Below are positions 1 through 64,000 of a stretch of DNA of 64,000 bases, one piece after another. Source of the stretch: Ostrea edulis (lineage: Eukaryota). Positions within the stretch are counted from its first letter, which is position 1, and each line of letters starts with the position of its first letter. The stretch lies in NCBI RefSeq assembly GCF_947568905.1, contig NC_079164.1:16368001-16432000 (forward strand), given 5' to 3'. The position numbers were made by a program, and so were the translations under genes. The notes beneath the pieces are model-generated. The model was not told the DNA's origin. It did not search any database and worked only from the letters and a program-made list of their open reading frames with translations.

Positions 1-1227
1 GAAGCACCTTGTGTAGATAATGTAGTTAAGGAAATTTAGCCATGGGGACACGCGATGATGTTGAGATCTTTTAAAGTGTTAATTTTAGATTCATATATTT
101 GCTTTCATAAGCGGAATCAATGCTAACATAATGCATGGTAAGATCTAAATGAACTCTTATAATTTAATTGATTAGTTACATGTATTTAGATTGTCGCTAG
201 AATTAAATATGCAGATTTCCACAAAATTTAGAAAATTAGTAATAATTAATAAATGTATATTAGAAAAATTCAGTATTTCTCAAATGATACCTCATTCATT
301 TCAAATATGGATCCGATGCACAGTAGACTCGTCAACAACGAAAGGTAAATCAACGAAGTTTTATTTAGATACATAAAAAAACCCATTTCTGATAGTACAT
401 GAGTAAGTACAATGTATAAAACACAATAAAACATGAAGAAAATTTAGGTAAAACTACAATGAATAAATTAAAACGGTATAGATAAAAATATATATAAAAT
501 AATTATGCAATTACATCACCGGTAGGTAGTAAAAGTCCTTAATAGCTAACAGCCCTGAACATACATGTATATATTAACAAAACGAATTAACGAACAATGG
601 CTCTCTTTTTCACAATAAAAACATATAAACCAAACTCTGATACAAGACATTTCGAAATTCAATTGGCAAATAGTTTTTAACCTGACACCTTAGAAATATT
701 CCAATTCTAAACCTTTACAAATTGTGAACTACTTTTAAAATTGTTCACGATTACCAATATACCAGGTTTCGTTGTAAAGTCTGTTTTGTTAAAATATAAA
801 CAGAAATTTAAAAGACATTTGGCACGATAATATTTAACAGCTAATGAGAACATCAAACACTGTAAAATACATAGTATTTACCTTCCTGTCAGAAAATGAA
901 CAAAAAGGTTGCTTTTTGAATCACCTGATACATCGCTGTTCAAACAATCGATAAAAGTCAAGTGAAAGTATCACTAACCGATCTTAAAATCACACGGACC
1001 GTTAACGACTCTAAGGAACTGATACCATCACGAACATCATCAACTTTCAAATGGACACAACATATTTATACAGGTAGCCAATAATGCACGAAAGCAATGC
1101 ATGTTCAGCAAAATAATACAACGGACACCGGATACATATCAACGATTTGGCACTGCGCAGTCCATCTGAGATCTAATTTAAGCAATATTTAAACGAGTAC
1201 AGTTAATCTTTTTTTCATTAAAACATA

Positions 1228-1610
1228 CAACATCAGAAATACGCGTTTAATGATGGATATGACTTATGGAATATGAATTATCACAGAACTATGGCACTCT
1301 CACAGAAACAGGAATATAACGTAACGCGAAGTTCCTCATCAATATATCCTCGATAAATTCCATCAGTCAACACGATGCGGCCCCTACAATGGCGTGCATG
1401 CCCGTTAGTTCTTTCATGTGGACGGATATGCTTCTTCACCTTTTCCTGAAAAATAAGGTGCATAAAATCAAAAGGATATAAAAGTGGAATTCTACTTCAA
1501 AATGACAATGTAAGTATCATATAGTAACACAAAATAGTGATGCACTGGAATTTATAGGTAGTCAATTGGCTTTCTCTATTTGTGTTTAGGTTTCTTGTAC
1601 TGGTACATAC
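1228..1610 (-). other. 3'-UTR intron (1610-1446, 165 nt) and non-coding last exon of BH3 gene A
   Basis: Donor CAA|GTATGT lies 14 nt after TAA. Acceptor is ccttatttttcag|G at 1446. ATTAAA at 1251-1246 is followed by a GU-rich tract. Confidence 0.6.
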
Positions 1611-1624
1611 TTGCATATTATTCC

Positions 1625-1873
1625 TTAGAATTTTCTTGTCGAACCCCGAATAAAGCTCCTAAGGAACGTCCATTTTTGTTTTAAGTCTCCAAAAATGGCA
1701 TCTTTAAGTCGATTTTCAAGAAGTGCGAGAAAGTTTAACCTTATATCAGAATATTCACGATCTATGTCGTCTCCGATTTCTTGTAATCTCCGGGCAACAT
1801 CGTGAATTATTTTTTCTTGGTACTCATCGGTCTGTGTAAAATCAGTACATACTGTAGATACTGTACAATCCAT
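1625..1873 (-). CDS. BH3-only-like protein A (82 aa, single coding exon)
   Basis: MDCTVST...QEKIIHDVARRLQEIGDDIDREY...LKDAIFGDLKQKW...RKF*. The core VARRLQEIGDDID (1760-1798) fits h1-small-x-x-L-x-x-I-G-D-x-h4-D. The ATG at 1873 has strong context (CAAAATGG). The track's ATG at 1963 lies only ~17 nt from the TATA box, so it is probably upstream of the TSS. Paralogous to 14732-14959 and 22514-22756. Confidence 0.8.
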   Translation of the reverse strand: MDCTVSTVCTDFTQTDEYQEKIIHDVARRLQEIGDDIDREYSDIRLNFLALLENRLKDAIFGDLKQKWTFLRSFIRGSTRKF

Positions 1874-1953
1874 TTTGAAAATATTTTCTGTTCGGACGCT
1901 GAAACTTCTACCATTAAAACTTAGGGGTACCGCAAGGCAGCCGAGGAAATTTA

Positions 1954-2079
1954 TCGATGCCATAACATTGTTGAGTAGACTTATATACTAGTTGTTCAAC
2001 TTGGTCCAAACCAAAGCTACCATACGATTGGCTTAAAATCTGGGTCAGTAGCCTAAGCTTCTGTTACGAGGGAAATCAC
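1954..2079 (-). promoter_or_regulatory. Core promoter of BH3 gene A
   Basis: TATATAAG at 1987-1980, CCAATC at 2031-2026, CAGTAGCCTAA at 2046-2056 (+), and kB-like GGGAAATCAC at 2070-2079 (+). Order and spacing match genes B and C. Confidence 0.7.
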
Positions 2080-3699
2080 TTATCTGAGCAGTATTACAGT
2101 ACTGAAAGGTTGATGACCTACTGAAAGGTATGGGATGGAATTAGGGTAATGATTATTCATCACATGATGCATATTCATTGAACTCTTCAAAAAATGAAAT
2201 AAATGCATACTGTGAATTTCTTTAACCACTCATTTACTGTTACACAAAACATGAAACTGATTTTTAGATTTTATGCAATTTAAATATTTTCTTTTAATGA
2301 ATTATGAAATGTGATATTTTGCATAACGTCTGAATATACTTCGAAAATTCATCTGTTTTCTATAATTGTCACTACCATGAGCTTGTGGTTCGCTGATGCA
2401 ATTTTATTCTGAATATATAATATCTTTTTATTAACATCTTGAGATTTAGTAGGAGATAAAGATTTTGAAGCCTACTAATTAATACTTGTGTCTGTTGTAC
2501 CCGATCCAAATTAACCTAAAATAGCCGGGGCCACTGATCGGAAAAGGTGTGAAATGACCGTCGTGTTTAATACGCTATACAAACTGAAAACCGCATTAGA
2601 AATTAACAATCACTTTACTTTTATTGTGCACATTCGGCTGTTCAACTGCAGGTGTGAATGTATTACAAGTAATTTACTATCATTACACGATTTTAAACAC
2701 TTCTAATGGGTTTTCCATTCACAGTCCTGTTGATCTTCTAATCACAGTAGACATGACTCAGTTTGAGACATCCATATATTTCTATCTACTTATTCCATAT
2801 TTCCCTCTTTGCTCAACAAATCCAAAATGACACCACAATATTATTCTTGTTTAAGATCATAATAGAAAACCTGAAGAAAGACTTTATAGGCACTGTCTTT
2901 ATCCTACCTTATAGTCAATTATTTGAATAACTGCTTGTATATTGCTTAGATTAAAAGAGTATTTATAATCTAAAAACAATTGCGTTGACCTACAGTTGAA
3001 ACAGTAAATTCTTCTTTTTTTAGACAAACTTCAGAAAAGGGCGTTTTTGTATTTTTAGCTTTATTCATTCCAACTCGGGGACAGCGGTAAGAAACCAACA
3101 TGTTGTGTAGTTTTTATTTTTTTTTTCATTTTGCAAAAAGGTTAAAAGACATTTGCATAAACAAATTTGCGAAGGTGTAGAAATCAACAATGCAAATTAC
3201 AATTGAAAGAACTTCTTTTCTTGAAATACTGAATCACTGGAAACCTAAAATTGGGACTAATTGCAAATGAATTCTGTCCTTTTATCACATCTCTCTCATT
3301 TACTGTCATACGTCGACACATAGCAAACTTCATTACGGGGAATCGACTTTGGTTAAGGGCTGGAAGTCTTATAATAAAGGTACAGGAAAATCTGCCAATC
3401 TTTTAATCAAATCCTTGGGTTTCCCGACTCTTCCTGGTAATGCGATCTAACGCATCAATTAGGGGATATCTGTGAGGATCTAGTGAAAACTCACAAGAAA
3501 AGGGTACTGACCACACGTTTATGCGATCGATGGGACTTCATTTACAGTATCAAATTGGGTCTTCCTGGCAAAATTGATTGCAAAGCGTTACATTTTACAT
3601 CCTGTCATTTAATTCTAGAAAATAAATGTCAAGAGAAATGATCTGTTTTTCTTATTATCGGTTTTGATTAAAACTTTTGTGATGAGGAATTATCATTAT

Positions 3700-5308
3700 C
3701 TATTTCTTATAATTTTTAAATTTTTGTGAGAAAATGTGTTTTCGACGAAAATGCATTTTCATTTGTTCCTGTGTAAATGCTTTCAAAACTTCACGCGTTC
3801 CATCAACAATTATCCTTTCACCATTTTCACGCACAAAACTACATGCAAGGGATTGATAACAACAGCATGAAATGCTGATGACTGCGTCATTATGTATATG
3901 CACAAATAAAACAAAATAATTAATTACCACACCGATTATTATAATTAACATTATCATTATGAAACCTTATTTGACAGTTTTGCTTTTTTTACAATATAGA
4001 TTAAACTCGAGCAACAATTTGTCATCCCTGTTAGTGAGTAGTTTTGCTGCATATGCTCACTGATAAAATCAATGTGTATACGGTGAGAGTGTTCGGTGAG
4101 ACTTGTGCACTATTGATGTGTGTATGGCAGGTGCACAAGCCTCAGAGGACGGAGGGATAACCGACTAATTGGAACTGAGGTCACTGATTTATAAGTAATA
4201 ACCCAATCTGCTTGATATACTTTGATTTATGTGTATGCATCTTCATATCATTAATGTGTGCGCTTCACCTTGATGGACATGTCGATCAACGGTTTTCTGT
4301 ATCGTGTGGGGATGCTTGAAAGAAAGAAAACCGAATTAGAATTATTATCAATAACATTATTCATGGATGGGTGAATAATATTTGAATTATTATTCTTTAT
4401 AAGAAAAAACCAGAATCCTTTTAAAAATACGCAAATTGCGTAAATATATATGTTTAATTATTTTGTAAAGCATTTTCATATATGCACTAAATTTTTAAAA
4501 TTAAAGACAATAAATACAATGTAAATTCATTTTAATGCATTTTTTTCCAAAATAAAGATTGAACAAAATGTAGTATTTAATGTATGATTTAGTTAAACTG
4601 CACATTGGTTGACGCCACGATGTTTAGGTCCAAAATTGATATCGTAGACCACTCGCGGCATGGTTGACTACAATATTGATTAAAATTCTATGATATTCTA
4701 TAGAATTAGGCGGATATAGAATTTTTTGTACCTCTCTCCATCACATCACTGTAAACTGTATTTGACTGTGTCTACTGGTAGTACATGTACACGCGCATGT
4801 ATTAAACTATTCTGTAGTACCAGTGCCTAAATGCATATTGATGGAAAGATTTCGGGAATGTAAATTTCCTTTGTAGTAGGGTTTACCCTTTTTCCTATAC
4901 CTTTACAAGTAATGTCAAGCAGTCCACTAGTGGTATTCGAGTCTAATGATCGAGTGATAATCATTTTGGATTTTAAATTCTGAATGAAGTTAAGCTAAGC
5001 TCATTACCGTGTGGATCTTTTTTTTATCAGAATGAATAGGATGTAGGTGGTAATTTTAACTGTCCAGTTTCGGAAACACTTCACAGCCTGTTCACACGTT
5101 AATCTGAAATATAAAACAAACATGCATTTTTTAGAGATTCGTAAATCCTATTCCGATTCATACAAATTTAACTGACCGTGAAACACTTTAATACGATTAT
5201 TATGGGGCGTCATCCTTACTGATTTTACACATCGAAGAATAGCATACACATGTAGTACCGTGCATGACGTATAGTAATTTCTCTTCTCTTTAATTCATCT
5301 TCACTCAT
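3700..5308 (-). CDS. Speculative 3-exon small ORF (5308-5259, 5103-5008, 3838-3700)
   Basis: GT-AG sites give in-frame phase-2 joins: MSEDELKRREITIRHAR / LTCEQAVKCFRNWTVKITTYILFILIKKRSTR / FVRENGERIIVDGTREVLKAF...KK*. No recognisable domain, and the first donor (GTACTA) is weak. Confidence 0.2.
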
Positions 5309-8077
5309 TGTAGGATAGTACTGAAAAATATATACCATAAAAATAAAATAGTATTAGAATAAAGTTAGAACCTTACAAATACAACAGATAAAGAAAACTT
5401 AAGGTAAACATATTGGAGTTAATCATTGTAAATGCTGAATGTCTTGCAGACTTTTATATTTGCCTTTGTTTCATTGGCCATTGATCATTTTCTGTTATGA
5501 TATTCTATTACTTTGTAGTGTTCATATCAAATAATTATGATTCATTTTCCTCCTACTATTTCAGTTATAAATTTATCTACTACTTCGCTAAAAGTAGACT
5601 AGTATATACATGTATATATATAATGCTCAACAGAAGGGCGAGGGTCAGTGACTGTAGGAAGGAAATAAAACAGAATCAGGTTCAACACAGGAGATCGTGT
5701 AGTATACAAACAATCCTACATTAAACACATTAGAATTCGTTGTCGTTTTCACAATTTTTTTTTCAATGTTGTGTACTTCGATTCATGAACACCTGTCACC
5801 AGGTTGGGTAAGGATTACTATATTTAACCCCTGAATATATAATCCCCTACAGGTGTCCTCATAATGCTTGATATAAGCCCCACAAATGCACTGTGAAGTG
5901 GTTCCTATATAGACTGTGCAATAAGGTCTTGCAAACAAAATAAGCATTGTTAATGGAATGACGTGTAGCTAGTGTACATGGAATTACTGAAGTTAATATG
6001 ATGTTTGTGTGGAAAGAATAGGAATATATTATTTGATATATTTCATCGCGTTTATAGAAAAATAAGATAGTGCATATATTACTGTAAACAATGCGAGAAA
6101 TTTAAATCTTCTCTTAAGATTCGTGTAAAAATATAATTACGGATTCGGGGGGGGGGGTATTTTACAGAAAGGTACGCGTCGTCCGCCAGCTGTATCGATA
6201 GAGGGTGTGTGCAACCTCAATTACAGTTATTCCCAATTAGTAAAAATTATGCGTTTTGCAATTCAATATCATGCTACATAATTTGTAATATAATTGTTTT
6301 CTTTTTAACCATTTTTCTTAGTACAATTTATCATTTTCAGGAAGGATTTTCTCTTTGAGTTAGTCGTTAGTTCCGGTAGAATCTCGAACCCGACTTCATT
6401 TATCCGTACTTCGTATTGCTATTGCAAAAAGTTAGTTTAGGCAATGCTTTAAATTTTATGTTCGCTATGTGTTTTAAAAAGTTTGGTTATTCTTGATGCA
6501 CATAGCTTTACTGTCTATATTCAACAGAAATCAAAGTAGATGTACATGTATTGATGTGTAATGTGCTAATGGAGATGAACGATCGGGCGGGGTATTCATA
6601 ACTATGAATAATTAGGGTTGCTAACAAAAATGCTTCACCGATTTCTTGACTTAATAGAAGTTGACGTATTTATAATTTTACTCTTACCGTAATATGTCAT
6701 TTTCTATGCAAATGCAATGCAATTAGCTGAATAAACATCACAAATTCCTTTTTTTTTATTTCCAGTTAACAAGAGCACCTAACCGATACCCTATATATGT
6801 ATGTCTCGTATATCATACAACAAAGCATTTTTAAAACTCTGTAACGATTGCAGTAAATATGTTAAAAAGTTCACATATTCCACTTCTACCCCAAAAGCAA
6901 ATGACACAGTTTAATAATTTCAGTCACTGCTAAATATTAAAGAGAAGGAAATAGCAACATCCATACCCTTGCCGTTTTTATTTTGATTTGAATTACTTGT
7001 GTTGGAAGTATTTGTATGCTGCACAGATGAAATTGAAAGGAGACTGTTTAATTTCATTGATGTGGAAAAGAAGTGGAGTAACTATGTCCTAGATATTTTC
7101 CCACATAAGTTTCAAATCTGTACCATGATGTTGCTATGCATACATGTAAACGTGTTAGGAATTACAGTAGTATACAACATATGACTATCAAGGTGTCAAA
7201 ATAAGAAATTTATTATCAAATAACATGGTATTAAATTGTATTATCACTATTGATTATAGTGCTGTTTTGTTTAGCTGCAATACACATACACTGCTGATAA
7301 AATTTCGTTTTCCCACACGCTCTTATCTGTTGGAATACACCAGCGTTGGTAGAGCTAATTACATTGCCTCAACTGAAAAAAAAGTATCAGGCATGACTGC
7401 TTCATCAAAGCAGTAAGTGAACTTCGAATGCACGTGTGAATTTTGACACTGAAATATACACTTTAAGTAACATGTAACTATTCTAGAAAATTCATATTCA
7501 ATATAAAACACATTTTATATAATGTAAATTGGGTATTTCTTTATCATCAAATTTGTTGTGCAAGACTACGTTCTTAGAGGTCTGAAAATAATAAATCATT
7601 AAAAATTTGTCGCAGCAATGAAATCAAGATCCATAAGAAAGTTAATGCATTGAGATTAGATAAATTGAAATGCTTACTTTTTAGCAAAATTTAGGACAAA
7701 CTTTGAAAATATATGAGCATGGAGGCAGTTCTAGTTTTGAATAGGTGTAAACCTTACCGAAAAACGTCTGCAAAGACATTGATATATTTGGCCAAAACAA
7801 TATCCAAGTACTTGACCAACGTATATGGTATAAGCAAAAAGATAACATAAATGGTGTCTCTATACAGTAGGTATGGAATTTAGAAAGCTAATCAAATTCA
7901 TTCATTTCAGTAATATATCCAATATCTATATATTGCTTACAACATATACCTGACAAGATTACAGCGACTACAATTTTCAAGTCTTCCCAGAATTTCCTTG
8001 AAGGTATTAAATCCCCATCTTGTTCTTCTACACAATATTTCATAAATGCTTTAAAGAGAAGGGGATTTGTTGTAATA

Positions 8078-9065
8078 TGAAAGGTGAAGATAACGAACAG
8101 TGATCAATCTCATAACTCGTATAAGCAATGCAAAATAGAGAGTTGGGCAAACACGGACCCCTGGACACACCAGAGGTGGGATCAGGTGCCTAGGAGGAGT
8201 AAGCATCCCCTGTCGACCGGTCACGCCCGCCGTGAGCCCTATATCTTGATTAGACCTAGGTAAACGGAGTTATCCGTAGTCAAAATCAGTGTGCCAAGAA
8301 CGGTCTAACAACCGGTATGAAACAAGTCAGACAGCATTTGACCGAATGATAGGTTGTATTGGCAAACTAGATTGTTATAACAACCATAGAATTTGCGAAA
8401 TACTGTCTTTAAACGAGACTGTTGAAACACCTGCACCATCAACTTCTTTGTCAGTAGCCTGCCTCGATTTAAAAACTGACCTTACGTAGAACAAGCTCCT
8501 GCGTATCGAATTAGTTGAGATATAAACACCATATGCAGGTGATTATGGAATATTGCTATATAAATATGGAAACATGACGATGCAGAAGCTGAATTCATCC
8601 CGTATGTCATAAAATTGAGTTGTTAGTTTGCCGTTAATATATACTTTCAATAAAATATCTAAGTATGATGCAGACGTGGACGACTCTGTGGTTTCTTTTA
8701 TTTCGAGTTCACAGGGATATATCGAATCGACGTATGAATGAAAGTTATTATTGTTGATAGATAAAACGCCGTTGATATATCTAAATGTCGAATTGAAGAC
8801 CACAGAGAGATATTTATTCTTCTCGTGTAGAAGTTTTTGAATAAATTCTGCTTCATCGGAAAATAAAAACAGGTCAGCTAACAAAGGAGCACAATTCATG
8901 CCCATGGAAATTTCAACAGACTGTTGGAAGAACTGATCACCAAAGACCACGAAGATATTGTTAATGAGGAACACCAGCATATTTTTTATTTCAACTTCAG
9001 AGTACTTGTGCGTGGAACCAGAGTGGTGTTAACAAAGTAATTTTTTGGATGACTGATCACTAGTT
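8078..9065 (-). mobile_element. Penelope-like retroelement, 5'-truncated, degenerate RT plus 3' terminus
   Basis: ORF 8543-8980 reads SMGMNCAPLLADLFL...FRYINGVL (YIDD mutated)...SASYLDILL...SNIP. The family terminus TGAAAGGTGAAGATAACGAACAGTGATC is at 8078. Confidence 0.85.
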
Positions 9066-9109
9066 ATAAATTTTGTGGCTTTTTTTTTTTTTTTTTTTTT
9101 TTAAAGAAG

Positions 9110-10012
9110 CAACTGTCTATGATATCCCTGTGAGCTCGAAATAAAAGACAACACAGAGTCGTCCACTTCTGCTTCATACTTAGATATTTTATTGAAAGTA
9201 GACATTAACGGCAAACTAACAACTCAATTTTATGACATACGTTTTTGGCACACTGATTTTGACTGCGGATAACTCCGTTTACCTGATCAGGATATGGGGC
9301 TCACGGCGGGTGTAACCGGTCAACAGGGAATGCTTACTCTTCCTAGGCACCTGATCCCACCTCTGGTGTGTCCAGGGGTCCGTGTTTGCCCAACTATCTA
9401 TTTTGTATTGCTTGTAGGAGTTATGAGATTGATCACTGTTCGTTATCTTCACCTTGCATTAACGGCAAACTGACAACTCAACTGTATGACAAACGGGATG
9501 ATTTCAGCTTCTCCATCGTCAACTTCCAGTATTTATGTAGCAATATTCCATTATCACCTGCATATGGTGTTTATATTTCTCAACTGATTCGATACGCAAG
9601 AGCTTGTTCTGCGTATAGTCAGTTTTTAAATCGAGGCAAGCTACTGACAAACAAGTTGATGGTACAGGGATTTCAACAGTCTCGATTGACGTCAGCATTT
9701 AGCAAATTCTATGGTCGTTATAACAATCTAGTTCGTCAATACAACCTATCATTGGGTCAAATGCTGTCTGATATGTTTCATACCGATTGTTAGGCCGTTC
9801 TTGGCACACTGATTTTGACTACGGATAACTCCGTTTACCTGATCAGGATATAGGGCTCAAGACGGGTGTGACCGGTCGACAGGGAATGCCTACTCCTCCT
9901 AGGCACCTGATCCAACCTCCGTGTGTCCAGGGGTCCGTGTTTGTCCAACTATCGACTTTGTATTGCTTATAGGAGTTACGAGATTGATCACTGTTCGTTA
10001 TCTTCACCTTCC
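9110..10012 (+). mobile_element. Penelope-like element, two tandem 3' pieces, inverted relative to 8078-9065
   Basis: RT thumb LYDKRDDFSFSIVNF...SNIPLSPAYGVYISQLIRYARACS...MFHTDC*. The terminal segment occurs twice, ending at ~9455 and ~10012. Confidence 0.85.
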
Positions 10013-10257
10013 ATCAAAGAGTGTAGTCAGTGTAAAGAAATTGTGGATTCTAAAGAAATTTTAGTACATTTGAAATGACAAAACTTTTTTTTCAAATCAA
10101 CAACATCAACACAGATGATTTTTCAACACTTTACATGACGAATCATCAAAATAAATCAAATACTAAACTTTTCCCACATCATAGACAGTTGTTTCTACAA
10201 CAGAAATGAAAAAAGGAAATATTCATATTTTGTGATCAGACATTCAAAAAATTACTT

Positions 10258-11845
10258 TCTAATATTCAATTATTACCTGCATATGGTGTTTATGTCTCTC
10301 AACTGATTCGATACACAAGAGCGTGTTCTGTGTATGATTAGTTTTTAAATCAACGCAGGCTACTGAAAAACAAGTTGTTGTTACAGGGGTTTCAACAGTC
10401 TCGTTTAAAGTAAGAATTTTGTATATTCTAAGGTCGTTATAACGATCTAGTTCGTCAATACAACCTGGCATTAGGTAAAATGCTGTCTGACCTGTTTGAT
10501 ACCAATTGTTAGGCCGTTCTTTACACACTGATATTGACTACGGATTACTCCGTATATCCTATCAAGATATAGGGCTCACGGCGGGTGTGATCGGTCGACA
10601 GATAATGATTACTCCTTCTAGGCACATGATTCCCCTTATGGTATGCCTAAGGGTCCGTGTTTACCTAACTCTAAATTTTGTATTCCTTATAAGAGTTATG
10701 CAATTAGATCCCTGTCGTTATCTTCACTTCTTCGTAGTCAAACTTTTCCTTGATTACTTCATTGTCTTTGGCTTATTTCCTTGTTCATATGACAGACATA
10801 ACTGCCTTCACTAAGAACTATAAAGGACTAGAAAGCTTTCTATTGTTTAAAAGTCCATATATTGAATAGATTAACACATCTGTATCACTAAATACAATGG
10901 CATTGCTGGATATTAGATATTTACTTAAAACTTCTACATAAGAAAAAAATAATGTTGTGGCCTGCAGCTACACATTTAGATATATCGACGACGTTTTACC
11001 AATTCAAAAAATACTCAAGATCATTCATGATCAAGACATAAGACTCACAGCGGGTGTGACCTGTCGACAGGGGATGCCTACTCCTCCTAGGCACTCAATC
11101 CCTCTTCTGGTGTGCCCAGGAGTCCGTGTTTGCCCAACTCTCTATTTTGTATTCCTTATAGGAGTTATGAGATTGTTCATTGTTCGTTATCTTCACCTTT
11201 CATATCTCGCTTTAATATATTCCAAATGAACTGGAAATCGAAAACCAGTCTTCCACATCTGCTTCACATTTAGATATTTTATTGAAGATAAATGTTAATG
11301 ACAAACTAACAACTCAACTGTATGACAAAAGGAATTACTTCAAGTTCTCCATCGTCAACTTCCCATCTTTATGTAGTAATATTCCATTATCACCTGCATA
11401 TGGTGCACATCCCTCAACTGATTCGATATGCAAGAGCTTGTTCTGCTTATGGTCATGTTTTAAATCGAGGCAAGCTACTGACAAACAAGTTGATGATAGA
11501 GGGGTTTCAATTGTCTGGATTAAAATCAGAATTTTGCGAATTCTATGATCTTTATTGCGATCTAATTTACCAATACAAGCTGGGTAAAATGATGCCTGAC
11601 ATGTTTCATGCCAAATGAAACCGCTCTTTACACACTGAGTTTGACTACTGATTACTCCGTTTGCATACCCGATCGAGAAATATGGCTCATGGCGGTTGTG
11701 ACCGGTCGACAGGGGATGCTTACTCATCCTGGGCACATGATCCCGCCTCTGGTATGTCCAGCGGTCTGTGTTGGCCCTACTCTTAAATTTGTATTCCAAT
11801 TAGGAGTTATGAGATTGATCACTGTTCATTGTTTTCATCTTTTCC
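10258..11845 (+). mobile_element. Three further degenerate Penelope-like 3' fragments (10258-10730, 10955-11200, 11235-11845)
   Basis: Same RT-thumb peptides (FRYIDDVL at ~10975; QLIRYARACS) and the same terminal sequence. Confidence 0.8.
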
Positions 11846-12139
11846 TAAACTTAGTACATGAATTCCACAATTTTGAATGAAAGCCATATAAATACAATAT
11901 AAATAGTTTTTTCTGCTGAATGTCCAGAAATACATGCAATTTTTTTTTATGAAATATTCATTTTTCAATATATGATAAGTTAACACTAATCTAAGTTCCA
12001 TGGATTTTAGAAGTTTAGTAGAGTGAAGAGGGCTCATTACATGTTATATATCATAGGTATACAAAGAGTTTGACAGTTAGATGTCAAAAAATGAAGACAA
12101 TTTTTAAACACAATACATATTCAATACGAGATGTTCAAC

Positions 12140-12990
12140 TTAGCGTCATATGGGGCCTGGATATTAGTAATGAATGTTTAAGGTTTTCAAAAAGATATTA
12201 CTTCTCATTATGATCATGCTAAAAGTTTGCCTGCTTGGTGTCCGGAAGTAAATGCTTTCTAAAACGTATTGCAATGACAACATATGATCAACTAAACCCC
12301 ATCCTGGAGTCTGAACTCTAAAACCCAGGGGTCATAAATTTCACATTGCTTATCAAAATTATGCAAACATTTTTTACCTTCTTGCTTTCAAGGAGAAACT
12401 ATTTTCTGAAATATATTGCATTTCCAATAAATGATCAACTAAGCCCTGGTACCTGAGCCCTGGGGTCATGAATTTCACAACTTTGGAAAAGGGTTCAATG
12501 TCCATTTTAATCATACACATGCCTCCTTTGATATCCAGAACTAAAGAGGAATATATTCTAAGATACAATGCACCATTGATATGTTCAGGGGTCCTTGTTT
12601 TTCCTTCTCTTAAATTTGTATCTTTGATAGGATTTATGAGATTGATCACTGTTCGGTATCTTCACTTGCTAATTTGCAATATAAGACCAACTTAACCAAG
12701 GGCCTGAACCCAGAGTTAATTAATTTCACAGTTGTGGAAATGGCCCATTTCTCATTATAATTATGCAGTTTGACTGCTTGTTGTCCAGAAGTAAATATTA
12801 CATTGATTTTGATGGTTTTGGCCACACACCCTCAGGCCCAAGGAGACAGAGACATTGAAAAAATTCAGGTTTTATTCCTTTCATGCATATATGTTATAAA
12901 CTAGAATTAAGTAAAATTGCTCCAGCCGTTCCAGAGAAGAATCTGAAAATGTTCAAACACACGACTAACGAGTGACTTGGGTAACCTGAA
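12140..12990. mobile_element. Degenerate non-autonomous Helitron/HINE-like repeat
   Basis: Internal ggggtcat(g/a)aatttcaca repeats at ~12328 and ~12462. Ends in gagtgacttgggtaacctgaaaaa, resembling a common bivalve subterminal palindrome. Confidence 0.4.
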
Positions 12991-14614
12991 AAAGAGAAGA
13001 AAGAAAAATAAAAACCTTCACATAACCAATGATATGAGTTTGTAAATGTTATCAAATGAAAAGAAAGCAATTTCAACCGTTCAAACAAAAACTAAAGAAA
13101 CATGTACAAGTTCATCTCAAGTTTAGCGATCTTTAAGTCTTAGAAATGCTTGACTACCGTGACGTCAGCGATCCTTCTTGTACAATAAACTTACAATGTA
13201 TAGTATACCTTTGGGTAGTGGTATTTGACTCGTTACGATTGAACCTCAGCAGGTTTGTTTTCTTTCACTGCTGAAATTTGCAGAGTGAAGGATATATTGA
13301 AACCAACTTACCACCTGTAAAAATACATAAAACTTTCACAGCCTCTCTCTTTTACTGTTCAAACAATTCAGATGTTGTTCTATTTGTTCCTCAGTCTAAT
13401 CTACACGAATTTGCAGTGTATCTCATTCTGACATATTGTAGTTGATCTAAATAGCTTTTGTATCTTTTATAACAAAAGTTAGATACTCAGGACGCCCTTA
13501 TAAACGATGAAGTGACATCTGTAGGTTTTTTTCGTTTTCTTCTAAATCGCAATTTATTCTTATTCTCTTCCCTTTCCGCTAGTCCATGCAGTACAAATCG
13601 TCTCATCTGACAAATTCTTTTAACTAGCAATTCTGATATTTGAATGTTCATTCCCCCACAAACACAGAAATTAGCGCTCATCCTCAAAATGTATCAACCT
13701 GCATATGCACAGATGCTGATAGATGAAAATAACGAAATCGGATTGATCGACCCTGTTATGGTGTGAACTCTTTGCACCTGTCCATTGCTACAGTAGGATG
13801 ATTCCGTCAGATTCAGTCAGTGTTCAACACCTATCATCTATACAAAACAAGTCTTCTTCGAGATGTCAAACACGTGGATCTCATTATACCAACGGACATT
13901 GCAGGGTACGTTACCGTGAGAATAAAAATGACATAACTCACACGGGAATGTGTTGTTGTCCTATTGTTTCCCTCATTAGTGTTTTTTGCATCCACGTGAT
14001 TTTGTAATGACTGGGAAATAGTTAGCTTTTGTGCAACCCAATGCGTATAACATTGTACCTAGATGAACATTACGCCTTATGCTATGTACAAAATTCTTAT
14101 ATTACTTTTCGAAAGACTTTCATTGAACTCCCTGGACCTTTTGGCACATTTGTAAACCCCCTTTAGAGCAAAATGTGCGTCATTTGTAACTTTTGAATAA
14201 ATTTGTCATCAAACGACAAAAGATACACTGTTGATAGGAATGGTGGAAATTTATTACATCAACATTGGAATCATACACCGGTTGAAAAAATAAACAAAAT
14301 TATATAATGTATATGGCACATTAAAACTTTCTGAAATAAATTCAGAAATAAATGTTTCCTTTGTAGTATTTTCACAAAATCACCGGTAACAGTTCATTTG
14401 ATTTCTTTTCGTTCTTTAGCATCAAAATGCTAATGCATAATACTGCGTGTATACACCGGGAAAGTATATGGCACAATGAAATGGATTGCACAAGAATATC
14501 GTAAACAGTTTCCTCAGAGGTGTCCACGCTACATCCCATCAGTCAAGAGAATGCGACATTTAGCCATCCTGATGCTGTTGATAAGTAATAAAATGGATGT
14601 CCATATCCCATCTT

Positions 14615-14728
14615 CTGAAAAATAGATCACAATGATAAGAATGTGGACTACTTGATCCTTACTTTAGATGTTTGTAAAATCTTGGATAAAAGTCTTTTGT
14701 GAATGGTTAACATCTAATGTGTTCTTAC
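14615..14728 (-). other. 3'-UTR intron of BH3 gene B (114 nt)
   Basis: Donor AAG|GTAAGA lies 3 nt after TGA. Acceptor is ctatttttcag|A at 14615. Candidate AATAAA at 14255-14250. Confidence 0.65.
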
Positions 14729-14731
14729 CTT

Positions 14732-14959
14732 TCATTCTATTAAATTTGTTAAGAGGGCAAATTGAGCAAGCTTTTCCTTCCAACTCTCTAAAATTGCATC
14801 TTTTAACTTCCTTTGCATCATTTGCATTAATTCCATCTTTAATGAAGAGTCCTTTTTGTCGAATTCATCTCCAATTTTTCTCAATTTGTTCACAATTTCG
14901 TCAATTATCTTCTCCTGGTCTTCCGCGTCACTGCCTTCTGCTACTCTGGTTATATCCAT
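14732..14959 (-). CDS. BH3-only-like protein B (75 aa)
   Basis: MDITRVAEGSDAEDQEKIIDEIVNKLRKIGDEFDKKDSS...KLKDAILESWKEKLAQFALLTNLIE*. BH3 core at 14858-14896. First ATG is at 14959 (CAAAATGG); the track ORF starts at an upstream TTG. Shares QEKII and LKDAI with gene A. Confidence 0.8.
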   Translation of the reverse strand: MDITRVAEGSDAEDQEKIIDEIVNKLRKIGDEFDKKDSSLKMELMQMMQRKLKDAILESWKEKLAQFALLTNLIE

Positions 14960-15042
14960 TTTGACTGCAGATTGCTTAAAAAGAAGTCTCTGTTTTCTTT
15001 CTTTGCTTTCAATACCACAATTATTGTAGCAACTCAACGATT

Positions 15043-15176
15043 TCGATATATAATGCAGATATCTTGACTTGTAAACTTATATACAATTTGTTCAATATGG
15101 CTGACGTAAAGTTGTAATGTGATTGGTTGAATGAAACTAGGCCAGTAGTCTAATGCCCTGTTGGAAGGGATATCCT
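15043..15176 (-). promoter_or_regulatory. Core promoter of BH3 gene B
   Basis: TATATAAG at 15083-15076 in a context matching gene A (TTGAACAAxTxGTATATAAGTxTAC). CRE/ATF-like TGACGTAA at 15102-15109, CCAATC at 15126-15121, CAGTAGTCTAATGCCCT at 15143-15159, kB-like GGGATATCCT at 15167-15176. Confidence 0.75.
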
Positions 15177-15263
15177 CCTTTATATTAATGCTATCATGAT
15201 ACATGTTCTGCAGGTGGATGACCTACGCCACCTGCAGGATAGACAAACCTTTAATAAAACGTT

Positions 15264-15265
<2 letters not shown>

Positions 15266-15315
<50 letters not shown>
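15266..15315. repeat. (TA)n microsatellite upstream of gene B
   Basis: About 25 perfect TA units. Confidence 0.95.
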
Positions 15316-15319
<4 letters not shown>

Positions 15320-17059
15320 TTCCAGATTGCAAAAGAATGTAAAACAAAATAAAAATGAAAAATGACAATATTTAAAAATATTTTTGCCTTATTTTTGGGT
15401 TTTGTTGTTGTTTTTTTTGGGTTTTTTTTGCTTCTAAGTAAAATATTTTTTTTAAAATACAAGCAAACATGTTGTGAACTTTTACTTTAATTTCTCTATC
15501 TAATACGTTTATTAGATTTATTTATTCAATTTATAATTCATCCGTATTAATCGATTACGATCACTCTTTTGGATTCGGTATGCAGATGGTGCATGCTCTA
15601 CAACCATGTGCAATGTACTAATTTTAATCTGATTAGGCTAACAATGCATTTACAATTAGTTCACAATTAGTTCAAACAATATGCACACCTTATTATTTAT
15701 GTTTTTGTCTTTGCCACCCCCATGAATGTCCTTTTAACGAGGTGATAACTAATGATAATCCAGGGGAGGGGGGGAGTGGGAGAACACAATTATATGTTGC
15801 ACAAATTCACGAGATTCAGCATGGATTACGAATGGATATAATGCAATAGATGGAACAAGTATACATTAGTATATGCATTTAGATGAATACAATAATTACG
15901 GATTGTTTAAAATACCTGTATTTATTTTTGTTTATAATTTATTAATTTTTTTCACAAATATCAACGTAAGACAAAGGCACATTTGTCATTTTTTCTAACC
16001 ACTTTCACACACTTTCATACTCACACTCATACTTTTGTTGGGAAGTGCTTGCATTTTTAATATAATTGTAGAAGAAAAATTATAACAATACTGAATAAAT
16101 AAATAAAAATACATGTGGCTTCAAAAGTAGAAAAAAAATAATGCTTAAATTAGCAAAATTATGATTTTTTTTATGTTGTCAAAAAGTGCTTTCCATCCAT
16201 GCCAGGTATTTTCAAATTCTTGTATTTCTAAGTTCTGGTATTAGTTTAAAATATCTAATAGGTACATTTTGTACGAATTTTGTTTTACATTTGATCCTCG
16301 TTTTGCCTCTTTTATTTTGAAATCAGGTGAAAAAATCATGATAAAGGGAATGAAAGAGAAAAGGCGATACTCATATAATTGGATTGAATATTATACTTTG
16401 TAGATGTCTTTGCTGTCAGTGTTTCATCTCTAAGCATTGTAGTTTGATAAATGGCTTAAGACATAAAAATCAATTTATTGCAATGCAACAACCATAATGC
16501 ATCCATAAGATTCTTCTTACATAGATATAGAATTAACAGAATTATCCTGAGGAATACTGATACACCGATACATAATTAACCGATTCAATAGCTTACAAAG
16601 TACAGAAATTATCAATTTGCATTCACGAGTCGGAGTCAGTGGCCGACGGAAATAGCCATATGCATTATAGATGATGTCCTGAGAGTCGGTGTGAACGCTC
16701 GCCCTCTGTCAGGATATACTATATCTATACACAGTTACCAAGGTGTACATTTTAAATCTTGTCCTACTACCCTGGTTTCAATCCAGGATTTTAACAATGT
16801 TCTGATGTATAAAGTTGTCCGTGAAACAGGATACAAATTTCAAATATAGGGCATACATATGTATCCTCAGTGTGCCTCCTTAGATAAGACGGAACTTTTT
16901 AACTTAAGTTCTAAAGAGCATGCTGTAGCAAATGCATCTTTGATTGGTAGTTAGAAACAACAACCACTACTCAATAACATTAGTTACGATATTTGAGGAA
17001 ATACATAAACAGTGGAGAGTGTAATTCATTTAAAGTCAAGCTTAGTTTCACATCATACC

Positions 17060-17700
17060 TCTAGTAAGAACAGGAAAGGCAAATATAACTAACAGTGATC
17101 AATCTCATAACTCCCAGGCGGAATAAAAAATAAAGAGTTGGGCAAACACGGACACCTGGACATACCAGAAGTGGGGGTCAGGTGTTAAGGAGGAGTAAGC
17201 ATCCCTTTTCGGACAGTCACATCCGTCGTGAGCCCTATGTCTTGATCAGCTAAACGGTGTAATCCGTCGTCAAAATCAGTGTGCAATGATGGCCTAACAA
17301 TCGGTATGATTTGATTGATTTTATATTCTCTAACGTCTCACTCCAGAATTTTTCACTCATATGGAGACGTTCAATCGGTATGGAAAACGTCAAACCGCAT
17401 TTGACTAAATGATAAGTGATAAGGGCAAACTAGATAGCTATAACAACTATAGAATTTGCGAAATGCAGACTTCAAACGAGACTGTTGAAACCCCTGTAGC
17501 ACCAACTTGTTTGTCAGTAGCCGGTATCGATTTAAAAACTGATCATACGCAGAACAAGCTCTTGAGGTCTTGTGTATCGAATCTGTTGAGATATATAAAC
17601 ACCATATGCAGGTAATAGTTGAATATTGCTCATTAACATGGGGAGTTGACGATGGAGAAGCTGCAATCATCCCGTTTGTCATACAATTGACATCCAAACA
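17060..17700 (-). mobile_element. Penelope-like 3' fragment
   Basis: RACSAYDQFLNRYRLLTNKLVLQGFQQSRLKSAFRKFY...FHTD* plus the family terminus. Confidence 0.8.
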
Positions 17701-19529
17701 CTTTCAAAAATGCACTAAAAATTATAGCATTGCTCTTGCATTGAAGAAATATATGCCATTATTGTTACTTGAACCTCGTACTTAAGGAGGTTTTACCGCT
17801 ATGTCATAATTTCGTAATACCATTATGGGTAAAGTACTTGTGATAAAAAGTAGAAAAGATATAAGAATGAAAAGGTAAAGGTAGATATTATGATATGAAC
17901 AAGTAATTTCCGGGATGTACATTGATATATTACAGGTATCAGACGCCGAAAGTTAACAAAACAGAGTATAGCTCTCGAAGATTTCATTGTATATAGTGGA
18001 ATTGCCATGCGTCTTTTGTCTAATACATGTACATCTATAACCGATTTCACGTGAAACGGTTCATAATAAAAGGAAAGGTGAACAATTGAATTATGTAAAA
18101 CTTTTTGTTTTCAGTCCATCCGAAAAACGATTTCATTCAAAATGACAGGTCACTAGCTTTGAGTGAAGTGCCACAGATTTTGACTTATGCATGCACTCCG
18201 TTTATAGAGCTCATGGTGTATATGACCGGTCGACAAGGGATGCTTACTCCTCCTGTGCACCTGGGGTCCGTTTCACAAAAAGGCCTACGACCATATGAAA
18301 GTTTCGTCGGACGTAAAAACACGACTAAGTCACAAAACCGGACTAATATGCGTTTCATAAAACAGACTACGTTTGCACCCGACTAAATTTATGGCTTAAA
18401 TTTAGGCTTGCCCATGACCATGTGAAACTCTTAGTCTGTTAAGAACTAAACAACTAAACAAATAATGGCGACGGTGTTGATTTTGAAGCAACGCAGACAG
18501 CGGCAAAAAAGGAAAGGATTTTCAGAGATCGATCAAATTGTGATGTTTTTGTTAATTCCTATCGTTATAAACTTCAAACAGTTCTGCTTAAAGTGGAATC
18601 CATTGCATTAATGCATTGTAAAAACAAATAGTCACACCTAATATTTCAAAAATTGTTTTGTATGATATATATAGTGAAAAATGTTTCTGGGAACAAACTT
18701 ATGGGCAACTACTGTACATGTATATCTGATGATGAATATTGAAAGCTTTCAATTTAAAAAATAATTCATTTGACTTGCATTTATACGAAAACCACGGTAC
18801 GTAAAACGTTACAGGCATGTTTTAAAATTATTCTATTTTAGTACCAAGGAACATTAATGTCGAGCGTCTAGAAATTTATTCTCTCCAATCAATCAAGTTT
18901 AAAGAAAAAGAAATTGTATCCACTGACCTATAAGTTACAATTTTTATATCCTCCAAGTTGTGATGGTAATCTATTAAAGAGGGTAAAGACTGCATATTGA
19001 GTCCTTATTTTAAATTTTGGGGAAGAGTGGGGGGAAGGTAAATTCCAACAACATGTTATAGCATTTTTCCTTTTAATATTCATCTGAACGTTTGGTATAT
19101 TTCATCTTTTGAAAGACTAAACTACTTACTATTTGGTGATTTCGTTCCAGATTCCCTTCTTTTTCTCCGAAGTGATATCTCTAAAAAATTTGCAAACAGA
19201 ATTTCACTATTTTCGCGAATTGATGATGCTAGCACTTGTTATTCATCATCCGTTCAATTACGTTTTCTTTTAATGATAAATACGTCATTATATTTTGTCT
19301 TGAATACTGAATTAGACGACAGTAGCAATGCACGAAATATACATGCTTTCCTGCAATGAACTGTTGAAATGTAGAAGTTATACACGCAATATACATGCTT
19401 GATGACACTACAATTCCAGTAATTTTGTTGCGTTAATGTGTATTTCACACATGTATATACAAGTGAAACTAATTTACCATGTGCTTCCCAGGTCATTTTA
19501 ACTATTACCCTAGTGAACTCAAATTAAAA

Positions 19530-20500
19530 GACACCACGGAGTCTTCCATATCTGTTTCACACTTGAACATATTATTGAACATAGCTGTTAACGGCATATT
19601 AACAACTCAACGTTAACAAAAACGGGATGACTTCAGCATCTCCATCGTCAACTTCCCATATTTATGTAGCAACATTCCATTATTTCTTACATATTCTGTT
19701 TATCTGTCCTAACTGATTCGATATCCAAGAGCTTTTTATAGGTATTGTCAGTTTTTAACACGAGGTAGGCTATTGACAAACAAGTTGATGTTACAGGTGT
19801 TTCAACAGTCTCCTTTAAAGTCAGCATTTCTCAAATTATATGTCGTTATAATGATGCAAGGTGAAGATAACGAACAGTGAACAATCTCATAACTCCTACA
19901 AGCAATACAAAATAGATAGTTGGGCAAACACGGACCCCTGGACACACCAGAGGTGGGATCAGGTGCCTAGGAGGAGTAAGCATCCCCTGTTGATCTAATT
20001 TACCAATAAGACCCGCCATGACATGTTTTATACCACTTGAGTCTGTTCTTTACACACTGATTTTGATTTTGACTACAAATTAATCCGTTTACCCGATCGA
20101 AAAATATTGCTCGTGTGAATGGTCGACAGGGGATGTTTACTCCTCCTAGGCACCTCTGTATATGTCCAGGGGCCCGTGTTTGCCCTAGCCTACTCTTAAT
20201 TTTGTATTCTTTATAAGATTTATGGGATTGATCAATATTTGTTATCTTCACTTTTTCAATATAACATGAAAAGGTCCGTTCTTGTTATAGAAAGTCAGGT
20301 AATATTTTGGCAATTACCTTCATCTGGACAACTTCTGTTTGTATTTTGCATTCCCGATTTTGACTTTTTTCGGCTTCTCAATAAGATCGCAGGTTGTTTT
20401 CGAATTGGTCCAATTGCGACATCAACTTGAAAAATAGAAACTTGGCTTGCTTATGGGAGTTATGAGATTGATCACTGGTCGTTATCTTCACCTTTCATTC
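19530..20500. mobile_element. Rearranged Penelope-like fragments in alternating orientation
   Basis: Plus-strand RT thumb at 19530-19855, minus-strand terminus at 19858-20000, plus-strand termini at 20000-20250 and 20445-20500. Confidence 0.75.
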
Positions 20501-20577
20501 TTATGTTTAGATTTTCAACCACTCTCGTTGTGAAATTAACAAATATATCATATCATACGATAACCAGGCTTGAAGAC

Positions 20578-21342
20578 AATAAACTGAGAATAGACTTAAG
20601 GTGGATTGATCCTCATTTGACTTATCAATATGAATGGTTAAAAGTTGAAAAACTGTATTAATTTCCACTCAATATAATTTAATTTAATAAATAACCGAAG
20701 AAAATGTGTATGTTGCCACCTTTTTAAAGATGTCCGACATACAAAAACAGAAGTATATATCAACATTAAACAATCACACAATTTCGTTAAACAGAATAAT
20801 GAAAATTAATAAATACTTACTGAAATGACAAATTTTAAATGTCAACAGTTTAAGAAAACTGCTAATTCATAGATATATCAAGATTAATTGGGGATATTAG
20901 GGCAATCATTGTGTCATAGACATGCAGTATAGGAAATTCCAGCATAGGAGTTATTGCCCTTGACAACATTTTTAAAATTATAAATAATTTATTATCTATG
21001 GAAAATAAAACTTTTTCAGTATCAAAAGTTTACCAAATTTTTTTACTTTATTCAGTGAATGAAATTCCTCTGAAAAATATATTTCTACTATGCGCAAAAT
21101 TTAATTAAATAAAGATTTTGCAAAAACCTGTGACATCACATGAGGATCGATCAACCTTAAGTCAATTTTTTTAATTATTATTTACACCTTAAAGATTCAT
21201 CTAGCACAGATATTTGAAAAATGATGGTTTATTTAAAAAATCAATGCAAACATATACTGAATTTTTTTTTTTTTTTATAAAAATTATTTCAAAAGTATGT
21301 TGGATTTTAGATTTAGACTTAAGTTTTTCTCAGTTTATGGTC
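20578..21342. mobile_element. MITE-like element with ~22-bp imperfect TIRs; related internal sequence at ~47800-48090
   Basis: Left end ataaactgagaatagacttaag versus right end cttaagtttttctcagtttat. The internal block 20760-21000 resembles 47810-48060. Confidence 0.55.
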
Positions 21343-22303
21343 TCGAGGCAGCACTTCATTCGTCTGGCAACATAAAAACATAATTTCTATAAATATAAAG
21401 TATATACAAACCAGTGTGAGTGGTTTAAGATTTAAAAAACCTAATTTCAAGCATTTGAAGGAAATCGTCAGATAATGATTTTGCAGTTATAAACATACAT
21501 AAGAATTTAGTTTTAAAATAATTTTTATTGAATATAGAAAGCAACAATAAGAAATAACACACCATTGCTTTGGATGTGGGAATCACTAACAAATAATTAT
21601 GAAAACGATATGAAAGTAACAAAACATCTGGCGAATGTAAACCAAATGGTACAGAGACAGAGTTAATCGAAGCCAATCATTACAATGGCTTATACACAAA
21701 ACACATTACAAATGTGAAAAAAGTAAATGTAGCATGAAATAAGTTTTGCTGATTTGACTGAAAAATAATGGTACGCTGTGTATAAATAATCTATGTTTAC
21801 TTTGACTTCACTAATGGTAAACAGGAATTCATTTTAACTCACTAGAAAAAGATAAACAACATGCTTAATTATACTTAGTCAAAATTGTCTTTACTTAACT
21901 GAAACAAAACTGGAAAATGGACATAAATTGATATCATGTTTGAAATTTCAATTCATAAACTAGTGAAAAATACTCAACATTGTTCATACAAGTTTCTATA
22001 ATACACCGGATACACATTACTGACGTTTGGCACATCAATCCTGAGATAAGTAAAACCGTTTCACCTGAGATCGTTTAAGTGTGCAGAAAGTACAAGAGTT
22101 CTCGTAAAGTTTATGTATAATTATATATCATCCAAGTAGTATATATATGTACATATTTATATACATATATATGATATCACAGCTCCAATGTGAAACGCAC
22201 GACGAATATCCACTTTCACTCTGGTAAAACTATCAGCACATCATATTGAGCGTTATGACTCTTGTGTATACAGCTGCCCATGTAGCTAATTGATATATAC
22301 AAT

Positions 22304-22488
22304 CTGCAAATTAAAATTACATTTATTAGTATATCATTGGTTTGAATAAGTTATAATTCATTTGACAATATAGATATGTTTTAATTCATTGATGAGTGTT
22401 ATGAACAATTTTATAATTCATTTGACAATATAGATAGGTTTTAATTCATTAATGAGTGTTATGACCAATTTTACATCAAAGTACTCAC
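22304..22488 (-). other. 3'-UTR intron of BH3 gene C (185 nt), containing a 60-bp tandem duplication
   Basis: Donor AAG|GTGAGT lies 25 nt after TAG. Acceptor is ttttaatttgcag|A at 22304. The unit ttataattcatttgacaatataga...tgagtgttatga(a/c)caatt occurs twice at ~22352-22472. Confidence 0.65.
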
Positions 22489-22513
22489 CTTAAGATCCCA
22501 GACTCTGTAGGTA

Positions 22514-22756
22514 CTATACAGCCATTGCAAGGTGTTTCAGTGAAACAAACATCAATTCTTCGAAGTACCTCCTCATCCTTTTTGCAGTATTACTTCTGTC
22601 TAAGGAATGTGTTTTGTCCAACTCGTCTCCAATTGTCCTCAACCGTTCAGCAACAATTCGTATTGTTTTCTGCTGATTCTCTATGTTGGAGATTTCGATA
22701 TCACCAAAATCATTTACTTCTATAACCTCCATGATGTGTTTATGTTCCTGCTCCAT
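22514..22756 (-). CDS. BH3-only-like protein C (80 aa)
   Basis: MEQEHKH...NQQKTIRIVAERLRTIGDELDKTHSL...RYFEELMFVSLKHLAMAV*. The core VAERLRTIGDELD (22616-22654) closely resembles BIM (IAQELRRIGDEFN) and BIK (LALRLACIGDEMD). Confidence 0.8.
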   Translation of the reverse strand: MEQEHKHIMEVIEVNDFGDIEISNIENQQKTIRIVAERLRTIGDELDKTHSLDRSNTAKRMRRYFEELMFVSLKHLAMAV

Positions 22757-22809
22757 TGCTACAACTATCTGAACTTACATGTAACTGCTTCGTACGTGGA
22801 AAGTAAATG

Positions 22810-22945
22810 TATCGATACTAAATTCTCATTCAATAGGCCATTATATATACATACTGAGATATACATGTCAATATCCAATGTGCTGATCCGATTGGACACC
22901 AGTAACTGTGTCAGTAGTCTAATGCCCTACTGTCCGGGATACTCG
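22810..22945 (-). promoter_or_regulatory. Core promoter of BH3 gene C
   Basis: TATATATAA at 22849-22841, CCAATC at 22895-22890, CAGTAGTCTAATGCCCT at 22912-22928 (identical to gene B), kB-like GGGATACTCG at 22936-22945, and TATCGATA near the inferred TSS (22810-22817). Confidence 0.75.
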
Positions 22946-24769
22946 TGTATTAACTGTTACATGGTCCGGCAGGTTAATGAACCATTGCAACCTGCAGCGT
23001 GTGGGAAGAGTCTGATTATTGACTCCTGGAAAATTAATATGTGCATGTTGTATCTTCATCCCCTCGTTTGATAGTTGTTAGTGTTTATATTGTTCCCGTT
23101 ATACATACATGTTATCCAAAAACATGGCCAAAGTTTGAAATCTATCAAATTAGTTTGTTGTCCATGATATTGTATCTTCTAATCGTTTCTTGCAATTTAC
23201 AATGTTTGATTACAATTGTAAATCTCGATAACAGGAAAAATCAGCTTTTTGAATTGCATTGAATCGAGATATTCTGCTACCATTTTAAAACAAAACCAAA
23301 ATATTAACAAATTAAGACATAAAATAAACAATTTTTCAAATATTTGATATCAAAATGCGTAGGAATTGGCAATTTAAAAAAATACATATCATAAATTTAG
23401 TACTGAGTAATACCTTAAAATGATGAATCGTTAATGGGTTTTGCTTTACAAAAAAAATGCTTTTATAATTTCTATTAGCAATATGTTTATTTGTGTTGTT
23501 CTCTTATATGCTATATACTACATGTACAGTTGGTCGCATTTCATTATAAGTTAAAGATATTCTCAATAGGACGCAAAACAACCTCTTTTAACAACAGGTA
23601 AACGTTAGTAAACCGTCGTTCAATATACATCGCGGTAGGCTTATTTATGAATCTTCCATTGCCTCACACTAAGCCAAGAAGATTGAGACTGGGGTCAATG
23701 TTTCAGGCGGCGACCCTCCCTTTATAGATATAATTGATTATTAACTGAATATGATAGTACATAGTTTACCAATCTCCTTATATGTCACGCACATTTCCTT
23801 TTGAAATCTTTCATCAGCGTCTTTTCTTATTCTTCTATAGGGCGTTTACCTTATTGTTCTACCTGTACTGCTCTACCAATAGTAGAGCATAGGAAAAATA
23901 AGTGAATAGAGATTACTGCACATTACAGCGTGACTATGTACAACTGCACAAATATGTTGTTTTATAAACATGTAAGACTTATTTCTGTTGTCAAATCGAT
24001 GCAATATACATTATGGCAAACCAAGTTTTAATTGTATAATATGTAAATTTCATGCTACTCTTGCATGATGATTCAACTCACTTACTAATACATAGACACT
24101 TTATGATACAAATGCGTTATAGAGGTATTAAATAGCGATATATACATGTATCTAGAATTGCATCAGATCTTATTATGTGAGCCCTATACCCACACCATGG
24201 GATGAACAACCTTGGAGGCTGATGTCGTTGGTCTGTATGCAACAGATGATTTCTACAGAATTTATCAGAGTTTTCCACTTACTATGTAAACAATAGTATC
24301 AGAGGCAAGGGTGGCGGGTGATTCATTGATGGATTTTACAGTTTACTGTCAAGATAACTGTTCCTCATTTTAATGCCTGTGCCCTTCATATCAAACATGA
24401 AGACTTTCTTCAAAGTTAACATTACAGCAATGTGAAATGGAAAATGTTAAGCTTTGTCAAATATGTACAGGCATGTACTCTCCTTAGATCATAGTGATTC
24501 ACGTAGATAACGTTCAGTTATGTAACAAATTCAAATTTAATTGATACTTAAGGTCCCTGAATACACAAACAAACTTGAGAATTATGTTTCGACCACGGTG
24601 TTTGCATTTAAAATTATTATGTAGTTTCCTATTGATTATCAAATACCTTAAATTTGTATAACAACAAGGTTGGTTGATACAATGCTAATCCTCAATGAGG
24701 GGACTGGTGAAGAATTAGATATAGTATACACAAGTACTTCGAAGTTGATTTTAAAGAGATGTTAAAGTC

Positions 24770-38343: not shown

Positions 38344-39414
38344 CTAGAAGCCATGGAGTGCAAGAAGTTTGACCTATAACTGGTCATCATTGACTCTCAT
38401 GAATGTTTCTTTTGGCCGTTGAGGGACATTCGCAAAAATTTCCAAAAAATTTAGCAAAATACAAGTCGGTATAAAAATTCTTGTAATAATCGATATCTCC
38501 TCCCCCAAAGTCAATTTTGTGTTAAATGGTTAGTTTCAATTGATCAGTAATGGGAAGCATAACAGTTTTGTAATTCTTAGAATAATTTGACTATTAAGTA
38601 TTTATCATACAAATATTGTTAACGATACAAATCACAGCAAATGTATCAGCTTGAAAATTTTACTTACAAACATTTGGTTTCTGAAAAGGCTAGTGAAATG
38701 TACATCTGTGTAAAATCAGTATTTCTTGTCAGATTTATCTGCAATTAAATTATTTAAATATGAAATATTCTAGATTTGTATATTTTGAAAACGAAACTGT
38801 TGATAGGTAGTATCTTAGAATTTGTTTGCCAGGAATGATAACTTAATTTCAATCAACTAGGGAAAATTGATAATAATCAAAAATATGTTTTACATCAATA
38901 CAATCACACAACAAATATTGAGAAAGTGCGTGTAATAATTAGTCACATTTATGAATATCTTAAAAAGGTCAATTATACAGTTTATGACATGTGTGAATGT
39001 ATATCATTTAAAGGAGAGAATTGTGTAAGTTTGGGAACTTGTATCCAATCCTTTTGTCAAATTGGTCATTAAATATGTTCAAATCAATAATTATGTCTGA
39101 CATCTGTTCTTAATTTATATCTATCAAGAAATGCATGATAACTAAATATATCAATATTCGAAAGTTTTTAATTGAACAAAGCGCTTCCCTATACATATAT
39201 CTTATGTTATATGTATATAATTCCAATGTTATTTATTACAATTGTTTTGATTGGACAATAATAAAGCTAAACGAGAATTTACACATCAATAAATCCAGAA
39301 ACGCTATGCATTCATACGCGCCTGAAAACAAATAACATATAGTGCGGGGAAACTATTCAAATTGTTGAAATTGATAATACAGAGAACGAATTGGAATTAT
39401 ATAAGAATCACACA

Positions 39415-39536
39415 TTCTTTTTGAAGAATTTATTGATGTGTAAATTCTGGACATTTTAGTCACATACTAAGCACTTTTATTCAATTTGTGAGTAAAATGT
39501 CCAGAGTTTACACATCGATAACTTCTTCAAAAAGAA
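39415..39536. repeat. ~50-bp-stem palindrome/hairpin
   Basis: ttctttttgaagaatttattgatgtgtaaattctggacattttagtcaca pairs with tgtgagtaaaatgtccagagtttacacatcgataacttcttcaaaaagaa around a ~22-nt loop. Confidence 0.85.
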
Positions 39537-40206
39537 AGTTTAATCCTATAATATCTTATGACATGTCTTCCTATTAGATAAAGAACATGAGTTGATACTA
39601 CGCTAAAAACGAAATCAAATGTTACACGCACCTGTATCCATAAAACATTTTTCTAAAAATATTTTACTAATTTAAGAAAGGATAAAGATAAAAACTTATC
39701 GGATTATTCATTATGTGTACATTCCTTTATAAAATGTTTTAACTCTTACAATAAAACATTCATCGAATAAATTGATTCTAAGTGTATACATATCACAGGA
39801 AAGGGAAAACGTCACGTTTTGTCAAATGCTTGATACTTTTTGAAGTCGATCCCCCTTCCAAACACGAACAGGTGTTCTCTATATAATTCGTATGTAAATA
39901 TTAATTTGGTTTTTGGTACGGTATAAAGCTACTCAAATATTCTTTGTAAGCGCTGTGGATCATTATGAATTTAGTGTATGGACCAATCAACGCTTTCCTC
40001 CAGCGGAACCCGAACATTTCAAATATAGACTGCACTGCATCATGACTCGGGAAAAACCGGTTCAGTTGATTCGGGTTCCTGTGCATCATCTATAGAAAAG
40101 AAATAATTTAAAGAAATGCCAAACAGTAGTCAAACTTAAAACATAATTTTTATAAAAAATATTACAACAGATCAATAGGACATTACGTGAAAGCAATACG
40201 CTATGC

Positions 40207-40865
40207 TATGGTGGCAGGGGAAAGTTTCTTTGGTTCTGAAACAAGTGGATAGGGGGTATACATCAAAATCAGATTATGACAGACTAATAAAAAATCATAT
40301 TTCCCTTTTATGTCAATACTTGTATTTCATATTAGTGTAGTCAATAAATTATGACCCTAAATTACATGTAATCTATAAATACTGGTGCTGGTGCATAAAA
40401 CATGCTCTGAGCAGGTTCCCCTTTTTTGCTTTGATTTTCTCTCATTTGGGCTAATCCGCACCACCCCCACACCATCACAGTACCAACCATGGGGATTTAG
40501 ACACTGTGCACAATCAAGAACCCTATCTGCCCTTCTCAAAAATCTACCTTTCATATGGGGCCATCCATCTTCCCTCACATCTACAGACCTTTTGCTGGAC
40601 CATGCATGTTTTCACCGGAATTTCTTCAGTAACTGACCACGTGTCTTAGTTTCGTATTTGCACCCATCTATATGCTAGGAATCATGGTGACACCTAAATG
40701 TTGTATATCAACATTTTTATTAAGCACTCAGCTACATTTGACATGCATCCTAAAATTATTGTACACATTTTTACACATATAATATCACTTCAAATATGGG
40801 GTATTTCCATATTTTTTTTAAAAAGTTGACAGGCCTATAGTGCGAAACTGTCCCCTTCTACCTAT
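40207..40865. mobile_element. Possible MITE with short imperfect TIRs
   Basis: tatggtggcaggggaaagtttc versus gaaactgtccccttctacctat. Confidence 0.3.
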
Positions 40866-40884
40866 CTGAATTAACTATACTTAT

Positions 40885-41140
40885 TAGTTTGTGCAGGTTC
40901 GATTCTCGATCCCGGGGCCGAATCAAACCTAAAACGTGTAACCGTTCTGCCGCCAGGAAGTGAAAGTCACGGGTATTTGAAAACTAAAGTTCCGTGTCAC
41001 GGTAGACGTTGGCACGATAGGGAACCCTCACTGCTTTGGCACTGAGTGTTAAATGGTGTACTTCACCTACAGCTGGTGACGTCTCTATATGAGTGAAAAA
41101 TTCTGAATGGGACGTCTTACAATCATAAACAAATAAAACA
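40885..41140 (+). mobile_element. tRNA-derived SINE (partial head, shared 3' tail)
   Basis: B box GGTTCGATTC at 40896-40905. Tail ggtgacgtctctatatgagtgaaaaattc is shared with 35807-36040. Confidence 0.6.
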
Positions 41141-43068
41141 GCCCGAATGGCAAACCATCTCAAACTTGAATTTTAAACTTGTTCTGTTATATACTTTCAC
41201 AATTTGTTTATCGGCTTCTCTGGTGAAATTTGTTCTATCGCAGGAAAAAAAAGTCAAAATGTATGACGATAAAACTGGTCATACCTATACAAATTACAAA
41301 TTTTATGTTTAATCGATAACTAGATGTACGTGATGCATGTTTAACTTCATCAAGTGTAAAGATAATATTTGAATTATATAAATGATAACAATTTATGTTT
41401 AAGATTTCTTGGTTTAGTTGTGCATATCTAAAAATAGACATGGGTGACCTAATTCCCATGATTGGCCAGCAGAGCAGTGTGCCAGTGGTCTGATTACCAG
41501 GATACATCAGTTTAGTTTAAGGATGCATGTTTAGGCAGGTTAACGACCCACAGTAAAACACGCTAAGGAGAAAGCTGTGGTTCTCGACACATCGGACAGT
41601 GTAGATATTGATCAGTTTTCCGGATCACACAAATGTTTTATTGTAGTTCTGTGTTCCCATCAACATACAATGTGTAAGAAGACACCGTTCACCATTCCTA
41701 TAGTTGTATTATTTTTAGTCAATTTAAGAATTAATTTGTTTGATATAATAATCAACATATTTTTAGATGTGGTTTTATTCAAGGTCATTCAATTTTTAGA
41801 ATAGCAAAATAAAATTTATTCTAATAATAATAAATTATTTACCTAGTATTATTATTAAAACATTTTATCATTTTTTATCATAAACAAGATTTGTTCAGAT
41901 TCTAGATACATTTTGCGGCGGTGGAAACCATTCTTTGAAAATGGGAACTTTTTTAAAAAATCATTTCCTAATAAAGAATTTACACTTACACTTTGATTTT
42001 CCCTTTGTATTTCGAAAAAAAATTACGGAAATTAAAACATGGTGCCATTATACAACGAAAAACTACTAAGGACTAGAAAAACTTACAAAAGCTCTTTGGC
42101 ATGGGCAATGATGTCCAGGAAACCAGGTGAATTTTTTTCACACTTTTTTTAAACAGCAGAAGCCACACACGTAATGTATTAAATAGTTTGCCATTAAAAT
42201 CATGCGCACAATGAAACTGATGTAATATATATGACAAATTATTTTATATAAAACATCTTAATTGATATAATAAACCGTTACCTGTTGATGACGTCACAAT
42301 CCTGTAAAATGAGACGTTGTTTCCTTTAATGTTTTGTTTTTTAAATTTACATACATGTAGATAGTTGAATAATTCTTGCTGTTTTGAAAATATTATGAAA
42401 AGATAAATGATTGAATTGTACCTTATTCGTGATAGCAATGCAACTACATATATTCAATACAGTTTATTCTAGTTTTGCCAATATAAACCATTTTCAATTT
42501 AATTACAAAATTAGAAGACGAAAAACATTTTTCCGAACTTCAATTATCAGTGGAAACGGATTTCAGTAAGAGGATTATTGATCCTTTGATTTTTGCTAGA
42601 AAATAACAAATAAAACAAACAAACAAAACATTTTCAGTTTTCAAATCAAAGCAAATTTAACAATACACAATGGATATAATTTAATTGTTAGAATTTTCCT
42701 GACTCTAAGATATTAATGTAATTTTGATGGTCTCTGGAGAAAAAGAACCTTAAATATTTATGTGAGTTTCGCAAACCTGATGAAAGCCAACAGTTTGCCA
42801 CCACCATTTCGCGATGTACTTGATAATTTGTACTTTATATTATAAACGGCACCATCAGTCATTGACCAATCTAGGATCTTAATGACCATGTCGATATCGA
42901 CAGCAACATATCGGCGGTGGTGAAAGAGTCGCAAAAAGAATAGAGAAACAGAGAGGGTATTGTTATCAACAACACACGTGTTCATGTCAGTTTTGGGTGT
43001 GTATGAAATGAGAAGAGGCGGACTAAACCGTTTACAGCGAATATAGACCGAGTAACCAACGATACATA

Positions 43069-46000
43069 TAGACAAGCTCACAGAACAGGACAGATCTAGA
43101 CAATCTCACAAAACAGAATATAATCTAGACAATCTCACAAAATAGAATAGATCTAGACAATCTCACAGAACACAATAGATAGAGACAAGCTCACAGAACA
43201 GAATACATCTAGACAATCTCACAGAACATAATAGATTTAGACAATCTCACAGAACAGATCTAGACAATCTCACAGAACAGAATATATCTAGACAATCTCA
43301 CAGAACAGAACAGATCTAGACAATCTCATAGAACAGAACAGATCTAGACAATCTCACAGAACAGAATAGATCTAGACAATATCACAGAACAGAACAGATC
43401 TAGACAATCTCATAGAACAGAATAGATCTAGACAATCTCACAGAACAAGATAGATCTAGACAATCTCACAGAACAGAATACATCTAGACAATCTCACAGA
43501 ACACAATACATCTAGACAATCTCACAGAACACAATACATCTAGACAATCTCACAGAACAGAATACATCTAGACAATCTCACAGAACACAATACATCTAGA
43601 CAATCTCACAGAACATAATAGATCTAGACAATCTCACAGAACAGAATACATCTAGACAATCTCACAGAACAGAACAGATCTAGACAATCTCATAGAACAG
43701 AATAGATCTAGACAATCTCACAGAACAGAATACATCTAGACAATCTCACAGAACAGAATACATCTAGACAATCTCACAGAACACAATACATCTAGACAAT
43801 CTCACAGAACAGAATACATCTAGACAATCTCACAGAACAGAATACATCTAGACAATCTCACAGAACATAATACATCTAGACAATCTCACAGAACAGGATA
43901 CATCTAGAAAATCTCACAGAACAGAATAGATCAAGACAATCTCACAGAACAGGATACATCTACACAATCTCACAGAACAGAATACATCTAGACAATCTCA
44001 CAGAACAGAATACATTTAGACAATCTCACAGAACAGAACAGATCTAGACAATATCACAGAACAAAATAGATCTAGACAATCTCACAGAACAGAAGAGATC
44101 TAGACAATCTCACAAAACATAATACATCTAGACAATCTCACAGAACAGGATACATCTAGACAATCTCACAGAACAGAATAGATCTAGACAATCTCACAGA
44201 ACAGGATACATCTAGACAATCTCACAGAACAGAATACATCTAGACAATCTCACAGAACAGAATAGATCTAGACAATCTCACAGAACACAATAGATAGAGA
44301 CAAGCTCACAAAACAGAATACATCTAGACAATCTCACAGAACAGAATACATCTAGACAATCTCACAGAACAGAACAGATCTAGACAAGCTCACAAAACAG
44401 AATACATCTAGACAATCTCACAGAACAGAACAGATCTAGACAATCTCACAGAACAGGACACATCTAGACAATCTCACAGAACAGAAGAGATCTAGACAAT
44501 CTCACAAAACAGGATAGATCTAGACAATCTCACAGAACAGAATACATCTAGACAATCTCACAGAACAGGATAGATCTAGACAATCTCACAGAACACGATA
44601 GATCTAGACAATCTCACAGAACAGAATACATCTAGACAATCTCACAGAACAGGATAGATCTAGACAATCTCACAGAACACGATAGATCTAGACAATCTCA
44701 CAGAACAGAATACATCTAGACAATCTCACATAACAGGATACATCTAGACAATCTCACAGAACAGAATAGATCTAGACAATCTCACAGAACAGGATAGATC
44801 TAGACAATCGCACAGATCAGAATACATTTAGACTATCACACAGAACAGAACAGAGCTAGACAATCTCACAGAACAGAACAGATCTAGACAATCTCACAGA
44901 ACCGAATAGATCTAGACAATTTCACAGAACAGGATAGATCTAGACAATCTCACAGAACAGGATACATATAGACAATCTCACAGAACGGGATAGATCTAGA
45001 CAATCTCACAGAACAGGATACATCTAGACAATCTCACAGAACAGAATACATTAAGACAATCTCACAGAACAAGATAGACCTAGACAATCTCACAGAACAG
45101 ATCTAGACAATCTCACAGAACAGAATATATCTAGACAATCTCACAGAACAGAACAAATCTAGACAATCTCATAGAACAGAACAGATCTAGACAATCTCAG
45201 AGAACAGAATAGATTTAGACAATCTCACAGAACAGAACAGATCTATACAATCTCATAGAACAGAACAGATCTAGACAATCTCACCGAACAGAATAGATCT
45301 AGATAATATCACAGAACAGAACAGATCTAGACAATCTCATAGAACAGAATAGATCTAGACAATCTCACAGAACAAGATAGATCTAGACAATCTCACAGAA
45401 CAGAATACATCTAGACAATCTCACAGAACACAATACATCTAGACAATCTCACAGAACACAATACATCTAGACAATCTCACAGAACACAATACATCTAGAC
45501 AATCTCACAGAACACAATACATCTAGACAATCTCACAGAACATAATAGATCTAGACAATCTCACAGAACAAAATAGATCTAGACAATCTCACAGAACACA
45601 ATACATCTAGACAATCTCACAGAACAAGATAGATCTAGACAATCTCACAGAACAGGATACATCTAGACAATCTCCCAGAACAGGATAGATCTAGACAATC
45701 TCACAGAACAGGATACATCTAGACAATCTCACAGAACAGAATACATTAAGACAATCTCACAGAACAAGATAGACCTAGACAATCTCACAGAACAGGATAC
45801 ATCTAGACAATCTCACAGAACAGAACAGATCTAGACAATCTCACAGAACAGAACAGATCTAGACAATCTCACAGAACAGAATAAATCTAGACAATCGCAC
45901 AGATCAGAATACATTTAAACTATCTCACATAACAGGATAGATCTAGATAATCTCACAGAACGGAATACATCTAGACAATCTCACAGAACAGAATACATCT

Positions 46001-46687
46001 AGACAATCTCACAGAACAGAATGGATTTAGACAATCTCACAGAACAGAATACATCTAGACAATCTCACAGAACACGATAGATCTAGACAATCTCACAGAA
46101 CAGAATACATCTAGACAATCTCACAGAACAGAATACATCTAGACAATCTCACAGAACAGAATACATCTAGACAATCTCACAGAACAGAATACATCTAGAC
46201 AATCTCACAGAACAGGATACATCTAGACAATCTCACAGAACAGAATAGATCTAGACAATCTCACAGAACAGGATACATCTAGACAATCTCACTGAACAGA
46301 ATACATCTAGACAATCTCACAGAACAGAATAGATCTAGACAATCTCACAGAACACAATAGATAGAGACAAGCTCACAAAACAGAATACATCTAGACAATC
46401 TCACAGAACAGAATAGATCTAGACAATCTCATAGAACAGAACAGATCTAGACAATCTCATCGAACAGAACAGATCTAGACAATCTCACAGAACAGAATAG
46501 ATCTAGACAATCTCACAGAACAGAATACATCTAGACAATCTCACAGAACAAGATAGATCTAGACAATCTCACAGAACAGATCTAGACAATGTCACAGAAC
46601 AGAATAGATCTAGACAATCTCACAGAACAGAATACATCTAGACAATCTCACAGAACAGAATAGATCTAGACAATCTCACAGAACAGG
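43069..46687. repeat. 28-bp satellite array (~3.6 kb, ~130 units)
   Basis: Consensus TCTAGACAATCTCACAGAACAGAATA(C/G)A, with occasional 23-bp deleted units. Confidence 0.98.
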
Positions 46688-48600
46688 ATGCATGGTCGTT
46701 GTCTTCACCTTTCATAAAGGAATAAAACTTTAATTCATCAAAATTGTTATTCTCTGATGTCTTGAATAGTTATTTTGTCATTTCGAATTTCCAAAATTTC
46801 GGCTTTAACATCACTGAAGAAACATTATTTGTCGAAATGCACATCTGGTGCATCAAAATTGGTACCTTATAAGTTTTACATTTGTACCAATTTTATAACC
46901 CTTCAAATATCACTGTTGAAAAAAATGGACTTGATAAAAACTACAGTTCGGTATTTTATTCTTGTCGAACATAAGCATGTTTAAGTGAAATTCAGATACA
47001 AATGAAAAACCTCTGAATGTAGAGACCAATGTTTGATTTCAAAGAATCATTGGTTAGATGCAGAACACGAAAATCCCCTAATAGTTAATTTGATAATGTA
47101 AATCCTACATGAAATGAAACACAAAATGTCTGCGTGCGCGTTAGCATCTCGTGTCATTGCCTATGAGGCTAATAATGTCGATATCTAATATCCTAAATAT
47201 CATATTGCTGAACATTTCACGCACACTGGTCAGATGTTAATGAACTTGCTCAACCTTTCCGACCGCTTGACCTTATCGTTCATTGATTTCCCAGATACTT
47301 CTCATTCTCTTAACCACTGTTACTATAACAACTGATATTTAATATACATGTATATATAACAAGATCGGTTGCAAAATCGGTTATTAAAACGAAATTAATG
47401 TGAAGTTAATTTTCGTTATATTAGGCAAACGAGGAACAAATTTTGGTAGATGACATGTGATTCATGATCTTTTTGTTAAGTTTTTAATTATTATTATTAC
47501 TACTATTTTGCCTTAAAAATTTCTCGTTTTAAATTTTGTTTTTACTCTACAGATGTGAAAGGTATTCATAGTTAGAGTTACTGATATATATATCCTCTAT
47601 AAACCAAAAACGGCCGCGATTTCAGTCGTGATATTTTCTAATTAAGGCAATACCACCATCATATGACTTCGCTTTATTGTGGATTCAAAGTAGAAAAAAC
47701 TATACTAATATTTCCACTTAATATAGTTTAATCTAATCAATAACCAAAGTAAGTGTATATGCTGCCGTCCTTTCACGGTCGTCAAACATAAGTATACATT
47801 CGTATATGTTAACATTAGAAAATTGCACAATTTCGTTAAACAGACTAATAAAGCAAATAAACTCACACAAAACTGGTAAAAGTGACAAAATTTTAATTCT
47901 AACGGTTTACAAAAACAACTGCTACTTTATAAATATATGAATATTACATGTAATATTGTAGATATCGGGGAAACCATTGTGTTATAGACAAAGAAATTGA
48001 GCAAATGCCAGCATAGAAATTGTGGCGCTTGACAACATATTTTAAATGTAGATAATTGATTTTTAATATATAATATAAACTTTCTTCAGAATGATTTTGC
48101 AAACACGTTGGCCGTATCGGCTACCTTAATATTCAAATACCGAACAAAGCATACACACATTCAAACAACCGCAATCAAAACACGCACGCTCACCACTATA
48201 CATACATGTATGTTAGAATCGGAATGGACACCACGTGACACGAGTGTATCTCGTGATATGTTAACATAATCAAAAAATAGCATGTGCCTTGACATATAAA
48301 TTGCATTCAAATTTATGAAGAGCATAGCTGAGCAAAATCCATACACGTGTGAGCATCCACTTCAAATAAAATGCAGTGTTACTTTGAAAAGAAAGACAAC
48401 TCTCATTTGATAGAGAGGCCAGCATTTAAAGCTGCATGGTCCGATGTTCACCTGCTATTTTGTTATTGTTTTTTCATAATAGTACAGCAGCTGAATTAGG
48501 AATTAGTTTTAAAAGTTATCAACTTTACCTAAATTACATCTTTTTTTAAAAATGTGAGATTATTTAAAAAGTAACTATAGGGGGAACTCATCCATTACAT

Positions 48601-48784
48601 TTGCCGCTCGTTGTAGGAACTCCTATTCGATTCACGCTCGTTGTAGGAACTCCTATTCGATTCACGCTCGTTGTAGGAACTCCTATTCGATTCACACTCG
48701 TTGTAGGAACTCCTAATCGATTCACGCTCGTTGTAGGGACTCCTATTCGATTCACGCTCGTTGTAGGGACTCCTATTCGATTCA
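48601..48784. repeat. 30-bp minisatellite x6
   Basis: (TTCACGCTCGTTGTAGG(A/G)ACTCCTATTCGA)6. Confidence 0.95.
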
Positions 48785-49249
48785 AATAATGAAATATGGA
48801 GTCAAGAATATAAATGGATCAAATCCAGTTCATTTTGCCATCTCAACTTTTTCCTCCCTTCGTTGTTCGAACGTACGGTCTGTTCTGTCAGGACTGGTGT
48901 CATTTCACGTCTGCTACGAGTCTATAAATAGACGTACATAACTCAGGCGCAACTGTCTAAATTTAGGTTTCAAAGAGCGTAAAACGATGACGATATTTCG
49001 AAATTACTAAGAGGTATTGGCTATTTTCATTTCTTTTAAAACAAGAAAGTGAAACACTTATGACACGTTACTGTTGTAACAAAGTACACACCTATGTCCA
49101 CCGATGAACTTATCCCTGGAAGTCTGAACTGGACACGTGACTGTCGCTTGATTTATCTTCTGAATATGCATCAGAAATGACCGAATGATCGTTGTTTGTA
49201 AACACCCATTTAAAACCACATACTTCTCGTGAAAGGCGAAAACAGGTGC

Positions 49250-49600
49250 AAGGTGGACTTAACGAACAGTGATCAATTTAATAACTCCTATAAGGAATAC
49301 AAAATAAAGAGTTGGGCAAACGCATACCACTGGATATTAATTTGTTAATAAAACGTCGTCAATTTATCTAAATGTGGAGTCGAAGGCAAGACATTTTTTT
49401 CTCATGTATAAGCTTTTTTGATAAACCCTGCTTCCTTTAAGAATATAAACAGACTGTTAGAAGACCCGATCACCGAAGATTACGAAGATATTGTCAATGA
49501 GGAACTCTAGCATATTCTTAATTTCAACTTGTGCGGGGAATCAGAAAGGTGTTTAACAGTTTTGGATGACTGATCACTAAATATCAATATTTCCTTTTTT
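49250..49600 (-). mobile_element. Penelope-like fragment with internal deletion
   Basis: Terminus at 49250 joined to an RT segment matching ~8920-9065. Confidence 0.7.
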
Positions 49601-50137
49601 CCATTTTTGCTGAGAAAGCAGCTGTCTATGTCAAAAAGTATGATCTTTAATTTATCGCGAGGAATGGTCGTGTAACTTGTTGAAAACTATTACGTTTTTG
49701 ATGTTGTTGATTTCAGAAAAGCTTTCCGATTTCATATTTACTGAAGGTTCTTTAAAAGTTTTCAAAATCCACCTCTGATTTACACCACTTCTGATCTATG
49801 TTGTGGTACAGTACGTTTGAATTTTCTCCTTCACAACTGTTTAACATTTTCAAGAGGAGCAATATATCTTTGTAAGAGTTTTTGTGATGTAAAGTATGAC
49901 ATTCGATGATTTAACAGTGTTTTATGTGGTCGAAAGTCGGACCATATAGTTTTAAATTGTGTAAATTCCCTAATTAGAAATTACCAGTAGAACGTTATGC
50001 AATCAGCTGTTGGTTGTCGGTTGTTTGTTTTACGCTCGTCGATTGAGATTGAAGCAAACGAGAAGTGTTACATTTGTATATAACAGGTATAAACATACCC
50101 GTGACTGGTTTTTTTTTTCAGTCAGTAATATTAAATA

Positions 50138-50138
<1 letters not shown>

Positions 50139-50192
<54 letters not shown>
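50139..50192. repeat. (CT)n microsatellite
   Basis: About 27 CT units. Confidence 0.95.
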
Positions 50193-50198
<6 letters not shown>

Positions 50199-51016
50199 AT
50201 AAAGAGTTTGCTAACGCAAGTCTAAAAGGGACTGGTTCACGTTTTTTGAAAGAAATGTTTATCATTTTTTATGTTAAAATTAAAAAATATAACTCATTTA
50301 ATGTTGACAGCCAAAATTTGAACTGTCTGAATGCAAGGATAAGAGCAGTATCTTAGCTTTGATTCTGTGTTATGTAAACAAAGACTCGAGTCTTTTTATG
50401 TAAACAAACAAACCAGTGAAACGTTAATTTTTGTAATTTAAAGCATCTTCATTTTGTACCATCACAAATTTTAACTTTTAAATGATACGTTTTACTTAAA
50501 GTATACTTGAAATGTGATATATCTAATAAACTTTGATCAATATCCCTTTATTTTGAAAACTTCGTAAACAATAACACACCTCAATCTTTGTTTTCAAAAC
50601 AAATAATAAACTCTATATAATGAGCTTCTGTCTTGATGAATAACCTTAATTTTTTTGTGTGAAACCTTCTTAACATATTAGACTATAGATTTTGATCATT
50701 TAAAGTGAAAAACAAAATTTGAGGGGAAATCGTGATTAATATTTGTGTTATACATGTTTTCTTAAAACATTTGTACAAATGCATGAATAGAATTTAATTC
50801 CTGAAAAATAATTTATGAAGCCACTAATATGTGATTGATGATGACAGGGATAATCAATTTTCGTTACACTGTAAGTTAGCTTTGCTGTTTTACGGGTAAA
50901 GCATATTCTTTATAAACACATGCATCGTCCGACGATGGTATATGACAGTCTACCACTGTATTGAATATTTGGTTCAATAATGTAAAATGAGAAGCTTTTG
51001 AAATATGTGTCAAGTC

Positions 51017-51134
51017 GGTCATCTTCTAGCATCCTCGTAAAATTCACATTATCAAAGAGATGGGCGCACTCATGACAGAAGGACCGCCCATCTATTTGAT
51101 AATGTGAACATTACTCAGATGCTAGAAGATAACC
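51017..51134. repeat. ~50-bp-stem hairpin
   Basis: The inner 24 bp (ttcacattatcaaagagatgggcg / cgcccatctatttgataatgtgaa) are 23/24 paired around an 18-nt loop. Outer arm ggtcatcttctagcatc / gatgctagaagataacc. Confidence 0.85.
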
Positions 51135-51228
51135 ATTACAAAATTCATCCCCATGGGTATTCAAGCAGACTGCTGAAAGACATGATAACCAAAGACTACG
51201 TAGATAATGAAAATGAGGAACTCAAACA

Positions 51229-51742
51229 TGAAAGGTGAATATAACGAACAGTGATCACTCTCAAACTCCTACAAGCAATACAAAATAGAATTGGGCAAAT
51301 ACGGACCCCTGGATATACCAGTTGGGATCAGTTGTAAGCATCCCTGTCGAACGGTCACACCCGTCGTGAGCCATATGTCTTGTTCGGGTAAACGTAGTCA
51401 ACATCAGGGTGCCAAGAATGGCCTAACCATGAAAGTATGATAAAAAAAAAGTTATCACATGCGTCAAATTTATACGCGTACGGTTCGCCGTAGATTGCTA
51501 GACGACGTCGTTTGAGCGTAATAATTCTTTACACACTGATTTAGACTACTGATTATTCTGTTCACCTGACCAAGAAATAGGGCTCACGGCGGATGTGACC
51601 GGTTGACAGGAGATTCTTACCCCTCCTTGACACCTGATCCCACCTCTGGTATATCCAGGAGTCTATGTTTGCCAAACTCTTAATTTTGTATTCCTTAAAG
51701 GAGGAAAGAGATTGATCAGTGTTTGTTATCTTCACCTTTTCA
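51229..51742. mobile_element. Fold-back pair of Penelope-like termini
   Basis: Minus-strand terminus at 51229-51430 and plus-strand terminus at 51530-51742. Confidence 0.75.
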
Positions 51743-51746
51743 TCAA

Positions 51747-52009
51747 GTGGGGATTTGGGTTAGAAGAGGTCCTCAGTAACCCTTGATTGTCGTAAGAGGC
51801 GACTAAATGGGGCGGTCCTTCAGATGAGACCGCAAAAACTGAGGTCCCGTGTCACAACAGGTGTGGCACGAGAAAGATCCCTCCCGGCTTAAAGGCAGTA
51901 AGCGCCGAGCATAGGCCTAAATTTTAAGTCCTTAACCAGCAAAGGTGACGTCTCCATATGAGTTAAATATTCTCGAAAGCGACGTTAAACAATATTCAAT
52001 CAATCGATC
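51747..52009 (+). mobile_element. SINE (same family as 35807-36040)
   Basis: High similarity by eye; (CAAT)n tail. Confidence 0.7.
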
Positions 52010-52139
52010 AAAAGTTTTACAAGTGAATCAAATGAGACATTGTGAATATTTGTTTGTTCTTTAATATTTTTTTATTCTTTTATTATTATTATTTATTTTT
52101 TTTGTATAGTCAATGTCCGTGACTATTACCTTTTTTTGT

Positions 52140-52400
52140 GAATTGGGGAAATGTCTCATCACATTTCCGTTATTTCCATGTGGAAACATCAGATCCCCCG
52201 CAGTATCTCTGGTGTCGTTGCACCCATATGGAAACACAGTGTCTAGTGTATTGATCCAGTGGTCTTCCCGTAGTTTACGAAACGAAGTAGTTAGAGTTGA
52301 ATTTTCAGTGTGATGGTATTTTTCTCTCTAGAAATCTAACCCTCAGGAATGAGATGGAATCATCTAGGAAATTGAAATGTCTAAAGTATCAGATGATGTT
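52140..52400 (-). pseudogene. Degenerate GIY-YIG endonuclease C-terminal part (Penelope-like element)
   Basis: Minus-strand translation gives YFRHFNFLDDSISFLRVRFLE (frameshift) KYHH...SFRKLREDHWINTLDTVFPYGCND. This matches the RExxWIxxLxTxxPxGxN motif of PLE endonucleases, and coding continues after it. Confidence 0.6.
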
Positions 52401-53389
52401 TGATACTGTTATAACGTTTTCAGATGGTGTCCATGTTAATCATATGTATAGGTCTACAGACTTGTTCTGGGTACTTTTTACAATGATGTTCATGTAACGT
52501 TTTCAGCCTTCGGAGTGCTCGGTGATCATTGTATTTCTCGGGTATTCAAAGAACGATAATGACCTTAAAATGTCAATAATTGTAATAGCAATGCTTTCCG
52601 ATTGTTTGATAAACTATATCAATGTAGTAAAGAATTTGGCCTCAGAAAGATTTTTAACTTATAGATAAGGATATTATTAAAGGAGATAGAAAAGATGTTG
52701 GATTCTACCTATTCTAAAGAAAATAAATATCTGAAATATTTTCCTTGATAATTCTAGTTAAGTAGGATTTTGTATCGTGGAGTATGGCACTCAGACTGCA
52801 AACATTAATCATTAAAACGCTTCTCTCAATGTATAATGTTGGACACACAAGTAATTGGTTTGGAATAAATATTTTTCAAGTTTTCCCCTTTCAAATATCG
52901 AAACATCCAATATTCTTAATAGGTGTGAAATTGATAGCACTAACAATAACAAGTGCTTTCCGTCCGTGATTGAGTGGATCCCAACGACTGAAAAGGTGAT
53001 CATGAGAAATTTTTAAAATTTCTATCAGGAACTATCAGGAACACGTCTTAGTTGGATTTTCATGCAGTGAAATTTATATACATCGCTTGGAATTGGAATT
53101 TAGACGTTTTAGTGTTCGTTTGCAAATGCTTCCTTTTGCTAATTGATAAAATTCCCGTTTTGAAAAACGTCGACTTTGAAATTAGCTGATACCTGCTCAC
53201 ACGGAGTTAAGGAAATAAAATAACGCTATATGGTGAGTTTGATAGTGCGTGCGTAACACCGAGACATAACTCGATATCCCCCATGATATATATTAATTTC
53301 TCTCTTCTTTACGGTGCTCTAATTCATTCATTTTAAAAATATTTTTACCTTTGTATACCATCATTGGCGGCGATGAAGGCGTTCGCTTC

Positions 53390-53640
53390 GCCTCCGTGGC
53401 CGAGTGGTTAGAGCATCGCTCTCAAAATCACACTACCTCTCACCTCTGGTCGGCGCGGGTTCGAATTTCGCTCGCGCCGGTAAGTGAGAAAGTTTCCCAG
53501 TTTACTTTCGGAAGGTCGGTGGTCTCTTCCCAGGTACATTGTATCTGGCTTCTCTCTTCCACCAATAAAAACTGGGCGCCACCAGATAACTGAAAAATTA
53601 TTGAGTGTGGCGGAAAAACAGCAAAACAATCAATCAATCG
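53390..53640 (+). mobile_element. tRNA-derived SINE, full length
   Basis: A box TGGCCGAGTGG, B box GGTTCGAAT, body ...ccaccaataaaaactgg...ataactgaaaaattattgagtgtggcg, (CAAT)n tail. Confidence 0.8.
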
Positions 53641-53726
53641 TGTGTGGAAGGTCGTTCTAGGTTCAAGCCCCGATCTTGCTTAACCCAATGACTCAGTATT
53701 TTAAAGAGTCATGGTTCTTTCGAATA

Positions 53727-54390
53727 CCTACCTACCTATCCTCTTCGTGCCCGGTGGCACATAAGGCTGATACCAGATCCTTCCATTTGTTTCTATCCAT
53801 AGCCATCTTTTCTACTTCCTTCCAGGTTTTTCCCATCTTCTTTATATCACTTTCTATAGTCCTTCTCCATGTCTCTCTAGGTCTTCCTCTGCTTCTCTTT
53901 CCTTCTGCTGGAGTCCATTTAAGTGCTGTTTTTGTGATGGATTCGTTTCCTTTTCTGATGACATGGCCAATCCATCTAAACTGTCTTTGTTTAATCATTG
54001 TGATTAGATCTTTCTGCCCTGTTCTTTTATATAGATCTTTGTTTGATATTTTCCTGGGCCAGTAGATCTTGCATATTTTCCTTAGACATTTTGTGTGGAA
54101 TCCGGACAGCCTTTTATTATCTTTTTGCGTTAGTCTCCAACATTCTGCACCATACAGCAAGACTGATAGGACATTGCTCTGGTATAGTCTGATCTTTGTC
54201 TTTTCGCTGATGTTACTAGTCCTCCATATTTTATTAAGTTGGTGAAAGGAAGCTTTTGCCTTCTGTAATCTGCTGGTGATGTCTTTTTCTGTTGCGTTGT
54301 TTTTGCTAATTGTGCTTCCAAGGTATGTAAACTCATTTACTTCTTCCAAGTTCTCATTTTCTAATTTTATTTGTGGTGGTGCAGGAACAA
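53727..54390 (-). mobile_element. RTE-clade LINE, 5'-truncated 3' end
   Basis: Open ~205-aa frame EEVNEFTYLGS...VLLYGAECW...CLRKI..IYWP..ISN.DLY...QFRWIGHVIR...GKRSRGRP..TW...W...V.ALC, ending in a (TAGG)3 tail. Confidence 0.9.
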
Positions 54391-54826
54391 ACTACATGGT
54401 CTTTGTTTTCTTTCGAATGGCACCTTATAAACCGATTCACCTCTCGCTGCAGGTGTTGGCACGCTAAAGAACTTCCACTACTACTGTCGTGATCGCCATG
54501 CATAGGTCTACTAGTAGCGGTAAAATGTGGCACTCCACGTGCAGCTGCTGAGGTCCCAGTGAGAGTTAGAAATTCTTAAAGGGATGTAAACCAATAAACA
54601 AAACTACCAGTGAAAACAAAATCACTAGCTGTACATATGTATTTAAGACTGCTTGATTAGATATTTACATGTATCAATCAAGTGTAAATACCAATACTTG
54701 TCTGTTTAGTTCAAATTAAATTCTAAATCATTAGATTTTGACAAAAATAAAAAGATTAGATATTCCTGCTTCCACTAGATGTTGTTCAGTATTGGAAGCA
54801 CAGGTAGATTTCCGGTGCCCTTTGGG

Positions 54827-54896
54827 ATGCAAGTTTCACAAAGAATTCGTCCACTGGTCTTGTTCACCTCCTTCGTTCTCCTACCGTTAACCTGTG
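54827..54896 (+). CDS. Candidate signal-peptide exon of a small membrane protein
   Basis: Acceptor ttccactag| at 54778 and donor TG|GTAAGT at 54897. Only one frame is open: MQVSQRIRPLVLFTSFVLLPLTC, phase 1. Confidence 0.5.
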
Positions 54897-55392
54897 GTAA
54901 GTGTACTGTATACACCTGTATTTCAACATATCACTGCTCGTTATATTCACATTTTCATATGCATGGCGAGTGTGACCGGTTTATTCCTCCTGTTTGCCCA
55001 ACTCTTAATTTTGTATTCTTTACAGGAATAAAATTTATCACTGTTCGTTATCTTCACTTTTGGCTGTATTGTGCTTACGTATATATTGTCCTTACTTTCA
55101 AAGCGATATCAGCTGTCATTTTGGTGCCGAAATTTCTGTTGCAAATTTGTGATTTACTATTTCAATGACAGAAAAAAATGTTTGTAACTCTTGTTATTAA
55201 TATTTCTAATAAAATACCCATCCAGGGGCTCTGAATAAAAGGAAATTACATTATAGTCTTCTTGTACAAAAATTGATTGAAATTATTATTGTAATGAAAT
55301 CGTGTTTCTGTTTATGCTCACTCAACGATGAAATTTTGAATAACTTTATAATATATATTTCAAGGACATGGAAAAAAACCACATCAGTTCAG

Positions 55393-55492
55393 ACTCTATC
55401 TATGAATGGATACAGTTTTGCACCACCGTGGCAGGAGTGGTAATCCTGATTATTCTGCTCATTGTCAATCTTGTATCAGTCATACAAAGTCG
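55393..55492 (+). CDS. Transmembrane exon of the same gene
   Basis: (D)SIYEWIQFCTTVAGVVILIILLIVNLVSVIQS(R) with donor CG|GTAAGT, phase 2. The acceptor is uncertain: ttcag at 55392 gives phase 1, while tttcaag at 55364 would need a 1-nt indel in the A7 run. Confidence 0.6.
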
Positions 55493-56402
55493 GTAAGTTG
55501 TTTGATTAATATTTAATCAACATTATTTTAAAAGAAAAACCCTAGATACGCACAAATCAGTTTTCAGTGTAGAGTTCATGTAATGTTACTATTTGGAATC
55601 AAAGTTCAGAAATTTTATTCTTTATTGGAATTAATATGACTCTGGTGAACTATGTAGCCCATGGGCTTCTTGTTCCTTTCCGTTGTTGAATGTCATTAGT
55701 ATACTTGATTAAATGTGCACGGTGGTGTAGTGGGATGTTTATAGTATGTAGGAATGTTTGATAACCAGTCCAGTTGGTCCAGATCTTATTATACATTCCT
55801 GACGTCGGGCCTGGTGACGTGGAATCGGTCCCCGTGCCGGTGTTGTAGAGTGAGCCTTCCCCCATAATGAGACTTTCCCCCCGGAAGCCTGGCTCTAGAG
55901 TGAGCCTTCCCCTGGGGGAAGGCTCACTCTAGAGCAGGAGAACCCCGGGGAAGTCTCACCCTAGAGCCAGACTTCCTCGTGGGTAGACCTACTCTATCAC
56001 TAGTTGTAGAGTCAGACTCCCCCCCCCCCCCCCCCCCCCCCCCCCCATAGCAGGACTTCCCCCTCCATTTATTCCTGGTAAACTAATATCACTTTATAGA
56101 GATTGTTTAGATATCAAGACCTTTTTCAGCAGGGCATTAAATGATTTTGCTTAAGTCGTTCATCAAACTCAAGAGAAGAAAACGTTGAATAAAACACATT
56201 GGAATTGATAAGCCATTTTGTTTGACCCATAGACCTTGAACTTTGACCCACACAATACATATGCCTTGGTTAGTTTTAGAAGTTTGGAAAATAAAATGAG
56301 GAAATTTCGAATTTATGTTTCTTCTCATCTGCGTACAAATATCGGTTATGCTTTTAAACTTGTACAACTTCAGGTAGAGAGGTAGGTAAGTTGGTAGGTA
56401 GG

Positions 56403-57850
56403 GTACTTTTGAAATAAGACAATAATAGCTCAAAAAGTTCTTTGTAACAACCACATCTTTTACATCAGTAAAGTATTTGAATGTTTTATTCTGCAAAACT
56501 AAGTCATTCAAGGTCTTAATGCCTCTGTCAACCCAATTTGTATTAAAATTCCATTTTTTAATATCAACTAAATAAAGTTTCTTATATCTAAATTCAAATA
56601 ATCTGTAGCAGAAAGAGAGCTTTCTTTAACTCTTGATAGAGCTTTAAACACATCTTTCCAAAACACATTGTCAATATGATTTACAAATTCATTAAGTTTT
56701 TCTTTGGATAGGTGAAAAATGAAATCCACATTTCTAAGATTTAAAAATACTATGCAACATATGTTGCCATATACCCTCATTATCAGCAATTTTGACCCAT
56801 TTCAGCTTAATATAACATATAAAAGATGCCAAATGTACCATATTTAGTCCCCCTTTATCATAATTACCCACAATTGTATTTCTTTTCAACTTTTCTACCT
56901 TGTATCCCCAAATGAATTTAAAAAATATTTTATTCAACTCTTCCAGGCAATGCTGAAAATAAGTGTATGAGCTTTGGGAGTGCTAAAGTTTTGATAATTG
57001 TGATTTTACCTATTGGAGTTAAATCCCGTTTAGTCCACAAACCTAGCAATTTTTTAATGGCATTGATTTTAGATTGATAATTACATAAAGTCATGTCTTC
57101 CAGATTTTTTGTAAATACTATTCCGAGGAGCTTAAAATTGCTATTTCCCCATTTCATTTTCAGATCATTACACAAAGTTTCCGCCGAACCTGATTTGCTC
57201 CCCAACCAAATTGCTTGTGATTTTGAAATATTTAAACGTAGTCCAGAAATCATTCTAAACATATCAATAACTCTCATAGATTCTCTAAGTGATTTTTCAC
57301 TGCCATCTAACGTTAATAAAGAGTCGTCCGCATATTGGCTTAATTTGTTTTCTTTTGCAGCCACAGTTACGCCCTTAGTATTTCGATTTTCTTTAAGTGC
57401 TTTTGCCAACAATTCTACTGTAATAATAAAGATATATGGTGTCAATGGATCTCCTTGTCTACAGCCTCGTTCAAGACTGAAGAATTTATACAAGTTTCCA
57501 TTGTTAATTATACAACTGGTACTAGAGGTGTATAGAGTAAGAAACCATTTTACAATAGATTCCCCAAAATTGAAGGACCTGAGTGCCTTTACAATAAAAT
57601 CCCATTCCAATGAATCAAATGCTTTTTCAAAATCTAATAATAATAACAATCCTGGCTAATTTTGTTTTTTTTAGATAGTCAATCAAATCATACAAAAAAA
57701 AACGAGCGTTTTCACCAATAAACCGTCCCTTTATAAAACCCTTCTGAGAGTCACTTATGATACTTTTTAGTACTTTCTTTAAAGGATTTGCTATGGCACT
57801 AGAACCAATTTTGTAATCAACATTTAACAAGGGCACCGCTAAGTGGAGCA
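56403..57850 (-). mobile_element. L1/Tx1-clade LINE, RT region (inverted 5' segment)
   Basis: PLLNVDYKI...SQKGFIKGRFIGEN / LDFEKAFDSLEW...GCRQGDPLTPYIF...SQYADDS...SGLRLNISKS...LTPIGKITIIKTLALPKLIH; frameshifted; ends at NFLSYYCLISKVP. Confidence 0.9.
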
Positions 57851-57916
57851 TCCCCTCGCGGCAGGAAATATCATGAACATATGCATGCATTATCAAGGAA
57901 TAAATGAGGAATGGGG

Positions 57917-57975
<59 letters not shown>

Positions 57976-58237
57976 CCCAGATTTTTGTACCGATAACAAA
58001 AATTGAAACTTTTTCAAAAGAACACGACGATGAAACACTGACATTTATAGTTTCACATTTTGAATTCTTTTGTGACATAATAAAACGTTAGTAATCATTA
58101 CACATGTATGCATAATAGACAGCGAATACAAGGGAAGCAACTCTCATACTTTTCAACATTCTGCACTCCGTACTGTGTAAATCGGCCAATTTCTTTGGAA
58201 CCACACACAGCCGGTTTAGACAGATTATACTGTATAA

Positions 58238-58600
58238 CTATTTATTATTGATTAAAATTCAGATACCTCTAACATCATTTGGTGGTGGGGGGGGGGGGGG
58301 GCATAATTAACATGGTGTTTTTAATAAACCTATCCAGGTGCATATCATTTGGAGGGGGGGGGGGGGGTATGTAATTGTGCAGTTTCCCTTATTCTTCCCA
58401 TTCTATATATTCATATATAGGTTTTTGTTAAATATATATAGCTATTTATTATTGAATAAAATTCAGATACCTCTAACATCATTAGGTGGTGGTGGGGGGG
58501 GATAATTAATATGGCATTTTTAATTTTTAATAAACCTATCAAGGTGCATATTATCGGGGGGGGGGGATACATACGTGATTGAGCAGTTTCCCTTATTTCT
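58238..58600. repeat. ~205-bp G-rich tandem duplication
   Basis: aaaattcagatacctctaacatcatt...gggggg...aataaacctatc.aggtgcata...gcagtttcccttatt occurs twice. Confidence 0.8.
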
Positions 58601-59319
58601 AGCAGAAACATATCACGTATGCACTAAATTTCAGTAATTTATTTACCTGAATATACCTCACAGTTGTTGTATGTAGAATGCATGAACTCAGAAAATTCCC
58701 ACGGGAGCAATATTTTTTCGTTATGTAAAAAGACAATATACCGGTGTTGACAGGTCGACGAAGCTTGTGAAATATCTTTATAGCTTTCAAGAATTACGTA
58801 CGCCTCAAGAATTAATTCTGTAAACAGACACCGTACACGTGTGGTAATCTGAATTAATTCTGTATTGTAAACATGTGGGGTAATCTGGTAATGAAACCGC
58901 GACGTTCCTCAAACTATTTTAATTACTCAGTGTCAGAGATAGTGCTTTTAATTCCTACAGACTGTCTTTGCGCACGCCAACGTGCACTAGGCCTAATATG
59001 ACAATGCACAAATACAAACTTACCTGCAGCAGACGTAAGCTGTCTCGTTTTCTTTAAACTGGTTCCCTGTGCAACCGAAGCGACCAGAATCGTAACTTGA
59101 CAGGGTACCAGTTTGAATTAACCGGAAGTGAGTATTGTCAACTCGTACATAAAATTTCACGGTTTTTAGGTAGTAAAGACGCGATATTTTAAGAAATATT
59201 TCACCGATTAACTTGAAAATGAATAGGGTTCGTCTTTTTACAATGCCACATATGTATGCGAAGGCTGAGAATCGTTAGTGCAAAGGTTCTCTTTAAATCT
59301 TGCCCACAAGCTGTAATGG

Positions 59320-59393
59320 ACACACACACACGGACACACGCACAGTAGCGATGTTATATCCCCTCCGCAACTAGTTGCGCGAGGGGATAATAA
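59320..59393 (+). mobile_element. Helitron/HINE-like 3' end (microsatellite plus hairpin)
   Basis: cacacacacggacacacgcac followed by the hairpin tatcccctccgcaactagttgcgcgaggggata. Confidence 0.6.
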
Positions 59394-59459
59394 TGATATT
59401 GGTCCCCAATTTTTTATAGAGCGTCTATCTTTTTCTTCTTTGGGAATGCAAGTTATTAC

Positions 59460-60451
59460 ACCTTGGGATTGAAATTAAAAGACAAATTGTTGATTTTAAA
59501 AACAATGCAAAGTACATCATGGATTGTTGAGTCCAAATCAGTGTATTGTACAGAAAATGAACTCTAGTTCTTATGTTAAATTTTTATATCAAGTTTTGAA
59601 GGAAAAGGAGTTCATAGCCCCACAACTCAAAAGAGAGAAGTGGGAAACTTATCTCAGTGAAACTATTTCAGAAAAATGTTGGGAATTTCATTATATGAAT
59701 GCATAATTATGCACAAAAGAAACAAAATTAATTTATCTTCAATACCGTATTCTTATGTGTTATATAGCTAAACACTCTTTCCTTCGCAAACTTAAACTTG
59801 TAGATAATGACTTGTGTTCATTTTGCAAAAGTGAAAGAGAAACAGTCACTCATATTTTTTATGACTGTGTGTATGTATCTGCCTTCTGGAGAGATTTTGT
59901 GAAATGGTACAATGCATTTGTCAAAGTTTATAAAATCACAAAAAGAAGTGTTACTTGGCAATATTGATGGAAGTTGTTTGGTAAATTTTCTTCTTTTGTT
60001 AGCACAAAAAGCACATTTATTACTCCAGATCACAGGACTCAAAACCCAAATTGTCAGATGCAATTAATTTGTTTAAATACTATAGAAATTTAGAAAAATA
60101 TTGTCAAAATGTATTTCATAGCAAATCCAAAATGCTTGGTAAATGGGCATTGTATGATAATATAATGGACAAGTAGTTTGTTGAAAATCATAATACATTT
60201 ATATGAAAAATAAAATAATTACCTTTATCTTTGAATGTGTATATATGTATGTTTATGTATGTATATATATTTTTGTGTGTGTATGTATATATTATACATG
60301 TATATATCATATATACAATTCACTGTTATTATTGATACAGAAGGTGCACAGAGTAATTGCAAGTGTCAAATGAGCGAGTGTAGATTACAGTTTGAATGTT
60401 TGTATGTATAAATGTGTTGAAAATACAAAAATAAAACATTTTTTTTAAAAA
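59460..60451 (+). mobile_element. L1/Tx1-clade LINE 3' segment (zf-RVT, 3' UTR, poly-A)
   Basis: KWETYL...CTKETKLIYLQYRIL...LCSFCKSERETVTHIFYDCVYVSAFW (CCHC finger); AATAAA at 60430-60435; A-tail to 60451. Confidence 0.85.
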
Positions 60452-60785
60452 GTAGGTAGGTATAGGTAGGTAGGTAGGTAGGTAAGTAATTCCCTGCCCG
60501 ATAAACTAAAATTTATTTCATACAGATGTAGTTTGCATAGGAGGGGATGAAAGCGGGGGTGTCCCTCTAGAGCGAGACTTCAAGAGGGTGTTATGGCTCT
60601 AGAGTGAGTCTTCTCCCTGGGGGTAAGGTTTATTCTATAGCAAGTCTGCTGGGGGGAGGCTCACTCTAGAGCGAGACTACCGAGGGGAAGGCTCACTCTA
60701 GAGCCAGACTTCTGGGGGGAAGGCTCACTCTAGAGCCAGATTTCCGGGGGGAAGTCTCACTATGGGGGGAAGTCTGGCTCTATAA

Positions 60786-62933
60786 CACAGGCACTTGTTT
60801 CTGTAAATGACTTATGACCTCTGTATACTAATAATAACACAAGGTACCTAGCTTCAAATGACACCGATTGGCACCCCCTGAGAATGTCGGCCATTTGAGC
60901 TTCCAGGGAATATGCGATGCAAATGTATTTACTAACGTTCTATTGTATAAGCATTCAACTAAAAAACCATGTATGACATGACTGCATTCATTGCCTCTTA
61001 TTGCCAAAAACTGCAACAAAACATGGGTCTACAGCTCGATTTTCCGTTTCATACCACGAAGTGCTATGTACTCATACCGCGCAGAATAAGTGCGCGATTT
61101 TGACTGGCTAGTACGCTCTTCTAAAATTACGTTTGGAATTCTTTAGAGTTATTTATAGAAAGATGAAGAGTCAGGGATGAATTAAAAATAACAGGCAAAC
61201 GGATGGTTTTAATGGTGACCATTGACCACAATTGATCTTATTTTATATTATTTAGTTACTAACATTAGGGGGGAAATGCTACAAAAAATAAAGGGGGCTG
61301 TATCCCCCCATATTTTTTACACAGACACCTGATATATATGCCCTAGATACAACTACCCCCCCCCCCTTCTGATTTATTTTGCGGTAACTATTTTTCCAAA
61401 ATGTGTGGATTCCTTGTCTGTCTCATCCCAATTTCGATTGATGTAGTCGTTTCACGCTTTTCACAAGCTTTAGAGATTGGCCTTCTACTGGCCGACAGGT
61501 ATAATAAAATATACTTATTATAAACAGTATAAGGCTTACAAAAAGCATGTTCACGATTACATTAATCGAAATTAGGATGGAATAGACGGGGAATCCACAC
61601 ATTTCGGAAAAATAATCGCCGCCCAAAAAAATCAGAAAGGGGGGAGGGGAGTTGTGTCCATACTTCAGATGCCTGTGAATTTTTCCTTATCGGCACAGAT
61701 CCGTAAAATTAGGGATGCATGGGGGGGGGGGGGGGAGAGAGGGCGCCGGAGAAGTTGGACATGGCTTGTTTAAATTTCCTCAAAGGCAATAATAAAAATA
61801 TAATAGTCTGATAAAGATCTTCAGAACCTTAATTAGTGGGGGGGAGGGGGGGGGAGATTTATAATGTCGTCATTGCTGTCTCAATTTTTTCCCCTCACGC
61901 TGGGAGGGGGTCATCCTTTGCTTCAGGGCTTCAATTTATAACTTTCAAGCTTACATGCATTAATATCTTCTCATTCACTACTACGTAGTACTATCAAAAA
62001 TAGTGGAGGGGCCGGGCCAGTCTCGCAATATATCTTCATTTGTATACATGAAAATAACAGTTAGGTAATGTTCTTTGTCAATCAAAAGGGTGGGCCAGTC
62101 CCCTCCGAAAAACATTGGTATGTGCCTGCAGCGTTCTTGGTACTTATGATGGGTTTCATAAGACTTCAATGTAACAACAGGTACTTGTCGCATCAATACA
62201 TACCACAAAGTCAATAACACATGCATACTTCCAAATAATCTTTGATCTATATTTTCACTGACTTTCCATAGATCTGCATGAAACATTCAATTGGCAGAAA
62301 TATTTTTCATATTAGTTTTACAGTTAGTCATAATTTCATTATTATCTTCATCAGAAATGATTCCGACACGAAAATATTTTTAAATCTCCACTCGGGAAGT
62401 CTTAGCTTCTATCTTCTGACGACATGTAAAATCCCGAAACGTACGAACAGCTTTGTTGGGTTTTTTTAATAACTAAAAATAGCGCACAGCGTCTTCAATT
62501 AATTTTTTTAATTTTGTTAACAAAGCAATATTTTCAAGATTTTTTGGTAATAAACACCGTATCAATTTATTGTGATAATAAAACAATGAGACTTTATTTT
62601 TCAACACAACGAAATTCAATATACAATTTTCATTCTGTGCGGTATCAGTACATAGCACTTCGTGGTATAAAACGGAAAATCGAGCTGTAAACCCATGTTT
62701 TGTTGCAGTTTTCGGCGATAAGAGGCAATGAATGCAGTCATGTCATACATGGTTTTTTAGTTGAATGATTGTACAATAAAATGGTAGAAAATACATTTGC
62801 ATCGCATATTCCCTGGAAGCTCAAAAAGCTGACATTCTCAGGGGGTGCCATTCGGTGTCATTTGAAGCTAGGTACCTTGTGTTATTATTAGTATACAGAG
62901 GTCATAAGTCATATACAGAAACAAGTGCCTGTG
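60786..62933. mobile_element. Non-autonomous DNA transposon with ~300-bp TIRs and an 8-bp TSD
   Basis: CTCTATAA|CACAGGCAC...GTGCCTGTG|CTCTATAA (TSD at 60778-60785 and 62934-62941). 60786-~61088 is the reverse complement of ~62633-62933. Confidence 0.9.
61320..61677. mobile_element. Small MITE with CACAG termini nested in the 300-bp-TIR element
   Basis: Inverted arms gatacaact..cccttctgatt..ggtaactatttttccaaaatgtgtggattcc and ggaatccacacatttcggaaaaataatc..aatcagaaaggg..agttgtgtcc. Confidence 0.55.
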
Positions 62934-63259
62934 CTCTATAACACCGGCTCGTTGCGTCATACTATCTTTCCTGTAAATAGGAAAGCATATTCGTAATTAT
63001 GTGATGTGGAGGGTCAAAATACTTTCAAATTTAAAAAAAAAAAAAGTTTTGAATTTAAACCTTAAATAAAAAGCACTGAAGCATACAAAATTTTAAGAAT
63101 ACACATGCCCATGCTGAATATATTTAACAGTATATAATATAACTGAATTAATTACCGTAATATTGCCCCATACCATTACTAAATATAAGCAATCTTGTGA
63201 TTGCATGATGCCTCTTCAGTTGACATGTAATTTCTATGATAGTCTAATTGTATTTACAG

Positions 63260-63521
63260 GAATGCCTATCGCGTTAATCAAACTTATTTCTTGTCCTTTC
63301 AAAATCGTCTAATATTGCCTCGTAAATATGACGATATTGAAAACCCCGACGAAACTAACGTACCCCAGTCCAAACAGCGTCACATGACCGGAAACAACAC
63401 CTTGGAGTACGACGAAATCGAAAGCGTGCCCCTTAGAGGTCAGCCCAAGGACGAGGCTTCAACATTTGACAGAAATGATCTTTATTCGTTACAAAAAGAA
63501 ATAGTTGATGGTGGTCTCTAA
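63260..63521 (+). CDS. Last coding exon: tyrosine-motif cytoplasmic tail
   Basis: Acceptor tgtatttacag|G. The phase-2 join to 55492 is in frame: RNAYRVNQTYF...KYDDI...LEYDEI...LYSLQ...GGL*. Confidence 0.6.
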
Positions 63522-64000
63522 ATTTACAAAATATTTTGTTATGAGAATGGATGGAATCGTTAAGTGAATTTGTCCTTTGACGATATCATAATTACTAATC
63601 ATCTTCATCCTTCGAGTTAAATATCATATCTCTTTCGGTTTCAACGTCAAGTATTCTAAGTCAAAGGGTTTAAATTCAATGACTTTTTTGATTGTGTGGG
63701 TAGACAATTCTTGATGTATTACACTTTTATGGAAGAACGCACTATGATCTATGTCACAGTCCGATTATGGTTTTTCTTTTCTTTACATGTACATGTACAT
63801 ATATATGTAGATCTAGAATTGTATTATCATACCTTGTCACGAAATGCATGGAATGACTTATAAATCAATGGTATTACTGATTTTTATGCCCCCGAGATCG
63901 GAGATGGGGACATATCGTTTTTGTCCTGTCTGTCATAATGTAATTCTGCCTGAAACAACCTTGCTAATAATTTTTGAACAGTAAGTGCTAGAGCTTTCAT

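What the first reader, a model, noticed from the sequence alone, without database searches (positions are those of the whole stretch)
1625..22756. Tandem cluster of three compact BH3-only-like genes in an invertebrate (probably bivalve) genome
Three 75-82 aa minus-strand ORFs share one conserved block, a canonical BH3 helix: A QEKIIHDVARRLQEIGDDID, B QEKIIDEIVNKLRKIGDEFD, C QQKTIRIVAERLRTIGDELD. All have h1-h4 hydrophobics, the invariant L and the G-D pair, as in BIM, BIK, PUMA and HRK. They have no room for BH1/BH2 (no NWGR). Paralogy is supported independently by shared promoter boxes and a shared intron position. Established: BH3-only proteins trigger Bax/Bak apoptosis, are hard to find by homology, and few are described outside vertebrates (EGL-1/CED-13 and a handful of others). 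Inference: this is a lineage-specific, stress- or immune-inducible pro-apoptotic gene family, likely under-annotated because of its size.
Basis: partly seen in the sequence, partly recalled or inferred. Interest (0 to 1): 0.93.

Follow-up and report, generated by a model that had tools for sequence, protein, structure and literature searches.

The report
Oyster cluster of BH3-only-like genes
Three small neighbouring genes in what other readers of this scan take to be an oyster genome each encode a short helical protein whose only invariant feature is a textbook BH3 "death" motif, which makes them concrete candidates for the apoptosis triggers most of the literature says have not been found in molluscs.

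Summary
Three minus-strand ORFs, A (1628-1873), B (14735-14959) and C (22517-22732/22756), are paralogues. They share a TATA/CCAAT promoter with further common boxes, and a splice donor 2-18 nt after the stop codon, so the intron lies in the 3'UTR.

They belong to a family of unnamed 72-133-aa proteins found on contigs of several other species, with the same gene layout and tandem order. Across 21 members only L-x-x-I-G-D is invariant.

- **BH3 match:** a family profile searched against all PDB sequences returns BH3 peptides first (BID E 5.5e-6, then PXT1, BIM, BAK, BAX, BIK). Thirteen of 15 members hit Pfam BID, all below its threshold and over the BH3 stretch only.
- **Selection:** dN/dS is 0.04 over the BH3 of B and 0.21 over the whole of C.
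- **Fold:** AlphaFold2 gives one long helix. There is no transmembrane segment, and no BH1 or BH2 motif anywhere in the 64 kb.

The best reading is a transcriptionally gated BH3-only family. Binding, killing, transcription and inducibility are all untested, because every contig I could reach was genomic DNA. One 2022 paper lists "potential" oyster BH3 regions that may overlap this family.

The parts
1628..1873 (-). Gene A coding sequence, 82 aa (stop TAA at 1625-1627). The BH3 core is V26-A-R-R-L30-Q-E-I33-G34-D35-D-I37-D38. This is the A-type subfamily (IGDDID).
   Evidence: The exact protein occurs in population contigs. A-type relatives are P0022 and P0094.
1980..2140 (-). Gene A promoter: TATATAAG at 1980-1987, CCAAT at 2027-2031, TTAGGCTACTGACC at 2043-2056, and an AGGTCATCAACCT box further upstream.
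   Evidence: alignment of eight promoters from four species.
1446..1610 (-). Gene A 3'UTR intron, 165 nt. The donor is CAA|GTATGT, 14 nt after the stop codon ends (18 nt from its first base). The acceptor is TTTTTCAG|G. Exon 2 runs from 1445 to about 1225, with AATAAA near 1250.
   Evidence: Inferred from consensus splice signals and their conservation. There is no RNA evidence.
14735..14959 (-). Gene B coding sequence, 75 aa (stop TGA at 14732-14734). The BH3 core is I22-V-N-K-L26-R-K-I29-G30-D31-E-F33-D34. This is the B-type subfamily (IGDEFD, the most BIM-like core).
   Evidence: The orthologue on L008 is 63% identical in protein. dN/dS is 0.60 overall and 0.037 over the BH3 block.
15076..15224 (-). 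Gene B promoter: TATATAAG at 15076-15083, CCAAT at 15122-15126, TTAGACTACTGGCC at 15140-15153, GGATATCCC at 15167-15175, AGAACATGTATCATG at 15195-15209, AGGTCATCCACCT at 15212-15224.
   Evidence: The core promoter is 89.7% identical to L008, against 77.5% for the intron and 74.1% for exon 2.
14615..14728 (-). Gene B 3'UTR intron, 114 nt. The donor is AAG|GTAAGA, 3 nt after the stop. The acceptor is TTTTTCAG|A. Exon 2 runs from 14614 to about 14225, with AATAAA at 14249-14254.
   Evidence: The donor, acceptor and poly(A) signal are all conserved in L008.
22517..22756 (-). Gene C coding sequence. It is 80 aa from the ATG at 22756. The conserved start is the Met at 22732, giving 72 aa. The reference stop TAG (22514-22516) is polymorphic: other haplotypes read on for 8 codons to TAA (22490-22492), 1 nt before the donor. 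The BH3 core is V-A-E-R-L-R-T-I-G-D-E-L-D.
   Evidence: variants P0013-P0019; orthologue L035; dN/dS 0.21.
22841..22990 (-). Gene C promoter: TATATATAA at 22841-22849, CCAAT at 22891-22895, TTAGACTACTGAC at 22910-22922, and a GGTTCATTAACCT box upstream.
22304..22488 (-). Gene C 3'UTR intron, 185 nt. The donor is AAG|GTGAGT and the acceptor is TTTGCAG|A. The 3' end of exon 2 was not determined.

Best explanation
The region holds a tandem cluster of three paralogous two-exon genes, in the order C, B, A along the direction of transcription. Each has a TATA/CCAAT promoter with further shared boxes. Each coding sequence lies entirely in exon 1, and a short intron follows just after the stop codon.

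Each gene encodes a 72-82-aa protein with these properties:
- It is acidic and predicted to be a single helix.
- It has no signal peptide, no transmembrane segment and no Bcl-2 fold.
- Its only invariant feature is a canonical BH3 motif, [IV]-[AV]-x-x-L-x-x-I-G-D-[DE]-[FILM]-[DNHE].

The most likely mechanism is inferred, not shown. The proteins are kept off at the level of transcription. When induced, the amphipathic BH3 helix inserts its four hydrophobic residues into the groove of the animal's pro-survival Bcl-2 homologues (and/or Bak/Bax). The invariant Asp would pair with the conserved BH1 Arg, and the invariant Gly would allow close packing. This would free Bak/Bax to permeabilise mitochondria, releasing cytochrome c and activating caspases.

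The three subfamilies (A, B, C types) may differ in partner preference or in inducing signal.
For: **Shown**
1. Paralogy and a family. The three ORFs align over 50-72 aa. An HMMER search of 1.84 billion representatives with their profile finds only short unnamed proteins of 75-133 aa with the same layout, plus one spurious repeat protein.
2. The motif. Across 21 members, L, I, G and D of L-x-x-I-G-D are the only invariant residues. All 21 cores fit the BH3 pattern and are strongly amphipathic (hydrophobic moment 0.49-0.77).
3. Identity of the motif. The family profile against 177,635 PDB sequences ranks BID BH3 peptide first (E 5.5e-6) and full-length BID second (2.3e-5). PXT1, BIM, BAK, BAX and BIK BH3 peptides follow, and most of the top 60 hits are BH3 peptides or Bcl-2 proteins. 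Thirteen of 15 members hit Pfam BID over profile positions about 73-116, 4 hit the BIM BH3 model, 4 hit CF222 and 1 hits BMF. The named language-model neighbours of A and B are PXT1, NOXA, BIM, BMF, BIK and PUMA clusters.
4. Protein-level selection. For B against its orthologue on L008, the 24 BH3 codons carry 4 synonymous and 1 non-synonymous change (dN/dS 0.037). The N-terminal part gives 0.62 and the C-terminal part 1.37. C against L035 gives 0.21 over the whole ORF. Population variants leave the BH3 cores unchanged.
5. Not multi-domain. AlphaFold2 with the family alignment gives one helix over residues 7-74 (pLDDT 82, pTM 0.37). The highest 19-residue Kyte-Doolittle mean is 1.54 or less. 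No BH1 or BH2 pattern occurs in the window. The stop codon sits 1-30 nt before the donor in every gene examined, in the window species and on contigs of at least four further sample sets.
6. Regulated genes. Promoter boxes are conserved between paralogues whose proteins are only about 30% identical, and across species. The B core promoter is 89.7% identical to L008, against 77.5% for the intron.
7. Old cluster. L028 carries three family genes, with a B-like gene followed by an A-like gene 5 kb downstream on the same strand.

**From the literature**
- Oysters have functional Bcl-2, Bcl-xL, Bak and Bax whose interactions depend on the BH3 (PMC5550854).
Against: - No transcript, protein, binding or killing data exist here. 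Every public contig reached was genomic, so even transcription and the splice pattern are inferred from signals and conservation.
- BH3-like motifs are short and notoriously produce false positives. PMC7022251 stresses that biochemical verification is needed.
- All Pfam BID scores are below the gathering threshold (15.9-23.3 against 25 bits) and cover only the BH3 stretch.
- The model is a confident continuous helix rather than a disordered chain. That pattern could also fit a coiled-coil adaptor, and hydrophobic spacing of 3-4 residues is shared by both.
- The C-terminal half of B evolves at dN/dS about 1.4, so part of the protein may be unconstrained.
- There is no tail anchor, which many BH3-only proteins have.
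Confidence: 0.65

Rival explanations
1. The family carries a BH3-like short linear motif but works outside mitochondrial apoptosis. It could be a helical or coiled-coil adaptor. It could also bind Bcl-2 homologues to regulate autophagy, calcium or mitochondrial dynamics without killing, or act as a decoy that dampens death.
For: - AlphaFold2 predicts one long, confident helix with no disorder.
- The second half of the protein shows a conserved amphipathic pattern (LKDxxF/L..K.K) of unknown role.
- BH3-like motifs occur in non-apoptotic proteins such as Beclin-1 (PMC7022251).
Against: - The invariant residues are exactly the BH3 signature, including the Gly-Asp pair. That pair is unusual inside a coiled coil.
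- Profile hits are dominated by true BH3 ligands, not coiled-coil proteins.
- The one coiled-coil hit (P0020) matched only the non-BH3 part, through 49 weak repeats.
- Small size with a TATA-driven, highly conserved promoter fits an inducible trigger.
Confidence: 0.2
2. The proteins are true evolutionary relatives of vertebrate BID, sharing ancestry of the BH3-bearing segment, rather than an independent lineage-specific invention.
For: - BID is the best hit by both PDB profile search and Pfam.
- The similarity extends N-terminal of the core. Compare the E-x-Q-E-x-I-I-H-x-[IV]-A-R-x-L-x-x-I-G-D-x-[IM]-D shared by gene A with the mouse BID peptide ESQEEIIHNIARHLAQIGDEMD printed, where about 13 of 22 residues are identical.
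Against: - The match stops at the BH3: the second aligned stretch scores 1.1 bits.
- The proteins are less than half BID's length and are predicted as one helix, not BID's helical bundle.
- All Pfam BID scores are below threshold.
- PMC8998228 reports that BID does not appear before cartilaginous fishes. Convergence on a 22-residue helix is plausible.
Confidence: 0.08
3. The ORFs are only the first coding exons of longer multi-domain Bcl-2-family or BID-like genes.
For: A consensus splice donor follows each ORF, and a second exon is predicted.
Against: - An in-frame stop precedes the donor by 1-30 nt in every gene and species examined.
- Exon 2 differs between orthologues by frame-breaking indels and is only 74% identical.
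- No BH1 or BH2 coding potential exists anywhere in the 64 kb.
- The exhaustive HMMER search found no longer relative.
Confidence: 0.03
4. The ORFs are chance open frames in non-coding RNA genes or in a transposable element.
For: - The region is rich in transposon fragments.
- No source names these proteins.
- There is no transcript evidence.
Against: - ORF length, start context (AAAATGGA) and stop position are conserved across species.
- dN/dS is 0.21 for C and 0.04 for the BH3 of B, with free synonymous change.
- Invariant residues use different codons in A, B and C.
- Each type is single-copy, with conserved gene order.
Confidence: 0.02

Closest known systems
BID (BH3-interacting domain death agonist), Pfam PF06393
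   Same: BID gives the best sequence match. The BH3 core and about 8 residues N-terminal of it align with it: E 5.5e-6 to the mouse BID BH3 peptide and 2.3e-5 to full-length BID. Pfam BID is hit by 13 of 15 members.
   Different: - Only about 25-44 of the 191 profile positions match, and all scores are below the 25-bit threshold.
- There is no helical-bundle fold and no hydrophobic helical hairpin.
- No caspase-cleavable N-terminal inhibitory segment is apparent in 72-82 aa.
- BID is reported only from jawed vertebrates (PMC8998228).
BIM / BMF / PUMA / NOXA / BIK / HRK / PXT1 (vertebrate BH3-only proteins)
   Same: - Small proteins defined by a single BH3.
- BIM, BAK, BAX, BIK and PXT1 BH3 peptides are all hit by the family profile.
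- The named language-model neighbours are these families.
- The BH3 lies on one exon, the second-to-last, as stated for BH3-only genes in PMC7022251.
- From my own knowledge: the B-type core LRKIGDEFD is close to the BIM core, and the short size with a hydrophobic C-terminal stretch recalls NOXA.
   Different: - No detectable homology outside the motif.
- No tail anchor.
- Predicted as a continuous helix rather than disordered.
- The last exon is non-coding.
Invertebrate BH3-only proteins: EGL-1/CED-13 (C. elegans), Schistosoma sjA-type proteins, Hydra BH3-only candidates
   Same: Lineage-specific small BH3-only genes. The platyhelminth ones show that lophotrochozoans can run a tripartite Bcl-2 switch (PMC7022251, PMC8998228).
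   Different: No sequence relationship was found or tested here. Published searches seeded with EGL-1 or schistosome proteins found nothing in other protostome branches (PMC8998228).
'Potential BH3-only proteins' of Crassostrea virginica, C. gigas, Mizuhopecten, Lottia and Octopus in Suraweera et al. 2022 (PMC8998228, Fig. 5a)
   Same: They are lophotrochozoan, including oyster, candidates found by BLAST with human Bim, Bad and Bmf. B-type members here would be plausible hits of a Bim seed.
   Different: Only the figure legend is readable, so whether those are the same genes is unknown. That paper gives no gene cluster, promoter, selection or family analysis. Papers from 2022 and 2024 still treat molluscan BH3-only proteins as unidentified or do not address them (PMC8917759, PMC11463336).

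Membership tests
BH3-only proteins (functional class of Bcl-2-family ligands) | A BH3 motif: an amphipathic helix with four hydrophobic positions h1-h4, an invariant Leu at h2, a small residue then an invariant Asp after h3 | tested here: met
   All 21 aligned members have [IV]-[AV]-x-x-L-x-x-I-G-D-[DE]-[FILM]-[DNHE]. The profile hits BH3 peptides first in PDB. Pfam BID, Bclx_interact and BMF hits fall on this stretch.
BH3-only proteins (functional class of Bcl-2-family ligands) | Absence of BH1, BH2 and BH4 and of the Bcl-2 helical-bundle fold | tested here: met
   The proteins are 72-82 aa. AlphaFold2 gives a single helix with pTM 0.37. There is no Pfam Bcl-2 hit and no NWGR or GGW pattern in the six-frame translation of the window. 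A stop precedes the only donor.
BH3-only proteins (functional class of Bcl-2-family ligands) | Leu- and Asp-dependent binding to the groove of pro-survival Bcl-2 proteins and/or Bak/Bax | not testable with these tools
   No complex prediction or assay was available here. This needs AlphaFold-multimer and ITC, fluorescence polarisation or co-IP.
BH3-only proteins (functional class of Bcl-2-family ligands) | Pro-apoptotic activity that depends on Bak/Bax | not testable with these tools
   This needs expression or peptide assays on cells or isolated mitochondria.
BH3-only proteins (functional class of Bcl-2-family ligands) | Tightly controlled expression, inducible by stress or developmental signals | tested here: inconclusive
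   The promoter is more conserved than the intron or UTR (89.7% against 74-77.5%), and its boxes are shared by paralogues. No expression data were available, and no transcription factor could be assigned.
BH3-only proteins (functional class of Bcl-2-family ligands) | BH3 encoded on a single exon, the second-to-last (PMC7022251) | tested here: met
   The whole coding sequence lies in exon 1 of a predicted two-exon gene. The splice sites are inferred, not shown by RNA.
BID family (Pfam PF06393) | Score at or above the Pfam gathering threshold, with a match along the BID helical bundle | tested here: not met
   The best score is 23.3 bits against a cutoff of 25. Only profile positions about 73-116 of 191 match. 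The predicted structure is a single helix.
BIM BH3 (Pfam PF08945 Bclx_interact) | Score at or above the gathering threshold | tested here: not met
   Scores are 12.9-13.5 bits against a cutoff of 25. E is 0.067-0.11 for B and C, and the best among all members is 0.019.
Multi-domain Bcl-2 family (Pfam PF00452) | BH1 (NWGR) and BH2 (GGW) motifs and a globular fold | tested here: not met

The most novel reading that the evidence does not exclude
These genes are the long-missing BH3-only arm of the molluscan mitochondrial death switch. They would form an ancient, tandemly arranged, co-regulated family of at least three subtypes that bind oyster Bcl-2/Bcl-xL/Mcl-1-like or Bak/Bax proteins and trigger cytochrome c release. 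That would show that molluscs run a full tripartite Bcl-2 system. A bolder version holds that the BID-like extension of the motif reflects shared ancestry with vertebrate BID, which would push BID's BH3 module back to the bilaterian ancestor.
Probability: 0.55. Interest if true: 0.8.

Novelty: new member of a known kind. Interest (0 to 1): 0.66.

Why it matters
Papers on bivalve apoptosis state repeatedly that no BH3-only protein has been found in Mollusca: PMC3634015 (2013), PMC5550854 (2017) and PMC8917759 (2022). They have built hypotheses on that absence, such as a simpler network or p53 acting directly on Bcl-2 homologues.

Apoptosis of haemocytes is central to oyster responses to OsHV-1, Vibrio, parasites, toxic algae, heat and hypoxia. 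It is also relevant to transmissible neoplasia in bivalves.

This locus supplies concrete, testable candidates with defined BH3 peptides, promoters and orthologues. If they bind and kill, the molluscan pathway becomes tripartite like that of vertebrates and flatworms. The conserved promoter would then give a handle on which signals trigger death. If they do not, the family is a clean example of how far a perfect BH3 look-alike can go without being one.

Tried and rejected
- **Transcript hunt.** I fetched Logan, ENA and JGI contigs encoding exact family proteins, choosing short (about 0.9-1.2 kb) contigs in the hope of RNA-seq assemblies. All are colinear with genomic sequence, introns and promoters included. 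There is therefore no expression evidence.
- **Population SNP density in coding sequence against flanks**. This was uninformative. Diversity near B is low, and the contigs were selected for identical protein, which removes non-synonymous variants by construction.
- **P0020.** This was the top hit of the exhaustive search (E 2e-38). It is a 4665-aa repetitive coiled-coil protein that matched the non-BH3 part 49 times, and it has no BH3. I rejected it as spurious.
- **Viral origin.** The family was not found in 2.9 million viral contigs.
- **JGI metagenome scans.** The scan with the family alignment failed for lack of a conserved 7-10-column stretch. The scan with protein A found no relative.
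- **p53 site idea.** The AGAACATGTAYCAT box in B-type promoters has one 9/10 half-site but no convincing second half-site, and it is not shared by the A and C types. It stays a weak lead only. GGATATCCC resembles a Rel/NF-kB site (a perfect GGGATATCCC in L020), again only a lead.
- **Species identity.** Run and sample accessions occur in no searchable paper. The 66-kb ENA contig carrying P0025 had no retrievable DNA.
- **Structure search.** I did not run it. A single helix gives meaningless fold matches.

Full report
**1. Observation**

The ORF listing shows the three minus-strand ORFs at the stated coordinates, and the quoted peptide blocks are exact. Within the window, tblastn aligns A with B over 72 aa (33% identity, E about 1e-9). 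It aligns A and B with C over 50-55 aa (35-36% identity, E 1e-4 to 1e-5). No fourth copy exists.

The pattern L..[IVLM]GD[DE][IVLMF] occurs exactly three times in the six-frame translation of the 64 kb, each time in these ORFs. BH1-type (NWG[RK]) and BH2-type (GGW) patterns occur nowhere.

**2. Gene anatomy**

Reading the DNA shows the same layout upstream and downstream of each ORF.
- **Upstream:** a TATA box 90-120 nt before the start codon, a CCAAT box about 40 nt further up, then a TTAG(A/G)CTACTG(A/G)CC box and an AGGTCATYMACCT box.
- **Downstream:** a consensus donor 2-18 nt after the stop codon (A CAA|GTATGT, B AAG|GTAAGA, C AAG|GTGAGT). A polypyrimidine-AG acceptor lies 114-185 nt further on.

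So the shared intron is real, but it sits in the 3'UTR and the coding sequence is entirely in exon 1. The junction lies less than 50 nt from the stop. From general knowledge, that should not trigger nonsense-mediated decay.

The start context AAAATGGA(T/G), giving M-D/E, is conserved. For A, the upstream ATG at 1963 lies about 18 nt after the end of the TATA box, probably before the transcription start. For C, the orthologue L035 lacks the first ATG, so the conserved start is Met-9 at 22732.

**3. A family in other species**

The word-indexed search with B found only the same species and one 71%-identical JGI protein. The exhaustive HMMER search with the four-sequence profile found eleven more cluster representatives of 75-133 aa. 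It also returned a 4665-aa repetitive coiled-coil protein, which is spurious: 49 weak repeats matched the non-BH3 part, and it has no BH3. A profile search added more members. None carries a name, and the sources are Logan, ENA and JGI assemblies.

Contigs of other sample sets show the same architecture:
- **L008** is the B orthologue. Its start codon, its stop, the TGAAAG|GTAAGA donor, the acceptor and the AATAAA signal are all conserved.
- **L035** is the C orthologue. Its stop TGA sits directly before G|GTGAGC.
- **L020** encodes a 99-aa B-type protein, with TAAAAG|GTAAAG at the stop and donor.
- **L028 and L030** show the same layout, as does **L036**.

L028 carries three family genes, with a B-like gene followed 5 kb later by an A-like gene on the same strand. 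That matches the B-then-A order in the window.

A maximum-likelihood tree gives these groups:
- C-type, well supported (97/99).
- A-type (86/72) and B-type (80/98), with moderate support.
- A looser set (P0029, P0030, P0031, with P0025 nearby). Branches are long and deep forks are weak.

**4. What the conserved block is**

In the 21-sequence alignment, the only invariant residues are L, I, G and D of L-x-x-I-G-D. All cores fit [IV]-[AV]-x-x-L-x-x-I-G-D-[DE]-[FILM]-[DNHE] and are strongly amphipathic.

The family profile against all 177,635 distinct PDB sequences gives BH3 ligands at the top:

| Hit | E-value |
|---|---|
| BID BH3 peptide (2voi_B) | 5.5e-6 |
| Full-length BID (1ddb) | 2.3e-5 |
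| Human BID forms | 1.6e-3 to 4.1e-3 |
| PXT1 BH3 | 2.4e-3 |
| BIM | 6.5e-3 |
| BAK | 0.048 |
| BAX | 0.08 |
| BIK | 0.44 |

Most of the first 60 hits are BH3 peptides or Bcl-2 proteins.

Pfam gives BID for 13 of 15 members (best E 5.5e-5). All scores are under the 25-bit threshold and confined to profile positions about 73-116. The BIM BH3 model, CF222 and BMF are weaker hits. The language-model search places A and B next to PXT1, NOXA, BIM, BMF, BIK and PUMA clusters. Those scores are 0.76-0.86, so they count as leads only.

The similarity to BID extends about 8 residues N-terminal of the core, but nothing aligns after the BH3.

**5. Coding and selection**

Nei-Gojobori estimates for B against L008:

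| Region | dN/dS |
|---|---|
| Whole ORF | 0.60 |
| 24 codons around the BH3 (4 synonymous, 1 non-synonymous change) | 0.037 |
| N-terminal 12 codons | 0.62 |
| C-terminal 39 codons | 1.37 |

For C against L035, dN/dS is 0.21 overall and similar in all parts.

Synonymous change inside the BH3 shows that the constraint acts on the protein in this frame. It does not act on the DNA or on the antisense ORFs listed.

Nine amino-acid polymorphisms among population variants of A and C all lie outside the 13-residue cores. By itself this is not significant.

Several genes carry stop-codon polymorphisms. C has TAG/GAG in this species. P0047 and P0090 in other species look like TGA-to-TGG changes, judging from a Trp at the position of the stop.

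**6. Structure**

AlphaFold2 with the family alignment predicts one continuous helix over residues 7-74 (mean pLDDT 82, pTM 0.37). There is no globular fold. No 19-residue window reaches transmembrane hydrophobicity.

**7. Promoter**

Eight promoters from four sample sets align with conserved AGGTCATYMACCT, ATTAATA, GGATATCCC, TTAGACTACTGACC, CCAATCA and TATATAA boxes. B-type genes also share AGAACATGTAYCAT.

Between B and L008 the core promoter is 89.7% identical. The comparison values are 77.5% (intron), 74.1% (exon 2) and 79.6% (coding sequence), with 93.1% over the BH3. This argues for tight, shared transcriptional control. I could not assign factors. The p53-like and Rel/NF-kB-like resemblances are weak leads.

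**8. Interpretation**

The evidence fits a lineage-specific family of BH3-only proteins. They are small, have a helix-forming BH3 as the sole invariant element, lack a Bcl-2 fold, evolve fast outside the motif, carry the BH3 on the second-to-last exon, and have a strongly conserved promoter.

The mechanism is inferred from the established biology of BH3-only proteins. It also draws on the demonstration that oyster Bcl-2, Bcl-xL, Bak and Bax interact through BH3 domains (PMC5550854). It has these steps:
1. The genes are induced.
2. The BH3 helix inserts into the groove of pro-survival Bcl-2 homologues or Bak/Bax.
3. Bak/Bax are released or activated.
4. The mitochondria release cytochrome c.

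None of these steps was tested here. I put this reading at about 0.65. The rivals are a non-apoptotic BH3-like protein (0.2), true BID ancestry (0.08, compatible in function), first exons of longer genes (0.03) and non-coding sequence (0.02).

**9. Comparison with the literature**

Three papers state that no BH3-only protein has been identified in molluscs (PMC3634015, PMC5550854, PMC8917759). A 2024 survey of lophotrochozoan apoptosis analyses only multi-motif Bcl-2 proteins (PMC11463336).

Suraweera et al. 2022 (PMC8998228) say BH3-only proteins are 'potentially present in Lophotrochozoa'. Their Fig. 5a legend lists BH3 regions from C. virginica, C. gigas, Mizuhopecten, Lottia, Octopus, Capitella and Lingula, found with Bim/Bad/Bmf seeds. 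The sequences are not readable with these tools, so overlap with this family is possible but unverified.

I therefore rate this as a new member of a known kind. The cluster, the gene structure, the promoter conservation and the selection pattern are not described in any paper I could find.

**10. Limits**

- The species was not identified. 'Oyster' comes from unchecked notes of other first readers.
- There is no RNA evidence.
- The dN/dS values rest on single orthologue pairs of 72-75 codons.
- The taxonomic range of the family is unknown, because the hits carry no taxon labels.

Noticed in passing
window 43062-46686: A 28-bp minisatellite (unit ATAGATCTAGACAATCTCACAGAACAGA) of about 130 copies at 90% match. 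It explains the strong AT and GC skew seen at 42-48 kb. A second small array (30 bp, 6 copies) lies at 48605-48784.
   Followed up: partly
window 53735-54349 (-), 56933-57649 (-), and 8000-12000, 17300-20300: Retroelement debris. One reverse-transcriptase fragment hits Pfam RVT_1 (E 2e-20), and another ORF hits DUF6451. Many short repeated ORFs on both strands between the three genes carry 'GMLTPPRHLIPPLVCPGVRVCPT' and 'FRYIDDVL'. The cluster sits in transposon-rich DNA.
   Followed up: partly
window 22514-22516 and 22490-22492; P0047 and P0090 in other species: Stop-codon polymorphism recurs in this family. Gene C has TAG or GAG in the population, extending the protein by 8 aa to a TAA 1 nt before the donor. 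An A-like gene and a P0091-like gene in other species have variants with a Trp at the position of the stop (apparently TGA to TGG). After splicing these would read into exon 2.
   Followed up: partly
L008 1-520 (minus strand): In the related species, a C-type promoter lies head-to-head with the B orthologue. It is followed by a remnant of the C-terminal coding part (…YLEEFISLSMKHLIIKLERIQSFES*) without the BH3-coding part. This is a likely pseudogene, and an intact C orthologue exists on another contig (L035).
   Followed up: partly
window 15271-15320: A (TA)n microsatellite lies directly upstream of the conserved promoter of gene B. Population contigs end or vary here.
   Followed up: no
window 14215-14613 and 1225-1445 (exon 2 of B and A): The predicted 3'UTR exons of A and B share a short element (TTGACTGATGG), also present as GGACTGACGGG in L008. 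It could be a post-transcriptional control site.
   Followed up: no
L036 (JGI 3300005037) 1365-1766: A more distant family member of 133 aa as called, from an unrelated metagenome sample. It has a CCAAT box upstream and a donor 15 nt after the stop. This suggests the family extends beyond the closest relatives of the window species, but the organism is unknown.
   Followed up: no

What the first reader, a model, noticed from the sequence alone, without database searches (positions are those of the whole stretch)
1980..22945. Four-box promoter with fixed spacing shared by all three BH3 genes, including an unknown motif and a kB-like site
The proteins are highly diverged, yet each promoter has the same order: TATA, then CCAAT (45-50 bp away), then CAGTAG(T/C)CTAA(T)GC (20-22 bp further), then a GGGA-start decamer exactly 24 bp further in all three. 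The decamers GGGAAATCAC, GGGATATCCT and GGGATACTCG each match 9/10 of GGGRNWYYCC. The 17-mer CAGTAGTCTAATGCCCT is identical in B and C, and I cannot assign it to a known factor. Inference: a rigidly spaced NF-Y / unknown factor / Rel module that couples immune NF-kB signalling to apoptosis.
Basis: partly seen in the sequence, partly recalled or inferred. Interest (0 to 1): 0.72.

Follow-up and report, generated by a model that had tools for sequence, protein, structure and literature searches.

The report
Shared conserved promoter of oyster BH3-like genes
Three neighbouring small death-gene-like (BH3-motif) genes of the flat oyster keep the same ~200-base promoter, which other oyster-like species also conserve, but its NF-kB-like box and its "rigid" spacing do not hold up across species.

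Summary
All four boxes sit where stated, upstream of three minus-strand BH3-motif genes, and the CAGTAG-to-GGGA distance is 24 bp in all three. The 17-mer is identical in B and C.

This is not a four-box module. It is one homologous proximal promoter of about 200 bp, with at least eight colinear conserved blocks. At DNA level it is kept as well as or better than the coding sequence, while the flanking DNA shows no similarity.

Orthologous A-type and B-type promoters from three other species keep TATA, CCAAT and box 3. The composite CTACTKRC-N8-20-CCAATC marks every family gene but one. Box 3 is a decayed half of a 19-bp palindrome (GGTCAGTAG-N-CTACTKACC), so a dimeric factor next to NF-Y is likely.

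The kB-like reading is weak:
- 9/10 matches occur at chance frequency in the window.
- The GGG is missing in three of four A-type species.
- The conserved B-type core is AGGATATCC.

Spacing drifts across species: box 4 to box 3 by 21-26 bp, and CCAAT to TATA by 33-48 bp.

Probable RNA contigs for gene B include the TATA box, so a start site 25-30 nt downstream of it is not confirmed.

The same scan also noted the gene cluster itself, in a separate finding.

The parts
1625..1873 (-). Gene A coding sequence, 82 aa, BH3 motif LQEIGDD
   Evidence: Sub-threshold Pfam BID BH3-region match, E 8.6e-5.
1953..1958 (-). A: ATCGAT block about 29 nt downstream of TATA (DRE/Cut-like from memory)
   Evidence: Kept in the sister species and spY A-type promoters.
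1980..1987 (-). A: TATATAAG on the gene strand (TATA-type box)
   Evidence: ATATATAAGTC is invariant in the four A-type species.
2027..2031 (-). A: CCAAT box (AGCCAATCG)
2043..2056 (-). A: box 3, TTAGGCTACTGACC on the gene strand
   Evidence: A 14-nt run invariant in the four A-type species, always 24 nt from CCAAT.
2070..2079 (+). A: kB-like decamer GGGAAATCAC (box 4)
   Evidence: The GGG is absent in the sister species, spX and spY A-type promoters.
2107..2119 (-). A: block 5, AGGTCATCAACCT on the gene strand
   Evidence: AGGKCRWCAACC in four species
14732..14959 (-). Gene B coding sequence, 75 aa, BH3 motif LRKIGDE
14447..15087 (-). Extent of the probable RNA contigs of gene B. They are colinear with the genome and include the TATA box.
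   Evidence: runs X4 and X5. The kind of run is not on record.
15042..15047 (-). B: ATCGAA block about 36 nt downstream of TATA
15076..15083 (-). B: TATATAAG on the gene strand
15122..15126 (-). B: CCAAT box (AACCAATCA)
15140..15159 (-). B: box 3, including the 17-mer CAGTAGTCTAATGCCCT (plus strand)
   Evidence: The homologous site in spX and spY is the palindrome GGTCAGTAG-N-CTACTTACC.
15167..15176 (+). B: GGGATATCCT (box 4). The conserved core is AGGATATCC on the gene strand.
15212..15224 (-). B: block 5, AGGTCATCCACCT, inside the Ostrea-specific palindrome GCAGGTGG...CCACCTGC
22514..22756 (-). Gene C coding sequence, 80 aa, BH3 motif LRTIGDE
22810..22817 (-). C: TATCGATA block downstream of TATA
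22841..22849 (-). C: TATATATAA on the gene strand. It is deleted in the sister species' C ortholog.
22891..22895 (-). C: CCAAT box (GTCCAATCG). It reads CCAAA in the sister species.
22912..22928 (-). C: box 3 17-mer, identical to that of B
   Evidence: Three substitutions in the sister species' C ortholog.
22936..22945 (+). C: kB-like decamer GGGATACTCG (box 4)
22971..22983 (-). C: block 5, TGGTTCATTAACCT, inside the palindrome GCAGGTT...AACCTGC

Best explanation
The three boxed regions are one homologous proximal promoter, about 200-230 bp long. It was inherited by three tandemly duplicated BH3-motif genes and is held by purifying selection in at least four oyster-like species.

Read on the gene (minus) strand, the blocks are:
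1. block 5 (RGGTCRTYMACC)
2. CATGTA/ACTGTA
3. TTAATA
4. box 4 (GAKWTYCC; AGGATATCC in the B lineage)
5. box 3 (TAG-N-CTACTKRCC)
6. CCAAT
7. TATAWAAG
8. ATCGAT

Shown: the homology, the colinearity, the cross-species conservation and the restriction to this gene family.

Inferred:
- NF-Y on the CCAAT box and TBP on the TATA box form the basal unit.
- Box 3 is a decayed half of a 19-bp palindrome lying 24-29 bp (2-3 helical turns) from CCAAT. It probably binds a still unidentified dimeric factor that works with NF-Y and co-regulates the paralogs.
- Box 4 and block 5 add lineage-specific inputs.
- The identical 17-mer of B and C may owe its identity partly to gene conversion within Ostrea.
For: - Paralog promoters align far above shuffles (z = 20.2 for A-B, 14.1 for B-C, 4.8 for A-C). 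DNA 200-440 bp further upstream and the 3' flanks do not (z <= 1.6). The CDS gives z = 10.4, 9.6 and 1.1.
- The four A-type species keep TTAGGCTACTGACC, a fixed 24-nt step to CCAATC, and ATATATAAGTC. The four B-type species keep GGTCAT, ACATGTA, ATTAATA, AGGATATCC, CTACT and CCAATCA.
- The composite CTACTKRC-N8-20-CCAATC occurs once per family gene, on the gene strand, in 28 of 29 fetched loci. It occurs 3 times in the window against 0.02 expected.
- There is no tRNA or Rfam hit at the blocks.
- The only other box-3-like hit (26422) lies in a transposon-like ORF, with no CCAAT box, TATA box or BH3 ORF beside it.
- The palindromic form of box 3 is seen in spX and spY B-type promoters.
Against: - No binding or expression data exist for any box.
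- The start site is not mapped. Contigs of two probable RNA runs cover 14447-15087 and so contain the B TATA box. That fits a start upstream of it, or a second start.
- The sister species' C ortholog has lost CCAAT (now CCAAA), has three changes in box 3 and lacks the TATA stretch, yet keeps an intact ORF. The module is therefore dispensable, or that copy is decaying.
- The species behind the related loci are not named, so the evolutionary depth is only inferred from 40-80% protein identity.
Confidence: 0.75

Rival explanations
1. One reading: a rigidly spaced NF-Y / unknown factor / Rel module, in which the GGGA decamer is a functional kB site that lets NF-kB signalling induce the BH3-like genes.
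For: - All three decamers match GGGRNWYYCC at 9/10, at an identical 24-bp offset.
- GGGATATCCT is kept exactly in B-type promoters of O. edulis, spX and spY.
- The spX B-type promoter also carries a perfect GGGAAATTCC at L019:2082-2091.
Against: - 9/10 matches occur 55 times in the window against 50 +/- 10 by chance.
- In the A lineage the GGG is unique to O. edulis; the other species read GAGAAATCAC, AAGAAAACTC and AAGAAAAATC.
- The sister species' B-type has AGGATATCCT with changed flanks. The invariant part is the 8-bp palindrome GGATATCC, which lacks the GGAA/TTCC half-sites and the 5+1+4 geometry of kB sites (from memory).
- Spacing is broken by a 4-bp insertion in the sister species' A-type promoter and varies 21-26 bp overall.
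- The perfect site in spX is species-specific. About 0.4 such sites would be expected by chance in the promoters examined (own estimate).
Confidence: 0.12
2. The similarity reflects recent gene conversion between the paralogs (concerted evolution of a short promoter tract), not selection on factor binding sites.
For: B and C of O. edulis share an exact 17-mer. Its left half, GGGCATTAG, differs from the GGTCAGTAG found in B-type promoters of spX and spY. The sharing is therefore compatible with exchange inside Ostrea.
Against: - The same blocks are conserved between species in which the surrounding DNA is unalignable. Conversion within one genome cannot produce that.
- A and B differ from each other inside box 3 in the same way in all four species.
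- Similarity comes in short blocks separated by diverged spacers, not in one continuous tract.
Confidence: 0.1
3. The blocks nearest the gene (the TATA-like box and ATCGAT) are part of the transcribed 5' leader. The real core promoter of at least gene B is the CCAAT-adjacent AT-rich stretch CAAATTAYA, with a start near 15087-15089.
For: - Contigs of runs X4 and X5 end at 15086 and 15087, which is 3-4 nt upstream of the TATA box.
- They cover only the gene, while DNA runs X1 and X3 cover the whole stretch.
- CCAATCA[A/C]AT[T/A]A[C/T]A is conserved in all four B-type promoters.
Against: - The kind of runs X4 and X5 is not on record, and contigs cannot prove molecule ends.
- One X4 contig also breaks inside the CDS at 14853-14861, so breaks occur for other reasons.
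- TATATAAG is a perfect TATA consensus kept in 9 of 10 promoters.
- In spX and spY the TATA box lies at CCAAT+33, on top of the would-be upstream start.
Confidence: 0.25
4. The block is a dispersed repeat or a transposon or tRNA-derived fragment that only happens to lie near the genes.
For: One box-3-like 12-mer lies in a transposon-like ORF at 26422-26431.
Against: - The 17-mer and the composites occur only at the three genes in 64 kb.
- ARAGORN and Rfam find nothing there.
- In 28 loci the composite is always upstream of a family gene, on its strand.
- About 0.24 chance hits of the degenerate 12-mer are expected in the window (own calculation).
Confidence: 0.02

Closest known systems
TATA + CCAAT (NF-Y) proximal promoters, including the mammalian Bim promoter, where NF-Y is required (from memory: Hughes et al. 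2011)
   Same: A perfect TATAWAAG lies 33-48 bp from a CCAAT pentamer with NF-Y-type flanks (RRCCAATCR). That places CCAAT near -65 to -80 if transcription starts about 30 nt after TATA. The pentamer is invariant in 9 of 10 promoters.
   Different: The start site is unmapped, and one data set places it upstream of TATA. NF-Y binding is untested. The genes are an unannotated mollusc family, not Bim orthologs.
MHC class II S-X-Y module (RFX / CREB / NF-Y enhanceosome with stereospecific spacing)
   Same: A CCAAT (Y) box is paired with a conserved upstream element at a near-constant distance of 2-3 helical turns, shared by a family of co-regulated paralogs. The box 3 to CCAAT step is exactly 24 nt in four A-type species.
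   Different: Box 3 (TAG-N-CTACTKRCC) does not fit the RFX X-box. Only a weak X-box-like reading of box 4 plus GTAACAG exists in the A lineage, and it rests on my memory of the consensus. Spacing varies 24-29 bp in the B and C types. No S or X2 equivalents were shown.
kB sites of Rel/NF-kB targets (GGGRNWYYCC)
   Same: Each O. edulis decamer matches at 9/10. GGGATATCCT is kept in three of four B-type promoters.
   Different: There is no 10/10 match in O. edulis. The GGG is not conserved in the A lineage, the conserved core is GGATATCC, and matches of this quality occur at chance frequency.
Transcriptional control of BH3-only genes elsewhere (p53 on Puma/Noxa; FoxO and NF-Y on Bim; Snail/bHLH/Hox/TRA-1 on C. 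elegans egl-1), from memory
   Same: Small BH3-only-type genes are switched on mainly through compact, factor-dense promoters. The B-type promoters keep a p53-like half-site, GAACATGTAY. Ostrea B has CAGGTG/CACCTG E-boxes around block 5.
   Different: There is no full p53 site: the two CATG cores are 7 bp apart, not 10. The E-box pair is not kept in spX or spY. No FoxO site is conserved.

Membership tests
NF-kB / Rel binding site | Match to GGGRNWYYCC better than chance would give | tested here: not met
   All three match at 9/10 only. There are 55 such matches in the window against 50 +/- 10 in shuffles.
NF-kB / Rel binding site | Conservation of the GGG half-site in orthologous promoters | tested here: not met
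   A lineage: the GGG is present only in O. edulis, 1 of 4 species. B lineage: 3 of 4 species, with AGGATATCCT in the sister species. C lineage: the ortholog contig ends before the site.
NF-kB / Rel binding site | Binding by, and response to, a Rel protein | not testable with these tools
   This needs a gel-shift assay, ChIP or a reporter.
NF-Y CCAAT box | CCAAT pentamer with RRCCAATSR-type flanks, conserved in orthologs | tested here: met
   The sites read AGCCAATCG, AACCAATCA, GTCCAATCG and so on. The pentamer is intact in 9 of 10 promoters and reads CCAAA in the sister species' C ortholog.
NF-Y CCAAT box | Position about -60 to -100 from the start site | tested here: inconclusive
   CCAAT lies 33-48 nt upstream of TATA. 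The start site is unmapped. If gene B starts near 15087, CCAAT would be at about -37.
TATA box core promoter | TATAWAWR sequence | tested here: met
   TATATAAG in A and B, TATATATAA in C, kept in 9 of 10 promoters.
TATA box core promoter | Start site 25-35 nt downstream | tested here: inconclusive
   Probable RNA contigs of gene B reach 15086/15087 and so include the box at 15076-15083. Contigs cannot prove molecule ends, and the kind of run is unknown.
Rigidly spaced composite module (enhanceosome-like) | Invariant inter-box distances across orthologs | tested here: not met
   Box 3 to CCAAT is fixed at 24 nt within the A lineage only, and is 25-29 nt in B and 24-26 nt in C. Box 4 to box 3 is 21-26 nt. 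CCAAT to TATA is 33-48 nt.
Dispersed repeat / SINE / tRNA-derived element | Many copies unrelated to the genes, or a tRNA-like structure | tested here: not met
BH3-only proteins (context of the promoters) | BH3 motif L-x3-G-D-[ED] in a short protein with no other BH domains | tested here: met
   The motif is present in A, B, C and 13 relatives. Pfam BID matches are confined to its BH3 region, with E from 5.5e-5 to 1e-2, below the curated cut-off. Binding to Bcl-2 proteins is untested.

The most novel reading that the evidence does not exclude
The box 3 palindrome (GGTCAGTAG-N-CTACTGACC) beside the CCAAT box is the binding site of a so far undescribed dimeric regulator. That regulator would be the common upstream switch of an oyster-wide BH3-only-like gene family. 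Published surveys found no BH3-only gene in molluscs (PMC5550854), so this promoter signature would then be the entry point to how oysters trigger mitochondrial apoptosis.
Probability: 0.25. Interest if true: 0.7.

Novelty: new member of a known kind. Interest (0 to 1): 0.42.

Why it matters
Published work states that no BH3-only gene has been found in oysters or any mollusc (PMC5550854). A later survey of lophotrochozoan apoptosis still reports none from molluscs (PMC11463336).

If these small genes are the missing initiators, their promoter matters. It is compact, better conserved than the proteins, and shared across paralogs and species. That makes it the most direct handle on what turns cell death on in oysters, whether infection, stress or metamorphosis.

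The practical gains are three:
- a 14-nt family signature (box 3 + CCAAT) that finds unannotated family members;
- a short list of blocks for pull-down and reporter work;
- a warning that the attractive NF-kB reading rests on a chance-level match.

Tried and rejected
- **tRNA or SINE origin of box 3 and block 5 (A-box/B-box resemblance).** ARAGORN and Rfam found nothing there.
- **Logan contigs L001-L007 and L011-L017.** I hoped for transcripts, but they are colinear genomic contigs of O. edulis and give only alleles.
- **RNA runs.** None is on record as RNA. The single read-laying run gave contigs only.
- **The look-up of encoding contigs.** P0010, P0011 and P0063 are not on record, and P0012 came without DNA.
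- **The search for related loci on metagenome contigs.** The B-type alignment found no relatives. I did not use a second scan with the DNA signature, because by my estimate even the extended pattern would give hundreds or more chance hits.
- **Naming the species behind the run accessions through the literature.** This failed.
- **Earlier findings by sequence or by words.** These gave nothing on the motif.
- **Factor assignments considered from memory and not adopted.**
  - ZNF143/Staf and CTCF: partial matches, not conserved.
  - RFX X-box: weak, A lineage only.
  - E2F: TTTCCCTC in O. edulis A only.
  - p53: one conserved half-site in the B lineage, no full site.
  - FoxO, the C/EBP-ATF element and Myb: not conserved.
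  - Nuclear-receptor IR1 for block 5: AGGTCA becomes AGGTCG or AGGGCA in orthologs.
- No JASPAR or TOMTOM comparison was possible offline.
Full report
**What is there**

I did not verify that independently. Three small ORFs lie on the minus strand:
- A: 1625-1873, 82 aa
- B: 14732-14959, 75 aa
- C: 22514-22756, 80 aa

Each carries a BH3-type motif (LQEIGDD, LRKIGDE, LRTIGDE). They are 28-35% identical to one another. Pfam gives only sub-threshold matches, confined to the BH3 region of BID. The boxes of the finding lie upstream of these genes, so on the plus strand they read outward from each gene.

**Check of the observation**

All coordinates and spacings hold.

| Box (plus strand) | A | B | C |
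|---|---|---|---|
| TATATA | 1982 | 15078 | 22842 |
| ATTGG | 2027 | 15122 | 22891 |
| CAGTAG | 2046 | 15143 | 22912 |
| GGGAWA | 2070 | 15167 | 22936 |

- The CAGTAG-to-GGGA step is 24 bp three times.
- The 17-mer is exact in B and C and absent elsewhere in the window.
- The composite GATTGG-N-CAGTAGYCTAA occurs three times against none expected.

An ungapped view shows that CAGTAG to GGGAWA is a single homologous 34-bp segment without indels. The "fixed 24 bp" is therefore a consequence of shared descent, not by itself evidence of a spacing constraint.

**More than four boxes**

The alignment of the three regions and the gene-strand view show further shared blocks:
- AGGTKRATGAMC at 2107/15212/22971, flanked in B and C by different 7-8-bp inverted repeats
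- a CATGTA/ACTGTA block
- a TTAATA block
- an ATCGAT block 29-36 nt downstream of TATA

Local alignment of the segment from -200 to +40 around TATA gives z = 20.2 (A-B), 14.1 (B-C) and 4.8 (A-C) against dinucleotide shuffles. The next 240 bp upstream and the 3' flanks give z <= 1.6. The coding sequences give 10.4, 9.6 and 1.1. The promoter is thus the best conserved DNA of these genes.

**Related loci**

Protein searches and contig look-ups gave four kinds of loci:
- O. edulis alleles: L001-L007, L011-L017
- a sister species with orthologs of B (L008), A (L009, L010) and C (L018)
- "spX": L019, with B-like and A-like genes in tandem
- "spY": L020-L029, again with B-like then A-like genes in tandem

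None of these species is named in the data. The sister orthologs are not O. edulis paralogs, because they are missing from the many O. edulis population contigs.

The footprints are as follows.

| Lineage | Conserved across its species |
|---|---|
| A-type (4 species) | AGGKCRWCAACC; AGTACYRTAAT; TTAGGCTACTGACC, followed after exactly 24 nt by CCAATC; ATATATAAGTC |
| B-type (4 species) | GGTCAT..ACC; ACATGTAYCAT; ATTAATA; AGGATATCC; CTACT; CCAATCA; a TATA box |

Between these blocks the species are essentially unalignable, so the blocks are under constraint.

The signature CTACTKRC-N8-20-CCAATC occurs once per family gene, on its strand, in 28 of 29 loci. It occurs three times in the window against 0.02 expected. 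This excludes a dispersed repeat. ARAGORN and Rfam find nothing at the blocks. The only other box-3-like hit, at 26422, lies inside a transposon-like ORF with no gene beside it.

**Box 3**

In the spX and spY B-type promoters the site reads GGTCAGTAG-T/A-CTACTTACC, a near-perfect 19-bp palindrome. The O. edulis forms keep the right half (CTACTGRCC) and a decayed left half. A reads GCTTAGG; B and C read GGGCATTAG. A palindrome of this length argues for a dimeric factor, but I could not assign one.

B and C of Ostrea share a left half that differs from the B-type of spX and spY. Their exact 17-mer identity may therefore include gene conversion.

**Box 4 and NF-kB**

- Matches at 9/10 to GGGRNWYYCC occur 55 times in the window against 50 +/- 10 by chance.
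- In the A lineage only O. edulis has the GGG. The sister species has GAGAAATCAC, and spX and spY have AAG-type sequences.
- In the B lineage GGGATATCCT is exact in three species. The sister species has AGGATATCCT with five substitutions packed around an untouched GGATATCC core.
- spX has an extra perfect GGGAAATTCC between CCAAT and TATA, but it is species-specific.

I put Rel binding at about 12% overall. It is somewhat higher for the B lineage alone.

**Spacing**

| Interval | A lineage | B lineage | C lineage |
|---|---|---|---|
| Box 3 to CCAAT | 24 in all four | 25-29 | 24-26 |
| Box 4 to box 3 | 21-26 (4-bp insertion in the sister species) | 23-24 | 23 |
| CCAAT to TATA | 43-44 | 43 in Ostrea, 33 in spX and spY | 46-48 in O. 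edulis |

The architecture is colinear and roughly phased, but not rigid. The only invariant step is box 3 to CCAAT in the A lineage.

**Start site**

No run is on record as RNA. Runs X1 and X3 hold the whole stretch as one genomic contig. Runs X4 and X5 come from a different study and have far smaller contig sets. They hold only 14447-15086 and 14497-15087, colinear with the genome. I read them as probable RNA.

If that reading is right:
- B is expressed and is unspliced across the donor-like AAG|GTAAGA after its stop codon.
- At least some transcripts begin at or upstream of 15087, which is 3-4 nt upstream of the TATA box (15076-15083).

However, contigs cannot prove molecule ends. One X4 contig also breaks inside the CDS. 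The conserved ATCGAT at TATA+29 to +36 would suit a TATA-directed start. The point stays open.

**The odd one out**

The sister species' C ortholog (L018) keeps an intact 82-aa ORF. Its promoter, though, has CCAAA instead of CCAAT, three changes in box 3, and a deletion of the TATA stretch. Either that copy is being rewired or is decaying, or the module is not indispensable.

**Context and verdict**

The literature held here says that no BH3-only gene is known from molluscs. The gene family itself is the subject of another finding of this scan.

For the present finding:
- The promoter is real and conserved.
- NF-Y and TATA are reasonable assignments.
- Box 3 is a real, unassigned, family-specific element.
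- The Rel assignment, the rigid spacing and the immune-to-apoptosis coupling are not supported.

Noticed in passing
window 32086-32158 (+): tRNA-Ala (anticodon CGC), Rfam tRNA 68.5 bits. It is the only RNA family hit in the window.
   Followed up: no
window 8000-12700, 17300-20300, 25600-26500: Repeated transposon-like ORF fragments fill the spacers between the BH3-like genes, in both orientations. Typical peptides are ...MLTPPRHLIPPLVCPGVRVCP... and ...YARACSAYSQFLNRGKLLTNKL....
   Followed up: no
window 15266-15316: A (TA)n microsatellite lies directly upstream of the B promoter. Its length differs among O. edulis population contigs (for example L001), and conservation with the sister species ends near there.
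   Followed up: partly
window 14732-14734 and 22514-22516: Stop-codon polymorphisms. B is 75 aa in the window, but an 81-aa allele (P0002) is seen on more contigs. C is 80 aa in the window against an 88-aa allele (P0007).
   Followed up: partly
window 14720-14731 (-): A consensus splice-donor-like AAG|GTAAGA lies 3 nt after the B stop codon and is also present in the sister species (L008). The probable RNA contigs run through it unspliced.
   Followed up: partly
L019:2082-2091: A perfect kB consensus, GGGAAATTCC, lies between CCAAT and TATA of the spX B-type promoter. It is absent at that place in O. edulis, the sister species and spY.
   Followed up: partly
window 2160-2169; L019 about 6903-6911: An E-box is conserved about 215 nt upstream in A-type promoters. 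It reads TCACGTGAT in spX and spY, TCATGTGAT in O. edulis and TCACATGAT in the sister species.
   Followed up: no
window 23000-23007 (+): TGTGGGAA, a Su(H)/CSL-type consensus (from memory), lies upstream of block 5 of gene C only and is kept in O. edulis alleles.
   Followed up: no
L019 and L020: In two other species a B-like gene is followed 3-5 kb downstream by an A-like gene on the same strand. The B-then-A order of the O. edulis cluster therefore predates those species splits.
   Followed up: partly
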